A DNA stretch of 64,000 nucleotides, taken from Mycobacteriales bacterium. GTDB taxonomy: Bacteria > Actinomycetota > Actinomycetes > Mycobacteriales > JACQDL01. How positions within the stretch are numbered: the stretch's first letter is position 1; each line of letters begins with the position of its first letter. The notes beneath the pieces were generated by a model, which had not been told where the DNA came from, did not search any database, and was given only the letters and a program-made list of their open reading frames with translations. The stretch covers positions 307 to 64,306 of the forward strand of contig DATILL010000020.1 of NCBI GenBank assembly GCA_035476575.1, in the 5' to 3' direction. The position numbers and the translations under genes were made by a program. Of this stretch, positions 1 through 64,000 are shown piece by piece.

Positions 1-1
1 C

Positions 2-94
2 GCCGCCACGGGCGGTACCACGGGCGCTCCCGGGGTGGTCACCGTGACGCTGTCCGACTACGACCGGCCGACCACGATCCGCCCGCCGAGCTGA
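2..94 (+). CDS. 3' end of an unidentified upstream gene (partial)
   Basis: Open frame from the window edge to TGA at 92-94. Nearly all codons end in G/C, as expected for coding DNA here. Too short for a functional call. Confidence 0.3.
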
Positions 95-98
95 CCGG

Positions 99-1643
99 GT
101 GTCCGTCACGCCCGTCCGGGTCGGTCCGGACCGGTCTCACCGCCGGTCAGCCCGCCTGGGGGTCGGCGTCGGTGCGGTCGGTGTGCTGCTGGCCGCGCTC
201 GACGCGTACGTCGTCGTCACCGTGCTGGTCGCCATCGTGCGCGACCTCGGCGTACCGCTGAACCATCTGGAGCGCGCGACCCCCGTCGTGACCGGGTACC
301 TGCTCGGGTACGTCGCGGCCATGCCGCTGCTGGGCCAGCTGTCCGACCGGTACGGCCGGCGGCCGCTGATCCAGGCCTGCCTGGTGGGCTTCGCCGCCGG
401 CTCCGCCCTCACCGCCGCGGCCGGGACGCTGCCCGTCCTGGTGGCCGGGCGGGTCCTGCAGGGTGTCGCGGGCGGGGCGCTGCTGCCGGTGACGATGGCG
501 CTGGTGGCAGACCTGTGGGACGAACAGCGGCGCCCGGCCGCCCTGGGCGCGGTCGGTGCGGCGCAGGAGCTCGGCAGCGTGCTCGGCCCGCTGTACGGCG
601 CCGGGGTGGCGGCGCTGGTGGGCTGGCGCGGGCTGTTCTGGCTGAACCTGCCGCTGGTGCTGCTCGCCGCGGTGGCGGTACAGCTCACGGTGCCGCCCGG
701 CCGGCCGGCGTCGCCCGGTGCCGGGCCGGGCGCCCGGCCGCGGGTCGACACGGTGGGTGGCGCACTGCTGGCGGCGGCGTTCGCGCTGCTCGTCGTGGCC
801 CTGTACAACCCGGACCCGCAGCGCGGGGTGCTGCCGCCCGCTGGCCCCGGCCTGCTGCTGGCGGCCCTGGTGGTGCTCGCCGCGTTCGCCGGCTGGGAGG
901 CGCGGGCGCGCACCCGGCTGCTCGACCCGGCGGGCGTGCGCTGGCCGCCGTTCACCGCGGGTCTCGGGGTGAGCTTCGCCGCTGGCTGCGCGCTGATGGT
1001 GACGCTGGTCGACCTCCAGCTCTTCGCCCAGACGCTGCTCGACCGCGACGCCACCGGGGGCGCCCTGCTGCTCACCCGGTTCCTGGTCGCGCTGCCGGTG
1101 GGAGCGCTGGCCGGCGGCTGGCTCGCGGTGCGGATCCCGGAGCGGTGGGTGGCCGCGGCCGGGCTGGTGCTCGCCGCGGGCGGGTACCTGCTGGTCGCCG
1201 GCTGGCCGGCGGGTGTGCTCGCGGCCCGGCACGTGCTCGGGCCGCTGTCCCTGCCCCGGCTGGACACCGACCTGGCGCTGGCCGGGCTCGGGCTAGGCCT
1301 GGTCATCGCCCCGGTGTCCGCGGCGGTCCTGCGGGCGGTGCCGGCGGCGCGGGCCGGGGTCGCGTCGGCGGCGGTCGTGGTCGCCCGGATGGCCGGGATG
1401 CTTATCGGCGTGGCCGCGCTGTCGGCGTGGGGCCTGCACCGGTTCGCCGAGCTCACCGCGACGCTGGACACGCCGCTCCCGTTCGGCGTGCCCGCCACGG
1501 AGCACGCCCGCCGGCTGGCCGCCTACCGCCAGGCGGTCGATCAGGCGCTGCTGGCGGAGTACCGCGAGATCTTCCTGGTCACCGCGGTGGTCTGCCTGGC
1601 CGGCGCGGCCGCTGCCCTGCTCCTACGGCCTCGCGTTCACTGA
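99..1643 (+). CDS. MFS transporter, DHA2/EmrB-like drug:H+ antiporter type (about 14 TM)
   Basis: 514-aa ORF with a GTG start. Many hydrophobic helices. MFS signature-like [11 protein letters not shown] loop after TM2. Confidence 0.8.
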
Positions 1644-1788
1644 CGGCGATCGTCCGATGACGCGTCGTGGGAAAGCCCGGCGGTGCGGATGACCGTGCGC
1701 TTTGGGTGCCCGTCCGCTCGTTGCCCGTCGACCGGAGTGGACAGACAGTTGTTGTTCCGGACAAAAAGCCGCACGAGGGGAGTCGGAT

Positions 1789-2193
1789 GTGCAACCGGAC
1801 CAGAATCCGGACGATGTGTGGAACCTGCTACCTCCCGAGCTGAAGGAGCAGGTGCTCAGCTATGTGACAGCCGAACAGCTCGCCAGCGCACACCAGGCGA
1901 GCCCGGAGGAGAGCAGCGCCGGGGACGAGCAGGCGAGCTGGCTCACCGCCCAGGTCGACTACTGGCTGCCCTACCTGACCCAGGCCAACGACGAGCTGGC
2001 GACGGCGATCACCCGAACCGACCTGGACCAGGACGCCCGCCAGCAGGCCTGCGCCGAGGCCGTCGAGGCGGTGCGGCAGATCGTGCAGGGCATCAGCGAG
2101 CACCTCGGGCCGGAGCAGGACGGGTACGTCGGCTACCCGGGGCTGCACGAGGAGTACCAGCGCTACCAGCAGCTCGCGATGAGCCTGACCTGA
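1789..2193 (+). CDS. Small hypothetical protein with an F-box-like motif
   Basis: ORF 1702-2193. Preferred GTG start at 1789, preceded by GAGGGGAG. N-terminal PDDVWNLLPPELKEQVLSYVTAEQL matches the LPxE(L/I)xxx(I/V)LSY(L/V) F-box core. Paralogous N-terminus to the next gene. Confidence 0.5.
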   Translation: MQPDQNPDDVWNLLPPELKEQVLSYVTAEQLASAHQASPEESSAGDEQASWLTAQVDYWLPYLTQANDELATAITRTDLDQDARQQACAEAVEAVRQIVQGISEHLGPEQDGYVGYPGLHEEYQRYQQLAMSLT

Positions 2194-2211
2194 CTGGAGG
2201 GAGCGGACACC

Positions 2212-2724
2212 ATGGAACCCAAAGGAAGTCCCGACCAGGTGTGGCACAGCCTGCCTGCCGACACCCGGCAGCAGGTGATGGCGGAGCTGCCCCCGGAGAT
2301 CTGGGTGCACATCCTCAGCTACCTGTCGGCCAGGCAGAACGACGAGCTTAGCCGGTACGAGCCCGGCAGCACCCTCCACCTCGCACCAGCCGGGAAGGTG
2401 CGTGACGACATTCGAACAGGAGGGTGGGAAAACCGGCGCTGGGATGGCCTGCCCGGGCCGGCGCACACCCGCTGGTACATCAGGTACACCTATGGCCAGC
2501 TTGACACCAGCGGAGACGGCCGAAAGCACATCAGCGGGCTCACCACGAATCTGGGCGAGACCCAGGCCGGCGTCGATGGGGACGGTCGTTACTACATCTC
2601 CATCAGGACGAGCCAGCGCGAGGTAGTAAGGGTCTACGGGGACGGCAGCGTCCTCGCCGTGGCACCGATAGCGAGATGGCTCTCCGGGACGATGGGAGTG
2701 CCCCACGTCGGCACGCTGGGCTGA
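2212..2724 (+). CDS. Small hypothetical protein with an F-box-like motif
   Basis: ATG at 2212 preceded by GGAGGGA. PDQVWHSLP...LPPEIWVHILSYLSARQ is a close match to the F-box core. The C-terminal ~100 aa are unassignable. Confidence 0.55.
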   Translation: MEPKGSPDQVWHSLPADTRQQVMAELPPEIWVHILSYLSARQNDELSRYEPGSTLHLAPAGKVRDDIRTGGWENRRWDGLPGPAHTRWYIRYTYGQLDTSGDGRKHISGLTTNLGETQAGVDGDGRYYISIRTSQREVVRVYGDGSVLAVAPIARWLSGTMGVPHVGTLG

Positions 2725-3054
2725 CCTGCCCAGGCTCGCGGGCGGCGCCGCGGTAAGACTCAGGCGGGTGGCGCCGCCGTAAAGGTCGTAGCAAGGACCT
2801 GGTGAGTCCTGACGCTGGCGTCGTCCGCCGAGAGCCTCGGCGGCAGCTACCACCAGGTCAGTCGGCGACGACGGGCCCCCGCGCTGCTCGACCTCGCCGC
2901 GGCGTCAACGCCACGCGCCCGTGGCTCACCCACCAACCTGACCACCGCCGAGCGGCGACGGTCGCCTTCCGCTGCACACGGCGACGGCTGGACATGTCGC
3001 GCGTCACGGTCCGCTTCTCCTCACGTATGGACGCGGCCGGTATTTAACCGCGAG

Positions 3055-3193
3055 CCGGCCCCTCTGTAGCGGTGTCGCCGAGGCTCGCTGGGCCCCGCGG
3101 CACGGGGAGGACCGGCAACGGGGGGTTCGTAAGAACGCGAAGCTGCTCACCGCAGTCGAACGGGAGACGTTCGTCCGGACATGCGTGCTGAGG
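3055..3193 (+). pseudogene. Relic of the upstream region plus first ~25 codons of a tyrosinase-like gene (paralogue of 29855-29992)
   Basis: Direct nucleotide alignment to 29855-29992, about 80% identity over the coding part (aagaacgcgaagctg...tgcgtgctga). The start codon is lost and the frame is broken. Confidence 0.6.
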
Positions 3194-3279
3194 TCCTTCT
3201 CACGTTCGTCTCACGCCGTGCTGGGCCGCCTCCTTGGCTCGGGCTGGACGGGCTAGCCCGAGAAACGAATGGGGCAGGG

Positions 3280-4641
3280 ATGTACGAGTACCGCCGCCAT
3301 ATACCGGTCGAACCGGACTGGCGCAGGCTGCCCGGCTGGCGCGACGTGACGACGGCCGAGTGGCGCAGCCCACAGTGGCAGCGCGCGCATTGCGTGAAGA
3401 ACGCGCGGCACCTGCGCGCGGTGTACGGCGACCTGGTCAGCGACGCCTTCTACGCCGACCTGGTGCGCGACCAGGCCGAAAGCGCCACCATGTCGCTGCT
3501 GCTACCGCCGCAGATGATCAACACGATGGTGCCGCACGCCCGGCCGGACACCGAGAGCCTGTACGCGGACCCGGTACGGCGGTACATGCTGCCGGTGTTC
3601 TCCGACCGGCATCCAGAGTGGCCGAGCCACCCGGTGGCCAGCCGCGACTCGCTGCACGAGTCGGAGATGTGGGTCGTCGAAGGGCTGACCCACCGGTACC
3701 CGACCAAGGTGCTGGCCGAGGTGGTGTCGACCTGCCCGCAGTACTGCGGCCACTGCACCCGCATGGATCTGGTCGGGCCGTCGACGACGCAGGTGGTCAA
3801 GCAGCGGTTCGCGCTGCGCCCGGTCGACCGGCTCAGCCAGATCGTCGCCTACCTCACGGCAACGCCGTCGGTGCGCGACGTCGTCGTCTCCGGCGGGGAC
3901 GTGGCGAACCTGCCGTGGCCGCGGCTCGAGGCGTTCCTCCTGCAGCTCCTCGACATCGACCACATCCGCGACATCCGGCTCGCCACCAAGGCGCTGATCG
4001 GCCTGCCGCAGCATTGGCTCACCGACGAGGTACAGGCCGGGCTCACCAGGGTGGCGACCACCGCGGTCCGGCGCGGGGTGCAGGTGGCCATCCACACCCA
4101 CGCCAACGCCGCGCAGCAGGTGACGCCGCTGGTCGCCGAGGCCTGCCGGAGCATGTTGGCAACCGGCATCCGGGACGTGCGCAACCAAGGGGTGCTGCTG
4201 CGCGGGGTGAACGACTCCCCGCGCCAGCTGCTCGACCTGTGCTTCGCGCTGCTCGACAGCGCTGGGGTGATGCCGTACTACTTCTACCTCTGCGACATCG
4301 TGCCGAACTGCGAGCACTGGCGGCTGTCGCTCGCCGAGGCGCAGGACCTGCAGGACAAGATCATGGGCTACCTGCCCGGCTTCGCGACGCCGCGGCTGGT
4401 CTGCGACGTGCCGTACGCCGGCAAGCGCTGGGTGCATCAGGTCACCCGCTACGACCGCGAGCTTGGCATCTCGTACTGGACCAAACACTTCCTGACCCTG
4501 GTGGACCGCGGCGACCCGGCCGCGCTGGACCTTCAGTTCGAGTACCACGACCCGGTCTACACCCTTCCCGACGCCGGCCAGGGCTGGTGGCTTGCCCAGC
4601 AGGCAGCGTCTCTTGCCAAGGACGGCACGACATGTGGCTGA
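3280..4641 (+). CDS. KamA-family radical-SAM amino acid 2,3-aminomutase (lysine/arginine 2,3-aminomutase-like)
   Basis: CPQYCGHCTRMD (CxxxCxxC radical-SAM cluster). SGGDV, LLRGVNDS and YYFYLCD blocks are typical of KamA. ATG 3280 is preferred over ATG 3181 because 3181 lies inside the tyrosinase relic. Confidence 0.9.
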   Translation: MYEYRRHIPVEPDWRRLPGWRDVTTAEWRSPQWQRAHCVKNARHLRAVYGDLVSDAFYADLVRDQAESATMSLLLPPQMINTMVPHARPDTESLYADPVRRYMLPVFSDRHPEWPSHPVASRDSLHESEMWVVEGLTHRYPTKVLAEVVSTCPQYCGHCTRMDLVGPSTTQVVKQRFALRPVDRLSQIVAYLTATPSVRDVVVSGGDVANLPWPRLEAFLLQLLDIDHIRDIRLATKALIGLPQHWLTDEVQAGLTRVATTAVRRGVQVAIHTHANAAQQVTPLVAEACRSMLATGIRDVRNQGVLLRGVNDSPRQLLDLCFALLDSAGVMPYYFYLCDIVPNCEHWRLSLAEAQDLQDKIMGYLPGFATPRLVCDVPYAGKRWVHQVTRYDRELGISYWTKHFLTLVDRGDPAALDLQFEYHDPVYTLPDAGQGWWLAQQAASLAKDGTTCG

Positions 4642-5948
4642 ACAACCCCGCCGCGCGGGCGGCGTTCCGGACCGCGCACGCCCAGCTCGAGCTGCTGGAG
4701 GCAGTCGGCTTCGCGCCCGAGACGGTACGGCAGATCCAGCGGGAGAAGCTGGCGCTGCTGTGGAACCGGGCCGCCCGGGTGCCGTACTACCGCGGCCTGC
4801 CCGGCCTCGCCGACCGCGACCTGGACCGGCTGCCGGTCACCGAGAAGGACGCGCTGAAAGCCCGGCCGGCGGACTTCGAGATCCCCGACCTGCCCGACGT
4901 CATCAAGTACTACCACAGCTCGGGGTCGTCCGGCCGGTCCACACCGACGCCCCGGCTGGCCGAGGACATCATCCACAACGTCATCGGCGTGGCGGGGCTC
5001 TGGCGGCGGGCGCTCGGGCGCACGCCGACCCGGGTGGCGTCGCTGCTGCCGTCGGACGTGGTCCCGGTCGGGGACTTTGTGGCGAGTGTGTGCGAGTACC
5101 TCGGCCACACCCTGCTGCGCTGCTACCCCTACAGCCAGGGCATCTGCGACTTCGACCGGCTCGACGCGGTGTTCAGCTCCTTCCGGCCAGAGCGGGTGTT
5201 CGCCGCGCCAGGCGTGCTCATGCAGTGGACCCGGGTGCTGAAGACCCGTGGCCGGCTGGCCGAGCTGCGCGCGTCGGTACGCACGATCATGCTGCTCGGC
5301 GAGGTGTGCCTGCCGGCGCAGCGGCGCAAGCTCGCGCGGGACTGGGGCGCCGACGTGCTCGACGGCTCCTACGGCAGCACCGAGACCGGCACCATCGCGG
5401 CAGCCTGCGAACGCGGCGGTATGCACCTGCTGCTGCCGGGGCACCTGGTGGAGCTGCGGACGCCGGACGGGATCGGGCCGGCGGTGCCGGGCGGGAGCGG
5501 TGAGCTGGTTGACACGACGCTGAACAACTACGCCCGGCCGCTGCTGCGGTTCGGCACCGGCGACCTCGTCGATGTGCCGGCCGAGCCGTGTCCCTGCGGG
5601 CTGCCGCTGCCGACCCTTCGGATACACGGCCGGCGCACCGACGGCATCGCGCTGCACGGGCAGGCGCTGGACGAGCACCTGGTCGGCTCGCTGGTCTACG
5701 ACGACCCGCGGCTCACCGGCTACCTCATCCAGATGCTCGGCGACGGCAGCGGCGGCCGGCTGGTGCTGGAGAAGGACGTCGACGTGGCCGCCGCGGACGA
5801 CGAGCTGGTGGCCGCGGTGAGCCGCCGGTTCGCCGCGACCGGGATCCAGTGGGACCAGGTGGTCGTGGTCAGCCAGCTCCCGGCCACCAGCAAGTCCGGC
5901 GGCAGCCAGAAGAGCTGGAAGCGGACGAACGTGGTGACACTGTCATGA
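4632..5948 (+). CDS. PaaK/coenzyme F390 synthetase-like adenylate-forming ligase
   Basis: In-frame 3' part of ORF 3234-5948 starting at ATG 4632, a 10-nt overlap with the upstream gene. HSSGSSGRSTP (P-loop-like SSGTTG variant) and YGSTETG motifs. Confidence 0.8.
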   Translation: MWLNNPAARAAFRTAHAQLELLEAVGFAPETVRQIQREKLALLWNRAARVPYYRGLPGLADRDLDRLPVTEKDALKARPADFEIPDLPDVIKYYHSSGSSGRSTPTPRLAEDIIHNVIGVAGLWRRALGRTPTRVASLLPSDVVPVGDFVASVCEYLGHTLLRCYPYSQGICDFDRLDAVFSSFRPERVFAAPGVLMQWTRVLKTRGRLAELRASVRTIMLLGEVCLPAQRRKLARDWGADVLDGSYGSTETGTIAAACERGGMHLLLPGHLVELRTPDGIGPAVPGGSGELVDTTLNNYARPLLRFGTGDLVDVPAEPCPCGLPLPTLRIHGRRTDGIALHGQALDEHLVGSLVYDDPRLTGYLIQMLGDGSGGRLVLEKDVDVAAADDELVAAVSRRFAATGIQWDQVVVVSQLPATSKSGGSQKSWKRTNVVTLS

Positions 5949-7663
5949 CCGTGCTGGGCGATGGGGGCGCCCGCCAGGGGGACGCGGACCTGTGGTGCAG
6001 CTACGCCGCGGTACGCACCCTGGCCTGGCTCGGGGACAACCCTGCCGATGCTGACGGGGTGGCCGGGTACCTGCGGTCGCGGCAGAACGCCGACGGCGGG
6101 TTCGCCTGGCAGCGCGGGCTGCCCTCGGACGCGTGGGCCACGTACTACTGCTCGCAGGCGCTGCGCGACCTGGGCGAGCCGGTGCCTCATCTTGACAAGC
6201 TGGGCGAGTGGCTGGACCAGCTGCGTACCGACGACGGCGGGTTTGCCATGACGCCCGGCCAGTCCGCGGACATCTGGGCGACGTACTACGCGTGCCGCAC
6301 CTACGCCGAGGCGCTGGGCGCGCCGGTGCCCCGGGTCGAGGCGCTGGCCGGGTGGCTCGCCGCGACCCAACACGAGTCCGGCGGCCTGGGCTGGCAGCCG
6401 GGGGACGACCGGCCGGACGTGCGGGCGGGGTACTACGGCGCGCTGGCCTGGCGAGCCGCCGTTAGCGGGGCCGGCACACGCGGCAACGCGGGAGCCGCCG
6501 GACCGCCGTGGCGTACCGCGGAGCTGGTCCGGTGGCTGCGCCATCAGCAGTGCCCGGACGGCGGGTTCGGGTTCGGTCCTGGGGCGGCCTCGTGCGCGTG
6601 GGCGACGTTCCGGGCGGTCCGGGCGCTGGCCGCGCTCGGGGCCGGGCCGGCCGACGTCGCCGCGGTGCGGCGGTGGCTGTCCGAGCGGTGGCTGCCCACG
6701 GGCGGGTACGAGCGATGGGTCGGCTACGGGCGGGCCGACGTATGGGCCTGCTTCTCCGCGGTCGGCGCGCTGGACACGCTCGGTCACCGGCTGACCGGTG
6801 CACGGCGAGCTGGGGTCGCCCGGTTCGTCCGTAGCTGCCAGCTTCCCGGCTCCGGCTTCACCTACCGCGACCCGGCAGCGGCGGGGGACAGCCTCGCCAC
6901 GGCGGCGGCGCTGATCACCGGTACCGGTCCGGACCGGGCAGCGCTCGCCGGCTGGCTGCACGCGGCGCACCTGCCCTACGAGGGCGGCATCATGTACATG
7001 CCCGGCCGCGGCGCCGAGGTCCGCTGCACGCTGTGGGCGGTCGAGGCGCTGGCCACTGTTGGCGAGCGGCTGGACGGTGCGCGGCTGGCCGGGTGGTTGC
7101 GGGACCTGCAAAACCCTGACGGCGGCTACGGGTACTGGCTCGGCCGCGGCTCGGACCTGGTGTCCACCGCCTCGGCGGTGGAGGCCACGCAGGCCGCCGG
7201 GCTGACCCCGGCCGAGGTGCTGGACGTCGCGGGCGCGCTGCGGTTCGTGGCCGGCTGCGCGGGAGACGGCGCGTACCGGCCGGTGCCGGGAGCGGTGCCG
7301 ACGCTGTCCGCGACCGCCCAGGCGGCCCGGGTGCTGCAGCTTCTCGGCGAGCCCGAGGCGGCGCTCCGGGTCGGGCGGAGCCTGGCAGCCTGGGCCAGCT
7401 CGCTCGGCGGGCACGCCAGCGCACCGCGCGGGCTGCCGGACCTGATGTCCACCTACCAGGCGGTGCTGACCCAGCAGGTGCTCGGCCTGCCGGTGGACCG
7501 GGCCGGGCTCGGCCGGCTGCTGGCGAAGGTGCGAACCGGCGCCGGCTACTCCTGGAGCCCGATCAGCCAGCAGCCGGCCGGCCCGCTGGCCGACTGCCTC
7601 GGTGTGCAGCTCGCCGCTGTCGCCGCCGGTGCCCCGGTCACGGTGCGCCGGCTGAACCTCTGA
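5945..7663 (+). CDS. Prenyltransferase/squalene-cyclase-type alpha/alpha-toroid repeat protein
   Basis: ATGA overlap start at 5945. At least 8 repeats of the QxxDGGF/W type (RQNADGGFAWQ, LRTDDGGFAM, HQQCPDGGFGF, LQNPDGGYGYW and others). Confidence 0.7.
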   Translation: MTVLGDGGARQGDADLWCSYAAVRTLAWLGDNPADADGVAGYLRSRQNADGGFAWQRGLPSDAWATYYCSQALRDLGEPVPHLDKLGEWLDQLRTDDGGFAMTPGQSADIWATYYACRTYAEALGAPVPRVEALAGWLAATQHESGGLGWQPGDDRPDVRAGYYGALAWRAAVSGAGTRGNAGAAGPPWRTAELVRWLRHQQCPDGGFGFGPGAASCAWATFRAVRALAALGAGPADVAAVRRWLSERWLPTGGYERWVGYGRADVWACFSAVGALDTLGHRLTGARRAGVARFVRSCQLPGSGFTYRDPAAAGDSLATAAALITGTGPDRAALAGWLHAAHLPYEGGIMYMPGRGAEVRCTLWAVEALATVGERLDGARLAGWLRDLQNPDGGYGYWLGRGSDLVSTASAVEATQAAGLTPAEVLDVAGALRFVAGCAGDGAYRPVPGAVPTLSATAQAARVLQLLGEPEAALRVGRSLAAWASSLGGHASAPRGLPDLMSTYQAVLTQQVLGLPVDRAGLGRLLAKVRTGAGYSWSPISQQPAGPLADCLGVQLAAVAAGAPVTVRRLNL

Positions 7664-7672
7664 GGACCGCAC

Positions 7673-8044
7673 ATGCCCACGACCACGATCGAGCTGCCGA
7701 TGGCGGACCCGCGTCTCGAGCGCCGGGTCGCCAAGGAGCTGAGCTTGTGGTGGCGTCGCCGAGGGGTCGACGTCAACCACGTGATCACCCGCTTCGCCAC
7801 CCTGCCCGCCGACCGCGTCTACAGCGGCCCGTTCCCGCTCGCCGGATCCTTCGCCCTGGTGAGCTGCCTGGTCTCGCGGGACCGCGACCACAGCTTCAAG
7901 CGGGACTACGCGCACGCGGTGCGAGCCGTGCTCGGGCCGCGGATCCCGCCGGACCGGGTGTTCGTCTCGTTTCACCCGACCGATCCGGCCGACCACTTCA
8001 CGCCCAACACCTGGGAGCAGGAGGACGTTCATGACCCGCGCTGA
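7673..8044 (+). CDS. Tautomerase-superfamily protein (Tautomerase_3/cis-CaaD-like, Pro1)
   Basis: Starts Met-Pro (MPTTTIELP...), about 120 aa. The beta-alpha-beta pattern resembles long tautomerase family members. Motif-level call only. Confidence 0.5.
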   Translation: MPTTTIELPMADPRLERRVAKELSLWWRRRGVDVNHVITRFATLPADRVYSGPFPLAGSFALVSCLVSRDRDHSFKRDYAHAVRAVLGPRIPPDRVFVSFHPTDPADHFTPNTWEQEDVHDPR

Positions 8045-8366
8045 GCTGACCGCGGCGGTGCGCGACACGGTAGCTGGCCTGATAGCACAGCCACTGGCCG
8101 CCGCCGACGACGAGCGGGCGCTCGCCGAGATCTCGTCCGAGCGGTACGACAGCCTCGCCGTGCTGGACTGCGTCGGCCTGGTCGAGCAGCGCTTCGGCGT
8201 CGAGGTCGACCTCGTCGAGGACGACCTGCGCACCTCGTTTCGCAGCGTCGCCTCGATCGCCGCGCTGGTCGAGCGCAAGCAGCACGACGCCGCCGTTCTC
8301 GGAGCCGCGTTCCCCGCGGCGCCCGGACCTTCGGTCGGCGCGCCGCCCGCGGCGGCCGGCCAGTGA
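8031..8366 (+). CDS. Free-standing acyl/peptidyl carrier protein
   Basis: 111 aa. The YDSLAVLD motif provides the phosphopantetheine-attachment Ser in a DSL context, and helix II follows (VGLVEQRFG). RBS GGAGCAGGAGGA. Confidence 0.7.
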   Translation: MTRAELTAAVRDTVAGLIAQPLAAADDERALAEISSERYDSLAVLDCVGLVEQRFGVEVDLVEDDLRTSFRSVASIAALVERKQHDAAVLGAAFPAAPGPSVGAPPAAAGQ

Positions 8367-9268
8367 GGGCGCGGGAGTTCGCGACCACTGGGACCACCGG
8401 CGAGCCGGTGCGGTGGACGCGTACCGCCGGGCAGATCCACGCTGAAGCCCGTCTCCTGGCGGAGCTGTGCGGCGCCGGCATCGACGGGATCGCCTGCTAC
8501 GCCCCGCCGGCGCACCTGTACGGGTACCTGATGGGGCGGGCGCTGCCGGAGCTGCTGGGCGTGCCGTGCCGGCAGGTCGGGCTGACCGACCCGCCGGCGG
8601 CCGCGCTGGCCGGGTGGCGGCGCCCACTGGTGGTCGCGCTGCCGGCGAGCTTCGCGCCGCTGGTCCGGGCGGTACCGGTGCTCACCGGCCTGGACCGGCT
8701 GGTCGTCGTACACAGCAGCGCGGCGCTGCCCCCGGCCGCCGGCCGGCTGCTCGGCGCGCTCGACGGTACGGCCCGGCTGGTCGAGCTGTTCGGGTCGACC
8801 GAGACCGGGCTGATCGGCTGGCGCCACGGCGTCAACGACACCGACTGGACGCTGGCGGCCGACGTGTGGTTCGGCGCGGGCCTGGGGGCGGGGGTGGAGC
8901 GGCTGCGGGTGCGCAGCCCGCGCCTCGCCCGCCGGGCCGGGATGCCACAGCCGGCCGAGATCGAGACCGACGACCTGGTCCGGGTCCTCGACGGCCGGAC
9001 GTTTCGGTGGCTCGGGCGGCGCAGCCGCCTGGTCAAGGTCAACGGCCGGCGGGTCAACCTCGACCACGTCCACGCCCAGCTCGCCGACGCGGTCCCCGAC
9101 GTCGCCTTCGGCTGCCGGCCGGAACGGGACGAGCTGCGCGGGGAGTGGTTCAGCGTGTGCGCAGAGACCGCCGACCCGCGGCTGCTCACCGCGCTGGAGG
9201 ACGCCGCCCGTGCCCTGCCGCCGTGGCAGCGGCCGCGCATCGTTGAGCCGCTGAAGGAGCCGGCATGA
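8363..9268 (+). CDS. Short AMP-dependent (ANL-family) ligase
   Basis: GTGA-coupled start. TTGTTGEPVRW (A3-like) and FGSTETGLIG (A5-like) motifs. Only 301 aa, so it lacks much of a canonical N-terminal subdomain. Confidence 0.65.
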   Translation: MRAREFATTGTTGEPVRWTRTAGQIHAEARLLAELCGAGIDGIACYAPPAHLYGYLMGRALPELLGVPCRQVGLTDPPAAALAGWRRPLVVALPASFAPLVRAVPVLTGLDRLVVVHSSAALPPAAGRLLGALDGTARLVELFGSTETGLIGWRHGVNDTDWTLAADVWFGAGLGAGVERLRVRSPRLARRAGMPQPAEIETDDLVRVLDGRTFRWLGRRSRLVKVNGRRVNLDHVHAQLADAVPDVAFGCRPERDELRGEWFSVCAETADPRLLTALEDAARALPPWQRPRIVEPLKEPA

Positions 9269-10428
9269 CCACCCAAACCGAGGCGCTGCGCGAGCTGGTG
9301 CGCCGGGCCGCCGCACAGCACCCGTACTTCGCCCGCAAGTACGCCGGGCTCGACCTCGACGGCGACTTCGACCTCGCCGTGGTGCCGGAGATGACCCGCG
9401 AGGACGTCACCGCGTCGGCGCTGAAGGCCGCGCGGACGGTGCCCCGGCCCACGGGGGCGTACCTGTTCACCAGCGGGGGCAGCACCGCCGAGCCGAAGAT
9501 CGCCTGGATACCGTGCGAGATGCACCTGCCGGCGCTGCTGCCGCACTGGCGGCCGCTCGGCCCCGACGACGTGTTCGCGAACCTGGCCATGCCGGGCCGG
9601 CTGTGGTCGGCGCACTACTTCTACAACCGGGTCGCCGAGCACTGCGGGGCCGACGTCATCGGCCTCGGACATGTGGCTGAGGACGAGCTGGCCCAGTGGC
9701 TGGGCTTCTTGCGGCGCCACGGCACCACTGCGCTCGCCGGTACGCCGTCGCAGCTCGCCAGCGTGCTGCGGACCGGACACCCGCTGCTCGGCCAGCTCCG
9801 CGCGGCGATCTTCTTCGGGGAGGCGTGCGATCCCGAGCTGCTGCGGCTGCGCGACAGCCACGCGCCCCACCTGGGCCTGTGGGGCAACTACGGCTCCACC
9901 GAGACGTGGGTGATCGGCCACAACGGCCCGGACTGCGCGGTGGACACCTTCCACGTGCTGCCGTACCAGCACGTCGAGCTGGTCGACGGCGCGGTGCTGG
10001 TCAGCACGCTGCACGAGGCGGCGGTGAGCCCGGTCATCCGGTACCGCATCGGCGACCGGGCCGAGCTGGCCGAGTGCCGCTGCGGCCGGGGCGGGCTGGC
10101 GCTGAGGGTGCTCGGCCGCGAGGGAGCGCTGATCAAGTTCGCCGGCACGCTGGTCAGCCCGTGGGAGCTGGTCGAGCTGGCCCGCATCGCGCCGGGCGTC
10201 CAGGCAGCACAGGCGGCGCTGGTCGCCGACGGGCCGGCGGAGGTCCTGGAGATCCGGCTGGTCGGGAGCGGCGCGGACGCCGGTGCGGTGCGCGAGCGGC
10301 TGCTGGGCTCCCAGATTGACCTGCGGTTCGCGCTGCGCGGCGAGGAGGACACCTTCCGGGTGCGGCTGGTGGACCGGTTGGAGACCAGCTCGCGGACGGC
10401 CAAGACTCCCACGCTGGTGCGGCAATGA
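9265..10428 (+). CDS. PaaK/F390 synthetase-like adenylate-forming ligase (second copy)
   Basis: ATGA-coupled start, RBS GAAGGAG. FTSGGSTAEPK and YGSTETW motifs. Related to the protein at 4632-5948. Confidence 0.75.
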   Translation: MTTQTEALRELVRRAAAQHPYFARKYAGLDLDGDFDLAVVPEMTREDVTASALKAARTVPRPTGAYLFTSGGSTAEPKIAWIPCEMHLPALLPHWRPLGPDDVFANLAMPGRLWSAHYFYNRVAEHCGADVIGLGHVAEDELAQWLGFLRRHGTTALAGTPSQLASVLRTGHPLLGQLRAAIFFGEACDPELLRLRDSHAPHLGLWGNYGSTETWVIGHNGPDCAVDTFHVLPYQHVELVDGAVLVSTLHEAAVSPVIRYRIGDRAELAECRCGRGGLALRVLGREGALIKFAGTLVSPWELVELARIAPGVQAAQAALVADGPAEVLEIRLVGSGADAGAVRERLLGSQIDLRFALRGEEDTFRVRLVDRLETSSRTAKTPTLVRQ

Positions 10429-11699
10429 CAGCGCTCACGTCCCCGCTGCTGCTGCCGCTGGCCGAGCGCCGCCGCCGGCTCGCGGCCGGCGACCTGGACC
10501 CGGAGGAGTACCGGCGGGAGCTGGTCGAGCACATCCGCGCGCGGGACCCCGAGGTCCGGGCGTTCACCGACTGGCGGCCCGGCGACTCGGCCAGCCCAGC
10601 GCTGCCATGGGCACCATCGGTCACGTACAAGGACACCATCGACGTGGCCGGCCACCCGACCAGGCTCGGCATCCGGTCCGGCTACCGCCGCTATCCCACC
10701 CGGTCAGCCGAGGTGGCCGACCGGCTCGCCGGCCGCAGCCTGGTCTGCGTCGGCAAGGTCAGCACCACCGAGTGCGCGCTCGGTACGGTCCGGCCGAGCG
10801 CCAACCCCACCTATCCAGGGCTGTCCGCGGCCGGATCCAGCACCGGCTCGGCAGTCTCGGTCGCCGCCGGGCTCTGCGACGTGTCGGTCGGTACCGACTC
10901 CGGCGGCTCGCTGCGCTGGCCCGCGGTGTACTGCGGGGTGACGGCGCTACGGATCACGCCGCGGCCGGAGCTGCTCGCCGGGGTGCACGCGGTGGCGCCC
11001 AGCCTGGAGTCGGTCGGCCTGGTCACCCGTACCCCGGCCGACCTGGCCTGGCTGTGGCGCACCTACCGGCTGGCCACGGCGTTCGACCTCCCGGCCGTAC
11101 CGGCCCCGACGCGGCTCCGGGTCGCGGTCAGCGCTCCGCCGGGCGAGCCGCTGCATCCGGAGCTGGCCGCGCTGCTCGGAACGGTCCGCGACCGGCTGGC
11201 CGCGGACCACGACGTGACCGAGCCGCCGCTGCCCGAGCTGTGGGCGGTGCGCGCGCCGGCCGCCGAGCTGCTCGCCCGCGAGGCCCGCGACAGCCTCGCC
11301 CCGCTGGCCGGGGTGGATCTCGGCACCGACACGCTGCGCGCGACCGAGGCCGGCGCCCGGGTTGACGACGCCCGGTACGCCGCGCTGCGCGAGCGGCAGC
11401 GTACCGCCGAGACGTATCTCGCCGACCTGCTCCGTACCCGGTACGACATCGTGATCATGCCGCTGGAGGCCGACCTGCCGGATCGGGCCGACCGCCCAGC
11501 CGGTACCTCGGTGGCGCTGTCCGCCGGCCCACCCGCGCTGACCCTGGTGGCCAACATCGGCCGGCTGCCCGTACTGGCCCTACCACTGGGCCACTCCACC
11601 GACGGCTCTCCGCTCGGCGTACAGGTGCTCGCCGCCCCGGGCGCGGATGACCTGCTGGTCTCCGTGGCCCAGCTCCTTACCGAAGGGACCCACCGATGA
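10425..11699 (+). CDS. Amidase-signature (GatA-like) enzyme
   Basis: YKDTIDVAG (catalytic Lys), GSSTGSAVSVAAG and GTDSGGSLRWPA (Ser-cisSer-Lys signature blocks). Confidence 0.85.
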   Translation: MTALTSPLLLPLAERRRRLAAGDLDPEEYRRELVEHIRARDPEVRAFTDWRPGDSASPALPWAPSVTYKDTIDVAGHPTRLGIRSGYRRYPTRSAEVADRLAGRSLVCVGKVSTTECALGTVRPSANPTYPGLSAAGSSTGSAVSVAAGLCDVSVGTDSGGSLRWPAVYCGVTALRITPRPELLAGVHAVAPSLESVGLVTRTPADLAWLWRTYRLATAFDLPAVPAPTRLRVAVSAPPGEPLHPELAALLGTVRDRLAADHDVTEPPLPELWAVRAPAAELLAREARDSLAPLAGVDLGTDTLRATEAGARVDDARYAALRERQRTAETYLADLLRTRYDIVIMPLEADLPDRADRPAGTSVALSAGPPALTLVANIGRLPVLALPLGHSTDGSPLGVQVLAAPGADDLLVSVAQLLTEGTHR

Positions 11700-12988
11700 C
11701 GGCCGACGCGGTCGTGCTGCTCGGCGCGATGTTCGCCGCCCGCTACCCCAACCTCGTCCCCGCCGCGACCCGGCGCGGGCTCACCGTGCTCGGCATCGAC
11801 TCGCCAACCCCGGGCCATCGCCGCTACGACACCGCCCGCCGGGAGAACGCCGGCCACCCGCTCGCCGGCGTCGCCGAGCTGGCCTGGCTGGCCGGCGACC
11901 GGCACGAGGAGGTGCTGGACCAGGTCATCCGCTGGCAGCGCGACCACCGGGTCCGGGCCGTGGTCGCGGTCGGGGAGGACTTCGTCGAGGCCGCCGGGGT
12001 CGTCACCGACTACCTCGGCCTGCCCTCGCCGGGTCTGCGGGCCAGCCGGGTATGCCGCAACAAGCTGTTGCAGCGGCGGTACCAGGCCGAGCACGGCCCG
12101 GTGTCCTGGCTGCTGCCGCCCGCCGACAGGCTTGCGCGCGCCCAGGAATGGACGGACTTCCCGGCGGTGGTCAAGCCGCTGCGCGGGGAGGCCAGCTCGG
12201 GCGTACGCCGGGTCGTCGACCGGGCCGAGCTGCTGGCCACGCTGGGCGAGTACGACGCCGACGAGCCGGTGCTGCTGGAGCAGCTTGTCACCGGCCATGA
12301 GATCTCGGTCGAGTCGCTGGTACAGGGTGGGGAGGTCCGGTTCGCCTCCGCCACCGGCAAGCGCACCAACGAGCGCGGCGGCACCTACTTCGTGGAGATG
12401 GGTCACACTGCCCCCGACCCGGGGCTGGCCGAGCCCACCCGGGCGGCGGTGCTGGCCACCAACGCTGCGGTACTGCGCCGGCTGGCGTTCGCCGACGGCA
12501 TCGCCCACGCCGAGTACCGGATCGGCGCCGGCGGCCGGGTGTACCTGATGGAGGTCGCCGCCCGCGCCGCCGGTGACAGCATCCTCACCCTGTACCACCT
12601 CGCCACCGGCCAGCCGATGGAGGAGGCGCTGCTGGCGATCGCCCTCGGCGAGCCGGTGAGCTACCCGGCGCCGACCCGGTACGCCCGCCAGGTCTACCTC
12701 GAGCACCAGCCTGGCGTGCTGGCCGACGTCACCGTCGACGGCCTCGACACCGCGGTGACCTGGCTGTCACAGCGATGGATGTGGCCGGCGGTGACCCCCC
12801 GTACCGACAAGCTCGGGACCATCCACATGATCGTCGCCGGCCGCGACCGGGGCGCCGAGCTGGGCGAGATCCGGCAGTCCTCCGATCGCTCGGTGATGTA
12901 CGTCATCGACGCGGCCACCCCCGCCGAGCTGGACGCGCTGGAGGCGCGCTGCGCCAAGGCGATCACGATCGAGATGAGGAGTGGCTGA
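11696..12988 (+). CDS. ATP-grasp carboxylate-amine ligase
   Basis: RVCRNKLLQRR...FPAVVKPLRGEASSGV...VLLEQLVTGHEISVES...HAEYR...YLMEVAARAAGDSI is the classical ATP-grasp fold pattern seen in L-amino-acid-ligase-type enzymes. Confidence 0.8.
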   Translation: MTADAVVLLGAMFAARYPNLVPAATRRGLTVLGIDSPTPGHRRYDTARRENAGHPLAGVAELAWLAGDRHEEVLDQVIRWQRDHRVRAVVAVGEDFVEAAGVVTDYLGLPSPGLRASRVCRNKLLQRRYQAEHGPVSWLLPPADRLARAQEWTDFPAVVKPLRGEASSGVRRVVDRAELLATLGEYDADEPVLLEQLVTGHEISVESLVQGGEVRFASATGKRTNERGGTYFVEMGHTAPDPGLAEPTRAAVLATNAAVLRRLAFADGIAHAEYRIGAGGRVYLMEVAARAAGDSILTLYHLATGQPMEEALLAIALGEPVSYPAPTRYARQVYLEHQPGVLADVTVDGLDTAVTWLSQRWMWPAVTPRTDKLGTIHMIVAGRDRGAELGEIRQSSDRSVMYVIDAATPAELDALEARCAKAITIEMRSG

Positions 12989-14285
12989 GGTGGCCGTCAC
13001 CACCACGCTGCGGGCGCTTGCCCACGAGCGCGCCCAACCGCTGCGCCAGCGCAGCTACCGCCGCATTGCCGCGGCCATGCTGGTCACCAACATGGGCAAC
13101 GGCATGCAGTTCGTCGCCAACGTCTGGCTGATCCTGACCCTGACCGGCAGCCCGCGCGCGGTCGCCCTGGTCCTGCTCACCGCCGCCATCCCCGGGGTGA
13201 TCTTCGGCCCGGTGATTGGCGTGGCCATCGACCGGTTCCACCGGCGCTGGGTGTACGTGACCGCCGACATCGTCGCCGGATCGGTGCTAGCGACGATGCT
13301 GCTGCTGCGGCTCACCGGGTCGCTGCAGACCTGGCAGGTCTTCGCGATGGTGTTCCTGCTCGGGCTGACCGAGTCGACCGCGGTTCCGACCGGGACGACG
13401 CTGGTTCGCGAGATCGTGCCGGTGCGCGGGCTGCTCGCGGCCAACGCCACCACCGGAGTCGCGGTGCAGATCGGCAACGTCACCGGCGCCGCCGTGGGTG
13501 GCGTGCTGATCGCGGTGACCTCGGTCGATGCGGTGCTGGCGGCCAACCTCGCGTCGTTCGTCATCTCGGCGCTGTTTATCGCCGGGGTGCACACGACGCG
13601 GCGGATCGAGAAGGCCGGCGGTGACGGCTGGCGGGCGTCGATCCGGCGGGCGGCCAGCGGTGTCACGTACCTCCGCGAGCACCCCAAGATGGTCCCGTCG
13701 TACCTGATGCTGCTGGTGCTGTTCGCCGTGCTGTACCTGCTGAACACGCTGCTCGCCCCGTACGCCATCGACGTTCTCGCGGTCGGGGCGCAGGGGCTGG
13801 GGCTGATCGACGCGATGTTCGCCCTCGGCGCGATCCTGGGCGGGCTGGCCCTGCCGCTGCTGACCGCCCGGCTGAACCGCGACCGGCTGGCCGGCATCGG
13901 GGTGATCGGCCTGGGCATCGCGCTGGTCGGGCTCGGCGGGGCTGACGGGCTCGCCGCGCCGATGCTGCTGTACGCGCTGTCCGGGGTGAGCTTCCAGTCG
14001 TTCTACATCTTCCGCACGCGGGTGCAGGAACAGGTGCCGATCGGCCTGCAGGGGCGGGTGATGGCGCTGCTGATCACCAGCGTCGGGCTGTGCCGGCTCG
14101 CGGTCTACGGCCTGCTGGCGATCTTCATCTCGGAGGTCACGCTGCGGGCGATCTACGCCGGCGGTGGGATTGCGCTTGCTCTGCTCGGTGTGGCCGTCAC
14201 CGTCCGCGCCTTCCAGCGGCCGTTCGCCTCGGCGCCGCCGGAAACCGACGACGTGCTCGAACCGGTCGCTGTGGGAGGGAGCTGA
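12981..14285 (+). CDS. MFS transporter (EntS/MFS_3-like), putative exporter
   Basis: 434 aa, 12 predicted TM. A GTG start at 12981 or 12990 is possible, and 12990 has better spacing from GAGGAG. Confidence 0.8.
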   Translation: MAEVAVTTTLRALAHERAQPLRQRSYRRIAAAMLVTNMGNGMQFVANVWLILTLTGSPRAVALVLLTAAIPGVIFGPVIGVAIDRFHRRWVYVTADIVAGSVLATMLLLRLTGSLQTWQVFAMVFLLGLTESTAVPTGTTLVREIVPVRGLLAANATTGVAVQIGNVTGAAVGGVLIAVTSVDAVLAANLASFVISALFIAGVHTTRRIEKAGGDGWRASIRRAASGVTYLREHPKMVPSYLMLLVLFAVLYLLNTLLAPYAIDVLAVGAQGLGLIDAMFALGAILGGLALPLLTARLNRDRLAGIGVIGLGIALVGLGGADGLAAPMLLYALSGVSFQSFYIFRTRVQEQVPIGLQGRVMALLITSVGLCRLAVYGLLAIFISEVTLRAIYAGGGIALALLGVAVTVRAFQRPFASAPPETDDVLEPVAVGGS

Positions 14286-14288
14286 GCC

Positions 14289-15581
14289 ATGCCGAACCCT
14301 GCTGTGCTGCTGCTGGGTGGCCTCTCGGTCGCCTGGAACCAGCGATATCTGGACGCCGCACATGCCCGCGGCCTCGCCGTCCTGGTCGCCGACGCGCCCG
14401 GCCCGCACGTCGCGCCGCTGCTCGCCGGCTGGCCGGCCAGCCGCCCGCTGGCCGAGGTCGCCGAGCTGCCGCCTGGCGACGTGGCCGGCATCGTGGACCG
14501 GGCCGCCACCTGGTCGGCACGGTACGACATCCGCGGCGTGTGCTGCCTGCGCGAGGAGTACGTCGAGGCGACCGCCTGGGTGGCCGACCTGCTGGCGCTG
14601 CCCGCACCGGGCCTGCGGGCCGCCCGGGTGTGCCGCAACAAGTACCTGCAGCGCCGCTACCTCGCGGCCTGGAGCCCGGCCGCTGAGCTGGTCGGGCCGG
14701 ACCGGCGAGCCGACGCGGTCCAGGAGTGGACCCGGTTCCCGCTGGTGGTCAAGCCGGTCGGCCGGCTGGCCAGCTCCGGGGTGCGGCTGGTCAGCGGGTC
14801 GTGGGAGCTGCGGGACTGCTTTGCCGACTACGGAGCGGACGAGGTGCTGCTGTTCGAGGAGCGGCTCCTCGGGCAGGAGTACTCGGTCGAGTCACTCAGC
14901 CAGTCCGGGCAGCTCCGCTACACCGAGGTCACCGAGAAGCGGACCACCGAGCACGGGTCGGCGTACTTCGTCGAGATGGGCCACACCACGCCCGCGCCGG
15001 GCCTGGTCGCGACCGACCGCACCGCGCTGCTGGCCGCCCACGAGGCGGTGCTGGCCCGGCTGGGCTTCGGCACCGGGATGGCCCACGCGGAGTACCGGCT
15101 GACCGGCGACGGAGCGGTACGGCTGATCGAGATCGCGGTCCGCCCACCGGGCGACAGCATCCTGGCGCTGCACTGGCTCGCGACCGGTACGCCCCTGGAG
15201 GACGCCCTGGTCGGGCTCGCCGTGGGGGAGCCGGTGGCCATCCCGACCGCCCGCCGGTACGCGCGCCAGGTGTACCTGCCGCATGACGCGGGGGTGCTGG
15301 ACGGGTTGACCGTCGATCCGGCGCTCGGGGTGCGGCCGCTGTGGTTCAGCCCAGCCGAGGTGCGCGCGCAGGTAGCCGCGGCCGGAGCGGCCGGGGACCC
15401 GCCGGCGCTGCGCTGCGTCATGGCGCTCAAGCCGGCCGGCACGCCGCTGGCACCGATCCGCGAGTCAGGGGACCGGGCCGCGATGTTCGTGCTGGATGCC
15501 GCCACACCCGCGGAGCTGGATGAGCTCGAGGCTCGGTGCCGGGCGGCGATCACGGTACGGGTCACGCCGGACAAGAACTGA
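14289..15581 (+). CDS. ATP-grasp carboxylate-amine ligase (second copy)
   Basis: Colinear paralogue of 11696-12988 (RVCRNKYLQRR...FPLVVKPVGRLASSGV...HAEYR...LIEIAVRPPGDSI). Confidence 0.8.
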   Translation: MPNPAVLLLGGLSVAWNQRYLDAAHARGLAVLVADAPGPHVAPLLAGWPASRPLAEVAELPPGDVAGIVDRAATWSARYDIRGVCCLREEYVEATAWVADLLALPAPGLRAARVCRNKYLQRRYLAAWSPAAELVGPDRRADAVQEWTRFPLVVKPVGRLASSGVRLVSGSWELRDCFADYGADEVLLFEERLLGQEYSVESLSQSGQLRYTEVTEKRTTEHGSAYFVEMGHTTPAPGLVATDRTALLAAHEAVLARLGFGTGMAHAEYRLTGDGAVRLIEIAVRPPGDSILALHWLATGTPLEDALVGLAVGEPVAIPTARRYARQVYLPHDAGVLDGLTVDPALGVRPLWFSPAEVRAQVAAAGAAGDPPALRCVMALKPAGTPLAPIRESGDRAAMFVLDAATPAELDELEARCRAAITVRVTPDKN

Positions 15582-15620
15582 CTGAGCAACCTGTCTGAAC
15601 AAACTATCGGGGGGATAACG

Positions 15621-16787
15621 GTGATAGCGCTTACCTCGCTGCGAGGGGCAGCGCAGGCCGCATCGGACTGGCCGGCCCAGGCCGACCTCGCCAGCGTGGC
15701 GACCGAGCTGGGCAGGCGGCCGCCGCTGGTCGCCGCCGCCGACTGCCGATCACTACGGGACCGGCTCACCGAGGTCGCGGCCGGCCGGGGCTTCCTGGTC
15801 CAGGCCGGCGACTGTGCCGAGCTGTTCGACGAGGTCTCGGCCCACACGACCACACGCAAGGCCGCCCAGCTCGCCGAGCTGGCCGACCTGGTCGAGGCGC
15901 GCAGCGGGCTGCCGGCGGTGAGCGTCGGCCGGATCGCCGGCCAGTTCGCCAAGCCGCGGTCGCACCAGACCGAGACCGGGCCGGGTGACCTCGAGCTGCC
16001 GGTCTACCGCGGCGACGCGGTGAACGGCGCGGCCGCCACGCCCGCCGCCCGCCGGCCCGACCCGCGCCGGATGCTGACCGCCTACGACAAGTCCGCGGTC
16101 GTGCTCGGCCACCTGGCCGGCAGCTACCCGACGGTGTACGCGAGCCACGAGGCGCTGCTGTTGCCGTACGAGACCGCGCTGCTCCGCACCGACGCCGCCA
16201 CCGGTTCCCGGTACGGCTCCTCGGCGCACCTGCTGTGGGTGGGGGAGCGGACCCGCCAGCCGGACGGCCCCTGGGTGGAGCTGCTGGCCGAGGTAGCCAA
16301 CCCGGTCGCGGTGAAGCTCGGCCCGACCGCGACCCCGGCCGACGTGACCGCGCTGCTGCGGCGCCTGAACCCGGCCGGTGAGCCGGGCCGGCTGGTGTTC
16401 ATCGCCCGGATCGGCGCGGACCGGGTGGCTGACGTGCTACCGGACCTGGTCGCGGCGGCCGGTACCGCCCAGCCGGTATGGATCTGTGACCCGATGCACG
16501 GCAACACCGTCCGCCACCCGGACGGCCGCAAGACGCGGGCGCTCGCGGACATCCTGGCCGATGTCAGCGGGTTCGTCCGCGTGCTGCGGGGCGCTGGCGG
16601 GCACCCCGGCGGTATCCACCTGGAGACCTCCCCGGACGACGTCACCGAGTGCGTCGGCAGCCGGGCCGACATCGCCGGCGCGTCGCTGCCGCGGTACTGG
16701 ACCGGCTGCGACCCCCGGCTCAACCCCGGCCAGGCCCGGGCCGTGGTGGCCGCCTTCGTCGAGGCGCTGGACTCATGCTCGGGCTAG
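15621..16787 (+). CDS. Class II 3-deoxy-7-phosphoheptulonate (DAHP) synthase
   Basis: RIAGQFAKPRS and CDPMHGNT class II DAHPS motifs. At 388 aa it is short, like pathway-dedicated copies. Confidence 0.85.
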   Translation: MIALTSLRGAAQAASDWPAQADLASVATELGRRPPLVAAADCRSLRDRLTEVAAGRGFLVQAGDCAELFDEVSAHTTTRKAAQLAELADLVEARSGLPAVSVGRIAGQFAKPRSHQTETGPGDLELPVYRGDAVNGAAATPAARRPDPRRMLTAYDKSAVVLGHLAGSYPTVYASHEALLLPYETALLRTDAATGSRYGSSAHLLWVGERTRQPDGPWVELLAEVANPVAVKLGPTATPADVTALLRRLNPAGEPGRLVFIARIGADRVADVLPDLVAAAGTAQPVWICDPMHGNTVRHPDGRKTRALADILADVSGFVRVLRGAGGHPGGIHLETSPDDVTECVGSRADIAGASLPRYWTGCDPRLNPGQARAVVAAFVEALDSCSG

Positions 16788-18334
16788 ACACGCTGACCCC
16801 GCGCGAGGTGGCCCGGCTCGCCCGCCAGCCCGGGGCCCGGATCGAGCTGCCGGAGCCGGCCGCGGACCGGATGGCCGCCTCGGTGCTGCTGCGCGACGAG
16901 CTGGTCGCCACCGGCCAGCCGATCTACGGCGTGACGACCGGCTTCGGGGCCAACAACATCAACCACATCTCGGCCGCCCGGGCCACCGCCTTGCAGGCCA
17001 ACCTGGTCGAGTACCACCTGGTCGGCAGCGGCCCGCTCGCGGCGCCCGAGGTGGTCCGGGCGACCATGCTGATCCGGGCCAACTGCCTCGCCCGCGGCCG
17101 GTCCGGGGTACGGCCGGAGGTCGTGCGGCTGCTGCTCGACTGCCTCGCCCACGACATCCTGCCGCCGATCCCCGAGCGCGGCTCGGTCGGCGCGAGCGGT
17201 GACCTGGTACCGCTGTGCTACCTGGCGAACCTCCTGGTCGGCCGGGGCGAGGCGGTGGTCGCGGGACGGTGGCAGCCGGCCGACCAGGCGCTGCTGACCC
17301 ACGGGCTGCGGCCGCTCGCCCTGCAGCCGAAGGAGGCGCTCGGCCTGATCAACGGCACGTCGTTCATGGCCGGCTTCGCGGTCCTCGCGGCGGCCGGCGC
17401 GGCCGAGCTGGCCCACGCCGCCGAGGTGTGCACCGCGCTCACGGTCGAGGCGCTGCGCGGCAACCGCGGCCCGTACGAGCCGGACACCCACCGGCACAAG
17501 CCGCACCCGGGCCAGCAGCGCAGCGCCGCGGCGGTACGCGGGCTGCTGGCCGGCTCGACCCTGGCCTGCGACCACGACGAGGTGCTGCGGGCCAACCCCG
17601 CCCTCGCCGGCCGGGCGCACCAGCGGCTGGACCACCCGATCCAGGACCGGTACTCGCTGCGCTGCGCCCCGCACGTGATCGGCGTGCTGCGCGACACCCT
17701 GGACTGGGTCGACCGCTGGCTGCACGTGGAGATCAACTCGACCAACGACAACCCGCTGTTCGACCCCGACACCGGCCAGGCGCACAGCGGCGGCAACTTC
17801 TACGGCGGCCATGTCGGCCTCGCGATGGACACCCTCAAGGTGGCCGTGGCGAGCGTGGGCGACCTGCTCGACCGGCAGCTCGCCCTGGTGGTCGACGACA
17901 AGTACAGCAACGGCCTGCCCGCCGGCCTGGTGACCACCGGCGGCGGGCTGCACCACGGCTTCAAGGGCGTGCAGCTCGCCTGCTCCGCGGTCGTTGCCGA
18001 GGCGCTCAAGCTGGGCATGCCGGCCACCGCGTTCTCCCGCTCTACCGAGGCACACAACCAGGACAAGGTGAGCATGGGCACGATCGCCGCCCGCGACGCC
18101 CGCACCGCCGTGGAGCTGGTGGGCCAGGCGACCGCGCTGCACCTGACCGCGCTGTGCCAGGCCGTCGACCTGCGCGGGGTGGACCGGCTCGGCGCCGGCA
18201 CCCGCGCCGCGTACAACCTGGTACGCAAGCACGTCGGCTTCGTCGACCGGGACCGGCGGCTCGACACCGAGGTGGCCGCGCTCGCCGAGGCGATCGCCAC
18301 CGGGGCGCTACGAGAGGCGGTCGGCGATGCGTGA
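16775..18334 (+). CDS. MIO-dependent aromatic amino acid ammonia-lyase/aminomutase (HAL/PAL/TAL/TAM family)
   Basis: GSVGASGDLVPL (Ala-Ser-Gly MIO triad), YGVTTGFG, NDNPL. ATG 16775 overlaps the DAHPS gene by 13 nt. Confidence 0.9.
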   Translation: MLGLDTLTPREVARLARQPGARIELPEPAADRMAASVLLRDELVATGQPIYGVTTGFGANNINHISAARATALQANLVEYHLVGSGPLAAPEVVRATMLIRANCLARGRSGVRPEVVRLLLDCLAHDILPPIPERGSVGASGDLVPLCYLANLLVGRGEAVVAGRWQPADQALLTHGLRPLALQPKEALGLINGTSFMAGFAVLAAAGAAELAHAAEVCTALTVEALRGNRGPYEPDTHRHKPHPGQQRSAAAVRGLLAGSTLACDHDEVLRANPALAGRAHQRLDHPIQDRYSLRCAPHVIGVLRDTLDWVDRWLHVEINSTNDNPLFDPDTGQAHSGGNFYGGHVGLAMDTLKVAVASVGDLLDRQLALVVDDKYSNGLPAGLVTTGGGLHHGFKGVQLACSAVVAEALKLGMPATAFSRSTEAHNQDKVSMGTIAARDARTAVELVGQATALHLTALCQAVDLRGVDRLGAGTRAAYNLVRKHVGFVDRDRRLDTEVAALAEAIATGALREAVGDA

Positions 18335-19673
18335 CCCGCGGGCTGCGGTCCGGGAGTACTCCACCGGCCGGCACCGCGCCGAGGCCGCACCCCGGCCGCC
18401 CCGGCTCCTGATGCAGCCGCTGCGCGAGCGGCTGCGGCTGATCGCGGCGGGCGAGCTGGCCGTGGCGGAGTGGCTCGCCGCCGCCGACGAGTGGAGCGCC
18501 ACGGCCGACGAGCGGTACCGCGCCTGCGTCGAGCTGCGCCCGGCCGGGCAGCCGGTACGGCTCGCCGTCAAGGACACCATCGACGTGGCCGGCTTCCCCA
18601 CCCGGCTGGGGCTCCGCCGGCACCGGCACTACCCGCGCCGGTCCGCTGTGGCGCTGCGCGGGCTGCCGGTCAACGCCAAGGTGGTGACGACCGAGCTGAA
18701 CATCGGCATCGGCTCCGGTTGCGTCAACCCGTACTTCCCGCACATCGACCCGGCCGGCTCCAGCACCGGCTCCGGGGTGGCCGTGGCGGCCGGGATCTGC
18801 GACGTGTCGCTCGGGACGGACGTGCTCGGCTCGGTGCGCTGGCCGGCCGGGCGGTGCGGCGTCGTCGGCCTGCGCACCACGCACAGCGAGCGGCGGCTGG
18901 CCGGGGTCTTCCCGCTGTCGCCGTCGATGGACGCGCCCGGCTGGGTGGCCCGGGCCGCCGACGACCTGGCCGTGCTGGCCGACCGGATCGGCCTCGACGG
19001 CGACGGCGCGCCCGGACAGTACCGGATCGGGCTGGTGCGGGAGGTGCTCGACGGCGGGTGCGAGCCGGAGATCCTGACCGCGCTGGAGCTGTGCCACGCC
19101 GCGCTGGCCGACGCTGGCCACCGGGTCGAGGGGGTACGGCTGGGCGAGCTGTGGCGATGTCGAGGCATGGCGTGGGACCTGTGCGCCCGCGAGGCCTGGG
19201 ACGGGTACCAGGTCTGGCGGCAGTGGATCTCCGACGACCTGCTCGACTCGACCCGGCGTGCACTCGAGGCGGGCGCGCGGATCGGCGACGGGCGTTATGC
19301 CGAGCTGCGCGCCGAGCAGCAGCGGCAGCGGGCCGGTGTGGCCGAGCTGTTCGCCCGCCAGGAGGTCGACGCCTGGCTGCTGCCGCTCGACCCGGACGTG
19401 CCGTGCCCGCCCGACGCGGCCGAGCGTGTCACCGCCACCAGCATCCCGACCCCGGCGGACGACCCGGCTGGCTATGACCGCGCGGTCGGCTACACGCCGG
19501 TGGCGAGCTTCGCCGGCCTGCCGGCGATCACCTTCCCAGTCGGCCGTGGCACCACGACGGGCGCGCCGCTCGCGATGCAGCTCGTCGGCCCGCCCCGATC
19601 CGACCGTAGGCTGGTCGCGCTGGCCGCCGACGTTGGCCGGCGCCTCGGCGACCTCGGCTTTGTCCCGCGCTGA
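18327..19673 (+). CDS. Amidase-signature enzyme (second copy)
   Basis: VKDTIDVAGFPT, AGSSTGSGVAVAAG, GTDVLGSVRWPA. Alternative start at ATG 18411, where the N-terminus aligns with that of 10425-11699. Confidence 0.8.
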   Translation: MRDPRAAVREYSTGRHRAEAAPRPPRLLMQPLRERLRLIAAGELAVAEWLAAADEWSATADERYRACVELRPAGQPVRLAVKDTIDVAGFPTRLGLRRHRHYPRRSAVALRGLPVNAKVVTTELNIGIGSGCVNPYFPHIDPAGSSTGSGVAVAAGICDVSLGTDVLGSVRWPAGRCGVVGLRTTHSERRLAGVFPLSPSMDAPGWVARAADDLAVLADRIGLDGDGAPGQYRIGLVREVLDGGCEPEILTALELCHAALADAGHRVEGVRLGELWRCRGMAWDLCAREAWDGYQVWRQWISDDLLDSTRRALEAGARIGDGRYAELRAEQQRQRAGVAELFARQEVDAWLLPLDPDVPCPPDAAERVTATSIPTPADDPAGYDRAVGYTPVASFAGLPAITFPVGRGTTTGAPLAMQLVGPPRSDRRLVALAADVGRRLGDLGFVPR

Positions 19674-19692
19674 AACACCGAAGGAGAAGCAC

Positions 19693-20418
19693 GTGCCACG
19701 TACCGTCCTCGTCACCGGTGGCGCGACCGGCATCGGCTTCGCGGTCGCCACGACGTTCGCCCAGGCCGGCGACCGGGTCATCATCACCGGTCGCCGCGAA
19801 CAGGTGCTCACCGAGGCCGCCGGCCGGCTAGGCGCGACCCCGCTCGCCTTCGACGCCACCGACCCTGAGGCGGTCACCAAGGCGGTCGCCGCCCTGCCCG
19901 ACCGGGTGGACGTCGTGGTCAACAACGCCGGCGGCAACACCGACTTCGCCCAGCCGGACGCCGCCGACGACGACCTGTCCGCGCTCGCGGCGAGCTGGCG
20001 GGCCAACCTGGAGGCCAACCTGGTCTCCGCCGTGCTCGTCACCGCCGCGCTCACCCCGCGGCTGCCCGACGGCGGCCGGGTGATCACGATCGGCTCCATC
20101 GCGGCCCGTACCGGCGCCGGTTCCTACGGCGCCGCGAAGGCGGCGGTCGAGGCCTGGACCACCAGCGTCGCCGCCGAGCTCGGCCCACGCGGCATCACGG
20201 CCAACGTCGTCTCGCCCGGGCTGACCCTCGGCACCGAGTTCTTCGGCGACCGGCTCACCGTGCAGCGCCAGCAGCGGCTGATCGACGCCACGCTGGTCAA
20301 GCGGGCGGGCACCCCGGACGACGTCGCGGCCACCGTGTTCTTCCTCGCCTCGCCAGCGGCCCGGCATCTCACCGGACAGGTCTTCCACGTCAACGGTGGC
20401 GCCTATCTCGGGCGGTGA
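19693..20418 (+). CDS. Short-chain dehydrogenase/reductase
   Basis: GTG start 7 nt after AAGGAG. TGGATGIG cofactor motif and SYGAAKAA (YxxxK). Confidence 0.85.
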   Translation: MPRTVLVTGGATGIGFAVATTFAQAGDRVIITGRREQVLTEAAGRLGATPLAFDATDPEAVTKAVAALPDRVDVVVNNAGGNTDFAQPDAADDDLSALAASWRANLEANLVSAVLVTAALTPRLPDGGRVITIGSIAARTGAGSYGAAKAAVEAWTTSVAAELGPRGITANVVSPGLTLGTEFFGDRLTVQRQQRLIDATLVKRAGTPDDVAATVFFLASPAARHLTGQVFHVNGGAYLGR

Positions 20419-20767
20419 TAGGGGGAGAACGAGCCTGGCGACGGCCGCCACGCCACCTATTGGTGCCAAGGGTCGTCCGGCATGGGCAATTGAGTGCTGT
20501 CCGTTCCCTTTGTGGCTGCGGCACTGGCTAGCTTGCGCAAATTCTAAGGTAGCTCGACGTATCTCAACGTAGAGCTGGCAGCTCTGTTCATACGGTGTCA
20601 AGACCAACGGGGATGTTCGCTGCTGCCGGAGTCCGACCGGTGCCCATCATCGGCTCTGGCTCTTGTACGTCAACGCCGACGCCGCTGGCCCGCCAGATGG
20701 GACCACGGTTAAGACGCTTACCGTGCCGTGGCGACGATCCGGCTCACTACCAGTGATAGGGGATTTT

Positions 20768-23700
20768 ATGCGTCGCTCACGTGCCCTCGCCGCCGGGCTG
20801 GCGGCGGCAGTCGTCACGGTTCTGGCCACCGCGGCGGGCAGTAATCATTCGACGAGCCCGCCAGGCACGGACACAAGTCCCGGCCTTGCTGCTTATCAGG
20901 TCGACATTCACGACTCGCACGCATTGCGACTGCTCGCTCAGGCGGGCAACGACATGGAGGAAGGCGCCGGCCGCGACGGCCAGGCCGAGGTCGTGGCCCT
21001 TCCGGGCCAGGTGCATAAGCTCCGGGCGGCCGGCCTGACCGTGACGCTCAAACCCACCACCGCGGCCGGCGCCGGTCCCAGGCCCGACGGCAGCTACCAG
21101 GTCTGGCGCCCCTACTACGACCGCACCTTCGTCGGTACTGAAGGCGGCCGGCCGCGGGAGACGCTGTATGAGGAGCTTCAGCGGATCGCCGCGGAGCACC
21201 CGGACATCGTCAAGCCGGAGATCATCGGAAGGTCCCTGCTGGGCAAGCCGATCCTGGCGCTGCGGATCACCAAGGACGCCCGCAAGCCGGCCAACCGGGA
21301 CGGGTCGCGGCCCGCCGTCTTGTACAGCGCGACCCTGCACGCCCGGGAATGGCTGGCCACCGAGCAGGCCCGCCGGCTGGTGCACCTGCTGGTCGACAAC
21401 TACGGCCACAGCGGTCCGGCCAAGGCCGTCGGCGGCGAGAACGTCGCCGGGCTCACCGGCGCCACGCTGACCCGGCTGGTGGACACCCGGGAGCTGTGGT
21501 TCGTCCCCGTCGCCAACCCGGACGGGTACGACCACACCTTCACCCCGGGCAACCGGCTGTGGCGCAAGAACATGCGCGACACCGACGGCGACGGCGTCGT
21601 CGACACTGGCGATGGCGTCGACCTGAACCGTAACTTCGGGGGCCACTGGGGATTTGATAATGAGGGCTCCAGCGACGACCCCTCGGGGGAGATCTACCGC
21701 GGTTCCGCCGCCTTGTCCGAGCCCGAGGTCAAGGCGGTGGACGGGCTGCTTTCCCGCATCCGGTTCGCCTTCTTGGCCGACTACCACATCACCCCGCTCG
21801 GGCAGCGGCTGCTGTACGGCGTCGGGTACCAGATCCACACCGACTCACCGGACGACCTGATCTCCCGGGCGCTGGCCGGTACCGACCGCAAACCCGCGAT
21901 CGGCGGCAACCCGCCCGGCGCGCCTGATCCGTACTCGCCCGGCCTGCTGGCCTTCCCGTTCCGCAACAACGGCATCCTCGGCGACGCCGCACACGCGGTC
22001 CACCATGTCCTGCCGTTCACCGTCGAGGTGGACGCCGCGAACCCGGACCGGGGCGGTGGGTCATCGATCTTCGAGTTCCAGGACAGCGAGGCCGACGTAC
22101 AGCAGTCGTTTGTGAAGAACATCCCGTTCGCGCTGGACGTCGCCCTGTCAGCGCCCGACCCGGCGAACCCGGTGTCGCACCTGGGCAACACCGCACCGGC
22201 GTTCGAGCTGCACCCGTTCGCCGTCTCCTACGGCGACCCGCAGCCGGTACGGGTCACCGTCAAGCGGTCGCTCGGCCCGGTGCGGATGCACTGGCGCATC
22301 AACGGTGGGCGTGAGCACGCCGCCCGCACCCGCGAGTACCAGGGCGGGGAACGGTACGGCGACTCCTACAACATCTACTACCACGAGATGCGCGGCACGG
22401 TGACCGGCACCCGGCCGGGTGACCGGGTGACGGTGTGGTTCACCGCCGGCGGGAAGCGGTCGGAGTCGTTCCGGTACTCGATACGGTCCGACAGCAACAA
22501 GCCGGTGCTGATCATGGCAGCGGAGGACTACTCCGGCCAGCCCGGCAGCACCCTGGAGTCCCCGCCGTACGCCAACCGGACCCGGCCGAACTACCTTGGC
22601 TACTACACGGCGGCGCTGAGCGCGAACAAGATCCCCTTCGACGTGTACAACGTCGACGCCGAGCGGCGGACGGCGCCCGACCCGTTGGGGGTGCTCGGGC
22701 ACTACCGGGCGGTCATCTGGTACACGGCCAACGACAGCCTCGTCCGGGCCGTCGGCGTTCCAGGCTCGACCGGTACCGGCAAGCTGGCCGGCGATGAGAT
22801 CCTCGCGGTCCGCGACTACCTCAACGACGGCGGCAAGGTGCTCTACACGGGGCAGAACGCGGCGCTGCCGCAGCTCCTCAACGCCCAGTACAACCCGGGC
22901 GGCGAGCCACCGTACTGCCACGCCTCGGCCAGCAGTCCCGGCACGGTCACCACCTGCACCACGCTCACCGACGACTTCCTGCAGTACTGGCTAGGCGCGT
23001 ACAGCCACATCGACGCGGCCACCACGAAGGCCGAGGTGTCGGCGCTCCACCTCGAGTCGACGTCCGGCGGGGCGAGGTACCGGCTGAACGGGGTGGGCTC
23101 CGCCGACAACCAGGAGCACACCTACTCGGCCGTGACCACGTCGAGCATCCTGCCCGTGCCGAAGTTCCCGCAGTTTGCCTCGCAGGTCTCGGTTGGGCTG
23201 GCCGGGCCGAGCGGGTTCGACCCCGTCACCGGGTCGCGGTACGCCGTCGCGGAGTCGGACAACAGCGGCTACCAGCGGCTGCGCCGTACCGTCGACCTGA
23301 CCGGCGCCACGTCGGCGGAGCTGTCCCTGAAGCTCTCCTACGACGTGGAGAAGGACTACGACTACGTGATCGTCGAGGCACACCACGTCGGCCAGGACGA
23401 CTGGACCACCCTGCCGGACGCCAACGGGCACACCTCGACCAGCGTCGGCGGGTCGTGCGATGAGAACCTGGACACCATCCACCCGTTCCTGGACCACTAC
23501 CAGACCAACCCGGACAAGCGAAAGGTCGACTGCACCGGCACCGGCACCACCGGGGTCTGGCAGGGCGCGACCGGTAACTCGCGCGGCTGGCAGGACTGGC
23601 GGGTCGACCTCAGCCGGTACGCCGGCTCGCAGGTGGAGGTGGCGATCAGCTACGTGCAAGACTCGGGGGTTACCGGGCTCGGGGTGCTCCTCGACGACGT

Positions 23701-23968
23701 GACGGTCCGAAAGGACGGCGCGATCGCCGAGCAGACCTCCTTCGAGGACGGGCTGGGCGGGTTCACCGCCGGGCCGGCACCGGACGGGTCCGCGGCCATC
23801 ACCGACCACGCCTGGACGTCGCGGCCGACGGTCGGCTTCGCCGTCGGCACGGGCATCCAGACCCCGCACTCGGTCTACTGGGGCTTCGGCCTGGAGGGCA
23901 TCGCCGGCGCGGGCGACCGTGCGCAGCTCATCGGTCAGGCCCTGCGACACCTTGGAGTGGCACGCTAG
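20768..23968 (+). CDS. Secreted M14-family zinc carboxypeptidase with a large C-terminal extension
   Basis: Signal peptide MRRSRALAAGLAAAVVTVLATAAG. LHAREW and NPDGY M14 motifs. 1066 aa. Confidence 0.8.
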   Translation: MRRSRALAAGLAAAVVTVLATAAGSNHSTSPPGTDTSPGLAAYQVDIHDSHALRLLAQAGNDMEEGAGRDGQAEVVALPGQVHKLRAAGLTVTLKPTTAAGAGPRPDGSYQVWRPYYDRTFVGTEGGRPRETLYEELQRIAAEHPDIVKPEIIGRSLLGKPILALRITKDARKPANRDGSRPAVLYSATLHAREWLATEQARRLVHLLVDNYGHSGPAKAVGGENVAGLTGATLTRLVDTRELWFVPVANPDGYDHTFTPGNRLWRKNMRDTDGDGVVDTGDGVDLNRNFGGHWGFDNEGSSDDPSGEIYRGSAALSEPEVKAVDGLLSRIRFAFLADYHITPLGQRLLYGVGYQIHTDSPDDLISRALAGTDRKPAIGGNPPGAPDPYSPGLLAFPFRNNGILGDAAHAVHHVLPFTVEVDAANPDRGGGSSIFEFQDSEADVQQSFVKNIPFALDVALSAPDPANPVSHLGNTAPAFELHPFAVSYGDPQPVRVTVKRSLGPVRMHWRINGGREHAARTREYQGGERYGDSYNIYYHEMRGTVTGTRPGDRVTVWFTAGGKRSESFRYSIRSDSNKPVLIMAAEDYSGQPGSTLESPPYANRTRPNYLGYYTAALSANKIPFDVYNVDAERRTAPDPLGVLGHYRAVIWYTANDSLVRAVGVPGSTGTGKLAGDEILAVRDYLNDGGKVLYTGQNAALPQLLNAQYNPGGEPPYCHASASSPGTVTTCTTLTDDFLQYWLGAYSHIDAATTKAEVSALHLESTSGGARYRLNGVGSADNQEHTYSAVTTSSILPVPKFPQFASQVSVGLAGPSGFDPVTGSRYAVAESDNSGYQRLRRTVDLTGATSAELSLKLSYDVEKDYDYVIVEAHHVGQDDWTTLPDANGHTSTSVGGSCDENLDTIHPFLDHYQTNPDKRKVDCTGTGTTGVWQGATGNSRGWQDWRVDLSRYAGSQVEVAISYVQDSGVTGLGVLLDDVTVRKDGAIAEQTSFEDGLGGFTAGPAPDGSAAITDHAWTSRPTVGFAVGTGIQTPHSVYWGFGLEGIAGAGDRAQLIGQALRHLGVAR

Positions 23969-23984
23969 GGCGGCGGCAAGAAGT

Positions 23985-24026
23985 GGGCGGTTGGTGCCGG
24001 CAGCGGCCGTTACCAACCGCCCTTCT
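23985..24026 (+). terminator. Hairpin terminator candidate after the M14 gene
   Basis: GGGCGGTTGGT (23985-23995) pairs with ACCAACCGCCC (24012-24022) and is followed by TTCT. Lies 17 nt after the stop codon. Confidence 0.45.
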
Positions 24027-24030
24027 ATCA

Positions 24031-24125
24031 GATGCTGAAGGCGACATCGTCAAACCCCGGCGCGCCGGTGGCAGGCCAGTACATGAGTGCTTGAAACTAC
24101 AGGTCGACACCCCACCGCCATGGCC
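24031..24125 (+). pseudogene. Relic of tyrosinase-like gene codons ~24-55 (complementary to the relic at 3055-3193)
   Basis: gatgctgaaggcgacatcgtcaaaccccggcgcgccgg...ccagtaca aligns to 29986-30040 of the intact gene. Contains stops and indels. Confidence 0.5.
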
Positions 24126-24202
24126 CCGGGCCGCATGCCCTCCGACCGGCTGGTGAACGCCCAGAACTCTGAGCAGGCAAGCACTGCCAAGCGGTCGCTA
24201 TG

Positions 24203-25096
24203 TTAGTAAACTTGCGGCTCGGCCCACACCGCCGTACCGGACATACAACCGAAAGGAGTCGCGACTACCAGGATGATCCGTCGCGCTCCTTTAATCGACA
24301 CATCGATGTGCGCAGGCCGACCGTATTGTGCACCTGCCGAAGCCACCATTTCCGAGGAGTCCTCCACGCCATCCACGTTTAGGTCGGCATAGACCTTAAA
24401 GGATACAGAAACACCTCGGTTGAATTTCTCTACATCGTCGCTGACACCGACCTCGGCCTTGAATCTCTGATATTCTGCGCCCAGATCGTAGGCAGCCTGT
24501 CCCTCGCTACAGAGTGTTTCCTTAACTCCGATGCTGCGCTGGTAGCTTTTTTCGCTCAAGCGCCAGCTTCCGGTGAGCCATGAGTCACCAGTAGCGTTTA
24601 GGTCCACAAGGTAAAGCGGTGTTGTCGGTTTGGCCGATAAACTGGGCGTGCCGGATTTCCCAGCAGATGATTGTGCTTGTGGGGTACTACCGGCTGTGAC
24701 GCTCGTGGTAGCTGTCGGACGGCCAGCGGAAGTACCCGGTGATCCGGCGCCACCGGTCGCCGGATCATGTATGGCATGCGAATCGTGCCGGAGATAGGCA
24801 TCCAGGACGCCCCCTAGTATCGACGTGCCTAGGGCTATTAATATTAGCGAGAAGATAACCTTGAGGCCAACAACACGCCGCCATTGACCCAGCAGCAGGA
24901 ACGCACCAGACGTAACTGCAACGAGGCCAAAAAAACTCGCTAGGACCAAGGTGCCTGAATTGACCAGGACGACAATTCCGCTTAGGTTGGAGACAATGGA
25001 GAGCCCTGCACTCAGTCGATGCCGGAGCCGCTTCCCGGAACTCTCAGGCTCCTTCGAGAGCTGATCGTCATGTACCATCGTTCGATGCCTCACCAT
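24203..25096 (-). CDS. Membrane-anchored protein with a C-terminal NPCBM-like domain
   Basis: Markedly lower GC than its surroundings. 3 TM helices, a Ser/Thr/Pro linker, then YQRSIGV...YQRFKAEVGVSDD...VSFKVYAD...AVWAEPQV, which resembles the NPCBM/NEW2 pattern. Start at M47 (25096) or M53 (25078) of the ORF. Confidence 0.6.
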   Translation of the reverse strand: MVRHRTMVHDDQLSKEPESSGKRLRHRLSAGLSIVSNLSGIVVLVNSGTLVLASFFGLVAVTSGAFLLLGQWRRVVGLKVIFSLILIALGTSILGGVLDAYLRHDSHAIHDPATGGAGSPGTSAGRPTATTSVTAGSTPQAQSSAGKSGTPSLSAKPTTPLYLVDLNATGDSWLTGSWRLSEKSYQRSIGVKETLCSEGQAAYDLGAEYQRFKAEVGVSDDVEKFNRGVSVSFKVYADLNVDGVEDSSEMVASAGAQYGRPAHIDVSIKGARRIILVVATPFGCMSGTAVWAEPQVY

Positions 25097-25194
25097 CACG
25101 CCGCGGCCCATGGGAAGATATGTCGGCGAGATCCTACTACCTAGCCCGTTCAACCAGCCGCCGAGCAGTCCCGAGGCCGCCGCCGGACCTGCTG

Positions 25195-25400
25195 CTGTAC
25201 AGCAGCGATACCGGCCACCACCGGCTCGCAGCACTCGGCAACGATGCTAACTGAGCGTGAACGGCCATCACCAACCGCCAGACCGGCAGTTCGGGACTGA
25301 AGGCGGACATCGTCAACCCCGGCTCGCCGGTCGCAGGCCAGTACAACAGATGACGGTGTTCATGGTGCTCGCGCTCCCGAACCCGGAACGGTTCTCGATG
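25195..25400 (+). pseudogene. Third decayed copy of the tyrosinase-like 5' region (upstream region plus early codons, with deletions)
   Basis: cagcgataccggcc... and gaaggcggacatcgtcaaccccggc...ccagtaca align with 29866-30040. The core is 25 nt identical. Confidence 0.45.
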
Positions 25401-25532
25401 TGTAGGGCGACCGCGGGGGCCGTGTCTTGCTCTCGCTGCCGTTCGGCGACGACATGTGCCGGTCACCACGTCAGCGATGGTCGAAGCGGCCGGTATCTAG
25501 ACCCGAGATTGTCCCCTCTACCTCGATGATTT

Positions 25533-27272
25533 ACGCCGTTTCTGCGGTGGGTGATTGGGCCTGGTGAAGGGGCGTCCGGGGTGCTGTGCGGCTGGGCGGG
25601 TGTGACCGGGTGCCTGATGTGCTCGGGTGGGCGCCGGTTCCACGGGCCGGCCGGGTGGGTTGTCGGGACAGGGGCGGGTGGGTCAGGCGGGGTGCGGGGC
25701 GTGGATGCGGGTCCAGGCGGTGGCCAGGTCTTCTGCCCAGGCCCAGCCGGGTGGGGTCTTCAGGATGCGGTTGCGGGCGTGTCTGGCCAGGCGGGCGGGG
25801 GCGGAGAAGAGCCGGAACCGGAGCATCTTCGGTTCGGCTTTGGCCAGGTCGCCGTCCAGGGCGATCAGTCGTGCCAGGCCAGCAGCGTGACCGCGAGGGT
25901 GGCCAGCTGCAGCCAGGCACTGTTGCGGCGGTGGTCCTTCGACGGTAGCCGGGCGGCGCCGCAGGCCTTGGTCTGCTTCGTCTTGTCCTCGACGTGGGCC
26001 TGGGTGCGGTGCCGGGCATCCAGCCGCTGGACCCGCCCGGCGGGGGTGGCAGCGGCGAACGCCCCATACCGCCAGCGCGCGTCTTGGCTGAGCTCGGCCT
26101 GCTCACCGGGCTCGCGCGGGCTACGGCGGGCGGTCACCGGCAGGTCGGCCGGCGACCCGGCCAGCTGGTCCCCACCAGCGCAGTGCCGCAGCAGCCCGGT
26201 CAGCTCCACCACCCGGGCCGTCTCGTCGGCTTTGCCGTCCGCGCGCAGGGCGGTGCTCCAGCCGTTCTCGCGCAGGGTGTCGATCGCGGCCTTGGCGCGG
26301 GCGTCGACGGGCCAGCCGGCGGAGCACCCCACCCGCCGTCCCCGCCGCCCATGTGTTGCGGCGGTGTTCAGCCCGGTCAGGTGATCGACCAGGTTATGGG
26401 ACGCACCGGCCCCGTCCACGGTCACCAGCAGATCACCTCGCCACGCCGGCGGCAGCTGCGCGACCGCCGCATCCAAGACAGCGATGTGATCGGCAGCGGT
26501 GAACGACCCGGCCGACCCCGGCCGCGACATCGCCGCCAACGAACCACCCACGTTGGTGCACCAGGCGGTCAGCGGATGGAAGCCATAACCTTTGTAGCTC
26601 GGTTCGGCGCCGTCCTCATCCGAGGCCGCCTGGGTCACCGTGGCGTCCAACCGGACCACCACCACCACCGCCCGACCCGGCTCCCCAGCAGCGGCGGGTC
26701 TGCGTAGCCCGGTCCCCGCGACCCGGACCGCGGGCAGGCCACCATGCCGGTCAACGATCGCCGCCCACGCCCACGCCTACGCGCGGGCCCGGGCCAACCG
26801 CCGACCCGGTAACCCCTCGCCACCCAACCGATCCGCCAGCTCATCCAGCCCCCGCAGCACCGTCGTGTCCGACGCGCCACCACCGGGACCGAAGATCTCC
26901 TCCTGCCCAGCCAGCGCCTCCACACCGGTCAACGCCGTCGCCCCCGCGGCCAGCGCGCACACCGCATCGACCAGCAACCGGCCCCGGTGCCGCAACGGGC
27001 TGAACCCCGCACGCGCCACCACACCCGCCAGGTCGCCGGTCAAGCCCAACCGGTCAGCCAGCAGCCCCGGCAGCACCACCCCGGCATGCACAACCGTCCC
27101 GGCCCCGCCACCTCGACCCGCAACCTGTTCGACCACCCCAGCGCGGGATCGGCCACAGCCAACCCACCCCCGCTACGCTGCACCACGAAGGTGCTCCTTC
27201 CAAAGACACGGTACTTGTCTCAGCAACTCATATCGCCCCTGGCCAGGAGCACCCTCCACGTTCAGACACGCC
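25533..27272 (-). mobile_element. IS1380-family insertion sequence, inactivated (boundaries tentative)
   Basis: Encloses the transposase pseudogene. The left end CGCCGTTTCTGCGGTGGGTG and the right-end reverse complement (CACCCTCCACGTTCAGACACGCC at 27250-27272) form an imperfect inverted repeat. The ~1.7 kb size fits the family. Confidence 0.4.
25683..27136 (-). pseudogene. IS1380-family DDE transposase pseudogene
   Basis: ORFs 26777-27136 and 25865-26668 are in the same frame, interrupted by an in-frame TAG at 26774-26776. The C-terminal LIALDGDLAKAEPKMLRFRLFSAPARLARHARNRILK... continues only after a 1-nt frameshift at about 25865. Family-typical YKGYGFHPL and LPS...N..WLQLA blocks are present. 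Confidence 0.75.
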
Positions 27273-27340
27273 CCAGGACCACAACCAGACCATCCGGCGT
27301 GAACACCCCAGGTAGATCCATCCCCGCTGGGTAGTGCGGG

Positions 27341-27376
27341 GCTCGGCCCTGGATCTTGCGGGATCCAGGGCCGAGC
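27341..27376 (-). terminator. Perfect 15-bp stem hairpin downstream of the PxKF gene
   Basis: GCTCGGCCCTGGATC / GATCCAGGGCCGAGC with a 6-nt loop, 29 nt after the stop at 27405. No U-tract, which is common in high-GC actinomycetes. Confidence 0.5.
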
Positions 27377-27404
27377 TGTCTGGCTGTTGCCCGGCGGGCG
27401 GGTG

Positions 27405-28235
27405 TCAGTTGAAGGTGAAGTTCGCGGTGTGGTTGGTGCCGTCGGTGAGTTGGAGGATGAGGGTGCGGCAGGTGTCCTTCCAGGCCCTGTCGGTCTTCCA
27501 GACGTAGGTGTACCGGTCGGTGGCGGAGTTGTAGGTGAGGCTGCTGCCGCCGGCGGTGACGGTCTGCTCGATCGGGTCGATGGGGTCTCCGGTGTTGCAG
27601 GTGACGTTCTGGGAGGCGGGATAGCCGTCGTTGAAGATGTTCAGGCCCTGGTCGCCGCCAAGGCTGAACTTCACCGGGACCGCGGCCCCGGCCTTCATGG
27701 AGTTGACGGTGGGCGGGTTGTCGACCGGGGCGAAGAACCCGGTGAAGTTGAACGTCGGGGTGGGGTTGGTGATGGTGGTGGTGGTGCTGTCGGTGCCGGT
27801 GACGTCGCCGGACACGGCGGCGCTGGCGGTCACTGTCCCAGCGGCGGTGGGCAGCACGGTCAGGGTGATGACTCCCGTGGGGTAATGGGGGACCGGGCTA
27901 CCGCACTGCGCGTGGGTGCCGGACACACTGAAGCAGAAGAGGAGCGGGTTGGAGACGGTATAGCCGGTGAAGGTCGCTGCCGCACCGCTGAGGTCGACGG
28001 TGACGTCGTAGGGGGCGTTGTTCGGACCTGTATTGGGAATGGTTACGGTGTAGGTGTAGCTGGTGTTCACCGGCACGGGGTCGGCCGAGTCGGTGATCTG
28101 GATGACCGCGTCCGCGTGTGCGGGGCCGGTGACCATCGACAGACCGGCGATGCCGAGCGCGGCGGCCGAGGCTAGGATGGTCAGCCACCGGCGCTGCGTT
28201 CTGCGCGGCTGAACGGCAGGAGCGGATAAAGACAT
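27405..28235 (-). CDS. Secreted protein with a DUF11-like repeat and a C-terminal PxKF domain
   Basis: Signal peptide MSLSAPAVQPRRTQRRWLTILASAAALGIAGLSMVTGPAHA. C-terminal FTGFFAPVDNPPTVNSMKAGAAVPVKFSLGG matches the PxKF pattern. Confidence 0.7.
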   Translation of the reverse strand: MSLSAPAVQPRRTQRRWLTILASAAALGIAGLSMVTGPAHADAVIQITDSADPVPVNTSYTYTVTIPNTGPNNAPYDVTVDLSGAAATFTGYTVSNPLLFCFSVSGTHAQCGSPVPHYPTGVITLTVLPTAAGTVTASAAVSGDVTGTDSTTTTITNPTPTFNFTGFFAPVDNPPTVNSMKAGAAVPVKFSLGGDQGLNIFNDGYPASQNVTCNTGDPIDPIEQTVTAGGSSLTYNSATDRYTYVWKTDRAWKDTCRTLILQLTDGTNHTANFTFN

Positions 28236-28984
28236 TGTGTGTCCCTTCTGTTCTGAACCGCTTGCCACGCTGGAAATATCTCTCTCGGTTCGGGCAGCGT
28301 GGCACCTTTGGACGAACGAGACCGTCAGTGGATCAGAGGTTGTCTCACCAGGATGCGGGCCGGGAGTCACTTACTGCCAGCGCGTGAAGTAGCGGGTACG
28401 GCTGCTCCCTGTACAGGTGATCACCCGCTGTCCGCATTCCTGTATCGTCACCACTGAGTCTCGCACAGCAGAGTCGAACAGGCCTGGGCCGAAAGGCTCT
28501 AATCGCACAGCGCCGATGGCTCTACCGCCGTTTCTGTGGGTGCCTTGAATCGGTCAGACCGGCATAGTCGGCCATGGATGACGCTGGCAGCGGGTCGGTT
28601 CGGGTTGCTGGCTGGTGGGGTCGTTTTTGTCGCGTTAACCGCGGCGCTGCTGCCGGTATCCCAATCGGTGTCGGGTCAGCTACGTGACCGGGCAGGCAGC
28701 ATTTCTTGTACGTTCCCGGCGAGCCGCACCAGCATGCTCGGTGAGCAGCTTCTTCGCTGCGGCCTTTCCCACCGGGTTCTCCCACAAGCTGCTCGAGCAC
28801 ATCGCCGCGGGCGGCGCGGTGACGGGGCTGTCCCAGTGGCACGAGAAGATTCCCGGGCCCGCGGGTCATCGCCCGCGACGAGCCGCTGCATCCCAGGTAC
28901 CGCAAGCGGGCCACCGAGCGGGAGAGGACCCGGGGCCGGCGCTAGAGGCTGACCGCCGTCAACGCCACGACCCGGGCACATCGC

Positions 28985-29215
28985 CTGGCTGGACGCCCGG
29001 CACCGGTCCCACGTGCATGTCGAGGACGACGTCAAAGCAGGCCAAGGCCCTCGGGCTGAGCCGGTGGCCGTCACGGCACTGGGCCATCAACGTGGCCTGG
29101 GCCGCCGTGGTGGCCCTGGCCGCGGCCCTGCTCGCCGCGTTCCGGCACCTGGGCCTACCCGCCGGCGACCTGCACGACGCCGCACCCAAGACGCTGCGGT
29201 TCCGGGTCTACGTCC
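28985..29215 (+). pseudogene. C-terminal remnant of an IS1380-family transposase
   Basis: LDARHRSHVHVEDDVK, then a frameshift, then QAKALGLSRWPSRHWAINVAWAAVVALAAALLAAFRHLG...KTLRFRV. Homologous to the C-terminal third of the transposase at 25683-27136. Confidence 0.5.
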
Positions 29216-29369
29216 GAAACCTCGGCCACGAGAACGTCTACAAGGAAACACCAGCCAGGTACCGGCGAACACCGCATCCACACGTTCCCCTGGCGCCTCG
29301 CCTGGCAAGCCCTTTTCGACTGGCCAGAGCGCGAAGGGTCAGGGGGCCGCATGTTCCGGCTCCTGCCGA

Positions 29370-29672
29370 TCAGTCCGGTGCGGTGGTCGGCACCTCGACG
29401 ACGAGGTCGGCGTAGTCCGGATGCCGCTCGATCCAGCCCTTGATGAACGGGCACAGCGGCACCGCCCGCAGCCCCTTGGCACGTATGTCGTCCAGCGCGG
29501 CCCGGACCAGTGCGCTCCCGACCCCGTTGCCCCCGACCGACTTGTCCACCTCAGTGTGGGTGAACACCACCAGTCGGCCGCGGCGGTGGTAGGCGGCGAG
29601 CCCGACCTGCCGGCCGTCGAGCTCCACCTCGTACCGCTCTTTGTCCGACACGTCTGTCACCGTCACATCCAC
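29370..29672 (-). CDS. Small GNAT-fold N-acetyltransferase (YjdJ-like)
   Basis: About 100-aa protein, DKERYEVELDGRQVGLAAYH...HTEVDKSVGGNGVGSALVRAALDDIRAKGLRAVPLCPFI. GTG start at 29672 or 29666. Confidence 0.7.
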   Translation of the reverse strand: MDVTVTDVSDKERYEVELDGRQVGLAAYHRRGRLVVFTHTEVDKSVGGNGVGSALVRAALDDIRAKGLRAVPLCPFIKGWIERHPDYADLVVEVPTTAPD

Positions 29673-29917
29673 GCCCCACAGTCTGCCCTGGCTAGCTGGC
29701 GACACGCCCGCGGCTAGTCGCCGGCCCGGTCCAGCGTGCGGGTGTGCGCGGCAAGGCCCGAGACCGGTAGCCCCCCGCCATGGGTGGACAGATTGCGTGG
29801 TCCTAGTCCGCATTCTGTCCACCCACGGACACACCGCCCGTATCAGGCCGGGCGCCGGGCCCTCTGTAGCGATACCGCCCCGACTCGCCGGGCGGGGGAC
29901 ACGGGGGAGGCAGTCAC

Positions 29918-32722
29918 ATGGGAGTGCGGAAGAACGCGAAGCTGTTAACCGCTGCCGAGCGGGAGGCCTTTGTCCAGGCCTGCGTGCTGATGAAGGCGGA
30001 CATCGTCAACCCCGGCGCACCGGCCGCTGACCAGTACAGCAAGTGGGACGAGCTGGTCGCGATCCACCGCATGATCCAGAATGCGAACGCGCCCGGCGCT
30101 CCCAACGTGAACTTCGGCCACGGCGGGCTGGGGGCGTTCAGCTTCCTGAGCTGGCACCGGTACTTCCTCCACGTCTTTGAGCAACGGCTGCAGGGCTACG
30201 TCCCCGGCGTGATGCTGCCGTACTGGGACTGGACCGATCCGGCGCCGCTGCTGACCGACACGTTCCTCGGGCCGAACGGTGTCGCCGGCACCAACGTCGT
30301 GAGCAGCGGCTACTTCGCCCCAGACGCCCCGGGCACCGGCGGCAACCCGACGCCCATACCCGTCTGGTGGCCCGCCGGGCTGACCGGGTGGAACCTGGCC
30401 AACGGCTTCGGCACCCTGTCCGGGCCGCTGCGGCGGCGGACCTCGCCCGTGTCGGGGCTGCCGAGTGTCACCGACCTGCAGACCGTGCTGGCCCGGGCCA
30501 CCTACTCGTCGTTCCAGAACACCCTGGAGGGAGGAGCGGGGCTGGCCTCCGGCAACCAGCTCCACAACGGCCTGCACGGCTGGGTCGGCGGCCCGAACGG
30601 GCACATGAGCTCGCTGACCGGCTCGCCGTTCGACCCGATCTTCTACCTGCACCACTGCAACATCGACCGGCTGTGGGCCATGTGGCAGCTCGACGGCCAC
30701 GCCGACGAGTACCCGGTCAGCGGCGGCAGCCCCCAGCACCACCGCAACGACATCATGTACCCGTGGACCGGTGGCGCCCCCGGCTACAGCAGCAACCTGT
30801 CGTTCGGCGCCATCGTGATGCCGGACTTCAGCGCCCTCGGCGCCCAGCGCAACGTCGACACCCTGGACCACCGGGCGCTCGGGTACACCTACGACTGCCT
30901 GCCCGTGATCGGCCTCGGGCTCGACCGCACCGGCAGCATGCTGGGGATGACCCCGGACCCGATGACCGTCGCGGCCCCCGACGTCACCAAGTGGGAGGCG
31001 GCCAAGCGCGGTGTGTCGGCGTTCCTGCAGGACTGCGAGACCGTCTATGCCAGCGGGGTCACCTACGTCACGGCCGGTGTCAAGACCTTCCGCAGCCTCG
31101 GCACGGGCAACGACTTCACGCCGGTCTTCCCCGGGACGCCGTATGGCTTGGTGAAGAACGGCGGCGCCTACAGCCGCGCCGTCTTCGACAGTGCTGTGGC
31201 CGGCCTGACGCCGGGTGGCGGGACGCCGCTGGCCGACGCGCTGACGGACGTGCAGAACACCCTGGTCACGCCGCCGTTCGGGTCGGTGCCGGCGGACGAG
31301 CAGCGCTACCTGGCCATGCTCACCGACGGGCTGCTGACCAGCGGATCGCCGCTAGCCTCGATCCCGGACGGGAGCCTCGCCACCACGGCGATCTTCGCGA
31401 TGGGCTTCGGTACGGCGGCCGACGTCGACTACGCGACGCTGGCCAGCGTGGTGGCCAAGGGCCGCACCCTGCCCACCGGCCAGGTCTTCCACGGCGAGAA
31501 CGCCGGCACGATCGACAAGTTCTACTCCAACGCGCTAGCCCAGGCGCTCGGCTTCACCGCGGTATTCGACCCGGCGCTGGAGCTGTTCGCCGGGGAGCAC
31601 GTGCACCTGGACCTCAGCGTGACGTCGGCCGACGACGCGGTGCTCCTTACCGCGCAGGGGATGGACTTCGTCGACGAGAACTGGAGCTTCATGCTCCTCG
31701 GTCCCGACGGCGAGGCGGCGTACGGCGACGGCATGGGACACGGGGGCGCGGGACACGGAAGCGCGGGGCACGGCATGGCGATGGGGCCGCGGCCGCACGT
31801 CACGGCCCGGCGGGCGACCGGACGCCTGTCCCTGCTGCTGCAACGCGACAACGCCGACCATTCAGCCTGGGTGGGCAACTGGCGGCTGATGGCCGCCTAC
31901 CGCGCCCCGGACATGGGCGCCATGGTGATGGCCGACCTCGGTGAGCTGATGTACCCGGTGGCCGCCGGGCCGGTACGGGGGCCGCGGTGGTCCCGACTGC
32001 TGCGCCGGCCGACCGCCCGGCAGCCGGCGCGCAGCATCGTCGCCGCACCACGCCACCGGCTCGACATCCGGCCGGCGGGCACCAACAACGACCGCAGCCA
32101 GGCGTGCAGCCTGGTCGTCAACTTCTACGCCCGCACCCGGCTGCGGCTGGAGCTGGTCCCGCGGAAGGGCAGCCGGACGCCCGGCAAGGAGCTCGCCTTC
32201 GACCTGAGCACGGACGTGCTGGCCGGCACCGCGTCCGTCACCCGGACGTTCGCCCGGCTGGTCGCACCCTCGGTCGACCTGCGGTCGCTGGCCAGCTCGC
32301 AGCAGATCACCGACCTGCCCCGGTCGGCCCGGATCAAAGGCGCCAGACCGGCCCGGCTGGACCAGGGCCGGGTGCTCGCCGAGATGGAGAACAAGGAGGC
32401 CGGGCTCGGCCAGCCCCGCGATGAGGAGCTGCACGTCGTGCGCCACGGGGACGGTCCGCCGCACGTCCACATCGAGGACACCACGGTCGCCGGCCCGTAC
32501 CACGTCGGGATGTACGTCGAGGGCACCTACTGCCCCGACGGCGGCGACACCGGTACGGCGACGCACCAGCACGAGGCGCCCGATGCACACGCCGAGGGCG
32601 GAGCAGGCCACGACAGTGGGAAGGGCCACGACGACGGCAGTACCCATAGCCCGAACTGCGTTCTGGAGCACTTCGGGCGGCTGCTCACTGCCTCCGCGGC
32701 GATAGAGCCCGAGTCCCGCTGA
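29918..32722 (+). CDS. Tyrosinase (type-3 copper) domain fused to a vWA domain and a His-rich C-terminal region
   Basis: CuA: FGHGG...SWHRYFLHVFE. CuB: HNGLHGWVGG...FYLHHCNIDRLW. vWA/MIDAS: LDRTGSM...GGGTPLADAL...MLTDG. His-rich tracts GMGHGGAGHGSAGHGMAMG and THQHEAPDAHAEGGAGHDSGKGHDDGSTH. No signal peptide. Confidence 0.8.
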   Translation: MGVRKNAKLLTAAEREAFVQACVLMKADIVNPGAPAADQYSKWDELVAIHRMIQNANAPGAPNVNFGHGGLGAFSFLSWHRYFLHVFEQRLQGYVPGVMLPYWDWTDPAPLLTDTFLGPNGVAGTNVVSSGYFAPDAPGTGGNPTPIPVWWPAGLTGWNLANGFGTLSGPLRRRTSPVSGLPSVTDLQTVLARATYSSFQNTLEGGAGLASGNQLHNGLHGWVGGPNGHMSSLTGSPFDPIFYLHHCNIDRLWAMWQLDGHADEYPVSGGSPQHHRNDIMYPWTGGAPGYSSNLSFGAIVMPDFSALGAQRNVDTLDHRALGYTYDCLPVIGLGLDRTGSMLGMTPDPMTVAAPDVTKWEAAKRGVSAFLQDCETVYASGVTYVTAGVKTFRSLGTGNDFTPVFPGTPYGLVKNGGAYSRAVFDSAVAGLTPGGGTPLADALTDVQNTLVTPPFGSVPADEQRYLAMLTDGLLTSGSPLASIPDGSLATTAIFAMGFGTAADVDYATLASVVAKGRTLPTGQVFHGENAGTIDKFYSNALAQALGFTAVFDPALELFAGEHVHLDLSVTSADDAVLLTAQGMDFVDENWSFMLLGPDGEAAYGDGMGHGGAGHGSAGHGMAMGPRPHVTARRATGRLSLLLQRDNADHSAWVGNWRLMAAYRAPDMGAMVMADLGELMYPVAAGPVRGPRWSRLLRRPTARQPARSIVAAPRHRLDIRPAGTNNDRSQACSLVVNFYARTRLRLELVPRKGSRTPGKELAFDLSTDVLAGTASVTRTFARLVAPSVDLRSLASSQQITDLPRSARIKGARPARLDQGRVLAEMENKEAGLGQPRDEELHVVRHGDGPPHVHIEDTTVAGPYHVGMYVEGTYCPDGGDTGTATHQHEAPDAHAEGGAGHDSGKGHDDGSTHSPNCVLEHFGRLLTASAAIEPESR

Positions 32723-32804
32723 CAGTTCGTGCTCGACGGCCGACCCGGAGAGATGATTCTGGAGGCACGGAATCCTACGGAGTCGAGAATATGACGCGCG
32801 ATAT

Positions 32805-33263
32805 TTGAGCTCCCCCGGCGGCAGCGCTGAGGCGAGGTTCCAAGAGGGCCTGCGCTTGGCCAAGACAACGGGTGCCAGCGAGCTGGAGTCCAGGGTCGCA
32901 TCAGTCGGTGGGCGACTTGGCCGCGCGATCCCGTTCTTCGGCTGGGGAATCGCCACGGCAGGCGTCGGCTACGACATCCATACGGGCAAGGATCCCGGTA
33001 AGGCGATCTTCTCCGGACTCGCCGGCGCCACCGGAGCCACCGTGGTTGGCTCAATGGTTGGCGGTCCCATAGGACTCGCCGCCGGTGCCGCGGTTGCCGC
33101 CGGTATTGCCGTTGGGCTGGGTGCGGACTGGTTCTACGACCACGTTGTCCCCGATGGTGTGAAAACGAAGATCGACGAGGGTCTGCGGGCCGTCAGAAAC
33201 TCGATCGGAGACGCTGGGAGAGCCATTGGCGATACGGCGAAGGGTGTGTGGAGCATCTTCTAG
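32805..33263 (+). CDS. Glycine-zipper membrane-associated protein (possible orphan toxin-like C-terminal module)
   Basis: TTG-initiated ORF. GLAGATGATVVGSMVGGPIGLAAGAAVAAGIAVGLG glycine-zipper stretch. The start is uncertain. Confidence 0.4.
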   Translation: MSSPGGSAEARFQEGLRLAKTTGASELESRVASVGGRLGRAIPFFGWGIATAGVGYDIHTGKDPGKAIFSGLAGATGATVVGSMVGGPIGLAAGAAVAAGIAVGLGADWFYDHVVPDGVKTKIDEGLRAVRNSIGDAGRAIGDTAKGVWSIF

Positions 33264-33312
33264 CCCCGAACGAACGACGTGGGCTGCATGGCCAGCCCGC
33301 TGTGGCAAGCGA

Positions 33313-34016
33313 ATGGATGACGCGATGACTCGGATCGCTGGGCAACGGGCTGAGGCACTGCCGTGGCCGGAGGCATGGCGAAAACCACCGCGGGTCAGGA
33401 GTATCCTCGCCGTTGTTTTCTGTCTTTTCTTCGGCGGCGTGGGGGTGGCCGCTGGGGTGTCTGCGCTCTCGCCCGGCCCCGACGATGGCCGGGCGCTCCT
33501 GCTCGTCGTCGCCAGCCCGCTTCTGTTCGGGACTGCCGGGCTGGTCATTGTGACCCGACTGTGGCTGAGCCGTCGACATACATCGGCAGCGCGTTCCGAA
33601 TATGTAGGGTCGATCGGTGTACAGGCACTGGTGATCCCTTACTCGCTGGCTTTGGGCATCCTCTACTGGGTGATCCTGGGGGCGACGATCGCGTTCCTCG
33701 CCATCATTGCCGCTGGTACCGTTGTCGCCCTGGCCACCGTAACCTTCGCAGACCCAGCTCTGCTTGTCCTGTCCGTGGTCTGCATCGGGTTTGCCGCGTA
33801 CCTCTCCTGGTTCGCCGTCGAGGCGCTTCGCGGGCGTGGAGGCAGCCCGAGCTTACACTCGCACCACACACCGCCATCCGGGGAATGTACCTCTCGATTG
33901 ACCCCGCGCTCGCATTTCATACGCTGTGCTACTACAAAGCGCATCCCGATGCCCGCGTCGAGCTGGGCGGTCAGACCGCGGTGGACCGAGTGCGCAACGG
34001 CGACGTGCTGACGTGA
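33313..34016 (+). pseudogene. Multi-pass membrane protein with a probable frameshift near 33840
   Basis: Frame of ORF 33226-34011 gives 4-5 TM helices up to ...EALRGRGG. A protein-like, high-GC3 tail (PELTLAPHTAIRGMYLSIDPALAFHTLCYYKAHPDARVELGG...) continues in the frame of ORF 33363-34016. Confidence 0.35.
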
Positions 34017-34059
34017 CGTCGCAGGACAGGAGACGGTCGTAGCCGCGAGCGGACCGCTC

Positions 34060-34338
34060 CTATTCTCGTGGCCGGTAGGCGTCCGCTCGATGGTCGATGG
34101 CGATGACCTCGATGAGGTGGTTGAGCTCGTCGATGCGGTAGATGACGCGATAGTCGCCACGACAGGCGCTGTGTAGTCCGGCCAGTTGAAGTTGGAGAGG
34201 CTTACCGACGCGGTAGGGGTTGGCTGCGAGGGATCCGTAGAGCAGCTCGACGACGGCGGCGGCGATCTTCTCGGGTAGTCGACGCAGTGCGCGTCCGGCC
34301 GGTGCAGTCCAGGCGATCTCGACCTCGCTGTAGCTCAT
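34060..34338 (-). CDS. RelE/ParE-family type II toxin
   Basis: 92 aa. GDYRVIYRIDELNHLIEVIAIDHRADAYR is typical of the RelE/ParE C-terminus. 4-nt overlap with the upstream antitoxin. Confidence 0.85.
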   Translation of the reverse strand: MSYSEVEIAWTAPAGRALRRLPEKIAAAVVELLYGSLAANPYRVGKPLQLQLAGLHSACRGDYRVIYRIDELNHLIEVIAIDHRADAYRPRE

Positions 34339-34625
34339 TGGCCGGTGGCCAGGCGACGTGCCTCGTCTTTGCTGAGAACGGTGGCACCCGCGGTGGCGAG
34401 GTCCTCCAGGGCTGCCTGGATGTCGCTCATGAGCGGGGCATTGGTCATGACATCGAGTGTCTCCTCCAGTGATTCAAGATCGTCGACACTCAAGACGACC
34501 GCCGCGGGGCGGCCGTGCCGGGTGATCACAATGCGGCCGTGCTCGCGCTGGAGGCGGTCGACGACCTCCGACAGGCGGTTCTTCACATCCGCAAGCGGCA
34601 TCTGCTCGGAGATCGACATAGCCAT
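34335..34625 (-). CDS. Phd/YefM-family antitoxin
   Basis: 96 aa. PLADVKNRLSEVVDRL...IVITRHGRPAAVVLSVDDLESLEETLD is the classical Phd/YefM pattern. Confidence 0.85.
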   Translation of the reverse strand: MAMSISEQMPLADVKNRLSEVVDRLQREHGRIVITRHGRPAAVVLSVDDLESLEETLDVMTNAPLMSDIQAALEDLATAGATVLSKDEARRLATGQ

Positions 34626-34791
34626 AAGTCTAGCCAGGTTGGGTACATGGTGTCGATAGGGCGGTGGCGGTGACGAAGCTGAACGAGTACTGAGCCCGGC
34701 GGGCTACGGCGGATGTGCCGGCCGGCAAGGTCTTGGTACCGCTTGTCACGGACTGCGGTCACTGGGCGTTCACCGATGGGGACCAGAGTGC

Positions 34792-36258
34792 GTGGGCGTG
34801 GAGTGTTGCCAGATCTCCCGCCGGCGGGCCATGGCGCGGGGCGGCCTGGTCGCCGCGACACCGCTCGTGGCGGGCGCCGAGCCCAGTGAGGAGGCCGCGG
34901 CGGCGGTTCCTGTCGCGGTCCCGGCCGGGGCTCTGCTGGTGCAGGACGTCGAGGTGGTCACCGTCACCGACACCTCGGTGGTGGTCACCTGGTTCACCGG
35001 GTCGGCGGTCGAGCTGGACCGGTACGGGCGTCCCGCGCCGGTGCCGACGAACACCCAGCTCCTGCTCGGCGACCCGACCACACCGACCAGCCCGCGGACC
35101 GTCCTGCACGACGAGCGGCCGACCGCATACCACTACGCCGAGGTCACCGGCCTGGAGCCCGGTCGGACCTACCGCTACCAGGCACGCTCCGCCGGCCTCC
35201 CCGCGGTGCCGACATCGTTGCAGTTCCCCGGCAGCAGCGGCTCGCTGGACGCGCCCGGCCTGTTCACCACGCTGGCCACCCCGCCCGGCCGCTACCTGTT
35301 CACCCTCGCCCTGGCCAACGACCTGCACGTCGGCGAGACCACCAGCGGGATCATCGTGGGCGACTTCCCGCCCGCCTTCCAGCAGGACCCGGGCCTGCCG
35401 CCGTACCCGGAGGTCATGCTCACCGCGATGCTGGACGACCTGCGCCAGCCAGACCGCGGCGTACATGCTCTGCTGGTGGCTGGTGACCTGACCGCCGAGG
35501 CCGCGCCGGCCGACCTGACCCGGGTACGGGCGCTGCTGGACGGCTGGGGCGAGCTGGGCCGGAGCTACTTCGTCACCCGCGGCAACCACGACCGCCCGCA
35601 CGTCGGCCCGGCCTACGCCGGCTGTCCGCCGGTGCCCGGCGCGGGCGATCACCACGACTGCTTCGGCGACACCTTCCCCGCGCCCCGGCAGCGGCTGCGG
35701 GCGGCCGAGATCGGCGGGCTGCGGCTGGTCGGGCTGGACACCACGACGCTGGACACCGCCGGCGGCACCCTCGACGACAGCCAGCTCGACGAGCTGCGGC
35801 ACCTGCTGCAGCACGACAGGGACCGGCCTACGCTGGTTTTCGGGCACCACCCGGTGACTTTCGAGGCGGCGGTGACGACTGCGGCCGGGCCGACGTTCGA
35901 CCTCGACCAGGGCCAGGCTCGCCGGCTGGAGGCGCTGTACGACGGCACGCCCGGGGTGTTCCTGCACCACAGCGGGCACACCCATCGCAACAAGCGGACC
36001 TTCGCCCAGGGCAGCCGGCAGGTGGAGTTCCTGGAGGTGGCGGCCACCAAGGAGTACCCCGGCGGATACTCCCTGGTGCGGGTGCACACCGGCGGCTACC
36101 AGGTCAGCTTCTACAAGACCCGCTCCGACCTGGCCCGGCAGTGGAGCCAGCGGACCCGGGCGGAGTACTTCGGCCTCTACCCCGCCTACACCCTTGGCAC
36201 CATCGCCGACCGCAACCACACCGTCGTCCGGGACCTCTCCGGCCTCCACCCCGCCTGA
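34792..36258 (+). CDS. Calcineurin-like metallophosphoesterase, probably Tat-exported
   Basis: SRRRAMARGGLVAA twin-arginine-like N-terminus. ANDLHVGE, GDLT, GNHD, GHHP and GHTH metallophosphoesterase motifs. Confidence 0.75.
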   Translation: MGVECCQISRRRAMARGGLVAATPLVAGAEPSEEAAAAVPVAVPAGALLVQDVEVVTVTDTSVVVTWFTGSAVELDRYGRPAPVPTNTQLLLGDPTTPTSPRTVLHDERPTAYHYAEVTGLEPGRTYRYQARSAGLPAVPTSLQFPGSSGSLDAPGLFTTLATPPGRYLFTLALANDLHVGETTSGIIVGDFPPAFQQDPGLPPYPEVMLTAMLDDLRQPDRGVHALLVAGDLTAEAAPADLTRVRALLDGWGELGRSYFVTRGNHDRPHVGPAYAGCPPVPGAGDHHDCFGDTFPAPRQRLRAAEIGGLRLVGLDTTTLDTAGGTLDDSQLDELRHLLQHDRDRPTLVFGHHPVTFEAAVTTAAGPTFDLDQGQARRLEALYDGTPGVFLHHSGHTHRNKRTFAQGSRQVEFLEVAATKEYPGGYSLVRVHTGGYQVSFYKTRSDLARQWSQRTRAEYFGLYPAYTLGTIADRNHTVVRDLSGLHPA

Positions 36259-36385
36259 ACCACCGCCTCCTGAGCCGACAACGACCTGACGAATGCTCAT
36301 TTTCTGTGGGAACGCCTCTGCTCCTTTGGGCGGTCACGGTGTGGTGGCGCGTGTCGTGTCAGTGGTTGCCCGTACGGTGGCTGCC

Positions 36386-39190
36386 GTGTCAGAGGAGAGC
36401 GTTGGGCCTCGGGTTGTCGAGGCATTCGGTGTGTTGTGGGGAAAGTCGAATGCTGGCGGCAGGATGAACCTGCTGCTGCAGCATCTGTTGGATACGGCGG
36501 CGGTCGCGGAGCTGACCTGGGATCATTATCTGGCGCCGACGGTGCGGGCGAAAGTTGACGCCTGCTGTGGAGGCAAGGGACGGTCGCTGCTGGCTTTGCT
36601 GTGCGGTGTGCATGATGTCGGCAAGGCGTCGCCGGCGTTCCAGATGAAGGAGCCGGAGCTGGCGGAGCGGGTGAGAGACGTCGGCCTGGACTTGCCAGCG
36701 CTGGACGGTCGCGGCCGTCGGTGGCATCACTCGTCGGCGGGCGCGGTGGTCGTGCAGCGTGCGCTGCTTGGGGCTGGGTGGGATTTTGATGCCTGCGAAT
36801 GGGTATGGCCGCTGGTGGCCGGCCATCACGGCGTCATCCTGGGTGGGGAAATTGTGTACCGGGACGGTTGGCTGCGGAGCCGGGACAAGGCGCAGGGGCG
36901 GGGTGCGTGGGAGCCGGTGCAAGACGCACTGGTACGGCGGGTAGCGGCCGAGCTCGGCATCGACCTCGCAGCGTTGGTACCGAGCCCGCCGCGACGGGCA
37001 GTGCAGCTCGCGGTGTCCGGGCTGGTGATCATGGCGGACTGGATCGCCAGCGATGAAAGGCATTTCACCGGCGTGTGCGAGCTGGACCAGGTGTCGATGG
37101 CGGAGGCGCGGCACCGGGCGGCGATGGCGTGGGAGAGGCTGCAGCTTGGTGGAGGCTGGGATCCGGGCCGGCTGCCCGTGCACGACGATCCGGTGGCGGC
37201 CAGGTTCCCGGTGCCCGCGGCGCGGCGCTCGCAGGCGGCGGTGGTCGTGTTGGCGGAGTCGATGCCCGCGCCGGGGCTGCTGATCGTGGAAGCGCCGATG
37301 GGCGAGGGGAAGACGGAGGCGGCGCTGGCTGCCGCGGAGGTGTTCGCGCGACGGTTCGGCGCCGACGGGGTGTTCGTGGGAATGCCGACGCAGGCGACCA
37401 GTGACCCGATGTTCACCCGGGTCGGCGACTGGGCCAGGTCAATCGAGCCGGATCTGCAGATCGGGCTGTTACATGGCAAGCGCCGGTTCAACAAGGAGTG
37501 GCGCGAGCTGGAGAAGCAGGTCCGGTTCCGCGGAGTGGACGACTACGGCTGCGACGACGATCCGCTCCTGGGCGGTTCCGCCGGGCCGGCGAAGCGGGTG
37601 GGGGAGTTTCCGGCGGAGTGGTTCCTGGGGCCGAAACGCGGCCTGCTGACCCCGATCACGGTCGGCACGGTCGACCAGTTGCTGCACGCGGCGACCCGGA
37701 CCAGGCACGTGATGTTGCGTCATGCCGGTCTGGCCGGCCGGGTCGTGGTCGTGGATGAGGTGCACGCCTACGACATATATATGGCGCAGTTCCTGTTTGA
37801 GGCGCTGCGCTGGCTCGGCGACGCGGGCGTGCCGGTGATCCTGCTGTCGGCGACGTTACCGCCGGAGCTGCGGTCGAGCCTGGTCGGCGCCTACCTGCAG
37901 GGTGCGGCCAGGGATCCCGCGGTCGGGGTCGCCGGGCTGCCGGCTCCGGATGGCTACCCGAGCGCGCTGTCGGCGTGCGTCGTGGACGGGGCGCCGCGGT
38001 ACGCCGTGCGGTCGGCTGACCCGTGGCGGCCGTCGGTCCCGGTCCGGGTCGAGGTGCTCCAGGAGGCGCCGGCCGACGGGCCTGAGCGGGTCGTCGACTG
38101 CGTCGTCCGGGCGCTTGCCGGAGGCGGGTGCGCGCTGATCATCCGGAACACGGTCGGGCGGGCGCAACAGACCTACATGGCGCTGCGGGAGGCGTTCGGG
38201 GCGGACACGGTCCTGCTGCACGCCCGGCTGGTGGTGGGGGAGCGGGCGGACCGAGCCGAGCGGGTGCTCCGCATGCTCGGTCGCGACGGCCCACGGCCCG
38301 GCCGGCTGGTCGTCGTCGCCACCCAGCTTGCCGAGCAGTCGTTCGACGTCGACGTCGACCTGCTGGTCACCGACCTGGCGCCGATTGACCTGCTGCTGCA
38401 GCGCATTGGGCGGCTGCACCGGCACAACCGGCCTGACCGCCCGGAGGGGGTGCGGTCACCACGGGTTGTCGTCGCCGGCATGGCCAGCCATGGGGACGGC
38501 CCTCCGACATTCCCCGCAGGTAGCCGGATCGTGTACGGCGCCCACCAGTTGCTGCGGACCGCCGCGCTCGTCATCGAGGCCGCCGACAGGAGCGGTTGGA
38601 GCGTGCCCGCCGAGGTGCCTGACCTGGTCGGCCGTGGCTACGGGACTGAGCCGCTGGTGCCCGAGTCCTGGTCCGAGGCGGCCGGCCGGGCACGGGAGGA
38701 GCTGCGGAAGGCGCAGGACACGCGGCGGGCCAACGCCGAGGCATTCCTGCTCGCCGGTCCGGGCGGGGTCCGAGCCGCGACGCTGGTAGACCTGCACCGA
38801 CAGCACGCGGCGGATATGCCCGACGACGACAAGGTCGCCGCCGTCGTACGTGACGGCGATCCGTCGGTCGAGGTGATCCTGGTACGGCGTGACAGCCGCG
38901 GCTACCGCACCCTCGGTGGACGGTCGATCGGCGTCGACGGCGCGGCGGTCAGCGACGAAGCCGTCCTGGACGACGTGGTCCAGTCGACCGTCCGGCTCCC
39001 GCCCGCAGCCGAGCTAACCAAGGCCGCACTGGACGAACTGCGGCCGCTGCCGGGCTGGACCGCTGACCCGTGGCTCAAACGCGCCCGCGCCTTGGAGCTC
39101 GACGAGTCGATGTCGGCCCGCCTCGGCGGCCACGCCCTCACCTACGACACCGAGCTCGGCCTGATCGACACCCGCGAGGCGACACGATGA
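36386..39190 (+). CDS. cas3: Cas3 HD nuclease/helicase, type I-E
   Basis: LWGKS...HLLDTAAVA, HDVGKASPAFQ (HD), APMGEGKTEAAL (Walker A), VVVDEVHAYD (DEAH-like). Start uncertain: GTG 36386 is preferred, and the ORF opens at 36293. Confidence 0.9.
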   Translation: MSEESVGPRVVEAFGVLWGKSNAGGRMNLLLQHLLDTAAVAELTWDHYLAPTVRAKVDACCGGKGRSLLALLCGVHDVGKASPAFQMKEPELAERVRDVGLDLPALDGRGRRWHHSSAGAVVVQRALLGAGWDFDACEWVWPLVAGHHGVILGGEIVYRDGWLRSRDKAQGRGAWEPVQDALVRRVAAELGIDLAALVPSPPRRAVQLAVSGLVIMADWIASDERHFTGVCELDQVSMAEARHRAAMAWERLQLGGGWDPGRLPVHDDPVAARFPVPAARRSQAAVVVLAESMPAPGLLIVEAPMGEGKTEAALAAAEVFARRFGADGVFVGMPTQATSDPMFTRVGDWARSIEPDLQIGLLHGKRRFNKEWRELEKQVRFRGVDDYGCDDDPLLGGSAGPAKRVGEFPAEWFLGPKRGLLTPITVGTVDQLLHAATRTRHVMLRHAGLAGRVVVVDEVHAYDIYMAQFLFEALRWLGDAGVPVILLSATLPPELRSSLVGAYLQGAARDPAVGVAGLPAPDGYPSALSACVVDGAPRYAVRSADPWRPSVPVRVEVLQEAPADGPERVVDCVVRALAGGGCALIIRNTVGRAQQTYMALREAFGADTVLLHARLVVGERADRAERVLRMLGRDGPRPGRLVVVATQLAEQSFDVDVDLLVTDLAPIDLLLQRIGRLHRHNRPDRPEGVRSPRVVVAGMASHGDGPPTFPAGSRIVYGAHQLLRTAALVIEAADRSGWSVPAEVPDLVGRGYGTEPLVPESWSEAAGRAREELRKAQDTRRANAEAFLLAGPGGVRAATLVDLHRQHAADMPDDDKVAAVVRDGDPSVEVILVRRDSRGYRTLGGRSIGVDGAAVSDEAVLDDVVQSTVRLPPAAELTKAALDELRPLPGWTADPWLKRARALELDESMSARLGGHALTYDTELGLIDTREATR

Positions 39191-40824
39191 CGACCTTTCC
39201 TTTGCTGGAGCAGCCGTGGGTTCCTGTGATGAAGGGGGGTCTGCGGTGTGAGGTGTCGTTGCGGGAGGCGCTGTCGCGGGCACGCGAGATAGCCGAGCTG
39301 GCGGTGGATGATCCGCTGCAGGCGGTGGCGGTGCTGCGGCAGGTGCTGCTTCCAGTAGTGCTGGATGCCTTCGGTATGCCGGCGGACGGCAGGGAGTGGG
39401 CCGAGCGGTGGGCGGCAGGTTCGTTCGATGCCGGGGCGCTGTCGTCCTACTTCGCCGAGCACGCCGAACGGTTCGACCTGTTTGACTCGGTGCGACCGTT
39501 CGGGCAGGTGGCCGGGCTGCGGACGGAGCGGGACGAGACCAAGCCGGTGTCGCTTCTGCTGGCCGCGACCGCGACCGGAAACAACGTGCCGTTGTTCACG
39601 CCGCGGACAGAGAGCGACCCACCGGCATTGTCGCCGGCCGAGGCGGCGCGGGCGTTGCTGGCAGCGCAGTGCTGGGACACCGCAGCGATCAAGTCGGGTG
39701 CGGTGGACGACCCGCGGATGAAGGCGGGCAAGACGACCGGAAACCCGACTGGGCCGCTCGGGCAGCTCGGTGTCATCGTCCCGTTCGGGCGGACGCTGTT
39801 CGAGACGCTGATGTTGAACACGCCGATCCTCGCTGACGGCGTGGGCGGGGAAGACCGGCCGCAGTGGCGGGCGGAGCCGGCGACGGCCGAGTGGGAGCCG
39901 CGTCCGGCCAAGGGCCTGCTCGACCTGCTTACCTGGCAGTCCCGGCGGATCCGGCTCGTGCCGGAGTTCGACAGGACCGGCGCGGTGGTGGTCCGGCGGG
40001 TGGTGGTGGCCGCGGGTGATCGGCTCGACCCGCTGCCGATGTATGAGCCGCACACCGCGTGGCGGCGGAACCCGAACCCGCGAGCCGGGCAGGGTCCGGT
40101 CTGGCCGGTGCGGCACCAGCCGGGGCGGGCGGCGTGGCGTGGCCTGGCCTCGATGCTGGCGTCCGGGCCGACGACGGCGACCGCCATCAGCACGAGCCGG
40201 CTGCTCGCGCAGTTGCCGGACCTATGCAGGAGCGGTCGGTTGCCGAAGGACCTGCGGTTGCAGGTGCTCACCGTCGGGGTGGAGTACGGCAACCGGTTCG
40301 CCGTGGTCGAGGACGTCATGGTGGACCTCATCCCACTGCCGGTGCTGGCGCTCACTGACAGCGATGTCCGCAAGTTCCTGTTGGACGTCGTCGGCCAGGC
40401 CGACGAGCTGCGGGACGCGGCGAACCGGCTGGGCGACGACCTGCGCCGGGCCGCCGGCGGGGAGAAGCTGCCGTGGGACCGCAGCCAGCGGCTCGGCGAC
40501 GCGCTGGTCCACCAGTTCACCCCGGTGGTACGGCGGATGCTCGCCGGTCTGCAAGACAAGCCGCATCTGGTCGACGACGCCGAGGCGGCGTGGCGGCAGA
40601 CCGCGGCGCGGCTGGCACTGGAGGCAGCCGAGCCGGCGCTGGCCGCCGCGCCGCCCGAGGCGTTCCTCGGCCGCGAGCTGACCGAGGCGTTCCTCGGCCG
40701 CGAGCTGACCGAGAAGGTGGCGTTCCGGCTCAGCGTCGCTGAGTGGATCTACACGAGGTCGGTCAACAAGATTCTCGGCATCAACCAACACGAGCACCCT
40801 CGGCAGGAGCCCGACCATGAGTGA
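39187..40824 (+). CDS. cas8e: Cas8e/Cse1 (CasA), Cascade large subunit
   Basis: ATGA overlap with cas3. N-terminus FPLLEQPWVPV is typical of Cse1. Its position in the canonical I-E order fits. Confidence 0.8.
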   Translation: MTTFPLLEQPWVPVMKGGLRCEVSLREALSRAREIAELAVDDPLQAVAVLRQVLLPVVLDAFGMPADGREWAERWAAGSFDAGALSSYFAEHAERFDLFDSVRPFGQVAGLRTERDETKPVSLLLAATATGNNVPLFTPRTESDPPALSPAEAARALLAAQCWDTAAIKSGAVDDPRMKAGKTTGNPTGPLGQLGVIVPFGRTLFETLMLNTPILADGVGGEDRPQWRAEPATAEWEPRPAKGLLDLLTWQSRRIRLVPEFDRTGAVVVRRVVVAAGDRLDPLPMYEPHTAWRRNPNPRAGQGPVWPVRHQPGRAAWRGLASMLASGPTTATAISTSRLLAQLPDLCRSGRLPKDLRLQVLTVGVEYGNRFAVVEDVMVDLIPLPVLALTDSDVRKFLLDVVGQADELRDAANRLGDDLRRAAGGEKLPWDRSQRLGDALVHQFTPVVRRMLAGLQDKPHLVDDAEAAWRQTAARLALEAAEPALAAAPPEAFLGRELTEAFLGRELTEKVAFRLSVAEWIYTRSVNKILGINQHEHPRQEPDHE

Positions 40825-41431
40825 CCCCGCACCTCACATACTGCAGTACTGGCGGCGACACACCGACGGCCAGGGCGCGTGGAAGCGCCCCGACGACGGT
40901 CCGCCGGGCGAAGACCTGGCCGCGCTGCGGCGGGGGATTGGCCGGCAGCCGGGCGACGTGCCGGAGATGTGGCGCTTCTACACCCGCCTGTCCGAGGACG
41001 GTGAGCCGACCGCCGACCTGTACGCCGAGCACGCCGCGTTGACGCTGTTCGCGGTTCACCAGCAGTCCAAGGCGAGGCCGATGCATCGCGGCGGTGTGGG
41101 TGTTGGCCGGGCTGTCTTCGAGCTCAGGCGCAGTACCGCCTTCAGCCCGGAGACCGTCGACCGGCGGTTCGCGGCCGCGGCCACCGCCACCTCGCTGCCG
41201 GAGGTCGTCACCCACCTGCGCGGTCTGGTCACGCAACTGCGCGGGATCGACCAGGTTCTCGACTACACCCGCCTCTACCTCGACCTGCGGGGCTGGCAGG
41301 ACCCGGAGCAGCGGAGCCGGGTGCGACGCCACTGGGGGTCGCAGTACTTCATCCGGGTCGGCCGGGCCGCCGAAGAGCCCGGACAGGCCGGGCAGGCCGG
41401 GACGGACCCCGCGGTGGCCGTCTCCGCCTGA
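40817..41431 (+). CDS. cse2: Cse2 (CasB), Cascade small subunit
   Basis: 204 aa between cas8e and cas7. Overlaps cas8e by 8 nt. Arg-rich helical protein consistent with Cse2. Confidence 0.75.
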   Translation: MSDPAPHILQYWRRHTDGQGAWKRPDDGPPGEDLAALRRGIGRQPGDVPEMWRFYTRLSEDGEPTADLYAEHAALTLFAVHQQSKARPMHRGGVGVGRAVFELRRSTAFSPETVDRRFAAAATATSLPEVVTHLRGLVTQLRGIDQVLDYTRLYLDLRGWQDPEQRSRVRRHWGSQYFIRVGRAAEEPGQAGQAGTDPAVAVSA

Positions 41432-41480
41432 ACGCAACCACCGACCATCCACCCGCTACCAGGAGAAACAGGAGCACCCC

Positions 41481-42641
41481 GTGTCCACCCGCACCTACAT
41501 CGACGTGCACGTGCTACAGACCGTTCCGCCCTCGAACCTCAACCGCGACGACGCGGGCAGCCCGAAACAGGCTGTGTACGGCGGCGCCCGCCGTGCCCGG
41601 GTCTCCTCCCAGGCGTGGAAACGCGCCACCCGGAAGGCGTTCGCCGACCAGGTCCCGGAGGAGGAGCTGGCCACCCGCACCAAGAAGATCCTCGGAATGG
41701 TCATCGACCGGCTCGTCGCTCGTACTGGCGTTGGTTCGGAGCAGGCGGCCCGGATCGCGACGAGCCTGCTGGCGCGGCTCGATATCAAGCCCGGCAAGAA
41801 GAGGCCGGACGAGACGGCGTACCTGCTGTTCTTCGGTCGGCCGCAGTTGGAGCACATCGTCGCCCTCGTCGCCGACCGGGCGGCCGAGCTGGCCGGCATG
41901 AGCGACGAGGACCTGGCGGAGGCCGTGAAGAACCTGCCGGTCCGCGAGCAGCTCGGCACCGGACACCCGATCGACGTGGCCCTGTTCGGGCGGATGGTCG
42001 CCGACATCCCGGGCCTGAACGTGGACGCCGCCACGCAGGTCGCGCACGCGCTGTCCACCCATGCTGTCGAGATCGAGTTCGACTACTACACCGCGGTCGA
42101 TGACGAGAACCCGGACGAGGAGACCGGCGCGGGAATGATCGGCACGGTGGAGTTCAACTCCGCCACGCTGTACCGGTTCGCCACCGTCGGCCTGCACCAA
42201 CTGGTCGACAACCTCGGCGGCGATGCCGAGGCTACGGCGACCGCTTTGGAGGTGTTCCTGACCGCGTTCGTGAAGTCAATGCCGACCGGTCACCAGAACT
42301 CCTTCGCGCACCGCACCCCGCCGTACCTGGTGAGCGTCGTCATCCGGGAGGACCAGCCGGTCAACCTCGTCTCGGCGTTCGAGTCTCCGGTGCGTCCCAA
42401 CGGTGACGGGATCGCCGCCCTCTCCGCCGCCCGGCTGGTGGCCGAGCTCCGCCGGACTGGCGAGCTGTGGGACCTCGCCCCACTCCAGGTCGCCTCCGCC
42501 TACACCCTGCCCGACCGGGACGCCGACACCGCGCGGGAGGTGCTCGGCGAGCCGATGCCGCTGGCCGACGTCGTCGCCGCCACCGTACGGACGGCGCGGC
42601 AGCGGCTGACCGGCGCCGCGCCGGCCGAGGTGCCGGCATGA
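41481..42641 (+). CDS. cas7: Cas7e (CasC/Cse4), Cascade backbone
   Basis: GTG start after AGGAG. YIDVHVLQTVPPSNLNRDDAGSPK is the hallmark Cas7e N-terminus. Confidence 0.9.
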   Translation: MSTRTYIDVHVLQTVPPSNLNRDDAGSPKQAVYGGARRARVSSQAWKRATRKAFADQVPEEELATRTKKILGMVIDRLVARTGVGSEQAARIATSLLARLDIKPGKKRPDETAYLLFFGRPQLEHIVALVADRAAELAGMSDEDLAEAVKNLPVREQLGTGHPIDVALFGRMVADIPGLNVDAATQVAHALSTHAVEIEFDYYTAVDDENPDEETGAGMIGTVEFNSATLYRFATVGLHQLVDNLGGDAEATATALEVFLTAFVKSMPTGHQNSFAHRTPPYLVSVVIREDQPVNLVSAFESPVRPNGDGIAALSAARLVAELRRTGELWDLAPLQVASAYTLPDRDADTAREVLGEPMPLADVVAATVRTARQRLTGAAPAEVPA

Positions 42642-43441
42642 CCGAAACCGCCCACAGCCTGGTGCTGCGGCTCGCCGGGCCGATGCAGTCATGGGGCTCA
42701 CACAGCCAGTTCAACCGTCGCGAGACAGGCGGCGAGCCGACCAAGAGCGGCATCACCGGCCTGCTCGCGGCCGCGCTCGGGCGTCGCCGCGAAGATCCGA
42801 TCGAAGACTTGCTGCGGCTCAACCTCGGCGTCCGCACCGACCAGCCCGGGTCCCTGCTGCGTGACTACCACACGGTCAGCGACTACCGCGACCGGCCGCT
42901 GCTGTCCGCGAAGGTCTCCGCCAAGGGACTGCAGACGCCGACATCGCCGGCGAAGTACACCCACGTCACCGAGCGGTTCTACCTGCAGGACGCCGTGTTC
43001 GTCGCGGCCGTCAGCGGGCCGGTCGATGTGTTGACCGCGCTCGCCGACGCGGTGCGGCACCCGGCGTTCCCGCTCGCGCTCGGCCGCCGCGCGTGCGTCC
43101 CCACCCAGCCGCTGCTGCTGCGCTCCGAAGGCGACGCCGAGACGCCCTACCTGTGGCGCGGCGAGCCCTTCGCAGTGCTGAAGCAGGTGCCATGGCAGGT
43201 GAGCAAGGCCCAGGCCCGGGCACTCGGCCGCCAGGCCATGCCCTCGGAGGTCGACCTCCCGGTCACGGTCGACGACCTCGCCGGCAACGACTCCCGGATC
43301 GACGTTCCGACGTCGTTTGAGCCGCGGTCACGCGGGTTCACCGCTCGCCCGGTCCGGCAGGACTGGGTGCGGGTGCCCACACCGTTCGAGGGCGGCCAGG
43401 CGCCCGAGTCCCACGACCCCTTCGCACTTCTCGGCTGGTGA
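42638..43441 (+). CDS. cas5: Cas5e (CasD)
   Basis: ATGA overlap. LVLRLAGPMQSWG...PTKSGITGLLAAALG is the hallmark Cas5e N-terminus. Confidence 0.9.
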   Translation: MTETAHSLVLRLAGPMQSWGSHSQFNRRETGGEPTKSGITGLLAAALGRRREDPIEDLLRLNLGVRTDQPGSLLRDYHTVSDYRDRPLLSAKVSAKGLQTPTSPAKYTHVTERFYLQDAVFVAAVSGPVDVLTALADAVRHPAFPLALGRRACVPTQPLLLRSEGDAETPYLWRGEPFAVLKQVPWQVSKAQARALGRQAMPSEVDLPVTVDDLAGNDSRIDVPTSFEPRSRGFTARPVRQDWVRVPTPFEGGQAPESHDPFALLGW

Positions 43442-43445
43442 CCCG

Positions 43446-44177
43446 ATGCCCTACCTGTCCCGGATCTGGATCAACCCGCTGCGCCGCAACGCCCAACGGA
43501 TGCTCGGCAACCCGCAGGTCCTGCACGCCGCGATCCTGGGCGGCATCGCCCGCCAGCCCGTCACCGAACGGGTGCTGTGGCGGCTGGAACGCGACACTCC
43601 CCACCGCGCCGGCGTGCTCGTGCTCACCGACTCCAGCCCGTCCTGGGAGCACCTGGTCGAGCAGGCCGGCTGGCCCAACGCGGACGAGCCGCAGGCGCTG
43701 GTCCGCCGATACGAGCCGCTGCTCGACAAGATCCAGCGCGGCCGCGAGTTCGCGTTCCGGCTCCGGGCCAACCCCACCTCCGCTACCCGCCACCCCGACA
43801 AGCCTTCTGCCGCGCAGCAGCAACGGCTGGCCGACTCGCCCAGAGCCCGTGGCGTGCGGGTCGCCCACCGTACCGCCCAGTATCAACTGGACTGGCTCGC
43901 CAAGGGAGTCCCGAAGTGGGGCTTCGAGCTGCCGTCCACAATGGACGGCAGCGGCGACGTCCTGCTCACTGGCCGGGAACGGATGACCTTCGTCAAGGGC
44001 GACGGCGATGCCGACCGGCGGCGGCGGGTCGTCATCCAGACCGCCACCTTCGAGGGCCGGCTGCGGGTCACCGACCCGGATCTGGCCCGGCACAGCCTGC
44101 TCAACGGCGTCGGCACCGCCCGCGCCTACGGCTGCGGCCTGATCACCCTCGCGCCTCTACACCCTACGGCTGGCTGA
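43446..44177 (+). CDS. cas6: Cas6e (CasE) crRNA endoribonuclease
   Basis: MPYLSRIWINP...HAAI is a typical Cas6e start. 243 aa. Confidence 0.85.
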   Translation: MPYLSRIWINPLRRNAQRMLGNPQVLHAAILGGIARQPVTERVLWRLERDTPHRAGVLVLTDSSPSWEHLVEQAGWPNADEPQALVRRYEPLLDKIQRGREFAFRLRANPTSATRHPDKPSAAQQQRLADSPRARGVRVAHRTAQYQLDWLAKGVPKWGFELPSTMDGSGDVLLTGRERMTFVKGDGDADRRRRVVIQTATFEGRLRVTDPDLARHSLLNGVGTARAYGCGLITLAPLHPTAG

Positions 44178-44179
44178 TC

Positions 44180-45175
44180 ATGTGGTGGCTCGCCAACCCC
44201 CAAGACCTGCACCGCGTCGAGGATCGGCTCTCCACCGTCTACGTCGAGCGCTGCCACGTCGATCGGGACGACAACGCGGTCGTCATGGTCAACCGTGAAC
44301 GCACCGTGCGCGTGCCCGCCGCCATGGTCGCCACCGTCCTGCTCGGCCCCGGAACCCGGATCACCAGCGGCGCCGTCCGGCTGCTGGCCGACTCCGGCAC
44401 CGCCGTCTGCTGGGTCGGTGACCACGGCGTCCGCATGTACGCCACCGGGCTCGGCCCCAGCCGTGGCTCGCAACTGCTCATGAGGCAGGCCTACCTCGTC
44501 ACCAGGACCAAGGAGCGCCTCGCCGTGGCCCGCCGCATGTACGGCATGCGGTTCCCCGAGGAGGAGGACACCGACAACCTGACCATGCAGCAGCTACGCG
44601 GCCGGGAAGGTGCCCGGGTCAAACGCCTGTACCGCGCCCACTCCGAACGCACCGGCGTCTATTGGGCCGCGCGGGAGTACAAGCACGGCGATCCCTTCGT
44701 GGCCGGCGACGACGTCAACCGGCTGCTCTCCGCCGGGCATAGCTGCTTGTACGGCATCTGCCACGCCGCCATCGTCGGCATCGGCGCCAGCCCCGCCCTC
44801 GGCTTCGTCCACACCGGCGGAGCGACGTCGTTCGTCCTCGACATCGCCGACCTGTACAAGGCCGAGTACACCATCCCACTGGCCTTCGACCTGACCGCCC
44901 GCGGGCTCCTTACCGAACGCGACGCCCGTACCGCCTTCCGCGACAAGGTCGCCGACGGAAAGCTGATGGCCCAAATCATCCGCGACATCAAGGACCTGCT
45001 GCTGCCCGACGGCGAACAACCATCCGACGAAGACGGCCTCCACCTGTGGGACGAGACCTACGGCACCGTGCCCGGCGGCGTCAACTGGGCCTCCAATCTG
45101 GCAGAGGATATCGGACCCGACAACCTCATCGGCATCACCGGACCCGAGATCGACGAACCCGAGGTGCCCTGGTGA
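44180..45175 (+). CDS. cas1: Cas1e integrase
   Basis: RLSTVYVERCHVDRDDNAV...LLGPGTRITSGAVRLLADSG...GFVHTG pattern. 331 aa. Confidence 0.9.
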   Translation: MWWLANPQDLHRVEDRLSTVYVERCHVDRDDNAVVMVNRERTVRVPAAMVATVLLGPGTRITSGAVRLLADSGTAVCWVGDHGVRMYATGLGPSRGSQLLMRQAYLVTRTKERLAVARRMYGMRFPEEEDTDNLTMQQLRGREGARVKRLYRAHSERTGVYWAAREYKHGDPFVAGDDVNRLLSAGHSCLYGICHAAIVGIGASPALGFVHTGGATSFVLDIADLYKAEYTIPLAFDLTARGLLTERDARTAFRDKVADGKLMAQIIRDIKDLLLPDGEQPSDEDGLHLWDETYGTVPGGVNWASNLAEDIGPDNLIGITGPEIDEPEVPW

Positions 45176-45450
45176 CCGTCGTCATCCTCATCGCCGCACC
45201 CGAAGGCCTACGAGGCCACCTCACCCGCTGGATGATCGAAGTAGCCGCGGGCGTCTTCGTCGGCAACCCCAGCGCACGCGTCCGCGACCGCCTCTGGCCC
45301 GTCCTCGCAGACCGCATCCGCGACGGTCAAGCCATCATGATCGAACCCGCCCAGAACGAACAACGCTGGTCCGTCCGCACCGCAGGCAAAGATCGCTGGT
45401 ACCCCGTCGACTTCGACGGACTGATACTGTCTGCCCGTCCCCGCCGCTAA
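45172..45450 (+). CDS. cas2: Cas2e
   Basis: GTGA overlap with cas1. 92 aa. VVILIAAPEGLRGHLTRWMIEVAAGVFVG is typical of type I-E Cas2. Confidence 0.85.
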   Translation: MTVVILIAAPEGLRGHLTRWMIEVAAGVFVGNPSARVRDRLWPVLADRIRDGQAIMIEPAQNEQRWSVRTAGKDRWYPVDFDGLILSARPRR

Positions 45451-45468
45451 AACCCCAGGTCAACAAGT

Positions 45469-47508
45469 GTCGTCCCCGCCCGCGGGGGTCGCCCCGGCGT
45501 GGACCTGTCCAACCACATCAAGAAGATGTCGTCCCCGCCCGCGCGGGGGTCGCCCGCCACTGCGGTTGACCTGGACCACTGCGGCCTCGTCGTCCCCGCC
45601 CGCGCGGGGGTCGCCCGGCAGGTCATCCGACCCGCGCGGGATCAGCAGCGTCGTCCCCGCCCGCGCGGGGGTCGCCCAGGTGCCGGCGACGGCACCTTGC
45701 CCGCCCCGCCGTCGTCCCCGCCCGCGCGGGGGTCGCCCCACGGGCTGACACATCTCCATCGACACCACCGCGTCGTCCCCGCCCGCGCGGGGGTCGCCCC
45801 AGGTCCAGCTCGACCTGCCCGACTACGGCCATGTCGTCCCCGCCCGCGCGGGGGTCGCCCGGCCGGCGCCGAGGCTGTCCGCAGCGGCGCCGAGTCGTCC
45901 CCGCCCGCGCGGGGGTCGCCCCGCGGAGCGAGACGAGGCGTTGGGCAGGATCTTGTCGTCCCCGCCCGCGCGGGGGTCGCCCCCCCGGCGCCGAAGACCC
46001 GAAGAGGCACCCGCCGTCGTCCCCGCCCGCGCGGGGGTCGCCCCATCCCACAGCCCGGCGCGACGAAGCTCGGGTGGTCGTCCCCGCCCGCGCGGGGGTC
46101 GCCCCGACCAGCTCCGCATCATCGGCAACGGCGTGGTGTCGTCCCCGCCCGCGCGGGGGTCGCCCCGCCGACCCCGACAACAGGGCCAGGCCGGCCTTGT
46201 CGTCCCCGCCCGCGCGGGGGTCGCCCCTTCGCCAGCATCGGCTCGGGCACGCCCATGTGGTCGTCCCCGCCCGCGCGGGGGTCGCCCGAAGACCTGATGG
46301 CGGACGGGTGGGGTGACCCGGTCGTCCCCGCCCGCGCGGGGGTCGCCCGGCCCAGGGCGACGTGTCCGACATGGCGATGGCGTCGTCCCCGCCCGCGCGG
46401 GGGTCGCCCCATGTCTAACCACTCCTTAGCCACGCGGTTGGCGTCGTCCCCGCCCGCGCGGGGGTCGCCCCGGCAACAGCCGGCTCGTCGGCGTCGAGGT
46501 GGAGTCGTCCCCGCCCGCGCGGGGGTCGCCCCGGCTCGGCCTCACCCCGCCCGGCGGCGACATCGTCGTCCCCGCCCGCGCGGGGGTCGCCCGACCTCCT
46601 CGGTGCCGTGCTGATCTCCTCCGGCGTCGTCCCCGCCCGCGCGGGGGTCGCCCCCTTGCCCGCGTCGCCCGCCAGCGTGGCATCCCGTCGTCCCCGCCCG
46701 CGCGGGGGTCGCCCGGTGCTCCGCGGCCTGGACCCCTCGCGGGTGCCGTCGTCCCCGCCCGCGCGGGGGTCGCCCGGCATGCCCGTCGGTGGCCGTGTCC
46801 TCCCAGCCGTCGTCCCCGCCCGCGCGGGGGTCGCCCCCGGCAGGTCGACCGGGTGCTCGCCGGGGCGTCGTCGTCCCCGCCCGCGCGGGGGTCGCCCCAC
46901 CTTCTCCTGCTGCGGCAGGCGGCGTGGGAGGTCGTCCCCGCCCGCGCGGGGGTCGCCCGGGCACCGGCGCGGCTGGTGCTGCACCTGCTCCGTCGTCCCC
47001 GCCCGCGCGGGGGTCGCCCCCGTGCCGCCCCGGTGGGGCCGGCGGGGGCGTAGTCGTCCCCGCCCGCGCGGGGGTCGCCCGGATATGGCGGATCATCCCC
47101 CTGTCCCGGGTGGGTCGTCCCCGCCCGCGCGGGGGTCGCCCCCAGTGCGCCACCTCATCCACCGGGAGCGTCCGGTCGTCCCCGCCCGCGCGGGGGTCGC
47201 CCCACCGGCGCCGGCCAGCCGACCTCGGTCACCGCATCGTCCCCGCCCGCGCGGGGGTCGCCCCAACACCGGACGGCCCGAGCGGGTCCTCACCGGGTCG
47301 TCCCCGCCCGCGCGGGGGTCGCCCGGCCTGGTAGCGCTTGCGTACGTCGTCCTGGAGGTCGTCCCCGCCCGCGCGGGGGTCGCCCACGTGCCGAGAGCGT
47401 CGGGACACAGCACGGAGAGCCGTCCCCGCCCGCGCGGGGGTCGCCCCAGCAGGGCGCGGACCTGGGTGCCTTGGATCAGGTCGTCCCCGCCCGCGCGGGG
47501 GTCGCACT
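45469..47508 (+). CRISPR. Type I-E CRISPR array, 34 repeats / 33 spacers
   Basis: 29-nt repeat GTCGTCCCCGCCCGCGCGGGGGTCGCCC(C/G) at a strict 61-nt period from 45528 to 47480, with 33 distinct 32-nt spacers. Repeat 1 (45469) lacks 2 nt. Repeats 30 (47236, G1A), 33 (47419, T2C) and 34 (47480, 3' GCACT) are variants. The stem position matches the E. coli I-E repeat orientation on the + strand. Confidence 0.97.
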
Positions 47509-47540
47509 GGCTTACCGCCTCGCCGGCTCAGGGCCACATC

Positions 47541-47630
47541 GTCGGGATCGCCCTGCTCCGGCTGGAACGCAGCAGGAGCTGCAGGTCGCCTCCGCCCGCA
47601 GGTCGCCGTGGCCGGTCTGGTGGTCGCACT
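47541..47630 (+). repeat. Two fossil CRISPR repeats in 61-nt register beyond the array
   Basis: 47541 GTCGGGATCGCCCTGCTCCGGCTGGAACG and 47602 GTCGCCGTGGCCGGTCTGGTGGTCGCACT. The latter shares the first 4 and last 9 nt with repeat 34. Confidence 0.5.
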
Positions 47631-47728
47631 GCCGGCGGCAGCTCGTTTTCGCTGGCTGTCCACGGGTAGGCAGGTGTCGATCGCCACCAGCCAGGAAGGC
47701 CGTGGCCGAGACGGAGGAGGAGCGTGCG

Positions 47729-48055
47729 ATGCCCCAGCGAGCATGGAGCGAGAAACGGGAGCGCCAGTACGAGCACATCAAGGATGGCCTGCTGGAACGG
47801 GGCGAGGGCGAGGACACCGCCGAGGAGATCGCCGCCCGCACGGTCAACAAGGAGCGCGCCCGGTCCGGTGAGTCCAAGACGGCAAGCCGGACGTCGACCG
47901 AGGACATCTCCTCCTCCCGTCGAGGCGGCCTGCGGTCGCATCGCGGACCGGGTGGGCGCACCAAGGCGCAGCTCTACAACGAGGCTAAACAGCGCGGTAT
48001 CCGAGGTCGGTCAAAGATGACCAAAGCTGAGCTCGAACGGGCGGTGGGTCGCTGA
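47729..48055 (+). CDS. Small basic protein with a C-terminal Rho-N/SAP-like motif
   Basis: ATG after GGAGGAGG. C-terminal TKAQLYNEAKQRGIRGRSKMTKAELERAV resembles the Rho termination factor N-terminal domain motif. Confidence 0.55.
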   Translation: MPQRAWSEKRERQYEHIKDGLLERGEGEDTAEEIAARTVNKERARSGESKTASRTSTEDISSSRRGGLRSHRGPGGRTKAQLYNEAKQRGIRGRSKMTKAELERAVGR

Positions 48056-48091
48056 GCCGCCGCCATCCCATCAACGGCGGGCGCATCGGGC

Positions 48092-48640
48092 TCAGACGAT
48101 CCGCAGGAGCTGGTCGCAGAACGCCTTGAGGTCGTCCGGCTTCCGGCTGGTGACCAGGGTGTTCGGACCGGCGGTGCAGACGACAACCTCCTCGTCCACC
48201 CAGGTCGCGCCGGCGTTGCGCAGGTCGGTACGCAGGCTCGGCCAGCTCGTCATCCGGCGGCCGCGGACCAGGTCGGCCTCGATCAGCGTCCACGGCGCGT
48301 GGCAGATCGCGGCCACCGGCTTGCCCGCCCAGAAGAACGCGGCCACGAGCGCGACCGCCTCGGGAACCAGGCGGAGCCGGTCCGGGTTGGCGACTCCGCC
48401 GGGCAGCACCAGCGCGTCGAGCTCGCCCACGTCCGCCTGGGCCGCCGTGACATCGACGTAGAACCGCTGCGCCTTGTCCAGATGGTTGAACGCCTGCACC
48501 GGGGCATCTTCGGGAGCGACCAGGCGCGGGGTGCCGCCGGCCTGCTCGACCGCCCGCCACGGTTCGGTCAGCTCCACCTGCTCCACGCCCTCGTTCGCGA
48601 CGAGGAACGCGATGGTCTTGCCACTCAGCTCCGCTGCCAT
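48092..48640 (-). CDS. DJ-1/PfpI-family protein
   Basis: KTIAFLVANEGVEQVEL...LVLPGG...KPVAAICHAPW (nucleophile-elbow Cys-His). RBS GAGGAGGAAGAG. Confidence 0.85.
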   Translation of the reverse strand: MAAELSGKTIAFLVANEGVEQVELTEPWRAVEQAGGTPRLVAPEDAPVQAFNHLDKAQRFYVDVTAAQADVGELDALVLPGGVANPDRLRLVPEAVALVAAFFWAGKPVAAICHAPWTLIEADLVRGRRMTSWPSLRTDLRNAGATWVDEEVVVCTAGPNTLVTSRKPDDLKAFCDQLLRIV

Positions 48641-48745
48641 GACTCTTCCTCCTCTTGGTCGAGGGACATGCCTCATGGCTGCGCTACCCACCATCGGCAT
48701 GCCCAACCCGATCGGCGGCGACCTCGGGAGAATGCCGTGGGCCGG

Positions 48746-49240
48746 TCACCGGCCAGCCAGCGTGCGCGGCTCGTCGTCCGCGGCCTCCCAGAGGTGCAGC
48801 CCGCACCACAGGACCCCCATGGCCACGACCCACAGCGCCGACACGTCAACCACCGAGAACGCGACAATGTTCGCGTCGGTGCGGCTGAAGGTGAGAAAGA
48901 ACAGCCCGGTGAGCAGCATCAACATCCCGGCACCGGTCAGGGCGACAGCCCCCCGGTTGCCCGGCAGGATCGCGCTGGCCGCCGTCAGCCCGGCCAGCAC
49001 CACCAGCAGCACGCCAGTGGCCCGGTTAACGGTCAGCCCGGCCAGCCCGTGCCCGAACCGCCCGGTAACCGGCACGTCCATGGACACCACCAGCGCGACC
49101 AGCCCGGTCGAGGCGAGCAACAATGCGAACACGACCGCGGCCCGCCGGTAGGCACCCCTGGCGGGATCGTTCACCGCTACATGCTGACGCGTCTCGTCAC
49201 TGGACGTCCGGAGCTGCCGGATCATCTCGCTGTCCGTCAT
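48746..49240 (-). CDS. Hypothetical integral membrane protein (about 4 TM)
   Basis: ATG 49240 after GGGAGG. Four hydrophobic segments. No recognisable family. Confidence 0.5.
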   Translation of the reverse strand: MTDSEMIRQLRTSSDETRQHVAVNDPARGAYRRAAVVFALLLASTGLVALVVSMDVPVTGRFGHGLAGLTVNRATGVLLVVLAGLTAASAILPGNRGAVALTGAGMLMLLTGLFFLTFSRTDANIVAFSVVDVSALWVVAMGVLWCGLHLWEAADDEPRTLAGR

Positions 49241-49566
49241 GGCACCCTCCCGAAGTTGTCCCGCGGCCAGAGTCGTTCCTGCCGGCAGCGTCACCCTCCC
49301 TGGATCACGCCGACCGAGGACCGAGCCCTACCCGCCAGCGTCCCGGACGAACACGGCTCTCCGGTCCGGTGGATCACGCACTCGGTGGCACGGGCACCAG
49401 CGCCTCGCTGCCCGCCGGAGTTCCCCGACCGCAGGGTACCGGGCCAGGGTGAGCAACAGCGGGCACGACCCCGGGCTGACCGAGACCGTCAAGTCGCGGT
49501 AGCGCTCAAACCTGCCTCGGCCAGCCCGACGGGCCGGAGAACGGGGCACGGGGTTAGCCTGCCGGC

Positions 49567-52500
49567 ATGGGCGTGCGGCAGTGGATCGGGAGCTGGCCGG
49601 TGTACCGGCAGCTCCGGGGCCCCGACCGGCTCGGACGGGGCGCCGCGGCGGAGTCGGGCAGTAGCCGGAAGCTGGTCCCGCGTACCGCGGCGGCCGACGC
49701 GGTGGTCGCCTCCGTCTGCCCGTACTGCGCGGTCGGCTGCGGCCAGCGGGTGTACGTCACGGACGGCGCGGTCACCCAGGTCGAGGGCGACCCCGACTCG
49801 CCGATCTCCCGCGGCAGGCTGTGCCCCAAGGGTTCCGCCACCTACCAGCTCGTGACCAGCCCGAGCCGGGTCACCGAGGTGCTCTACCGCCGTCCCTACG
49901 GCACCTCCTGGGAGCGGCTGCCGCTCGCCCGTGCGATGGACATGATCGCGGACCGGGTGCTCGAGACCCGCCGGCAGACCTGGCAGGACAGCCTCGACGG
50001 CCGGCGGGTACGGCGCACGATGGGCATCGCCAGCCTGGGCGGGGCCACCCTGGACAACGAAGAGAACTACCTGATGAAGAAGCTCTACACCGCGCTGGGC
50101 GCCGTACAGATCGAGAACCAGGCGCGGATTTGACACTCCGCCACCGTTCCCGGTCTGGGAACCAGCTTCGGCCGCGGCGGCGCCACCACCTTCCAGCAGG
50201 ACCTGGCCAACGCCGACTGCATCGTGATCCAGGGCTCGAACATGGCCGAGTGTCACCCGGTCGGGTTCCAGTGGGTGATGGAGGCCAAGGCCCGCGGCGC
50301 CACCGTCATCCACGTGGACCCGCGGTTCACCCGGACCAGCGCGATGGCCGACCTGCACGTGCCGCTGCGCGCCGGCTCTGACATCGCCTTCCTCGGCGGG
50401 CTGGTCAACTACGTGCTCAGCCACGAGCTGGACTTCCGTGAGTACGTCGTGGCCTACACCAACGCGCCGGCCATCCTGCGCGAGGACTACCGCGACACCG
50501 AGGACCTGGACGGGCTGTTCTCCGGCTACGACCCGCGGCGGCGGCACTACGACACGACGAGCTGGCAGTACGACGACGGCTGGGACGAGACGCTGCGCCA
50601 CCCCCGCTGCGTGTACCAGGTGCTCAGGCGCCACTTCGCCCGCTACACCCCCGATCTGGTGGCAGACACCTGCGGTGTGCCGTCCGAGCTGTTCGAGCGG
50701 GTGGCCCGGGCGGTTACCGAAAACTCCGGGCGGGAGCGCACCACGGCGTTCTGCTACTCGGTCGGCTGGACCCAGCACACCGTCGGGGTGCAGTACATCC
50801 GGACGGCGTCGATCCTGCAGACGCTGCTGGGCAACATCGGCCGGCCCGGCGGCGGCATCCTGGCGCTGCGCGGGCACGCCAGCATCCAGGGCTCCACCGA
50901 CATCCCCACGCTGTTCAACCTGCTGCCCGGGTACCTCCCGATGCCGCTCGCGGCCGAGCACCAGGATCTCGACTCCTTCGTCGCCGCCCGCGCCGGCAAG
51001 CCCGGCCTCTGGGGGAACATGCGCTCCTACGTCGTCAGCCTGCTCAAGGCGTACTGGGGCGACGCGGCCACGGCGGCCAACGACTTCTGCTTCGACTACC
51101 TGCCCCGGCTGACCGGCGACCACGGCACCTACGCCACGGTGGTCAACCAGCTCGACGGCGAGTGCAAGGGCTACTTCCTGGTCGGCGAGAACCCGGCGGT
51201 CGGCTCGGCGAACGCCAAGCTGCAGCGGCTCGGCCTGGCCAACCTGGACTGGCTGGTGGTGCGCGACCTGCAGCTCATCGAGTCCGCGACGTTCTGGCAG
51301 GACGGGCCGGAGGTGGCCACCGGGGAGCTGCGACCCGAGGAGATCGGCACCGAGGTGTTCTTCCTGCCGGCGGCCGCGCACACCGAGAAGGACGGCACGT
51401 TCACCAATACCCAGCGGCTGCTGCAGTGGCACCACAAGGCGGTCGAGCCACCCGGCGACGCGCGTTCCGACCTGTGGTTCTTCTACCACCTCGGCCGGAT
51501 CGTCCGGGCCAGGCTGGCCGGGTCGGGCGACGAACGGGACCGGCCGGTGCTGGACCTGACCTGGGACTACCCGACGGACGGCCCGCTGGCCGAGCCATCC
51601 GCCGACGCGGTGCTGCGGGAGGTCAACGGCCGGCGCACCAACGGTGTCGGGCCGGCCAGCCTGCTGTCGTCGTACACCGAGCTGAGGGACGACGGCTCCA
51701 CCGCCTGCGGCGCCTGGATCTACTGCGGGGTGTACGCCGGGGGCACTAACCACGCGGCCAGCCGCCGGCCCGGCCGGGAGCAGAGCTGGGTCGCTCCGGG
51801 CTGGGGCTGGGCCTGGCCAGCGAACCGCCGGATCCTCTACAACCGGGCCTCCGCCGACCCGGCCGGCAGGCCGTGGAGCGAGCGGAAGAGGTACGTGTGG
51901 TGGGACGCCGCGGCCAGCCGGTGGACCGGCGCGGACGTGCCCGACTGCGAGCCGACGAAGCCGCCGGGCTACCAGCCGCCCCCGGGCGCCCGGGCGCAGG
52001 ACGCGCTGGCCGGCACCGCCCCGTTCATCATGCAGACCGACGGGCGGGCCTGGCTGTTCGCGCCGTCCGGCCTGGCCGATGGGCCGCTGCCGGCCCACTA
52101 CGAGCCGGCCGAGTCGCCGGTGGACAACCCCCTCTACCGACAGCAGGCCAACCCGGTGCGGGAGCGCTACGACCGGCGGCACAACCGGCTCAGCCCGCCG
52201 GGCGGCGCGGTGTTCCCGTACGTGTTCACCACCTACCGGCTGACCGAGCATCACACCGCGGGCGGGATGAGCCGGTCGCTGCCGTACCTGGCCGAGCTGC
52301 AGCCGGAGATGTTCTGCGAGGTCTCGCCGGCGCTGGCCGCCGAGCGGGGGCTGGCGCACCTGGGCTGGGCGACCATCGTGTCCGCGCGAGCGGCGATCGA
52401 GGCGCGGGTGCTGGTCACCGACCGCATCCCGCCGCTGCGGGTCCGCGGTCGCACCGTGCACCAGGTCGGGCTGCCGTACCACTGGGGGCCGAACGGGCTG

Positions 52501-52683
52501 TCGACCGGCGACGCCGCGAACGAGCTGGTGTCGGTGGTGCTGGACCCGAACGTGCACATCCAGGAGGCCAAGGCGGCCACCTGCGACATCCGGCCGGGCC
52601 GCCGGCCGCGTGGGCCGGCGCTGCTGGACCTCGTCGCGGACTACCGCCGCCGGGCCGGGATCGAGGAGGACCCGCGTGAGTAA
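49567..52683 (+). CDS. Formate dehydrogenase alpha subunit (molybdopterin), selenocysteine at the in-frame TGA 50131-50133
   Basis: ORFs 49567-50133 and 50224-52683 are in the same frame. CPYCAVGCG Fe-S motif. The context ENQARI-TGA-HSATVPGLGTSFGRG matches the conserved ...NQAR(V/I)-U/C-H... active-site block of FdnG/FdoG-type enzymes. A SECIS-like hairpin follows. Confidence 0.85.
50134..50180 (+). promoter_or_regulatory. SECIS-like stem-loop
   Basis: GTTCCC (50146-50151) / GGGAAC (50157-50162) stem with a GGTCT apical loop starting 13 nt after the UGA. Outer CCGCC/GGCGG pairing is possible. Confidence 0.6.
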
Positions 52684-53509
52684 CCGGCTGTCCGGCCCAC
52701 TTCCGGACCCGGCGGGCGACGCCGGCTACCCGGACGGCCACCCGCCCCGGGTGGGCTTCTTCACCGACACCTCGGTCTGCATCGGCTGCAAGGCGTGCGA
52801 GGTGGCCTGCAAGCAGTGGAACGGCGTCCCCGACGACGGGCTGGACCTGCTCGGCATGTCCTATGACAACACCGGCGCGCTCGGCGCGAACACCTGGCGG
52901 CACGTCGCGTTCGTCGAGCAGCCCGCGGCCAGCCCGGACGGCGGGATGCGCTGGCTGATGTCCTCCGACGTGTGCAAGCACTGCACCCACGCCGCCTGCC
53001 TGGACGTGTGCCCGACCGGGTCGCTGTTCCGCACCGAGCTCGGCACGGTCGTCGTCCAGGACGACATCTGCAACGGCTGCGGCTACTGCGTGCCGGCCTG
53101 CCCGTACGGCGTGATCGAACGACGGGAGGGCGACGGCCGGGCGTTCAAGTGCACGCTGTGCTACGACCGGACCGGCGCTGGCATGGCCCCAGCCTGCGCC
53201 CAGGCCTGCCCGACCGAGTCGATCCAGTTCGGCCCGCTGGACGAGCTGCGCGAGCGGGCCCAGCTCCGGGTGGAGGAGCTGCACCAGCGTGGCGTGCCGC
53301 AGGCCCGGCTGTACGGGCACGACCCCGCGGACGGGGTGGGCGGTGATGGCGCGTTCTTCCTGCTGCTGGACGAGCCGGAGGTGTACGGGCTGCCGCCGGA
53401 CCCGGTGGTCACCACGAAGGACCTGCCGGCGATGTGGCGGCACGCGGCGGCCGCGGCGGTGACGGTGGCCGGCGCCGTGCTGGCGTCGTTCCTGGGCCGG
53501 CGCCGATGA
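52676..53509 (+). CDS. Formate dehydrogenase beta subunit (4x[4Fe-4S] ferredoxin, C-terminal TM anchor)
   Basis: CIGCKACEVAC, CKHCTHAACLDVCP, CNGCGYCVPACP and CTLC...CAQACP clusters. GTG start after GAGGAGGA. Confidence 0.85.
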   Translation: MSNRLSGPLPDPAGDAGYPDGHPPRVGFFTDTSVCIGCKACEVACKQWNGVPDDGLDLLGMSYDNTGALGANTWRHVAFVEQPAASPDGGMRWLMSSDVCKHCTHAACLDVCPTGSLFRTELGTVVVQDDICNGCGYCVPACPYGVIERREGDGRAFKCTLCYDRTGAGMAPACAQACPTESIQFGPLDELRERAQLRVEELHQRGVPQARLYGHDPADGVGGDGAFFLLLDEPEVYGLPPDPVVTTKDLPAMWRHAAAAAVTVAGAVLASFLGRRR

Positions 53510-54477
53510 GCCGGCCGGGCGGCCATGGGAGCGGCCGGGGGGAGCGGGCCGTGGTGCCGGCGGCCGAGCCCCGCTCGTACTACGGCCGGCCGATCCTGAA
53601 GGAGCCGGCGTGGGCGGTACCGGACGTGCCGGTGTACCTGTTCGCCGGGGGCATGGCGGGGGTGTCCGCGACGATGGCCGCGATGGCCGACGCGACCCAG
53701 CGGCCCGGGCTGGCCGCCGCCGGGCGGTACGTCGCGGCCGGCGGCGCCGCCGTGGGCGTGGCCGCGCTGGTCCACGATCTTGGCCGGCCGGAGCGGTTCC
53801 TAGCCATGCTCCGGGTGTTCAAGCCGACCTCGCCGTTGTCGGTGGGCTCATGGATCTTGGCGCCGTTCACCGGGCTGACCGTCGCCGCGGCCGGTGCCGA
53901 GCTGACCGGGCGGCTGCCCCGGCTCGGCCGGGCCGCGGGCGTGGCGGCGGCCGGGCTCGGCCCGGCGATGGCCACCTACACCGCGGTGCTGCTGGCCGAC
54001 ACCGCCATACCGGCCTGGCACGAGGCATACCCCGAGCTGCCGTTCGTCTTCGCCGGCAGCGCGCTGGCCTCGGCCGCCGGTGCCGCGCTGCTGGCGGCGG
54101 CGCCAGCCGAGCACGGCCCGGTACGGAGGCTGGCGGTGCTCGGCGCCGGGATGGAGCTGGCCGCCGGGCGGCGGATGGAGCGCCGTACCGGCCTGGTCGG
54201 CGAGCCCTACCGGACCGGCCGCGCCGGAGCCCTGCTGCGCGCGGGACGGGTGCTCACCGCAGCCGGCGCGGGGCTGGCCGCGGCCGGGCGACTCAGCCGG
54301 CGGCGGGCCGGGCTGGCCGCGGCGGTGTCCGGTGCCGCCCTGCTTGCCGGCGGGCTGGCCACCCGGTTCGGGATCCTCGCCGCCGGGACGGCCTCGGCGC
54401 GGGACCCCAGGTACGTCGTGGTGCCGCAGCGCGCCCGGCTCGCCGAGCGCGGTCTCGGCGACCCGGCGGCCCGGTAG
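53506..54477 (+). CDS. NrfD/PsrC-like integral membrane subunit of the dehydrogenase
   Basis: ATGA coupling to the beta subunit. SYYGRPILKEPAWAVPDVPVYLFAGGMAG is typical of the NrfD family. About 8 TM. Confidence 0.7.
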   Translation: MSRPGGHGSGRGERAVVPAAEPRSYYGRPILKEPAWAVPDVPVYLFAGGMAGVSATMAAMADATQRPGLAAAGRYVAAGGAAVGVAALVHDLGRPERFLAMLRVFKPTSPLSVGSWILAPFTGLTVAAAGAELTGRLPRLGRAAGVAAAGLGPAMATYTAVLLADTAIPAWHEAYPELPFVFAGSALASAAGAALLAAAPAEHGPVRRLAVLGAGMELAAGRRMERRTGLVGEPYRTGRAGALLRAGRVLTAAGAGLAAAGRLSRRRAGLAAAVSGAALLAGGLATRFGILAAGTASARDPRYVVVPQRARLAERGLGDPAAR

Positions 54478-54513
54478 GTGGCACCGTAGGTAGCCCGGTA
54501 GGCAGCATGCGGG

Positions 54514-55314
54514 TCACCCCTCCAGGAGGGCGGACAGCCAGCACTGGGTGGCCTCACAGATCGGCTGCAACGGCGTGAGCGTGGCGTAGCCCTCGGCCAC
54601 CAGGACCGCGTCCGTGCCGGGGTCGTTCTCGGCGTCGATCTCGCTGACCGACACCGTGACGTGCCCTTCGCCAACCTCGGCGATGTTGGTCTGCACCGAG
54701 CCGAACCGGGCCAGCCCGGCCCGGCGGAGCCCGCGTACCTGGTCGGCCCGGCGGTTCGGCACGTTGAGGTTCAGCACCACCGGCCGGTCGGCCTCGACCA
54801 GCCAGGGCAGCACCCGGCCGGTCCACCGGCTCGCGCTCAGCCAGTGCGGGCCGTCGTCGGCCCCGCTGTCGCCGGTGTGGCCCACCTCAAGGGAGACCGC
54901 CAGCGCCCGGCAGCCGTTGCTGCCGGCGGTCAGCGCGGCACCGACGGTGCCGGAGTGCAGGATCGCGTTGCCGGTGTTGGTGCCGCGGTTGATGCCGGAC
55001 AGCACCAGATCCGGTGGCGGGCCGAACGCGCCGCGGGTGGCGATCAGGGTGATGTAGCCGGGCAGCGCTGTGACCGCATAGGTGGGCACGCCGTTCAGGT
55101 CGGCCAGGTGCCGCTGCTCGACGGACACCCGCCCGTCGCTGCCCACCGCCGTCAGGCCCGCGCTGGTGCCGCTGGACTCGTACGCCGGCGCGGCCACCAC
55201 CACATCCAGGCCGGCGGCCCGGGCGACGAGGGCGAGGCGTCGCAGGCCCTCCGAGGAGATGCCGTCGTCATTCGTCACGAGAGCGCGTGGTGCGTTCGTC
55301 ACGGGGTCGTCCAC
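54514..55314 (-). CDS. surE: 5'/3'-nucleotidase SurE
   Basis: RALVTNDDGISSEGL N-terminal motif, GINRGTNTG, 266 aa. Confidence 0.85.
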   Translation of the reverse strand: MDDPVTNAPRALVTNDDGISSEGLRRLALVARAAGLDVVVAAPAYESSGTSAGLTAVGSDGRVSVEQRHLADLNGVPTYAVTALPGYITLIATRGAFGPPPDLVLSGINRGTNTGNAILHSGTVGAALTAGSNGCRALAVSLEVGHTGDSGADDGPHWLSASRWTGRVLPWLVEADRPVVLNLNVPNRRADQVRGLRRAGLARFGSVQTNIAEVGEGHVTVSVSEIDAENDPGTDAVLVAEGYATLTPLQPICEATQCWLSALLEG

Positions 55315-56288
55315 CTCGCCAGGTCGGTCGGAGTTGCCCTGCCGTGCCGGATGGCGGTCTCCGGCGGTCCGCTGACCGGGTGCAGCCGGACCTGGCCGGC
55401 CAGCTCGGCCACCGCCCGCCGTCCGCCGGCGCCCAGCCCACGGTGGGCGACGTTCAGGGCGCCCGCCGCCGCGCCGAGCCGGACCGCGTCGCCGAGCTCG
55501 ACGCCCCGGGCCAGCCCGGCCACCACGCCGGCCACCATCGAGTCCCCGGCCTCGCGCGGGTCAGCCGGCTCAAGCTGGGGCATCAGCACCTCGCACACCT
55601 CCGTGCCCGTGGACAGCAGCGCGGGCCGCCGCTCGCGGGAGACCAACACGACCTGCGCGCCGGCCTCGTGCAGGCGCCGGGCCGCGGCGACCAGGTCCGG
55701 CACCTCCTCGCCGTCGGCGCGACCGTCGTCCAGCAGCTCCTGGTGGCTGACCTTGAGCAGGTAGACGCCGCCGACCAGCGCGGCCGAGAGCTGCTCGCCG
55801 GACAGGTCCGCCGCCACCCGGCAGCCGTTGCGGCTCAGGTCGGTCGCCAGCCGCCCGTACACCTCCGCCGGGAGCAGGCTGGAGTCGGCCGAGCCGGAGA
55901 GCAGGCACAGGCCAGTGGCCAGGCCCTCGCTCAGCGCGATCTCGTACAGCTCATCCAGCTCGTGCCGGGAGAGCTGGTCACCGGCCGTCTCGGCCACCAC
56001 CCGCCGTTCGCCGTCACGGCAGTCGTGCACGTAGCCGCCATTGCGCGACGTGCCGGCGGCAGCGCGTACGGTGACGCCCTCGGCCTCGGTGAGGTACCGC
56101 AGGACCAGGCCGGTCTCCCCGCCGAAGCAGGCGCACAGGCGCACCGGCACGTCGAGCGAGGTCAGCATGTGAGCGTGCCAGACGCCCTGGCCGTCCGCGT
56201 GCAGATGGACGTCGGGAGCTCCGCCGCGTTCCTCGACGGTCACCGCCAGCATCGGACGGGGCGCGAACACGAGCACAGGACCGGTCAT
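55299..56288 (-). CDS. PfkB-family sugar/phosphosugar kinase (1-phosphofructokinase-like)
   Basis: 329 aa. The C-terminal EAGDSMVAGVVAG resembles the PfkB GAGD ATP-site motif. Confidence 0.75.
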   Translation of the reverse strand: MTGPVLVFAPRPMLAVTVEERGGAPDVHLHADGQGVWHAHMLTSLDVPVRLCACFGGETGLVLRYLTEAEGVTVRAAAGTSRNGGYVHDCRDGERRVVAETAGDQLSRHELDELYEIALSEGLATGLCLLSGSADSSLLPAEVYGRLATDLSRNGCRVAADLSGEQLSAALVGGVYLLKVSHQELLDDGRADGEEVPDLVAAARRLHEAGAQVVLVSRERRPALLSTGTEVCEVLMPQLEPADPREAGDSMVAGVVAGLARGVELGDAVRLGAAAGALNVAHRGLGAGGRRAVAELAGQVRLHPVSGPPETAIRHGRATPTDLARWTTP

Positions 56289-56373
56289 TTTGCGTGATTA
56301 CCCATCTGGCGCCGATCCATGACGGACGGTCCAGGATTGCTGATCTTTACTGGGCGGGACGTCGGCCGGTCGG

Positions 56374-57591
56374 TTGAGTCGACCTCAGCGGGGTAAGCAG
56401 CCCGATGTGACCGACTATGTCCGGCGCCAGCGGCTGGCCGACCGCTACCGGCTGGAGACGTACCTGGGCGGAACGGCGGCCGAGGTGTACCTCGCCTTCG
56501 ACGAGCAGCTCCACCGCAGCGTGGTGATCAAGATCGCCCGGAGCGAGTCGGTGGACTACGAGGCGGAGCGGTTCGCCAACGAGGCCCGGCTGCTGGCCGA
56601 CCTGTCCCATCCGTGCCTGGTCACCCTGTACGACGCGGGGGTTGTGAGCGGCCGGCCGTACCTGGTCCTGCAGCGCGTCGCCGGCGGCACGCTGGCCGCC
56701 CGGATCCGGCAGGGCCCGCTGCCCGGGGAGCAGGCCCGGGAGGTCGGCCGCGCGCTGGCCGAGGCCTTGGACTACCTGCACGGGCGCGGCGTGGTGCACC
56801 GCGACCTCAAGCCCTCCAACGTGCTGCTCGGCGCGGACGGCGTCCGGCTGGCCGACCTCGGCATCGCCCGGCTGGTCGACTCCATCCGGATCACCATGAC
56901 CGGCCTGGTCGTGGGCACGCCCGCGTACCTTTCGCCCGAGCAGGCGCGCGGCGATCTGGTCGGTCCGGCCAGCGACCTGTACTCGCTTGGGCTGACCCTG
57001 CTGGAATGCCTGACCGGACGGCGCGAGTACGACGGCATGCCGGTCGAGGCGGCCCTGGCCCGGCTGTCCCGGTCACCGGTCGTCCCGCCATACCTGCCCA
57101 CGCCGTGGCCACACCTGCTGGCTCGGCTCACCGCCGTTGACCCGTCCGACCGGCCGACCGCGCGGGAGGTCGCAGGCCTGCTCGCCGCGGTCGGCGACCT
57201 GCCCACGACGCGATCCCTGCCGGTGCCTCCCGCTGGCCGGGGGACGCGGAGCAGGGCGGCCGCGGCGGTTGTCGTCGCGGTGGCGGGCAGCGTGGTGGCG
57301 CTGGCCGCGATGTGGCCGGCCAACGACCAACCGCCGGCCGGCGGGCCGGCATCGGTGCCGATCTCCCGACCGGCCACGACATCCCGACCGGCGCCGTCGT
57401 CCCCGGCAGCACCCACCGGCCGGCCACTCCGGCCAGCCAGTGCTGTGGTCACGGAGCTGGCTGGCCACCAGGACGTGCCCGTCGGCAAGGGCCAGCACAG
57501 GGCCGGTGAGAGACAGCACAAGGTCGACAAGGGGCAGCACAAGGTCGACAAGGGGCAGCACCGAGGACATCACAAGGGATCCCACGGCTAG
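56374..57591 (+). CDS. Ser/Thr protein kinase with TM anchor and Pro-rich/His-Lys-rich extracellular tail
   Basis: VVIKI (catalytic Lys), HRDLKPSNVLL, DLG, SPE. TM segment AAAVVVAVAGSVVALAAMW. Confidence 0.85.
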   Translation: MSRPQRGKQPDVTDYVRRQRLADRYRLETYLGGTAAEVYLAFDEQLHRSVVIKIARSESVDYEAERFANEARLLADLSHPCLVTLYDAGVVSGRPYLVLQRVAGGTLAARIRQGPLPGEQAREVGRALAEALDYLHGRGVVHRDLKPSNVLLGADGVRLADLGIARLVDSIRITMTGLVVGTPAYLSPEQARGDLVGPASDLYSLGLTLLECLTGRREYDGMPVEAALARLSRSPVVPPYLPTPWPHLLARLTAVDPSDRPTAREVAGLLAAVGDLPTTRSLPVPPAGRGTRSRAAAAVVVAVAGSVVALAAMWPANDQPPAGGPASVPISRPATTSRPAPSSPAAPTGRPLRPASAVVTELAGHQDVPVGKGQHRAGERQHKVDKGQHKVDKGQHRGHHKGSHG

Positions 57592-57867
57592 GTGCCACGA
57601 CGAGCCCGGCCTGGCTGGGACGGCGATGTATCAGTATCTGGTATCTGCCAAGTCATTTGCACGTGCGGTCTTCCCTAGCAGACGCGCTTGTGGCACTCTC
57701 TCAACAGGTCCAGATGCCTGTCATGACTCGGTGCCCAAAAGGGCATCAGCCTGGAAACGTACAACGCGAAGTTCCAGATGCTTTCCCAGGTTCCTTCCCA
57801 GGTCCTTCCTCCACTGTTGGGGTCAACGGCGCAGGTCAACGTGCCGGAGGCCCAGGAAGGGATCGGG

Positions 57868-58077
57868 ATGAACACAAACACGCGGGGGCCCGGTAGCTGG
57901 TTCACCAGCTCCTTCTGCCCTAACGGGGGTAGCTGCGTCGAGGTAGCGCTCCGGCCCGATGGTGGTGTCGCGGTGCGCGACAGCAAGGACCGTGGCGGCC
58001 CGACGCTGGGCTTCACCGCCGCCGAGTGGACCGCCTTCCTGGCCGGGGTGCGGGCGGGTGAGTTTGACCTGGCCTGA
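57868..58077 (+). CDS. DUF397-domain protein
   Basis: WFTSSFCPNGGSCVEVALRPDGGVAVRDSKD...L.FT..EW..F is the classical DUF397 pattern. 69 aa. Confidence 0.8.
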   Translation: MNTNTRGPGSWFTSSFCPNGGSCVEVALRPDGGVAVRDSKDRGGPTLGFTAAEWTAFLAGVRAGEFDLA

Positions 58078-58096
58078 GCAGCGGGCGGTCGCCAGG

Positions 58097-58954
58097 TCAG
58101 GGCAGCCGGCCGAGCAGGTCGGCGACGAACGCGATCGACTCGGCGGGGTTGAGTGCGTCGGCGCGTACGCCGTCGAAGGCGGCGGCGTACCGCGCCACGA
58201 CATCGAACTTGGTGTCGAACGTGGGACCGAGGATCTGGTCCGCGAAGACGACCTTCGGGTCACCGGGGTCGGCGAAGCCGAACATCTGGAAGGAGAGCCC
58301 GCTGGACGCGCCGAGGCCGGCGCCGTAGGTGAGGACCTGGACGGTCACCTGTGGCTGGTGGGCAACGTCGGAAAGGTGGGAGAGCTGCTCCCGCGCGGTC
58401 GCGGAGCCGAGCTCGCACACGCGGTGCAGCGCGGACTCGTCGATGACGAAATGCATGCGGGGCGGGCTGGGCCGCCGCAGGATCTCCTGCCTTCTCAGGC
58501 GCAGCGCGAGGTATCGTTCGACCTGTTCGTCGGTGATATCCGTTCGCCGGCCGCTCATCATGTAGAAGTATTCTCGGGTTTGCAGGAGCCCGGGCACCAG
58601 ATAAGAGTCGTAGACCGAGATATCGGCAGCGGCGTCCTCGAAGCCGATCAGGGTGCCAAGCCCGTCGGAGAGGATGTCGGCGTACTCGTGCCACCAGCCT
58701 TTCTCGCGGGACTCGCGGATGAGGTCGAGAAGTTCGCCGCGTTGGTCTTCGGGGATGCCGTAGAGGTCGAGCATGTTGCGGACGTCGGGCACGCGGGCCA
58801 GCAGCCGGCCGGTCTCGATCCGGCTGATCTTGGCGGGGGAGCAGTCGAGGTAGGCCGCCACATCGCTGAGTGACCGGCCAGCCGCCTCGCGAAGCTGGCG
58901 GAGTCGGGTCCCGGCCTGCCGTCGTCGCAGGACCGGACCAGGGTTGGTGTCCAT
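58097..58954 (-). CDS. XRE-family HTH regulator with DUF5753-like C-terminal domain (WhiJ-like)
   Basis: LRQLREAAGRSLSDVAAYLDCSPAKISRIETG HTH motif. 285 aa from ATG 58954. Confidence 0.8.
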   Translation of the reverse strand: MDTNPGPVLRRRQAGTRLRQLREAAGRSLSDVAAYLDCSPAKISRIETGRLLARVPDVRNMLDLYGIPEDQRGELLDLIRESREKGWWHEYADILSDGLGTLIGFEDAAADISVYDSYLVPGLLQTREYFYMMSGRRTDITDEQVERYLALRLRRQEILRRPSPPRMHFVIDESALHRVCELGSATAREQLSHLSDVAHQPQVTVQVLTYGAGLGASSGLSFQMFGFADPGDPKVVFADQILGPTFDTKFDVVARYAAAFDGVRADALNPAESIAFVADLLGRLP

Positions 58955-59162
58955 CGCCGGGCGCCTTCTTCTGAGGAATGCCGCACAGGGGTGGAGCGCC
59001 GCGACAGACACGTGCCCCAACACAGGGTGACAGCTAGCAGGGCTTAAAAACAACCACCGATCGTGTGATCCGTAAAGTGTGGACGTTCGGTAATTGCATG
59101 TCTACGTTACGGGTACGAGTCGCGACACGTCACCAGCCAGACCCGACCCCCTAGGAGGCGTC

Positions 59163-59297
59163 ATGTCCCGACGACAAACCCCCACCCTCTGCCGGCGCTG
59201 TCATGGACGGGGCAGCACCCACGAGCCGATCAGCCCGCTGAAGGGGGCAACAGCCCGCAGGCGCTGCCGCCGTTGTGGCGGGCGGGGTGTCCATTGA
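59163..59297 (+). CDS. 44-aa protein with two DnaJ-type CxxCxGxG zinc-finger motifs
   Basis: ATG 59163 lies 7 nt after AGGAGG. CRRCHGRG and CRRCGGRG are separated by 19 residues. Confidence 0.4.
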   Translation: MSRRQTPTLCRRCHGRGSTHEPISPLKGATARRRCRRCGGRGVH

Positions 59298-59455
59298 CCA
59301 TGCCCCACCGCCCGCAGCGCGCCACCGACCGGTCCGGAGAGGGGCCCGGACCGTTCGGTGGCGCTCAGCTCGTTGCCGGGCACTTCGCCGCCCGATGCCT
59401 CGTTGGGGATAACAACAATTTGGGGTGTGCATGACGTGGTAAGGAGGTAACCCTG

Positions 59456-62400
59456 TTGATGGCGGCCGCCGTGTCTGCCGTTGAGGTGCGGTTCCAGCTT
59501 CTTGGATCGTTTCAGGTGTTTCATGGCGGCCAGCCGGTGTCGGTGGGGGGGCCGACGGCGCAGGCGGTGTTGGTGGGGTTGTTGCAGCGTCCGTCGGTCC
59601 GGTTGCTTCCGGAGCAGGTCGTCACCGCGGTGTGGGGTAGCCCGGATGGGGTGAGCGACGACAGCCTGTACCACTACATCACCGGTCTGCGGAAGGCGTT
59701 GGCGCCGTTGGGGCTGGAGGTGGAGAGCTGCCGGCCGGGCTACCTGCTGCGGGTGCCGGCCGAGGCGGTGGACGCGGCCCGGTTCGAGGGGTTGGTCACC
59801 TCGGCGCGGGCGTTGCGGGTGAGCGACCCGGAGGAGGCGGTCCGCCGGCTGCGGGCGGCGTTGGAGCTGTGGGCGGGTCCGGACGCGTTGGGCGGGCTGG
59901 GCCTGCCGGGCATCCGGCGGATCGCCGCGGGGCTGGACGGGCGGCGGCTGGACGCGGCGGAGGACCTGGCCGATTTGGAGCTGGGCCGGGGCCGGGCCGA
60001 GCAGGTGCTGGACCTGCTACGTACCCTGGCCGCGGCGCACCCGGACCGGGACCGGCTGACCGCGGCGTTGATCCGGGCGTTGCACGCCACCGGCCGGACC
60101 GGCCAGGCGCAGCTGACGTACCTGGCCGCGGAGCAGCTTGCCCGGCGGTTCGGCCGGGAGCCGCACGCCGTGGTCCGCCGGGCGCAGCAGGACCTGCTGG
60201 GCGGCCAGCCGGCCGAGGCGGAGGCGGGCCTGTCCAGCATGGTGCCGTTCCAGCTTCCGGCGGACACCTCACACTTCACCGGTCGTACGGTGGAGCTGGA
60301 GCAGATCCTTGGCCTGGTCCCCGGCCGGGGCGGTACGGCGGTCGCGCCGGTGGCCTGTGTGGTGGACGGGATGGCCGGGGTCGGCAAGACCGCGCTGGCG
60401 GTGCACGCCGCGCACCGGCTGGCCAGCCGGTTCCCGGACGGCAGCCTGTTCATCGACCTGCACGGGTTCACCCCGGAGACCACCCCGGCCACCCCGCAGA
60501 AGGCCCTGGACACGCTGCTGCGCGGGCTGGGGGTGACCGGCCAGCAGATCCCCCCCGACCTTGACGCCCGCGCTGCCTTGTACCGCTCGCAGCTCGCCCG
60601 CCGGCGGATGCTGATCGTGCTGGACAACGCCAAGGACGAGGCGCAGGTCAGGCCGCTGCTGCCCGGCACCCCCGGGTGCCTGGTGCTGGTCACCAGCCGC
60701 CGCCGGCTGGCCGGGCTGGACGACGCCCAGCACCTGAGCCTGGACACCCTCAGCCCGCAGGAGGCCGCCGCGCTGTTCCGGGCGGTGGCCAGCGACGGTG
60801 CCTGGCACGACCACCGCACCGTCGATGAGATCGTGCAGGTGTGCGGGGAGCTGCCGCTGGCCATCCGGATCGCCGCCGCCCGGCTGCGTACCAGCCGGGC
60901 GATGACCCCTACGGCGCTGCTGGCCTCGCTGCGCCGGGAGCACCAGCACGACCTGCCGCTGCGCGGCCTGAACGACGGCGAGCGCAGCGTCGCGGCCGCG
61001 TTCGCGGTCTCCTACCATCATCTGGAGCCGGCCCAGCGGCACGCCTTCGGGCTGCTCGGGGTCCACCCCGGGCCTAGCATCGACGCCTACGCCACCGCCG
61101 CGCTGCTGGATGGCACCCTGCCCGACGCGCAGCGGTTCCTCGACGCCCTGGAGCAGGTCAACCTCATCGTCCAGCCCACCCAGGACCGCTACCGCTTCCA
61201 CGACCTGCTGCGCGCCTACGCCACCGACGCCGCCGTCCAGGACAGCCGGCTGGACCACGGCGCCGCGCTGGGCCGGCTGCTGGACCACTACAGCCACGCC
61301 ACCTCGGTGGCGATGGACACCCTCTACGCCTACGAGGCCCCCTACCGGCCCCGCATCAGCCCGCCACACACCCCGGCACCGGACCTGGCCGAGCCCGAGG
61401 CGGCCCGACGCTGGCTGCAGGAGGAGCTGCCCAACCTGCTCGCCGCCGCCGAGCACGCCACCGTCCACGGCCACCTGGACCACGCCGCGCACACCGTGCA
61501 CCTGTCCGCCACCCTGGCCCGGCACCTGCGCACCCTGGGCCGCTACGCCGACGCCTACAACCTGCACACCCACGCCCTGAACACCGCCCGCACGATCGGC
61601 GACCAGGTCGGCGAGCTGACCATCCTGATCGCCCTGGCCCGCACCGACCGGGTCGCCGACCGGCACGCCGAGGCCGCCGGGCGCTACCACGAGGCGCTGC
61701 GCATCGCCCGGCACGTCGACCACCACGCCGGTGAGATCGGCGCCCTGACCGGCCTGGGCCACGTCCGCCTGATGACCCGCGCCAACACCGAGGCACACGA
61801 GCACCTCGCGCACGCCCTCCAGCTCGCCCGGCAGACCGGCCACCGCCCCGGCGAGATCGACGCCCGCTGGGGCCTGGGCCAGGTCCACCGCGCGAGTGGG
61901 CACTACGACCAGGCCACCGGGCAGTACCAGCAGGCCCTCGACCTTGCCCGCGAGATCGGGCACCGCGCCGGCGAGGTCATCGCCCTGACCGGCCTGGGCC
62001 ACGTCCACCGCCAGCTCGGCAGCTACTCCCAGGCCATCGCCCACCTCCAGCAGGCCCTCGGCATCGCCGTCGACACCGGCGACCGCAGCGCCGAGATCTA
62101 CGCCCTGCTAGCCCGCGGCCACGTCTACCGGCTCACCGACCGGCCCGAGCTGGCCATCGAAGACTACCACCGCGCCCTCGGCATCGCCCGCGACATCGGC
62201 GACCGCAACGGCCGGTTCCAGGCCCAGCACGCCCTCGGCCAGGTCCTACGCGAGACCGGCCAGGCCACCGTCGCCCTCACCCACCACCAGGACGCCCTGG
62301 ACACCGTCCGCACCCTCGCCCAGCCCCACGACGAGGCCCGCGCCCACAACGGCCTCGCCCACACCCACCTCACCCTCGGCCAGCCCACCCACGCCCGAGC

Positions 62401-62500
62401 ACACTGGCACGCCGCCCTGGCCATCTACACCCGCCTCAACGACCCCCACGCCACCCAGATCCAGGCCCACCTCGACAACCTCACCCCGCAGCCGGTCTAG
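59456..62500 (+). CDS. AfsR/SARP-family regulator (winged-helix + BTAD + NB-ARC ATPase + TPR)
   Basis: N-terminal VRFQLLGSFQV... OmpR/SARP-type DNA-binding and BTAD region. GMAGVGKT P-loop with LIVLDNA. Repeated TPR-like units (GLGHV...Y.QA...QAL.IA). TTG 59456 or ATG 59459 after AAGGAGG. Confidence 0.85.
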   Translation: MMAAAVSAVEVRFQLLGSFQVFHGGQPVSVGGPTAQAVLVGLLQRPSVRLLPEQVVTAVWGSPDGVSDDSLYHYITGLRKALAPLGLEVESCRPGYLLRVPAEAVDAARFEGLVTSARALRVSDPEEAVRRLRAALELWAGPDALGGLGLPGIRRIAAGLDGRRLDAAEDLADLELGRGRAEQVLDLLRTLAAAHPDRDRLTAALIRALHATGRTGQAQLTYLAAEQLARRFGREPHAVVRRAQQDLLGGQPAEAEAGLSSMVPFQLPADTSHFTGRTVELEQILGLVPGRGGTAVAPVACVVDGMAGVGKTALAVHAAHRLASRFPDGSLFIDLHGFTPETTPATPQKALDTLLRGLGVTGQQIPPDLDARAALYRSQLARRRMLIVLDNAKDEAQVRPLLPGTPGCLVLVTSRRRLAGLDDAQHLSLDTLSPQEAAALFRAVASDGAWHDHRTVDEIVQVCGELPLAIRIAAARLRTSRAMTPTALLASLRREHQHDLPLRGLNDGERSVAAAFAVSYHHLEPAQRHAFGLLGVHPGPSIDAYATAALLDGTLPDAQRFLDALEQVNLIVQPTQDRYRFHDLLRAYATDAAVQDSRLDHGAALGRLLDHYSHATSVAMDTLYAYEAPYRPRISPPHTPAPDLAEPEAARRWLQEELPNLLAAAEHATVHGHLDHAAHTVHLSATLARHLRTLGRYADAYNLHTHALNTARTIGDQVGELTILIALARTDRVADRHAEAAGRYHEALRIARHVDHHAGEIGALTGLGHVRLMTRANTEAHEHLAHALQLARQTGHRPGEIDARWGLGQVHRASGHYDQATGQYQQALDLAREIGHRAGEVIALTGLGHVHRQLGSYSQAIAHLQQALGIAVDTGDRSAEIYALLARGHVYRLTDRPELAIEDYHRALGIARDIGDRNGRFQAQHALGQVLRETGQATVALTHHQDALDTVRTLAQPHDEARAHNGLAHTHLTLGQPTHARAHWHAALAIYTRLNDPHATQIQAHLDNLTPQPV

Positions 62501-62621
62501 CCTCACCCACGCCGGGCGGCAGCACACTCACGACCGACCAACCGCGACCGCCCGGTCGGCGCACTGCTCGGCTCAACGCGACCCCAGCCATCCAACAAAC
62601 TAACCAAGTTTGACCTCGATA

Positions 62622-62638
62622 ATGAAATTCGATTTCAT
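62622..62638. promoter_or_regulatory. Zur-box-like palindrome upstream of the metal transporter
   Basis: Perfect 7-3-7 palindrome ATGAAAT-TCG-ATTTCAT, 45 nt upstream of the ATG at 62683. Resembles the actinobacterial Zur consensus TGAAAATGATTTTCA. Confidence 0.55.
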
Positions 62639-62682
62639 GACGGTCGTAGCTCTAGACCTACCCTTCGCCAAGGAGCTCTAGC

Positions 62683-63627
62683 ATGCGTACGACGCGCCCT
62701 GCCGCCAGCGTCCTGGCCGGCTCCGCGCTGCTGGTGCTGGCTGGTTGCAGCACTGCGCCGGCCGCGCCCGGCAACGCACCCTTCGGCACCGGGGGAGCCT
62801 CGGCCAGGACGATCCAGGTGGTCGCCGCGGAGAACTTCTGGGGCAGTATCGCCGTACAGCTCGGCGGTGAGCGGGTCACGGTCACCAACATCATCGACAG
62901 CCCCGACGTGGACCCACACGACTACGAGGCGAAGGCCGCCGACGCGCGGGCCATCGCGGCCGCGGACCTCGTGTTGATCAACGGCGTCGGCTATGACACC
63001 TGGGCCACCCAGGCGGTCAGGGCGAACCCGGCACCGGGCCGCACTGTCCTCACCGTCGGCGACGTGGTCGGCGTGCCGGCCGGCGGCAACCCGCACCGCT
63101 GGTACAACCCGGACGACGTACAGAAGGTCGTCGCCGCACTCGTCGCTGACTACAAGATGATCGACCCCGCCCACTCGGCGTACTTCGACCAGCGAAAGGT
63201 CGCGTTCACGACCATCGGCCTGGCCGCCTACCGGGTGGTGATCGCCGAGATCAGGGCCAAGTACGCCGGCACTCCGGTGGGCGCCTCGGAGAGTATCTTC
63301 GCGATGGTGGCACCGTCGCTGGGTCTGGACCTGATCACCCCGCCGACGTTCCTGACCGCTGTCAGCCAGGGCACCGACCCGACCGCGGCGGACAAGGCCA
63401 CCATCGACGCGCAGATCAGGGACAGGAAGCTCGCGGTCTACGTGTGCAACAGCCAGAACGCCACCCCGGACGTGCAGGCCCAGATCACCGCCGCCAAGGC
63501 GCACGGCATCCCGGTGACCACCATCACCGAGACGCTGACCCCGCCCACCGCATCCTGGCAGGAGTGGCAGACCGCCCAGCTCACCGCGCTGCGGGAGGCG
63601 CTGGCCAAGGCCACTGGACGACGATGA
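62683..63627 (+). CDS. znuA: Metal (zinc-type) ABC transporter substrate-binding lipoprotein, TroA/ZnuA family
   Basis: Lipobox LVLAGC. AENFWGSI...DPHDYE...INGVGYD pattern of cluster A-I binding proteins. Preceded by a Zur-like box. Confidence 0.75.
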   Translation: MRTTRPAASVLAGSALLVLAGCSTAPAAPGNAPFGTGGASARTIQVVAAENFWGSIAVQLGGERVTVTNIIDSPDVDPHDYEAKAADARAIAAADLVLINGVGYDTWATQAVRANPAPGRTVLTVGDVVGVPAGGNPHRWYNPDDVQKVVAALVADYKMIDPAHSAYFDQRKVAFTTIGLAAYRVVIAEIRAKYAGTPVGASESIFAMVAPSLGLDLITPPTFLTAVSQGTDPTAADKATIDAQIRDRKLAVYVCNSQNATPDVQAQITAAKAHGIPVTTITETLTPPTASWQEWQTAQLTALREALAKATGRR

Positions 63628-64000
63628 GCGACGTCCTGCTGGAGCTGCGCGGCGCCACCCTACGGGTAGGTGACCGGACGCTGTGGAGTGGCGTCGACCT
63701 GTCGGTGCGGGCCGGGGAGCTCGTCGCGATCCTCGGACCCAACGGCGTCGGGAAGTCCATGCTGGTCAAGGCGGTGCTCGGCCTGGTCCCGCTGGCCTCC
63801 GGCACGTTGCGGGTCCTAGGTGGTCCCCCTGGGGCGGCCAACCACCAGATCGGCTACCTGCCGCAGCGCCGCAGCTTCGACGCCCAGCTCCGGGTCCGTG
63901 GCGTCGACGTCGTCCGGCTGGGGCTGGACGGCAACCGATGGGGGGTGCCGCTGCCCGGCGCGCGGCGCTGGAGCCGGCGGGCCCGGGCGGATGACGCCAG
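63624..64000 (+). CDS. znuC: Metal ABC transporter ATP-binding protein (partial, runs off the window)
   Basis: ATGA coupling to the binding-protein gene. LELRGATLRVGDRTLWSGVDLSVRAGELVAILGPNGVGKS contains Walker A. The frame is open to the window end, so it is absent from the ORF track. Confidence 0.75.
   Translation, partial: MSDVLLELRGATLRVGDRTLWSGVDLSVRAGELVAILGPNGVGKSMLVKAVLGLVPLASGTLRVLGGPPGAANHQIGYLPQRRSFDAQLRVRGVDVVRLGLDGNRWGVPLPGARRWSRRARADDA

Follow-up and report, generated by a model that had tools for sequence, protein, structure and literature searches.

In mycobacteria and their relatives, illegitimate integration of foreign DNA is attributed to Ku/LigD end-joining, and the insertion of cluster-bearing islands through illegitimate joining is expected in actinomycetes. 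Specialised-metabolite clusters are enriched in genomic islands, and in actinomycetes the islands that bear them are found as synteny breaks without mobility genes, for example in the Synteruptor study (PMC11195616). We analysed a locus of this kind in a window of 64,000 nucleotides, taken from a short-read metagenome contig that belongs to a Mycobacteriales metagenome-assembled genome. The locus holds a biosynthetic operon of 17 genes, the first product of which is named lysine 2,3-aminomutase by the sources, followed by a gene for an M14 peptidase. On either side lie relics of a tyrosinase-fusion gene, an intact copy of which is found further downstream (Table 1).

Table 1. Features of the locus, with positions numbered from the first nucleotide of the window.
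Feature	Position	Strand	Support or remark
Relic 1 of the dead second tyrosinase-fusion copy: upstream region (3048-3118) and codons 1-24 (3119-3190)	3048-3191	+	
Putative inserted block of 20,841 bp with the biosynthetic operon and the M14 peptidase gene	3192-24032	+	
KamA-family radical SAM 2,3-aminomutase, first cluster gene	3280-4641	+	NCBIfam TIGR00238/TIGR03820, below cut-offs
PaaK/BagE-like AMP-dependent ligase	4632-5948	+	
Prenyltransferase/terpene-cyclase-like alpha-alpha toroid protein	5945-7663	+	PF00432, E 3e-35
Two small proteins, 123 and 111 aa	7673-8366	+	No family match; conserved in homologous clusters
Two AMP-binding-type ligases, 301 and 387 aa	8363-10428	+	
Amidase 1	10425-11699	+	PF01425, E 2e-37
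ATP-grasp ligase 1	11696-12988	+	PF13535
MFS exporter	12990-14285	+	PF05977/PF07690
ATP-grasp ligase 2	14289-15581	+	Weak match, L-amino-acid-ligase C-terminal domain
Class II DAHP synthase	15621-16787	+	PF01474, E 4e-123
Aromatic amino acid ammonia-lyase/aminomutase	16784-18334	+	PF00221, E 1e-165
Amidase 2	18327-19673	+	Homologous clusters in L048, L045 and L032 end here
Short-chain dehydrogenase (SDR)	19657-20418	+	ORF overlaps the end of amidase 2
Spacer between operon and M14 gene, 349 nt, 61% GC	20419-20767	.	
M14 zinc carboxypeptidase, 1066 aa, InhA-like MAM domain	20768-23968	+	PF00246, E 1.5e-46; PF20773
Stable hairpin after M14 gene, probable terminator	23985-24022	+	-41.7 kcal/mol, z -4.2
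Relic 2: dead-copy codons 25-41, two 1-nt indels	24033-24083	+	blastn E 1e-8
Low-GC (58.5%) 1.2-kb segment bracketed by relics 2 and 3; NPCBM-domain ORF at 24203-25078	24084-25296	-	
18-nt match (16/18) to 3' arm of the M14 hairpin, just 5' of relic 3	25262-25279	+	1/500 shuffles
Relic 3: dead-gene codons 25-42 a second time, without gaps	25297-25350	+	E 6e-13
DDE transposase fragment	25865-26776	-	PF13701
Second DDE transposase fragment, opposite orientation	28684-29415	+	
Intact tyrosinase-fusion gene, 934 aa (CDS 29918-32722), and the 70 nt upstream of it matched by relic 1	29848-32722	+	

A blastn comparison of 29600-30400 with the window matched relic 1 to 29848-29990 at 74% identity over 144 nt (E 5e-20); comparison of the whole window with itself recovered the match at E 4e-18. 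The coding part aligned without gaps over codons 1-24, with 56 of 72 nucleotides identical (78%), close to the 80% of the original prediction, and similarity extended through the upstream part (52/71 positions, 74%). Beyond this, upstream of 3048, homology was at shuffle level. Relic 1 has no start codon (ATG is replaced by CGG), and tblastn aligned GVRKNAKLLTAVERETFVRTCVL from it with codons 2-24 of the intact gene (19/23 amino acids). Relic 2 corresponds to 29988-30038 at 85% identity. It had been drawn as 24031-24125, of which 24033-24083 was upheld but 24084-24125 (codons ~42-55) was not, its score being equalled by 96 of 500 shuffles. Formal alignment, the check proposed for the two flanking relics, thus found both significant, at E 5e-20 and 1e-8. 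Relic 3, which the earlier reading had overlooked, is 88% identical to the intact gene and 92% identical to relic 2.

Relics 1 and 2 keep the strand and order of the intact gene and contain adjacent, non-overlapping parts of it, with the boundary between codons 24 and 25. In tblastn, the relics matched residues 2-42 of the tyrosinase domain of the intact copy, a member of the type-3 copper tyrosinase family (PF00264, E 2e-41) in which residues 1-288 match solved PDB tyrosinases. Throughout the tyrosinase-fusion family, the motif C-V-(L/M/S)-(M/L)-K-A-D runs across codon 24/25 without a gap (21/21 genomic and 120/120 database homologues), and in some homologues, as in the relics, position 25 is Leu. 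Because the relics abut at a point where the family has no gap, we conclude that one copy was split by 3192-24032. Two independent breakpoints would be expected to agree within ~2 nt in a 2.8-kb gene with a chance of roughly 0.002. The description of the relics as complementary halves of one copy therefore stands for the end at codon 24 and the start at codon 25, but they are not halves: codons 25-42 occur twice, and a tblastn search of the window with the 934-aa protein found relics 1-3 only, the remaining ~890 codons being absent. What survives of the dead copy is codons 1 to ~42 only.

The codon differences in relics 1 and 3 comprise 11 non-synonymous and 8 synonymous changes. The biases of the two relics are opposite (7 synonymous versus 5 non-synonymous in relic 1, 1 versus 6 in relic 3), so that the counts show no consistent sign of purifying selection on the relics and do not demonstrate past selection on the dead copy. 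Assignment of the relics to another lineage of the family was also abandoned, because the N-terminus is too conserved: 31 of 41 residues agree with the resident gene and 32 of 41 with the best other homologue.

At the junctions, TGCTGAGG (3186-3193) and TGCTGAAGG (24033-24041) are both present, and had been read as a direct repeat compatible with a target-site duplication. Since relics 2 and 3 have CTG-AAG-GCG, the sequence in the dead copy was most likely GTG-CTG-CTG-AAG. The target's own CTG-CTG then explains much of the 8/9-nt repeat and reduces the possible overlap to 2-6 nt, maybe only 2 (TG). The repeat thus holds as sequence, but a target-site duplication is unconvincing, and the overlap would fit microhomology joining rather than transposon-style duplication. 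We rejected a model of an in-frame insertion of six codons with CCTTCT on each side as the duplication, as no family member has a gap at codon 24/25. The left edge of the block lies 88 nt before the first cluster gene; the right junction lies 10 nt beyond the M14 hairpin, in agreement with a block that ends just past it. Scanning the junctions for promoter and terminator consensus sequences returned nothing informative, and an Rfam scan of the window gave no match. CCCTCTGTAGCG was discarded as a candidate regulatory motif, as it is not conserved upstream of other family members.

The block has a GC content of 0.732 (window, 0.719). Pfam scans found no recombinase, integrase or transposase among its genes, consistent with the predicted lack of an integrase at its ends, and no tyrosine or serine recombinase in the flanking ORFs as far as 29.8 kb; the 2.7-30 kb stretch lacks an integrase, and the window has no tRNA gene. 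Terminal inverted repeats were not detected at the block ends (best score 17, shuffle mean 17.2), and no direct repeats there exceeded shuffles.

Insertion of the block by illegitimate joining into a second tyrosinase-fusion copy is probably the best explanation of these features. The genome would formerly have carried, downstream of the LprG-P55-h134-h170 genes, a second copy of the 934-aa gene, of which the promoter region and the 5' end at least were present; we assume that a full-length paralogue stood at this site. A 20.8-kb segment, which carries the 17-gene operon and, at least as the segment stands now, the M14 gene, would have been joined between codons 24 and 25. To judge from the junction sequence, this joining would have been non-site-specific, by illegitimate end-joining or by recombination over microhomology of a few bases at most (TG to TGCTG), with no part played by a recombinase, attachment site or transposon end. 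The split copy would have been dead ever since. Later, a piece of the junction together with codons 25-42 would have been duplicated around the low-GC segment, the remaining ~890 codons would have been lost, and insertion-sequence debris would have built up. The relics, their complementarity, the lack of mobility genes and the cluster's mobility among genomes are shown; we infer the direction (insertion, as opposed to another rearrangement), the mode of joining, the timing and the order of these events, as well as the arrival of cluster and M14 gene in one piece.

Homologous clusters in four other loci (L025, L026, L116 and L117) share 55-80% amino acid identity and begin with the same KamA-family gene. 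The left flanks of L025, L116 and L117 are unrelated, and the three loci extending as far as the 3' end (L048, L045 and L032) continue after amidase 2 with unrelated genes or an IS110 transposase. No tyrosinase relic was found beside the homologous clusters, and the 88 nt before the first cluster gene had no homology to the other clusters. A shared start with unrelated flanks fits a unit that moves between contexts. The proposed search for the block elsewhere with other flanks thus found homologues of the cluster, in different contexts, but not of the M14 gene.

The M14 carboxypeptidase is probably secreted, given its hydrophobic N-terminus. It had been proposed that cluster and peptidase were acquired together and are functionally linked, for example through product maturation or prodrug processing. 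An M14 homologue was present in 0/10 homologous cluster loci (the seven named above, L027, L035 and L042), so there is no conserved co-occurrence. With this result and the 349-nt spacer, the functional link is unsupported, and acquisition together lacks comparative support; joint arrival is possible but unproven. The 61% GC of the spacer and its length suggest that the M14 gene may have a promoter of its own. The cluster (3192 to ~20418) and the M14 gene could instead have arrived separately, or one of them could already have been linked to the target, with the peptidase as a bystander. We regard this two-step assembly as unlikely, though the most plausible of the alternatives. It draws on the missing M14 homologues, including at L048, L045 and L032, where the 3' end is covered, on the spacer that parts operon from peptidase and on the lower GC of the M14 gene (0.699 versus 0.741 for the cluster). 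GC3, however, is alike (0.90 versus 0.90-0.95), and between the SDR and M14 genes there is no relic, repeat or scar save a 10-nt repeat compatible with chance. Moreover, the same two complementary relics enclose both cluster and M14 gene, which makes a single insertion more economical.

A single insertion need not have happened in this genome. The gene could have been split in a donor, and relic 1, block and relic 2, perhaps with the whole 2.7-29.8 kb, imported afterwards, so that the relics would represent a foreign orthologue. The tyrosinase-fusion family is patchy across many phyla and has a different context at every locus, which suggests that it is itself mobile; the relics are just 74-88% identical to the resident gene, and relatives vary in the region 3' of the P55 transporter gene. 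Against this, relic 1 and the resident gene still agree at 74% of positions in their 70-nt non-coding upstream regions, while inspection of other family members revealed no obvious similarity upstream; this argues that the two have a close common origin. We found no donor-like sequence and consider a split in a donor improbable. The comparison with relatives, which was to reveal an empty site or an uninterrupted second copy, found neither; the nearest relatives available (P55, 82%; tyrosinase, 72-73% amino acid identity) are non-syntenic. Genes downstream of the closest P55 transporter relatives differ from those here, the neighbour genes tested from the P55 relative loci, including MalQ, had no match in the window, and the closest tyrosinase homologues lie in other contexts.

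The right-hand side of the block bears on the insertion model as well. In its favour, the 18-nt match beside relic 3 indicates that this relic, with 16/18 nt of the hairpin arm, derived from the already formed junction of block and relic. Against it, the linker between hairpin arm and unit differs between the versions at relics 2 and 3, so simple duplication is an insufficient explanation. In a further reading, the ~51-bp unit of codons 25-42 might be viewed as an attachment site for successive elements (the block, the low-GC segment and a 4.4-kb IS-rich segment), with the 5' end of the gene regenerated on the right. Three direct copies of the unit have nearly the same boundaries (24033-24083, 25297-25350 and 29990-30043), and the 18-nt motif is shared just left of two of them. 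Yet the lack of an integrase and of a tRNA gene reported above counts against a site-specific hotspot, the joint of relic 1 and block has no copy of the unit, which leaves the block not flanked by units on both sides, and none of 21 other loci of the family has a 5'-end relic within 10 kb. We give this reading very little credence. The same applies to codons 25-42 as a recurrent landing site, recombinase-less or trans-acting, taken jointly with the milder version in which the dead copy's promoter drives the operon. PADLOC defence models matched none of the tyrosinase fusion, the M14 peptidase, the NPCBM protein, h134 and h170.

Chance similarity is contradicted by E-values of 5e-20 to 1e-8, and misassembly, conceivable for a short-read metagenome contig, is effectively refuted by an independent assembly (Logan contigs of SRR9648393) in which both junctions recur at 99.99-100% identity, the left one in contig L115 and the right one in L113, which equals window 15929-25726 at 99.99%; the two together have a negligible probability.

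We return to insertion into the second tyrosinase-fusion copy. The relics set the outer limits of the block to the nucleotide, which helps to define the extent of the cluster for heterologous expression, and caution is called for before the adjacent peptidase is assigned to the pathway. This type of cluster moves between genomes as a unit without mobility genes of its own.

Among described systems, integrative and conjugative elements, their actinomycete forms (ICE/AICE) and prophage-like islands resemble this locus in having foreign DNA within a gene, short junction repeats and, nearby, three copies of a ~51-bp unit. Unlike ICE/AICE, the block has no integrase, relaxase, replication gene or tRNA target, there is no unit on its left, and in place of the identical core of attL and attR the junctions overlap by perhaps as little as 2 nt. 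The 8/9-nt repeat at both junctions resembles an 8-9-bp target duplication of a composite or unit transposon; however, neither IS copies nor inverted repeats occur at the block ends, and the transposase fragments are 1.8 kb away, beyond the block. As in illegitimate integration, the target is split precisely, with 0-6 nt of overlap and no recombinase or sequence specificity. The block is an ordinary genomic-island scar of a past DNA insertion and reveals no new mechanism. It resembles the islands of the Synteruptor type, being a ~20-kb block with a complete operon, unrelated neighbours, no integrase and homologous clusters in varied contexts, and differs from them in that the target is kept here as two complementary pseudogene pieces, which locate the insertion point to the codon.

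A blastn search of the window with its segment 29600-30400 as query returned three matches apart from self (see table). They represent pieces of a second, broken copy of the tyrosinase-fusion gene, and the two relics of the original prediction, one on each side of the biosynthetic operon and M14 carboxypeptidase gene, are real by this measure. Relic 1 aligns without gaps to the intact gene over 24 codons (56/72 nt identical), though its start codon has become CGG, and its upstream 70 nt share 74% identity with the region upstream of the intact gene; homology upstream of 3048 was not above shuffles. The right relic could not be extended to 24125 as proposed, since 96/500 shuffles were as good, and relic 3 (codons 25-42) was absent from the original prediction. 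No further pieces of the second copy were found in the whole 64 kb by tblastn with the full 934-aa protein. The best explanation, and one we consider probable, is insertion of the block into a second tyrosinase-fusion gene.

Window coordinates of the relics, the candidate inserted block and neighboring features
Feature	Position	Strand	Details
Small proteins	1789-2193; 2212-2724		134 aa; 170 aa
Relic 1	3048-3191		matches 29848-29990; 74%, 144 nt, E 5e-20
Block	3192-24032		20,841 bp
Operon	3280-20418		
10-nt direct repeat GTGATAGGGG	20415-20424; 20754-20763		SDR stop codon; M14 ribosome-binding site
M14 carboxypeptidase gene	20768-23968		1066 aa
M14 3' hairpin	23985-24022		-41.7 kcal/mol, z -4.2
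Relic 2	24033-24083		matches 29988-30038; 85%, two 1-nt indels, E 1e-8
Segment between relics 2 and 3	24084-25296		1.2 kb, 58.5% GC
NPCBM-domain ORF	24203-25078	minus	within that segment
Relic 3	25297-25350		25298-25348 matches 29991-30041; 88%, no gaps, E 6e-13
DDE_Tnp_1_4-type transposase fragment	25865-26776	minus	right of relic 3
DDE_Tnp_1_4-type transposase fragment	28684-29415	plus	left of intact gene
Inverted match	25964-26025; 28987-29049		63 nt, shared by the two fragments
Tyrosinase-fusion gene (intact)	29918-32722		934 aa
Type I-E cas genes; 61-nt-period repeat array	~36290-44180; 45460-47505		array follows the cas genes
Internal repeats	61665-62423		about 120-nt period, 67% identity; within long ORF 59435-62500

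As had been proposed, relics 1 and 2 are complementary pieces: the last codon of relic 1 is codon 24 (GTG CTG), and relics 2 and 3 both open with CTG AAG GCG, codon 25 onwards. The corresponding protein motif, C-V-(L/M/S)-(M/L)-K-A-D-I-V-N-P-G, is ungapped in 21/21 genomic and 120/120 best database homologues, and several tyrosinase-fusion homologues have Leu at position 25. Because of this, the dead copy would most likely have read GTG-CTG-CTG-AAG, with relics 1 and 2 joining without loss of a codon. The direct repeat reported at both junctions, TGCTGAGG at 3186-3193 and TGCTGAAGG at 24033-24041, is present, but it is mostly explained as the target's own CTG-CTG, seen in two registers, since the dead copy itself likely read CTG-CTG. 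The truly duplicated bases may be TG alone or, were the dead copy one codon short, up to about 6 nt. This pattern fits microhomology or end-joining rather than target duplication of a fixed length; the joining of block to target would have been illegitimate rather than site-specific. Inverted and direct repeats at the block ends do not exceed chance level, and no integrase or transposase was found among the block genes. The hairpin predicted 3' of the M14 gene was recovered, ending 10 nt before the junction.

The block (GC 0.732, versus 0.719 for the window) contains a single closely packed operon encoding, in order, a KamA-family radical SAM aminomutase, a PaaK/BagE-like ligase, a prenyltransferase-like toroid protein, two small conserved proteins, two AMP-binding ligases, an amidase, an ATP-grasp ligase, an MFS exporter, a second ATP-grasp ligase, a class II DAHP synthase, an aromatic ammonia-lyase/aminomutase, a second amidase and a short-chain dehydrogenase (SDR). 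An NCBIfam search of the operon proteins gave no match at or above the curated cut-off; we infer as a candidate product a small amide-linked metabolite from beta-amino and aromatic acids. The M14 carboxypeptidase has an InhA-like MAM domain and a hydrophobic N-terminus resembling a signal peptide, and lies beyond a spacer of 349 nt (61% GC). Copies of GTGATAGGGG bracket 329 nt of this low-GC spacer, which could reflect a small insertion between two formerly coupled genes, or chance.

Homologous clusters were found in ten loci (55-80% aa identity). The first cluster gene is the aminomutase in L025, L026, L116 and L117, and the left flanks are mutually unrelated (L025, sigma factor and choline kinase genes; L116, a gene for a BNR-repeat protein; L117, one for an acetyltransferase). 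Amidase 2 forms the 3' end in all three loci extending that far; next come DUF2397 and SbcC-like genes of the opposite strand (L048), an IS110 transposase gene (L045) or one unrelated gene on the opposite strand (L032). In none of the ten loci was there an M14 or tyrosinase homologue or a relic. By these comparisons, the constant first gene, varied flanks and lack of M14 argue that the cluster acts as a context-changing unit of which M14 is not a conserved member. The predicted functional link between cluster and M14 is thus unsupported, and their joint acquisition is possible but unproven. A single insertion is the economical reading, because both lie between relics 1 and 2; given the homologous loci, however, the two may have arrived separately, in two steps. 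Overall, the inserted-block prediction stands as to real and complementary relics, but the right relic is shorter than proposed, the repeat is not convincing as a target duplication and the functional link to M14 lacks support.

To the right of the block the sequence is a mosaic. Identity between relics 2 and 3 is 92% and, by our reading, they have in common five bases that are derived compared with the intact gene. Directly left of relic 3, 16/18 nt match the 3' arm of the M14 hairpin (score reached in 1/500 shuffles). Relic 3 consequently looks like a copy of an already existing block/relic-2 junction, although the 13-17 nt linker from hairpin arm to unit (the ~51-bp piece spanning codons 25-42) differs between the two, which simple duplication does not account for. 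IS debris, the two transposase fragments, lies between relic 3 and the intact gene, as do a DUF11-like fragment and an acetyltransferase gene. The three copies of the unit would suit an attachment site or hotspot, but this alternative is weakened by the absence of a recombinase gene, of a unit copy on the block's left side and of any tRNA gene in the window, and by 5'-end relics within 10 kb in 0/21 other family loci.

The tyrosinase-fusion family, with 467 members in the databases (best identity 72-73%), is scattered across Rokubacteria, Acidobacteriota, Chloroflexia, Bacteroidota, Proteobacteria and other groups and has a strongly conserved N-terminus. The Pfam match of the resident protein is limited to residues 41-257 (PF00264), and PADLOC gave no match for it. 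Its gene adjoins a ParE/Phd toxin-antitoxin pair and type I-E cas genes (Cas3, Cse1, Cse2, Cas7, Cas5), followed by what is presumably a CRISPR array; farther along, a long ORF contains internal repeats. Family gene neighborhoods differ in each locus examined (L004-L024, L111), that of L111 apparently being of haem biosynthesis. By inspection, upstream regions of other members bear no obvious likeness to the window's; set against this, the upstream identity of relic 1 suggests that it shares a fairly close origin with the resident gene.

On the left flank, the nearest P55 transporter relatives (82% aa; L108-L110) have different, variable downstream genes, and the neighbor genes tested from these loci, MalQ included, had no match in the window. 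The region after LprG-P55 appears variable in relatives too. L108 and L109, from one run (ERR1303295; Logan versus ENA assembly), encode an identical P55 protein followed by differing small genes (VbhA-like and methyltransferase genes versus hypotheticals). In the window, two neighboring small proteins between the LprG-P55 pair and relic 1 have alike N-termini and are probably paralogous; their Pfam matches are just weak, F-box-like and under cut-off. Neither P55 relatives nor tyrosinase-fusion homologues led to an empty site or an uninterrupted second copy.

The window belongs to a metagenome contig of 123.6 kb (ENA ERZ27256868, k141_4174021), and NCBI names a Mycobacteriales MAG as the source of its proteins. 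Contigs of an independent Logan assembly (SRR9648393) recovered the left junction, from LprG to codon 144 of the first cluster gene (L115), window 15929-25726 at 99.99% (L113) and 25701-40684 at 100% (L003); therefore, the arrangement is not an artefact of a single assembly.

The chief use of the relics is to delimit the inserted block at both of its outer ends. As a phenomenon this is of a known kind: genomic islands that carry clusters but lack mobility genes, in which these clusters are stated to be enriched (PMC11195616).

What the first reader, a model, noticed from the sequence alone, without database searches (positions are those of the whole stretch)
3280..20418. 17-kb, 15-gene NRPS/PKS-free ligase cluster built around two aminomutase-type enzymes; product not assignable
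All 15 ORFs are co-directional. Ten junctions overlap by 4-14 nt (ATGA/GTGA at 5945, 8363, 9265, 10425, 11696 and others) and the remaining gaps are 39 nt or less, so this is one operon.

Gene content:
- KamA-family radical-SAM 2,3-aminomutase (CPQYCGHC; the GVND and LCD blocks that I recall as binding the distal amine in lysine 2,3-aminomutase are retained).
- MIO enzyme (ASG triad) overlapping a dedicated class II DAHP synthase.
- Three adenylate-forming ligases (two PaaK/F390-like, one truncated ANL).
- A free carrier protein.
- Two paralogous ATP-grasp ligases and two paralogous amidase-signature enzymes.
- A Pro1 tautomerase-like protein, a QxxDGGF toroid protein, an SDR and an MFS exporter.

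I see no NRPS C/A/T megasynthase, PKS KS or obvious RiPP precursor. The set predicts a small amide-linked metabolite combining a beta-amino acid of the beta-Lys/beta-Arg type with a Phe/Tyr-derived unit (beta-aryl amino acid or cinnamate), assembled by stand-alone ligases. I cannot match this combination to any characterised pathway from memory.
Basis: partly seen in the sequence, partly recalled or inferred. Interest (0 to 1): 0.85.

Follow-up and report, generated by a model that had tools for sequence, protein, structure and literature searches.

The report
Orphan ligase operon: tyrosine unit plus beta-lysine
This is a real 15-gene operon from a soil actinomycete that probably builds a small, unknown amide-linked compound from a tyrosine-derived acid and beta-lysine, using free-standing ligases and two unusual, unstudied core proteins; relatives occur rarely in three bacterial phyla and none has been characterised.

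Summary
There are 15 co-directional genes at 3280-20418. Ten junctions overlap by 4-14 nt and the other gaps are 3-39 nt. Every family call was reproduced, and no PKS or NRPS lies anywhere in the 64 kb.

The interpretation needs re-centring, because the cluster is not built around two aminomutases. Comparison with about 20 related loci shows a conserved core: PaaK/NatL2-like ligase, double alpha/alpha toroid, Pro-1 tautomerase-fold protein, carrier protein, further ANL ligase(s) and an SDR. An amidase follows in most members.

KamA and the MIO enzyme are swappable supply modules. KamA's slot holds a diaminobutyrate transaminase in sister clusters, and in one of them that enzyme is fused to the g7-type ligase. 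An SbnA/SbnB-like pair flanks another cluster. Three unrelated Tyr-type MIO lineages and two DAHP synthase classes were recruited independently. The window's MIO enzyme looks like a tyrosine ammonia-lyase, not a mutase.

Best reading: a dapdiamide-like, NRPS-independent pathway that joins p-coumarate (or beta-Tyr) to beta-lysine. Tailoring happens on the carrier, ATP-grasp ligases extend the product, and an MFS pump exports it.

I found no characterised homologous cluster. The product and the roles of the toroid, the tautomerase-like protein and the amidases remain unknown.

The parts
3280..4641 (+). g1, KamA-family radical SAM/PLP enzyme. Probably lysine 2,3-aminomutase supplying beta-lysine (3,6-diaminohexanoate).
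   Evidence: CPQYCGHC motif. Aligns to C. subterminale LAM 2A5H (138 bits) with D293 (LCD), D330 (CDVP) and the PLP Lys kept. TIGR00238 scores 168 bits and TIGR03820 167 bits, both below cutoff. The 72%-identical P0085 sits next to kdd, kamD and kamE. The same slot holds a DAB transaminase in L021 and L022.
4632..5948 (+). g2, PaaK-like aryl-acid adenylating ligase (core).
   Evidence: NCBIfam BagE/FevW 105 bits; PaaK models weak. Nearest solved structures are PaaK 9s3l, AjiA1 6wuq and NatL2 6siw at 78-86 bits. It always directly precedes the toroid gene.
5945..7663 (+). g3, double alpha/alpha toroid of 24 helices (core). Catalytic role unknown.
   Evidence: PF00432 122 bits. AF2 pLDDT 94.6, pTM 0.93. 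In Foldseek, half the protein matches FTase/GGTase beta (TMq about 0.4) and the whole matches SHC, OSC or drimenyl-PP synthase only loosely (TMq 0.46-0.53). No conserved DxDD in 38 homologues. About 289 scored homologues across three phyla.
7673..8044 (+). g4, undescribed tautomerase-superfamily protein with an N-terminal Pro (core).
   Evidence: No Pfam or NCBIfam hit. All 40 close relatives are annotated 'hypothetical'. Invariant M1-P2-T3, H36 and R71. AF2 pLDDT 90.8 with tandem beta-alpha-beta units. Foldseek top hit is cis-CaaD 3mf8 (E 1e-8, TM 0.80, rmsd 1.7 A), followed by Cg10062, MIF and MSAD. Only 82 representatives among 1.84 billion proteins. Natural fusions to the carrier exist.
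8031..8366 (+). g5, free-standing carrier protein (core).
   Evidence: PP-binding 16.6 bits, below the 20.8 cutoff. The (Y/F/W)-D-S-(L/S) serine is conserved in 8 loci. An Sfp-type PPTase lies beside the L023 cluster. Fused to the g4 domain in P0285 and in the other five long members whose sequences I read, out of about 14 of that length.
8363..9268 (+). g6, short ANL enzyme lacking the N-terminal third. Candidate p-coumarate activator.
   Evidence: AMP-binding positions 170-337 only. TIGR02372 (photoactive-yellow-protein-type 4-coumarate-CoA ligase) scores 79.5 bits, far below its 334.7 cutoff. The only solved relative is 4gs5.
9265..10428 (+). g7, PaaK-like ANL enzyme linked to the diamino acid.
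   Evidence: AMP-binding 43 bits. In Actinophytocola (L016) the g7 homologue (44% identical) forms the C-terminal half of an 853-aa protein. The N-terminal half is the DAB transaminase, 76% identical to the L021 enzyme.
10425..11699 (+). g8, amidase-signature enzyme that follows the ANL genes in most family members.
   Evidence: PF01425 129.5 bits. Nearest solved structures are GatA 3kfu and malonamidase E2, aligned over the full length. The KD...GSSTGS...GTDSGGS triad motifs are present in the sequence.
11696..12988 (+). g9, ATP-grasp L-amino-acid-ligase type.
   Evidence: ATP-grasp_4 48 bits; LAL_C2 weak. Nearest solved structures are L-amino acid ligases BL00235 (3vot) and RizA (4wd3).
12981..14285 (+). 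g10, MFS transporter. Probable exporter.
   Evidence: MFS_3 100 bits, MFS_1 96 bits. TIGR00900 H+ antiporter 157 bits; EntS 59 bits.
14289..15581 (+). g11, second ATP-grasp ligase, paralogue of g9.
   Evidence: 47% identical to g9 over 430 aa. ATP-grasp_4 50 bits.
15621..16787 (+). g12, short class II DAHP synthase supplying shikimate-pathway precursor.
   Evidence: PF01474 412 bits. TIGR01358 403 bits, below the 614.7 cutoff. A class I DAHP synthase occupies the Symbiobacteriaceae cluster instead.
16775..18334 (+). g13, MIO enzyme. Probably tyrosine ammonia-lyase producing p-coumarate.
   Evidence: PF00221 552 bits. BagA/FevW TAL 654 bits versus Tyr 2,3-aminomutase 397 (cutoff 501). Sequence shows GASGDL, YGVTTGFGA and Y-H-L. 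It scores 312 bits against SgcC4, where the Amycolatopsis sister enzyme scores 731.
18327..19673 (+). g14, second amidase-signature enzyme, paralogue of g8.
   Evidence: PF01425 144 bits. 40% identical to g8. Found in the KamA clade and, at 60% identity, as the only amidase in L016.
19693..20418 (+). g15, short-chain dehydrogenase/reductase (part of the deep core).
   Evidence: adh_short_C2 153 bits. An SDR accompanies the cassette in L005, L006, L012, L014-L016, L018-L020 and L024-L026.

Best explanation
This is a self-contained, NRPS- and PKS-independent biosynthetic operon. It most likely makes a small exported pseudopeptide in which a tyrosine-derived aryl-C3 acid is amide-linked to beta-lysine.

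Steps supported by sequence or comparative evidence:
- g12 (DAHP synthase) raises aromatic amino-acid supply.
- g13 (MIO enzyme with a His-Leu selectivity motif) converts L-Tyr to p-coumarate.
- g1 (KamA) converts L-Lys to beta-lysine.
- g7 (ANL) handles the diamino acid. Its orthologue is fused to the diamino-acid-making transaminase in a sister cluster.
- g4 (cis-CaaD-like Pro-1 enzyme) works together with carrier g5. The two are fused in about 14 family members.

Steps that are inferred:
- g6 (weakly similar to 4-coumarate-CoA ligase) activates the aryl acid, and one of the ANLs loads an intermediate onto holo-g5.
- g4 hydrates or tautomerises the carrier-bound acryloyl system, and g15 (SDR) carries out the redox step.
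- g3 (the toroid) and g2 (NatL2/BagE-like ligase) perform a further, still unknown coupling or cyclisation.
- g9 and g11 (L-amino-acid-ligase-type ATP-grasps) each add an amino acid.
- g8 and g14 (amidases) release the product, deprotect it or supply amide nitrogen.
- g10 exports the product.

The overall logic resembles dapdiamide assembly: dedicated diamino-acid supply, an ANL-type amide ligase, tailoring on a carrier, then an ATP-grasp ligase.
For: Operon structure.

Biosynthetic, not housekeeping:
- 14 loci in 185,579 species genomes.
- Flanking genes are not conserved with the block.
- The block carries its own MFS transporter and a DAHP synthase.

Core versus accessory genes: tblastn map of 14 loci and annotated contexts.

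Diamino-acid module swapping:
- KamA in the window clade.
- TIGR00709 DAB transaminase (464-471 bits, above the 401.6 cutoff) in the same slot in L021 and L022.
- The same transaminase fused to the g7-type ANL in L016.
- An SbnA/SbnB-like pair (285 and 199 bits, best hits by far) plus an Asn synthase beside the Amycolatopsis cluster.

Tyrosine unit:
- Three MIO lineages, only 30-40% identical, all with His at the selectivity position. One is an SgcC4 orthologue.
- A class II DAHP synthase in the actinomycete clusters but a class I enzyme in the Symbiobacteriaceae MAG.

LAM assignment.

g4 fold and fusions.

LAL-type ATP-grasps.

Dapdiamide precedent: an NRPS-independent route with the ABS DdaG and the ATP-grasp DdaF, plus DdaD-tethered tailoring, as described in the text and reference titles of PMC12568646.
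Against: - No product is known, and no enzyme here was assayed.
- None of the substrate-level NCBIfam equivalog cutoffs is met for g1, g6, g12 or g13.
- Which ANL activates which acid is guesswork. g6's coumarate-ligase similarity is weak (79.5 bits against a 334.7 cutoff).
- g13's best solved relative is an aminomutase (SgcC4), so beta-tyrosine cannot be excluded.
- Two close relatives (L006, L012) lack the MIO enzyme yet keep everything else. The aryl unit may therefore come from elsewhere or differ between members.
- The roles of the toroid, the Pro-1 protein and the amidases are unexplained, and the minimal sister cassettes (L025, L026) lack amidase, ATP-grasp and MIO altogether.
- The SbnA/SbnB-like pair is below the curated cutoffs and sits in a divergent neighbouring operon.
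- Expression of the operon is untested.
Confidence: 0.6

Rival explanations
1. Same pathway type, but g13 acts as a tyrosine 2,3-aminomutase. The aryl unit would then be beta-tyrosine and the product a beta-Tyr/beta-Lys pseudopeptide, as the first reader's 'two aminomutases' framing implies.
For: g13's best solved relatives are SgcC4 tyrosine aminomutase entries at 312 bits, ahead of R. sphaeroides TAL at 266. The Amycolatopsis sister cluster carries a clear SgcC4 orthologue at 731 bits, so beta-Tyr may be the family's common intermediate. MIO lyases and mutases share one mechanism and often show both activities (established knowledge).
Against: The BagA/FevW TAL model scores 654 bits against 397 for the Tyr-aminomutase equivalog, which is below its 501 cutoff. 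g13 reads TTGFGA...YHL where SgcC4 and its orthologue read TTGYGE...SHS. From my recollection of the SgcC4 literature, Glu71 in that motif matters for mutase activity, but I did not test this. A weakly coumarate-ligase-like ANL (g6) and an acrylate-hydratase-like g4 fit a coumaroyl intermediate.
Confidence: 0.2
2. The operon is a starter- or extender-unit cassette that prepares a protected beta-amino-acyl carrier thioester for a PKS or NRPS encoded elsewhere. This would follow the vicenistatin, hitachimycin and incednine macrolactam pathways, which use an ANL, a second ANL, an ACP and a deprotecting amidohydrolase (VinN/VinM/VinL/VinJ).
For: The parts list fits: an aminomutase, two or three ANLs, a free carrier and amidases directly after the ANLs. 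Diamino-acyl thioesters would need N-protection to avoid lactam formation (chemical inference).
Against: No PKS or NRPS occurs in the 64-kb window, nor among the genes called in the flanks (up to 10 kb) of the annotated related loci. No VinK-type acyltransferase is present. The operon has its own exporter and two L-amino-acid-ligase-type ATP-grasps, which points to a complete pathway.
Confidence: 0.08
3. The operon is catabolic or detoxifying, degrading hydroxycinnamates, aromatic amides or beta-lysine.
For: An ANL, a hydratase-like protein and an SDR recall CoA-dependent hydroxycinnamate beta-oxidation. There are two amidases. The cassette occurs in plant-associated Agrobacterium vitis. g1's closest relatives include catabolic lysine aminomutases.
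Against: A dedicated DAHP synthase, recruited twice from different classes, makes sense only for biosynthesis. So do the diamino-acid synthesis modules. Five ATP-consuming ligases and a carrier protein argue the same way. There is no thiolase, ring-cleavage dioxygenase or kamDE/kdd in the operon. The distribution is rare and patchy.
Confidence: 0.05
4. A pheganomycin-like hybrid in which the ATP-grasp ligases attach the non-proteinogenic unit to a ribosomally made peptide.
For: Two LAL-type ATP-grasp ligases are present. Precedent: PGM1 in pheganomycin biosynthesis (my knowledge).
Against: No intergenic gap inside the operon exceeds 39 nt. The two small upstream ORFs (1789-2193 and 2212-2724) and the other flanking genes are not conserved in any related locus.
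Confidence: 0.04

Closest known systems
Dapdiamide pathway of Pantoea agglomerans (DdaA-I)
   Same: NRPS-independent assembly of a pseudopeptide. It has dedicated diamino-acid supply (an SbnA/SbnB-type pair, from my knowledge). An ANL-type amide bond synthetase (DdaG) acylates the diamino acid with an alpha,beta-unsaturated acid. An intermediate is tethered to a carrier for tailoring (DdaD/DdaC), and an ATP-grasp ligase (DdaF) adds an amino acid (PMC12568646). The Amycolatopsis sister cluster even has an SbnA/B-like pair and an Asn synthase.
   Different: No sequence-level orthology was shown. Here the acyl unit is aromatic and Tyr-derived, not fumarate. The diamino acid is beta-lysine. The carrier is free-standing and not part of an NRPS module. 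There is no Fe/2OG epoxidase. The toroid, the Pro-1 tautomerase-fold protein and the amidase-signature enzymes have no dapdiamide counterpart.
Bagremycin/ferroverdin enzymes BagA/FevW (TAL) and BagE/FevW (PaaK-like synthetase), and the benzoxazole ligases NatL2/AjiA1
   Same: g13's best family model is BagA/FevW TAL (654 bits) and g2's is BagE/FevW (105 bits). g2's nearest solved structures include NatL2 and AjiA1. All are Tyr- or aryl-acid-handling enzymes of actinomycete secondary metabolism that couple aryl acids without CoA.
   Different: Both scores fall far below the curated cutoffs (1000 and 800). No 3,4-AHBA or 3-hydroxyanthranilate genes, no UbiD/UbiX decarboxylase and no NatAM-type amidohydrolase are present.
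cis-3-chloroacrylic acid dehalogenase (cis-CaaD), Cg10062 and MIF in the tautomerase superfamily
   Same: g4 has the same tandem beta-alpha-beta fold (TM 0.80, rmsd 1.7 A). It also has an invariant N-terminal Pro plus an invariant His and Arg. These enzymes hydrate or tautomerise 3-substituted acrylates and (hydroxy)phenylpyruvate, which are chemically close to p-coumarate.
   Different: Only 10-19% identical, with no Pfam hit. Counterparts of cis-CaaD Tyr103 and Glu114 are not evident (a comparison from memory). g4 is embedded in a biosynthetic cassette and fused to a carrier protein in some members. I know of no characterised superfamily member with that arrangement.
Protein prenyltransferase beta subunits and class II (beta-gamma) terpene cyclases
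   Same: g3 has the PF00432 repeats and a confidently predicted double alpha/alpha toroid. It superposes on FTase/GGTase beta and, loosely, on SHC, OSC and drimenyl-PP synthase.
   Different: No DxDD motif. No alpha-subunit gene and no isoprenoid genes are in the cluster. Full-length TM reaches only about 0.5 with rmsd 7-12 A. The context is amino-acid and aryl-acid ligation, not terpenoid chemistry.
Macrolactam beta-amino-acid starter cassettes (vicenistatin VinN/M/L/K/J; incednine IdnL; hitachimycin HitA)
   Same: An aminomutase (KamA-family or MIO) combined with ANL enzymes, a free ACP and a deprotecting amidohydrolase (my knowledge of these pathways).
   Different: No PKS and no VinK-type acyltransferase. 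The amidases belong to the amidase-signature family. ATP-grasp ligases and an exporter are present.

Membership tests
Lysine 2,3-aminomutase (KamA/AblA) | Radical SAM CxxxCxxC cluster motif | tested here: met
   CPQYCGHC in g1, aligned to the CSMYCRHC motif of 2A5H.
Lysine 2,3-aminomutase (KamA/AblA) | PLP lysine and the two Asp residues (D293, D330 in C. subterminale LAM) that bind the substrate epsilon-ammonium group | tested here: met
   In the alignment to 2A5H, YLCD matches YQCD293 and CDVPYAGK matches VD330APGGGGK337, with a one-residue indel before the Lys. The residue roles are from my knowledge of the LAM structure.
Lysine 2,3-aminomutase (KamA/AblA) | Score above the curated equivalog cutoff (TIGR03820, 525.4 bits) or the KamA subfamily cutoff (TIGR00238, 199.2 bits) | tested here: not met
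   166.7 and 168 bits. The actinomycete clade is divergent from the model seeds.
Lysine 2,3-aminomutase (KamA/AblA) | Close homologues embedded in lysine-to-beta-lysine metabolism | tested here: met
   P0085 (72% identical) lies beside 3,5-diaminohexanoate dehydrogenase (KDD_N) and beta-lysine 5,6-aminomutase KamD/KamE in two genomes.
Lysine 2,3-aminomutase (KamA/AblA) | Conversion of L-lysine to beta-lysine | not testable with these tools
   Needs an anaerobic enzyme assay.
MIO-dependent aromatic ammonia-lyase/aminomutase (PF00221) | Family score, Ala-Ser-Gly MIO triad and catalytic Tyr loop | tested here: met
   552 bits against a 27.3 cutoff. GASGDL and YGVTTGFG are present.
Tyrosine 2,3-aminomutase (TIGR03832) | Score above the equivalog cutoff of 501 bits | tested here: not met
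   397.4 bits. Against SgcC4 it scores 312 bits, versus 731 for a true orthologue from L020.
BagA/FevW-type tyrosine ammonia-lyase (NF041222) | Score above the curated cutoff of 1000 bits | tested here: not met
   654.3 bits. It is the best of all MIO models but below the cutoff, so g13 is 'closest to', not 'a member of', this family.
Tyrosine-specific MIO enzyme | His at the substrate-selectivity position (His-Leu in TAL, Phe-Leu in PAL) | tested here: met
   g13 reads ...LVEY-H-L-VGSG. The rule itself is from my knowledge of the R. sphaeroides TAL work.
Class II DAHP synthase | Family score and equivalog score | tested here: inconclusive
   PF01474 scores 411.6 bits (met) but TIGR01358 scores 403.2, below the 614.7 cutoff. 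At 388 aa it is a short form.
Tautomerase superfamily (g4) | N-terminal catalytic proline on a beta-alpha-beta fold | tested here: met
   Invariant M-P-T start in 28 aligned homologues plus 7 locus-derived homologues spanning three phyla. Model pLDDT 90.8. 253 PDB matches with E <= 0.001, the listed top hits being cis-CaaD, Cg10062, MIF and MSAD apart from one designed protein. A weak Tautomerase_3 hit falls on relative P0321.
Tautomerase superfamily (g4) | Match to an existing Pfam or NCBIfam tautomerase model | tested here: not met
   No hit for g4 at E <= 0.01 in either library.
Acyl/peptidyl carrier protein (g5) | PP-binding model score and conserved phosphopantetheine-attachment serine | tested here: inconclusive
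   16.6 bits, below the 20.8 cutoff. However, the D-S-(L/S) serine is invariant in 8 loci and a PPTase neighbours L023. Holo-form not testable here.
Class II terpene cyclase (g3) | DxDD general-acid motif | tested here: not met
   Absent from g3 and from 36 of 38 homologues. The two occurrences lie at unrelated positions.
Protein prenyltransferase beta subunit (g3) | Single toroid paired with an alpha subunit, plus Zn ligands (Asp/Cys/His) | tested here: inconclusive
   No alpha-subunit gene lies in any locus. g3 is a double toroid of 572 aa. Zn-ligand equivalence was not tested.
L-amino acid ligase type ATP-grasp (g9, g11) | ATP-grasp domain plus the LAL C-terminal domain | tested here: inconclusive
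   ATP-grasp_4 scores 48-50 bits (met). LAL_C2 scores 19-21 bits, below its 29.4 cutoff. The nearest solved structures are LALs 3vot and 4wd3.
Dapdiamide-type NRPS-independent pathway | Diamino-acid supply + ANL amide ligase + ATP-grasp ligase, with no NRPS condensation domain | tested here: met
   The component families are present and no NRPS is in the window. This is a similarity of logic only. Orthology to the Dda proteins was not tested.
Macrolactam beta-amino-acid starter cassette | Adjacent modular PKS and a VinK-type acyltransferase | tested here: not met
   None in the 64-kb window or among the genes called in the related loci.

The most novel reading that the evidence does not exclude
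The conserved module of ANL, double toroid, Pro-1 tautomerase-fold protein, carrier and SDR may be a previously unrecognised biosynthetic platform. In it, a tautomerase-superfamily enzyme and a non-terpenoid alpha/alpha toroid would act on carrier-tethered aryl-acyl intermediates. The platform would be decorated clade by clade with interchangeable diamino acids (beta-Lys, 2,4-DAB, 2,3-Dap). The result would be an unknown class of hydroxycinnamoyl- or beta-tyrosyl-diamino-acid pseudopeptides, possibly Trojan-horse antimetabolites, found in Actinomycetota, Bacillota and Alphaproteobacteria.
Probability: 0.35. Interest if true: 0.8.

Novelty: new variant of a known kind. Interest (0 to 1): 0.62.

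Why it matters
Pathways that use stand-alone amide ligases are hard for genome-mining tools to recognise, yet they have produced useful antimetabolites and protease inhibitors (dapdiamides, bacilysin, E-64).

This operon defines a rare cassette that crosses phylum boundaries. Its two signature proteins have no known biochemical role: a carrier-associated tautomerase-fold enzyme and a double toroid lacking the cyclase motif. The clade-by-clade swapping of diamino-acid supply genes gives a concrete, testable prediction of the product scaffold.

Cultured, fully sequenced hosts carry the same operon (Kitasatospora sp. NBC_00070, Planosporangium sp. 12N6, Winogradskya consettensis NBRC 14913). Isolating the product and reconstituting the enzymes is therefore feasible now. 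That work could add new reaction types to the tautomerase and toroid superfamilies and new amide-forming biocatalysts.

Tried and rejected
1. KamA as a housekeeping gene lying next to the cluster by chance. This was suggested by thousands of homologues at 70-79% identity. Rejected: the KamA-ANL-toroid order recurs in Kitasatospora, Planosporangium, Micromonospora and Winogradskya.

2. Negamycin (beta-lysine, Kitasatospora). Its clusters share only the aminomutase.

3. A hidden PKS or NRPS. None exists in the window.

4. g3 as a terpene cyclase. No DxDD motif and no isoprenoid genes.

5. A regulatory RNA or riboswitch upstream. Rfam found nothing at gathering thresholds in the whole window. Promoter and terminator scans of the flanks gave nothing useful.

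6. Flanking genes as part of the cluster (M14 carboxypeptidase, tyrosinase-domain protein, two small upstream ORFs). They are not conserved in any related locus.

7. Ten full-text literature searches with different gene-set keywords returned no paper describing this gene combination. The first attempt failed on syntax.

8. Sequence search of g4 against solved structures gave only noise. The fold became clear only from the AF2 model.

9. Look-up of P0010 failed because the exact sequence is not on record.

10. L017 (Actinorugispora) has only a g7-like gene and is not a family member.

11. L007 is a decayed copy lacking g1 and g2.

Full report
SOURCE AND OBSERVATION

The window is about 72% G+C. 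g1 is 100% identical to a protein from a 266-kb contig of a 'Mycobacteriales bacterium' metagenome-assembled genome.

A third-position GC frame plot shows uninterrupted + strand coding from about 3300 to 20400. I called 15 genes.

Pfam and NCBIfam reproduce every family assignment. The two ATP-grasp genes are 47% identical and the two amidases 40%.

Upstream lie an MFS gene and two unassignable small ORFs. Downstream lie an M14 carboxypeptidase, a transposase, a tyrosinase-domain protein, a type I-E CRISPR-Cas locus, a formate-dehydrogenase-like operon, a kinase and a SARP-type regulator. No PKS or NRPS is present anywhere in the 64 kb. None of the tested flanking genes is found next to the cluster in other genomes, so the unit is g1-g15.

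IS IT MORE THAN A CHANCE NEIGHBOURHOOD?

Yes. The same genes occur in the same order in:
- Kitasatospora sp. NBC_00070 and five further Kitasatospora genomes.
- Planosporangium sp. 12N6.
- Micromonospora zhanjiangensis and Winogradskya consettensis.

Protein identities are 56-78%. A pattern-based scan of one genome per species (185,579 species) returned only 14 loci. The scan depended on two peptide patterns and is a lower bound. Even so, the block is clearly rare and patchy, not primary metabolism.

CORE VERSUS ACCESSORY GENES

Mapping the 15 proteins onto all loci and reading annotated contexts changes the picture of what the cluster is built around.

The run g2-g8 is conserved in most members: ANL, toroid, roughly 125-aa protein, roughly 100-aa carrier, short ANL, ANL, amidase. 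It is present at 35-57% identity in Streptacidiphilus melanogenes, Actinophytocola xinjiangensis, an uncultured Actinomycetota MAG and a Symbiobacteriaceae (Bacillota) MAG. Amycolatopsis japonica and Agrobacterium vitis carry the same run with small rearrangements.

The toroid protein has about 289 scored relatives across these groups.

The small protein g4 has only 82 cluster representatives among 1.84 billion proteins. About 14 of those are natural fusions of the g4 domain to a g5-type carrier. Three such fusions were inspected, and all sit in the cassette:
- L024: SDR, ANL, toroid, fusion, short ANL, MIO.
- L025 and L026: a minimal version with (ANL), toroid, SDR, fusion, a 360-406-aa protein and a PhyH dioxygenase.

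The deepest core is therefore ANL + toroid + SDR + g4 + carrier. The amidase, ATP-grasp ligases, MFS transporter, DAHP synthase and MIO enzyme are frequent additions. KamA is specific to one clade.

THE TWO 'AMINOMUTASES'

g1. It aligns with the solved lysine 2,3-aminomutase. The CxxxCxxC motif, the PLP lysine and both aspartates that hold the lysine epsilon-ammonium group are kept. A 72%-identical homologue lies beside 3,5-diaminohexanoate dehydrogenase and beta-lysine 5,6-aminomutase genes in two genomes. g1 misses the curated NCBIfam cutoffs. I therefore call it a probable lysine 2,3-aminomutase recruited from the actinomycete catabolic lineage.

g13. It is a genuine MIO enzyme (552 bits, ASG triad) with His-Leu at the selectivity position, which indicates tyrosine. 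Its best model is the BagA/FevW tyrosine ammonia-lyase (654 bits). It fails the tyrosine aminomutase equivalog (397 bits against a 501 cutoff).

The Amycolatopsis sister cluster carries a true SgcC4-type aminomutase (731 bits against 2OHY, motifs TTGYGE...SHS). g13 scores 312 bits and reads TTGFGA...YHL.

I therefore favour lyase activity and p-coumarate, with beta-tyrosine as a live alternative.

COMPARATIVE EVIDENCE FOR THE BUILDING BLOCKS

1. Diamino acid.
   - In L021 and L022 the gene directly upstream of the g2 homologue, KamA's position, passes the curated cutoff for the diaminobutyrate-2-oxoglutarate transaminase family (464-471 bits against 401.6).
   - In Actinophytocola that transaminase (76% identical) is fused in one 853-aa protein to the g7-type ANL (44% identical to g7).
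   - Next to the Amycolatopsis cluster lie an SbnA-like and an SbnB-like gene (285 and 199 bits, the best hits by a wide margin though below cutoff). An asparagine synthase and a carbamoyltransferase accompany them.
   - beta-Lysine, 2,4-diaminobutyrate and 2,3-diaminopropionate are all non-proteinogenic diamino acids. The simplest reading is that the family's products contain a diamino acid, that g1 supplies it here, and that g7 handles it.

2. Aromatic unit.
   - Three MIO lineages, only 30-40% identical to each other and all with His at the selectivity position, were recruited in different clades.
   - A DAHP synthase accompanies many clusters. It is class II in actinomycetes and class I in the Symbiobacteriaceae MAG.
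   - Independent recruitment of analogous enzymes argues that a tyrosine-derived unit is needed.
   - Caveat: two close relatives (L006, L012) lack the MIO gene.

THE UNUSUAL CORE PROTEINS

g4 has no Pfam or NCBIfam match, and all its relatives are annotated as hypothetical. With a 28-sequence alignment AlphaFold gives pLDDT 90.8 and a tandem beta-alpha-beta fold. Foldseek places it in the tautomerase superfamily, nearest to cis-CaaD (E 1e-8, TM 0.80, rmsd 1.7 A), Cg10062, MIF and MSAD. Met-Pro-Thr at the N-terminus, one His and one Arg are invariant.

The characterised neighbours of g4 hydrate or tautomerise 3-substituted acrylates and (hydroxy)phenylpyruvate. That chemistry would fit a coumaroyl intermediate. 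The fusions to the carrier suggest the substrate is carrier-bound.

g3 is predicted with pLDDT 94.6 as 24 helices forming a double alpha/alpha toroid. Half of it superposes on prenyltransferase beta subunits. The whole matches beta-gamma cyclases only loosely. It lacks DxDD, and no isoprenoid genes are nearby. Its function is unknown. Invariant Asp, Glu, Cys, Trp and Arg residues sit in a repeated [S/D]-D-x-W-A-T-Y helix-start motif.

g2's nearest solved relatives are PaaK and the aryl-acid ligases NatL2 and AjiA1. g6 is weakly similar to the photoactive-yellow-protein 4-coumarate ligase family. g9 and g11 are nearest to L-amino-acid ligases. g8 is nearest to GatA and malonamidase E2 and keeps the Ser-cisSer-Lys motifs.

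MECHANISM

Shown or well supported:
- An operon of stand-alone ATP-dependent ligases with a carrier protein.
- Dedicated supply of beta-lysine and of a Tyr-derived acid.
- An association between g7 and the diamino acid.
- An association between g4 and the carrier.

Inferred:
- p-Coumarate (from g13) and beta-lysine (from g1) are activated by ANL enzymes and joined by an amide bond, with one partner held on holo-g5.
- g4 and the SDR modify the acryloyl system on the carrier.
- g2 and g3 perform an unknown coupling or cyclisation.
- g9 and g11 append amino acids.
- The amidases deprotect, release or supply nitrogen.
- g10 exports the product.

The closest known logic is dapdiamide assembly. That is an NRPS-independent route in which the ABS DdaG and the ATP-grasp DdaF form the two amide bonds, and an intermediate is tethered to a carrier for tailoring (PMC12568646). 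E-64 and phevamine show the same stand-alone-ligase principle. This is a similarity of logic, not demonstrated orthology.

KNOWN OR NEW?

Ten full-text searches found no paper describing this gene combination. The negamycin clusters share only the aminomutase. I could not run antiSMASH or MIBiG, and subscription-only literature was not searched, so a characterised member cannot be excluded.

On present evidence this is an orphan cluster. It belongs to a known general kind, the NRPS-independent ligase pathways. Its core combines two uncharacterised protein families and a modular diamino-acid supply, so I rate it a new variant of a known kind.

VERDICT

Its emphasis on 'two aminomutases' is misplaced, because those genes are accessory and one is probably a lyase. 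Orphan clusters are common, but this one has unusual and tractable enzymology and cultured hosts. Interest: 0.62.

Noticed in passing
window 49567-52683 (+), UGA at 50131-50133: A molybdopterin oxidoreductase is split by one in-frame UGA inside the motif QARI-U-HSATVPGL, the signature of selenocysteine formate dehydrogenase alpha subunits. A hairpin follows the UGA (-23.6 kcal/mol, z -1.2, not significant in this GC-rich DNA). 4Fe-4S and NrfD-like subunit genes follow at 52610-54477.
   Followed up: partly
window 36596-47328: A complete-looking type I-E CRISPR-Cas locus: Cas3 36596-39190, Cse1 39226-40824, Cas7-like 41481-42641 and Cas1 44180-45175. It is followed by a CRISPR array of about 29 repeats with a 61-nt period (repeat GTCGTCCCCGCCCGCGCGGGGGTCGCCC) at about 45528-47328.
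   Followed up: partly
L007 5797-6618 (Kitasatospora sp. NPDC049258): A decayed copy of the cluster. g1 and almost all of g2 are missing. Only the last dozen or so residues of g2 (SQKNWKRTNVV) survive, fused to the end of an unrelated alpha/beta-hydrolase-like ORF, while g3-g14 remain intact.
   Followed up: partly
L016 8441-11002 (Actinophytocola xinjiangensis): An 853-aa natural fusion of a diaminobutyrate-transaminase-family enzyme and a g7-type ANL ligase. The same locus also has RimK-like and circularly-permuted ATP-grasp genes and a metallo-beta-lactamase-fold gene inside the cluster.
   Followed up: partly
L025 and L026 (metagenome contigs): A minimal sister cassette with toroid, SDR, tautomerase::carrier fusion, a 360-406-aa unannotated protein and a PhyH-type Fe/2OG dioxygenase. 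It has no amidase, ATP-grasp or MIO enzyme and may make a different product class on the same core.
   Followed up: no
L020 1138-7339 (-) (Amycolatopsis japonica): Divergent from the cassette is an operon with an asparagine synthase, an SbnB-like and an SbnA-like gene, a haem-oxygenase-like (PF14518) protein, a CDGSH zinc-finger protein, an ornithine-carbamoyltransferase-like enzyme and LysE. It may belong to the same pathway (Dap supply and modification) or be a separate cluster.
   Followed up: partly
L022 4376-7155: A 44-aa ORF followed by TfuA and YcaO genes (thioamide-type RiPP signature) lies immediately upstream of the DAB-type cluster in the uncultured Actinomycetota MAG. It is probably an unrelated neighbouring cluster.
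   Followed up: no
window 59456-62500 (+): A large SARP/BTAD-NB-ARC-TPR regulator (1014 aa) lies 39 kb downstream of the operon. No regulator is encoded inside or immediately beside the 15-gene block.
   Followed up: no
window 24001-26700: G+C drops to 0.625 next to a DDE transposase fragment (25865-26668, - strand), suggesting an insertion-sequence remnant between the operon and the CRISPR-Cas region.
   Followed up: no
L019 13717-14235 (Agrobacterium vitis): A GNAT most similar to spermidine/spermine N-acetyltransferase PaiA (74 bits) is inserted between the ANL and the amidase of the cassette. It may provide self-resistance by acetylating an amine of the product.
   Followed up: no

Follow-up and report, generated by a model that had tools for sequence, protein, structure and literature searches.

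Tyrosinases serve as model copper enzymes and are in wide use as biocatalysts. Their copper supply and their latency raise two recurring questions, and the solutions known so far rely on either a separate caddie protein or a cleavable C-terminal domain. In Streptomyces, the tyrosinase MelC2 (PDB 1WX2) depends on the helper protein MelC1, which brings in copper and places a Tyr residue in the active site. The tyrosinase of Bacillus (Priestia) megaterium (BmTyr; PDB 3NM8 and 8HPI; PPO "type h") consists of one domain of about 290 residues. Pro-tyrosinases with a C-terminal domain (fungal, plant, and vsTyr) carry a β-rich domain fused to the catalytic core; in these proteins, a Cys/His motif on a disordered loop has been proposed to deliver copper, and an aromatic placeholder, known as a Phe or a Tyr residue, confers latency (PMC4157443, PMC10526336). 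In the fungal ones, a CXXC "copper grappler" is located on a disordered loop of the C-terminal β-barrel (PMC4157443).

The gene analyzed in this work is embedded in a stretch of DNA of 64,000 nucleotides (the window), and its features are listed in Table 1. The predicted product has a mass of 99 kDa and a pI of 5.96; an identical protein is present in NCBI (P0001) under the name "tyrosinase family protein [Mycobacteriales bacterium]".

Table 1. Features of the tyrosinase-vWA gene, of the encoded protein, and of the surrounding window (nucleotide positions are those of the window).
Feature	Position	Strand	Residues	Basis or remarks
Complete CDS, tyrosinase-vWA-β-sandwich-β-sandwich fusion	29918..32722	+	934 aa	ATG start, TGA stop
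Shine-Dalgarno-like sequence GGGGGAGG	29903..29910	+		Read from sequence; 7 nt 5' of the ATG
TTA codon	29945..29947	+	Leu10	Sole TTA among the 88 Leu codons of the gene
Type-3 copper tyrosinase domain	29918..30817	+	1-300	Pfam, PDB matches, Foldseek, ligand conservation
vWA-fold domain	30899..31552	+	328-545	Foldseek on AlphaFold2 model; MIDAS pattern
First β-sandwich domain	31553..31930	+	546-671	AlphaFold2 models
Disordered His/Met-rich loop 1, inserted in the first β-sandwich	31727..31795	+	604-626	pLDDT <50
Conserved inter-sandwich linker	31931..32101	+	672-728	Motif P-x-x-A-G-P-x-R-G-P-x-[Y/F/W]; pLDDT 83-87
Second β-sandwich domain	32102..32707	+	729-930	AlphaFold2 model, pLDDT 84.7
Disordered His-rich loop 2	32534..32662	+	873-915	pLDDT <50; bracketed by C872 and C914
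Flanking GNAT gene	29370-29834	-		Neighbor of the tyrosinase-vWA gene
Flanking ORF, unassigned	32805-33263	+	152 aa	Neighbor of the tyrosinase-vWA gene
Relic: degenerate copy of the gene's codons 1-24 and of the region 5' of them	3048..3191	+		tblastn, blastn, alignment
Extra copy of the 51 nt encoding codons 25-41 of the gene	24033..24083	+		85% identical
Another extra copy of the same 51-nt segment (codons 25-41)	25298..25348	+		88% identical

The N-terminal domain scores 143.1 bits with Pfam PF00264 over aa 41-257 (E = 2.1e-41; gathering score, 22.6) and matches PDB tyrosinases at E about 1e-28 in a sequence search; furthermore, Foldseek recognized in it the four-helix-bundle catalytic fold of BmTyr (E = 5e-13, target TM 0.79-0.81, rmsd 3.3 Å). 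The copper ligands are H50, H68, and H80 (CuA) and H216, H220, and H246 (CuB). These six residues are invariant in 30 homologues and kept in 178-182 out of 182 relatives, the window protein lacking none of them, and the motifs WHRYFLH (aa 79-85), HNGLHGW (216-222), and LHHCNIDRLW (244-253) are all found where the original prediction had read them, so that its claim of complete CuA and CuB sites holds. E204 and N217, kept in 180 and 170 of the 182 relatives, respectively, are the Glu and Asn residues that have been linked to monophenolase activity, and the motif FQNTLEG (aa 199-205) fits the FQNxxEG pattern of PPO type h. The best explanation of these sequence features is a domain that would be catalytically competent and would belong to the BmTyr/ScTyr bacterial clade.

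BmTyr is the best structural match to aa 1-300 (29% identity); the two proteins share the six His ligands, the Asn after HisB1, and the FxNxxEG motif, and both lack a Cys-His thioether, a signal peptide, and a caddie. Unlike the single-domain BmTyr, the window protein adds about 630 conserved residues, i.e., the vWA domain and the two β-sandwiches. The catalytic domain of MelC2 is homologous as well (E = 1.3e-26) and shares the N-terminal MxVRKN start, but the window protein scores 117.8 bits with the NCBIfam MelC2 equivalog NF047834, whose cut-off is 450; moreover, the window locus has neither melC1 nor Tat hitch-hiking, and any helper would act in cis and have unrelated folds.

As for the following domain, the Pfam VWA and VWA_2 models yielded 13.5 and 14.4 bits on the window protein, below their gathering scores of 23.8 and 27, and probing the PDB with aa 320-545 (phmmer) did not retrieve any relative at the sequence level. 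The AlphaFold2 model, in turn, matched 4fx5 (E = 1.6e-8) and BatB, an integrin I-domain, and LapA vWFA (target TM 0.66-0.71) in Foldseek. The MIDAS residues are D336-x-T338-x-S340 (DRTGS, aa 336-340), T436, and D470 (within TDG); they are conserved in 181 (D336), 180 (T/S338), 182 (S340), 178 (T436), and 180 (D470) of the 182 relatives and align with those of a Pfam-validated Haloarcula vWA domain (D-E-S-G-S / T-D-G). The vWA fold is confirmed in the predicted structure, and the MIDAS-like site proposed earlier is also upheld by the alignment, with the domain extending over about aa 328-545 instead of 325-520. In 4FX5 (Catenulispora acidiphila), BatB (3IBS), and LapA vWFA (9NO5), a vWA domain with a MIDAS is likewise followed by a β-sandwich, but none of the three is fused to an oxidase or has sequence-level similarity to the window vWA.

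The same order of parts was found in QIO24726.1, a plasmid-encoded protein of Haloarcula sp. JP-L23 (958 aa, "VWA domain-containing protein"), in which a tyrosinase (E = 9e-43) precedes a VWA_2 domain (42 bits, above threshold) and a β-sandwich (FixH-like). Its MIDAS, TDG, FAxGxG, and DKFY motifs are colinear with those of the window protein; however, this archaeal, plasmid-borne sequence is just 24-29% identical to it and has about 150 extra residues between tyrosinase and vWA.

The C-terminal part, originally taken as about 330 residues with two His-rich tracts, does contain the tracts (GMGHGGAGHGSAGHGMAMG, aa 605-623, and THQHEAPDAHAEGGAGHDSGKGHDDGSTH, aa 882-910) but is longer, its about 390 residues being the two β-sandwich domains. 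Neither sandwich gave any consistent Pfam family at E<=10 with the window protein and three homologues. The best PDB match of the second one is weak (DUF4785, 4kh9; E = 1.3e-5, TM 0.36-0.39), and the top 50 Foldseek matches of aa 540-934 are generic or weak and include no PPO, hemocyanin, or caddie domain. Five full-length AlphaFold2 models were obtained, one of which is good (pLDDT 77.7), the others having values of 57-63.

The two disordered loops were compared among the 133 sequences of the main family. The sequence of the loops is not itself conserved; their content of His, Cys, and Met is about four-fold enriched (fractions of 0.28 and 0.22 vs. 0.06). Loop 2 harbors at least two His residues in 133 out of 133 members and contains a near-invariant H883-x-H885, whereas the Cys pair at its base is complete in 92 members, entirely absent in 39, and discordant in two. 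Most members show the pattern CP[DE]H...GHxH...CGPxC, corresponding to C872, H883-x-H885, and C914 of the window protein. In the divergent subfamilies, loop 2 is missing (median of six residues at that position, with His in four out of 49 members), loop 1 has fewer than two His residues in 18 out of 49, and some members have His tracts located elsewhere. The lack of loop 2 in these subfamilies implies that copper-capturing loops are not obligatory for the architecture. It also weakens the earlier suggestion of a His-rich tail serving as copper donor, which is otherwise supported indirectly by the disorder of the loops, their enrichment in His, Cys, and Met, and the covarying Cys pair. His-rich tracts are not copper-specific.

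The linker between the sandwiches has an aromatic residue at position 691 in 180 out of 182 sequences (W in the window protein, Y or F in relatives), and G688 is kept in the same number; W691 is thus a candidate active-site placeholder. A polybasic (Lys/Arg-rich) C-terminal tail, present in 22 out of 30 homologues, is absent from the window protein. The parallel with the pro-tyrosinases concerns the β-rich fusion and, as candidate counterparts, the Cys/His-bearing disordered loop and W691 (PMC4157443, PMC10526336); in contrast, no structural resemblance of the β-sandwiches to the C-terminal domains of those enzymes was detected, a vWA domain is interposed, the catalytic core comes from a different PPO clade, and no proteolytic activation site is known. 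In addition, vsTyr has a TAT signal, whereas the window protein lacks a signal peptide.

The phylogenetic distribution of the fusion is wide. The architecture is common to more than 400 protein clusters from more than ten phyla, from Actinomycetota to Bacteroidota, including the distant Haloarcula lineage and two isolates, Aquabacterium humicola RJY3 and Nitrosospira briensis Nsp8; most of the relatives stem from metagenomes of soil and groundwater. When aa 320-934 were used as the query of an exhaustive phmmer search, 175 representatives were retrieved among 1.84e9 sequences, with all the long matches beginning at about residue 325-350, and PF00264 was carried by nine out of nine divergent relatives tested. 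Fusions of the module to other enzymes were also searched for by phmmer and a profile search, which returned tyrosinase fusions only, with the exception of a 5'-truncated copy (P0300). The fusion is a genuine one, complete in length, and strong purifying selection acts on all of it; it is also obligate, the vWA plus β-sandwich module being found essentially only behind a tyrosinase. In the literature, we found neither a bacterial tyrosinase-vWA fusion, all co-mentions referring to separate mollusc shell-matrix proteins, nor an experimental study of any member of the family. Hence, the possibility raised at first that the architecture is common and characterized is borne out in its first half, while no characterized members were found. 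It is a conserved and widespread family of a known enzyme type, so far unstudied.

Concerning localization, the window protein has no transmembrane segment (maximum KD19 of 1.24), no signal peptide, and no RR (Tat) motif, its N-terminus opening straight into the tyrosinase fold; from these sequence traits, we infer a probable cytoplasmic location. No caddie-like (melC1) gene adjoins the gene. A conserved caddie or partner gene was sought by clustering all ORFs of the window and of 25 related loci against one another; nothing but the gene and its shadow frames was returned, and the annotated gene contexts vary between related loci. The absence of a signal peptide and of a caddie gene, stated in the original prediction, is found in the window and in about 25 related loci alike, as is that of a Tat motif and a transmembrane segment. 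The contrast that had been drawn with the MelC1-dependent enzymes stands as regards the caddie but overstated the oddity of the locus, since the best structural matches are to the caddie-independent BmTyr; caddie independence alone is unremarkable, because the B. megaterium enzyme needs none.

The protein may carry its own helper for copper loading and active-site shielding. The explanation that we tentatively prefer, although we give it somewhat less than an even chance, is a cytoplasmic, stand-alone tyrosinase in which the fused vWA/β-sandwich module replaces the caddie in cis, doing the job of MelC1 caddies or of the fungal and plant C-terminal domains. According to this scenario, copper would be captured by the disordered β-sandwich loops, rich in His, Met, and Cys, and passed to the dinuclear site, and the aromatic residue at position 691 would fill the substrate pocket, so that a cytoplasmic phenol oxidase that might poison its own cell would stay latent. 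The MIDAS of the vWA domain, in turn, would bind an acidic residue, either from a partner or substrate protein or from another subunit, and this docking would be coupled to the release from latency. Among the observations that speak against a cis-acting helper, BmTyr, the closest solved relative, loads copper without one, and the β-sandwiches have no detectable similarity to known shielding domains of tyrosinases or to caddies. The concept is the one known from MelC2/MelC1, and the family would represent a third arrangement, in which the tyrosinase is obligately fused to a vWA domain of the MIDAS type and to two new β-sandwich domains bearing putative metal-binding loops, with no partner gene. 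If copper loading and gating do occur in cis, this would be a self-sufficient, chaperone-free tyrosinase, handy for heterologous expression, and ligand binding by the vWA/MIDAS would be tied directly to the control of an oxidase. The two cultured carriers make this reading testable.

The intact and strongly conserved MIDAS might instead serve to choose the substrate. In such a protein-directed tyrosinase, the vWA/β-sandwich arm would dock a specific protein or peptide through the MIDAS, and the tyrosinase would turn its Tyr residues into DOPA or quinone, with cross-linking, adhesion, or the maturation of a protein or peptide product as the outcome. Adhesins and modules that bind proteins typically combine a vWA domain with a β-sandwich (SpaC, integrins, and complement factor B are among the Foldseek matches), and tyrosinase and vWA are always fused. 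Nevertheless, we consider this possibility unlikely: no conserved neighbor could act as substrate, the protein has no secretion signal although adhesion and cross-linking mostly take place outside the cell, and no experimental precedent from bacteria was found in the literature.

It is also doubtful, to the same degree, that we are dealing with an ordinary melanin-forming or phenol-detoxifying tyrosinase, whose extra domains would provide stability, oligomerization, or localization with no caddie-like role. The canonical catalytic signature and the fact that BmTyr-type enzymes need no helper agree with it, as do the soil and groundwater origin of the relatives, bacterial tyrosinases having been proposed to act on wetland and peat phenolics, and the polybasic tail of 22 out of 30 homologues, which suggests polyanion binding but which the window protein does not have. 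However, a passive scaffold would not require that about 630 residues be kept at 55-70% identity between phyla and that the MIDAS and linker motifs be invariant. Should the module be a mere scaffold, the present results would amount to a routine refinement of annotation.

The patchy distribution over many phyla at 54-68% identity, with a stand-alone gene in flexible-genome settings, might recall a mobile stress or defense effector, that is, a latent phenoloxidase with a vWA/MIDAS sensor which, once triggered by phage or damage, would flood the cell with quinones or melanin, as in insect prophenoloxidase. ParE/Phd genes are found near the window gene, whose 5' end bears att-like footprints, and other loci harbor a TIR-STAND protein, rve and phage integrases, a NERD protein, a SNIPE/T5orf172 nuclease, or PIN/Phd with an MNT gene. 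This link to defense genes is, however, anecdotal and not statistical; none of the PADLOC families matched at E<=1, the gene was found on no phage and, at full length, on no plasmid, the surroundings in some genomes are housekeeping ones (hem genes; hut genes), and the GC3 of the gene (0.93) resembles that of core host genes, so that such a role appears very improbable. We would give just as slight a hearing, or a shade less, to the bolder conjecture of a horizontally spread, single-gene immunity or stress module, a phenoloxidase kept latent by the linker aromatic and released when the MIDAS binds a danger-associated ligand (for instance, a protein from a phage or one derived from damage), the quinones and melanin then killing the cell or walling it off.

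Least probable of all is a tailoring enzyme, comparable to the o-aminophenol oxidases GriF, NspF, and BagH, of the neighboring aromatic amino-acid-derived biosynthetic cluster (3.2-20.4 kb; class II DAHP synthase, aromatic amino-acid lyase/mutase, ATP-grasp ligases, and AMP-ligases): the first ORF of the cluster is immediately preceded by the relic of the promoter and 5' end of the tyrosinase-vWA gene, and there is a weak NCBIfam BagH/FevF match (92.7 bits), but this score is far under the cut-off of 630, the gene is located about 10 kb from the cluster, past a peptidase gene, a transposase fragment, and low-GC3 genes, and none of about 25 other loci has such a cluster.

Lastly, the repeats at the 5' end of the tyrosinase-vWA gene look att-like. 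No tRNA that could explain them was found in the 64,000-nt window, and a scan of ORFs from 3.2 to 29.8 kb revealed no recombinase or integrase, just one DDE transposase fragment; the search for gene-end duplications in other loci, which would be expected from a general integration hotspot, yielded none within the flanks examined. The relic is 74% identical to positions 29848-29990 over 144 nt (blastn) and 83% identical to aa 2-24 of the protein (tblastn), and it has ACG in place of the ATG. Control of the bldA type through the TTA codon would be conjectural in this Mycobacteriales-labelled MAG, and TTA is not kept in other high-GC relatives, where codon 10 is CTG or CTC. The TTA itself and the CTC found at the same codon of the relic, to which the original prediction had drawn attention, are both real according to the sequence and the alignment.

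The gene codes for a tyrosinase to which an accessory module is fused, and it belongs to a widespread and conserved, yet uncharacterised, family; the original observation is confirmed. The ORF itself had been placed exactly, and each motif quoted for it was found at the residues assigned to it. A ribosome-binding site (GGGGGAGG) lies 7 nt 5' of the ATG, and the GC3 of the gene (0.93) is host-like. A public protein, 'MAG TPA: tyrosinase family protein [Mycobacteriales bacterium]', from a 266-kb contig, is 100% identical. The word-indexed search gave 467 proteins; the top 120 are full-length apart from a few partials, about 900-960 aa long and 58-73% identical; the source names of the matches span Mycobacteriales, Planctomycetia, and Bryobacteraceae. 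Carriers in the one-genome-per-species contigs belong to Rokubacteria, Acidobacteriota, Chloroflexia, Flavobacteriaceae, Saprospiraceae, Cytophagales, Ignavibacteriales, Nannocystaceae, and β-proteobacteria, and two isolates (Aquabacterium humicola RJY3 and Nitrosospira briensis Nsp8) carry the family. The labels of its members go no further than 'tyrosinase family protein' or 'VWA domain-containing protein', and no description of a tyrosinase-vWA fusion was found in the literature searched.

Features of the tyrosinase-fusion gene, of its product and of the interval between the relic (the degenerate copy of the gene's 5' end) and the gene
Feature	Position	Strand	Basis or remarks
Group 1: tightly packed biosynthetic operon	3181-20418	+	cluster-like gene content
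Group 2: M14 carboxypeptidase gene	26.8-kb interval
Group 3: genes of atypical composition			NPCBM protein (GC3 0.58), DDE transposase fragment, DUF11 protein, GNAT
51-nt repeat of gene codons 25-41	24033-24083	+	starts CTGAAGGCGGAC, ends CAGTACA
51-nt repeat of gene codons 25-41	25298-25348	+	starts CTGAAGGCGGAC, ends CAGTACA
DDE transposase fragment	25865-26668
Tyrosinase-fusion CDS	29918..32722	+	ATG to TGA, 934 aa, ORF listing
Tyrosinase domain	aa 1-300	+	Pfam PF00264, E=2.1e-41
vWA-fold domain	aa about 328-545	+	Foldseek fold matches and MIDAS residues
Two β-sandwich domains	aa about 546-930	+	AlphaFold2 model, pLDDT 84.7, pTM 0.81
His-rich disordered loop 1	aa 604-626	+	inserted in sandwich 1, pLDDT below 50
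Linker between sandwiches	aa 672-728	+	AlphaFold2 model, pLDDT 83-87
His-rich disordered loop 2	aa 873-915	+	inserted in sandwich 2, pLDDT below 50

The PDB sequence search matched the solved bacterial tyrosinases with E values of about 1e-27 to 1e-28, and Foldseek placed the AlphaFold2 model over the Bacillus/Priestia megaterium tyrosinase with a target TM of 0.8. The complete CuA and CuB sites originally predicted stand on alignment: the Cu ligands are H50, H68, and H80 together with H216, H220, and H246, and all six, as well as E204 and N217, are invariant in the alignment of 30 close homologues (30/30). Among the 182 full-length relatives, a set including 49 members less than 50% identical to the window protein, 178-182 retain the His ligands, 180 retain E204, and 170 retain N217. 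CuB is preceded by an FQNTLEG motif, the hallmark of the bacterial PPO clade 'type h', to which BmTyr, ScTyr, GriF, and NspF belong (PMC11803259). Identity with the MelC2 equivalog was rejected (117.8 bits vs an NCBIfam cut-off of 450).

The vWA domain with a MIDAS-like site had also been predicted; Pfam alone leaves it below threshold (13.5 and 14.4 bits for the VWA models on the window protein), and probing the PDB with the vWA segment did not retrieve any sequence-level relative. The fold, in turn, was recognized by Foldseek on the AlphaFold2 model (4fx5, E=1.6e-8; BatB, the LapA vWFA domain, and integrin I-domains, target TM 0.66-0.71), and the MIDAS residues D336-x-T338-x-S340, T436, and D470 are kept in 178-182 of the 182 relatives. 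These positions align residue for residue with D-E-S-G-S and T-D-G of a Haloarcula homologue, whose vWA domain exceeds the Pfam threshold. The homologue (QIO24726.1, 958 aa, 'VWA domain-containing protein') is encoded by plasmid CP050015.1 of Haloarcula sp. JP-L23 (locus L030, 6001-8877); it shares 24-29% identity with the window protein and has the parts in the same order (tyrosinase, vWA, β-sandwich), but differs from it in an extra segment of ~150 aa behind the tyrosinase. With this plasmid-borne homologue, the tyrosinase-vWA architecture extends into Archaea. Upstream of the Haloarcula gene lie a 66-aa ORF and a gene for a MarR regulator.

The two β-sandwich domains did not match any Pfam family even at E<=10, and the structure search gave them weak or generic neighbours, with the uncharacterised Legionella DUF4785 protein 4kh9 (TM 0.36-0.39) on top. 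The composition of their inserted loops is conserved, the sequence is not: loop 1 has a mean His+Cys+Met fraction of 0.28 and loop 2 one of 0.22 vs 0.06 in the remaining protein, with the same values across the 133 members of the main family. All 133 harbor at least two His in loop 2, with H883-x-H885 almost invariant. The Cys residues at the ends of this loop (C872 and C914 in the window protein) are both present in 92 of these sequences, both missing in 39, and discordant in 2 (Fisher p=1e-31, with kinship among sequences ignored), which points to a shared metal site or clamp. Loop 1 is of the His/Met type in the window protein; most relatives have C-x-H-C-C. The 49 divergent members have a short loop 2 (median 6 aa), with His in 4 of them, and just 31 show at least two His in loop 1; in some, His tracts are found instead at the very C-terminal end or between the two sandwiches. 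The His-rich loops are a subfamily trait rather than a trait of the whole architecture. The divergent proteins P0125, P0133, P0134, P0138, P0171, and P0203 represent subfamilies of 1000-1220 aa, with about 150-250 additional residues after sandwich 2 lacking any Pfam assignment; several long divergent homologues end in a conserved IP(L/V)xxRxxFx(S/T)xxEAxxxG(F/Y), and some in HDHG-type His repeats.

The linker between the sandwiches has the motif P-x-x-A-G-P-x-R-G-P-x-[Y/F/W]; of the 182 relatives, 113 have Y at position 691, 58 have F, 5 have H, and 4 have W, and G688 is kept in 180. Caddie proteins put a Tyr into the active site, and the fungal and Verrucomicrobium C-terminal domains a Phe (PMC4157443; PMC10526336); the aromatic residue 691 is a candidate for such an active-site placeholder. 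An F453A exchange in vsTyr is reported to raise activity or impair copper loading.

An exhaustive phmmer search with the module following the tyrosinase (aa 320-934) against 1.84 billion representatives retrieved 175 proteins only, and all the long matches begin at about their residue 325-350. Nine divergent representatives (33-44% module identity, 926-1221 aa) all have an N-terminal PF00264, two of them matching only its C-terminal part, and the module profile search did not retrieve any protein outside the fusion family. Because these searches recover this family only, the fusion is taken as obligate and old. The exception is P0300 (locus L031, 5001-6902), a protein of 633 aa on six contigs with the vWA and both β-sandwiches but no tyrosinase, which we read as a 5'-truncated copy; it may be a remnant that is still intact, or else function without a tyrosinase. 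Where the tyrosinase part would lie, this locus has an MNT-type nucleotidyltransferase gene, with a PIN/Phd pair close by.

Annotated gene contexts differ from genome to genome, and the all-versus-all ORF clustering of 25 loci and the window gave the gene and its shadow frames only, i.e., no conserved neighbour. The predicted absence of an adjacent caddie gene was upheld for all of them. The only recurrent neighbour seen, at three loci of a divergent Acidobacteriota subfamily, encodes a ~1070-aa protein (L019, 2712-5933; L023, 2524-5949; L024, 29-2269).

The sequence scan of the window protein also agreed with the absence of a signal peptide, and revealed neither a twin-arginine motif nor a TM segment. 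Judging from the sequence, with an intact tyrosinase signature, an intact MIDAS vWA, and two novel β-sandwiches, the product should be a stand-alone cytoplasmic protein, all parts of which are under purifying selection. That a caddie is missing is no surprise on its own; the features that stand out are that the tyrosinase is obligately fused to a vWA/MIDAS domain, that two new β-sandwich domains bear metal-binding loops, and that the linker has a conserved aromatic. We tentatively propose that the module, fused in cis, plays the part of the caddie. The flexible His/Met/Cys loops would take up copper and pass it to the enzyme, much as has been proposed for fungal pro-tyrosinases and their CXXC 'copper grappler' loop (PMC4157443); the aromatic residue would hold the enzyme latent, which would matter because the oxidase produces quinones inside the cell; and the MIDAS site would dock a protein ligand or an adjacent subunit. 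The original interpretation, a His-rich intramolecular copper donor with a tethering vWA, is partly borne out: H/C/M-rich disordered loops occur in the main family, but loop 2 is short in the divergent members.

Alternatively, the vWA domain might recruit a substrate to a protein-directed tyrosinase, which we consider unlikely. It is similarly doubtful that the enzyme is an ordinary melanin-forming or phenol-detoxifying one with a structural or localising appendage; the Lys/Arg-rich C-terminal tail (10-64 aa, e.g., KKKMKNKKIKKKK) that 22 of 30 close homologues (P0008-P0112 alignment) possess is relevant to this reading, but the window protein, like its nearest relative, lacks it. Such tails may bind a polyanion, for instance nucleic acid, a membrane, or polyphosphate. 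In an Acidobacteriota MAG (locus L008, 8720-8957), ~76-bp tandem direct repeats, 88-90% identical, lie at the 3' end of the homologue's gene and probably expand its C-terminal tail.

The relic copy reported at 3055 is real: 3048-3191 is 74% identical to 29848-29990, which comprises the upstream region and codons 1-24 of the gene. In the relic, the ATG is ACG and codon 10 is CTC, and the homology ends abruptly at ...GCGTGCTGA. The breakpoints of the relic and of the 51-nt copies, compared to 29848-30041, are all sharp (...GTGCTGA | CTGAAGGCGG...CAGTACA). Codon 10 of the gene (29945-29947) is indeed TTA, the sole one among its 88 Leu codons; other high-GC relatives have CTG or CTC, and TTA is particular to the present 5' end of the window gene. 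Any bldA-like role of this codon in the host organism is hypothetical. The relic-to-gene interval spans 26.8 kb and embeds three gene groups. The pattern is consistent with DNA having entered the gene's 5' end through site-specific or illegitimate recombination; the incoming DNA would have brought the new promoter and 5' end, while the old promoter may now serve the biosynthetic cluster. Neither a tRNA (window scan) nor an integrase (ORFs scanned between 3.2 and 29.8 kb) was found to explain the repeats, and no similar gene-end duplication occurs in the flanks examined at the other loci.

The NPCBM/NEW2-domain protein gene (24203-25234, minus strand), whose composition is very atypical (GC3 0.58; host genes, about 0.93), lies exactly between the 51-bp copies, like a small cassette flanked by att-like sites. 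A ParE toxin/Phd-YefM antitoxin pair (34060-34625, minus strand, GC3 0.74-0.79) is located 1.3 kb downstream of the tyrosinase-fusion gene and, together with the transposase fragment, marks a flexible genomic region. Flexible-genome contexts of this kind suggest a mobile stress or defence effector, which is nevertheless very improbable; PADLOC gave no match, and the link to such contexts is anecdotal. The ORF directly downstream of the gene (32805-33263, plus strand), without a Pfam match and not conserved beside the homologues, codes for 152 aa, is Gly/Ala-rich with a GC3 of 0.74, and appears membrane-associated.

The operon codes for three AMP-binding ligases, a prenyltransferase/SHC-repeat protein, an amidase, two ATP-grasp L-amino-acid ligases, an MFS exporter, a class II DAHP synthase, and an aromatic amino-acid lyase/mutase; a further product, without a Pfam match, is possibly a KAM-like radical SAM protein. 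That the tyrosinase tailors the product of this nearby cluster is the least probable reading, as no other locus compared has such a cluster. The relic promoter lies immediately 5' of the operon's first ORF, whose ATG (3181) falls inside relic codons 22-23, and may have been captured by the operon.
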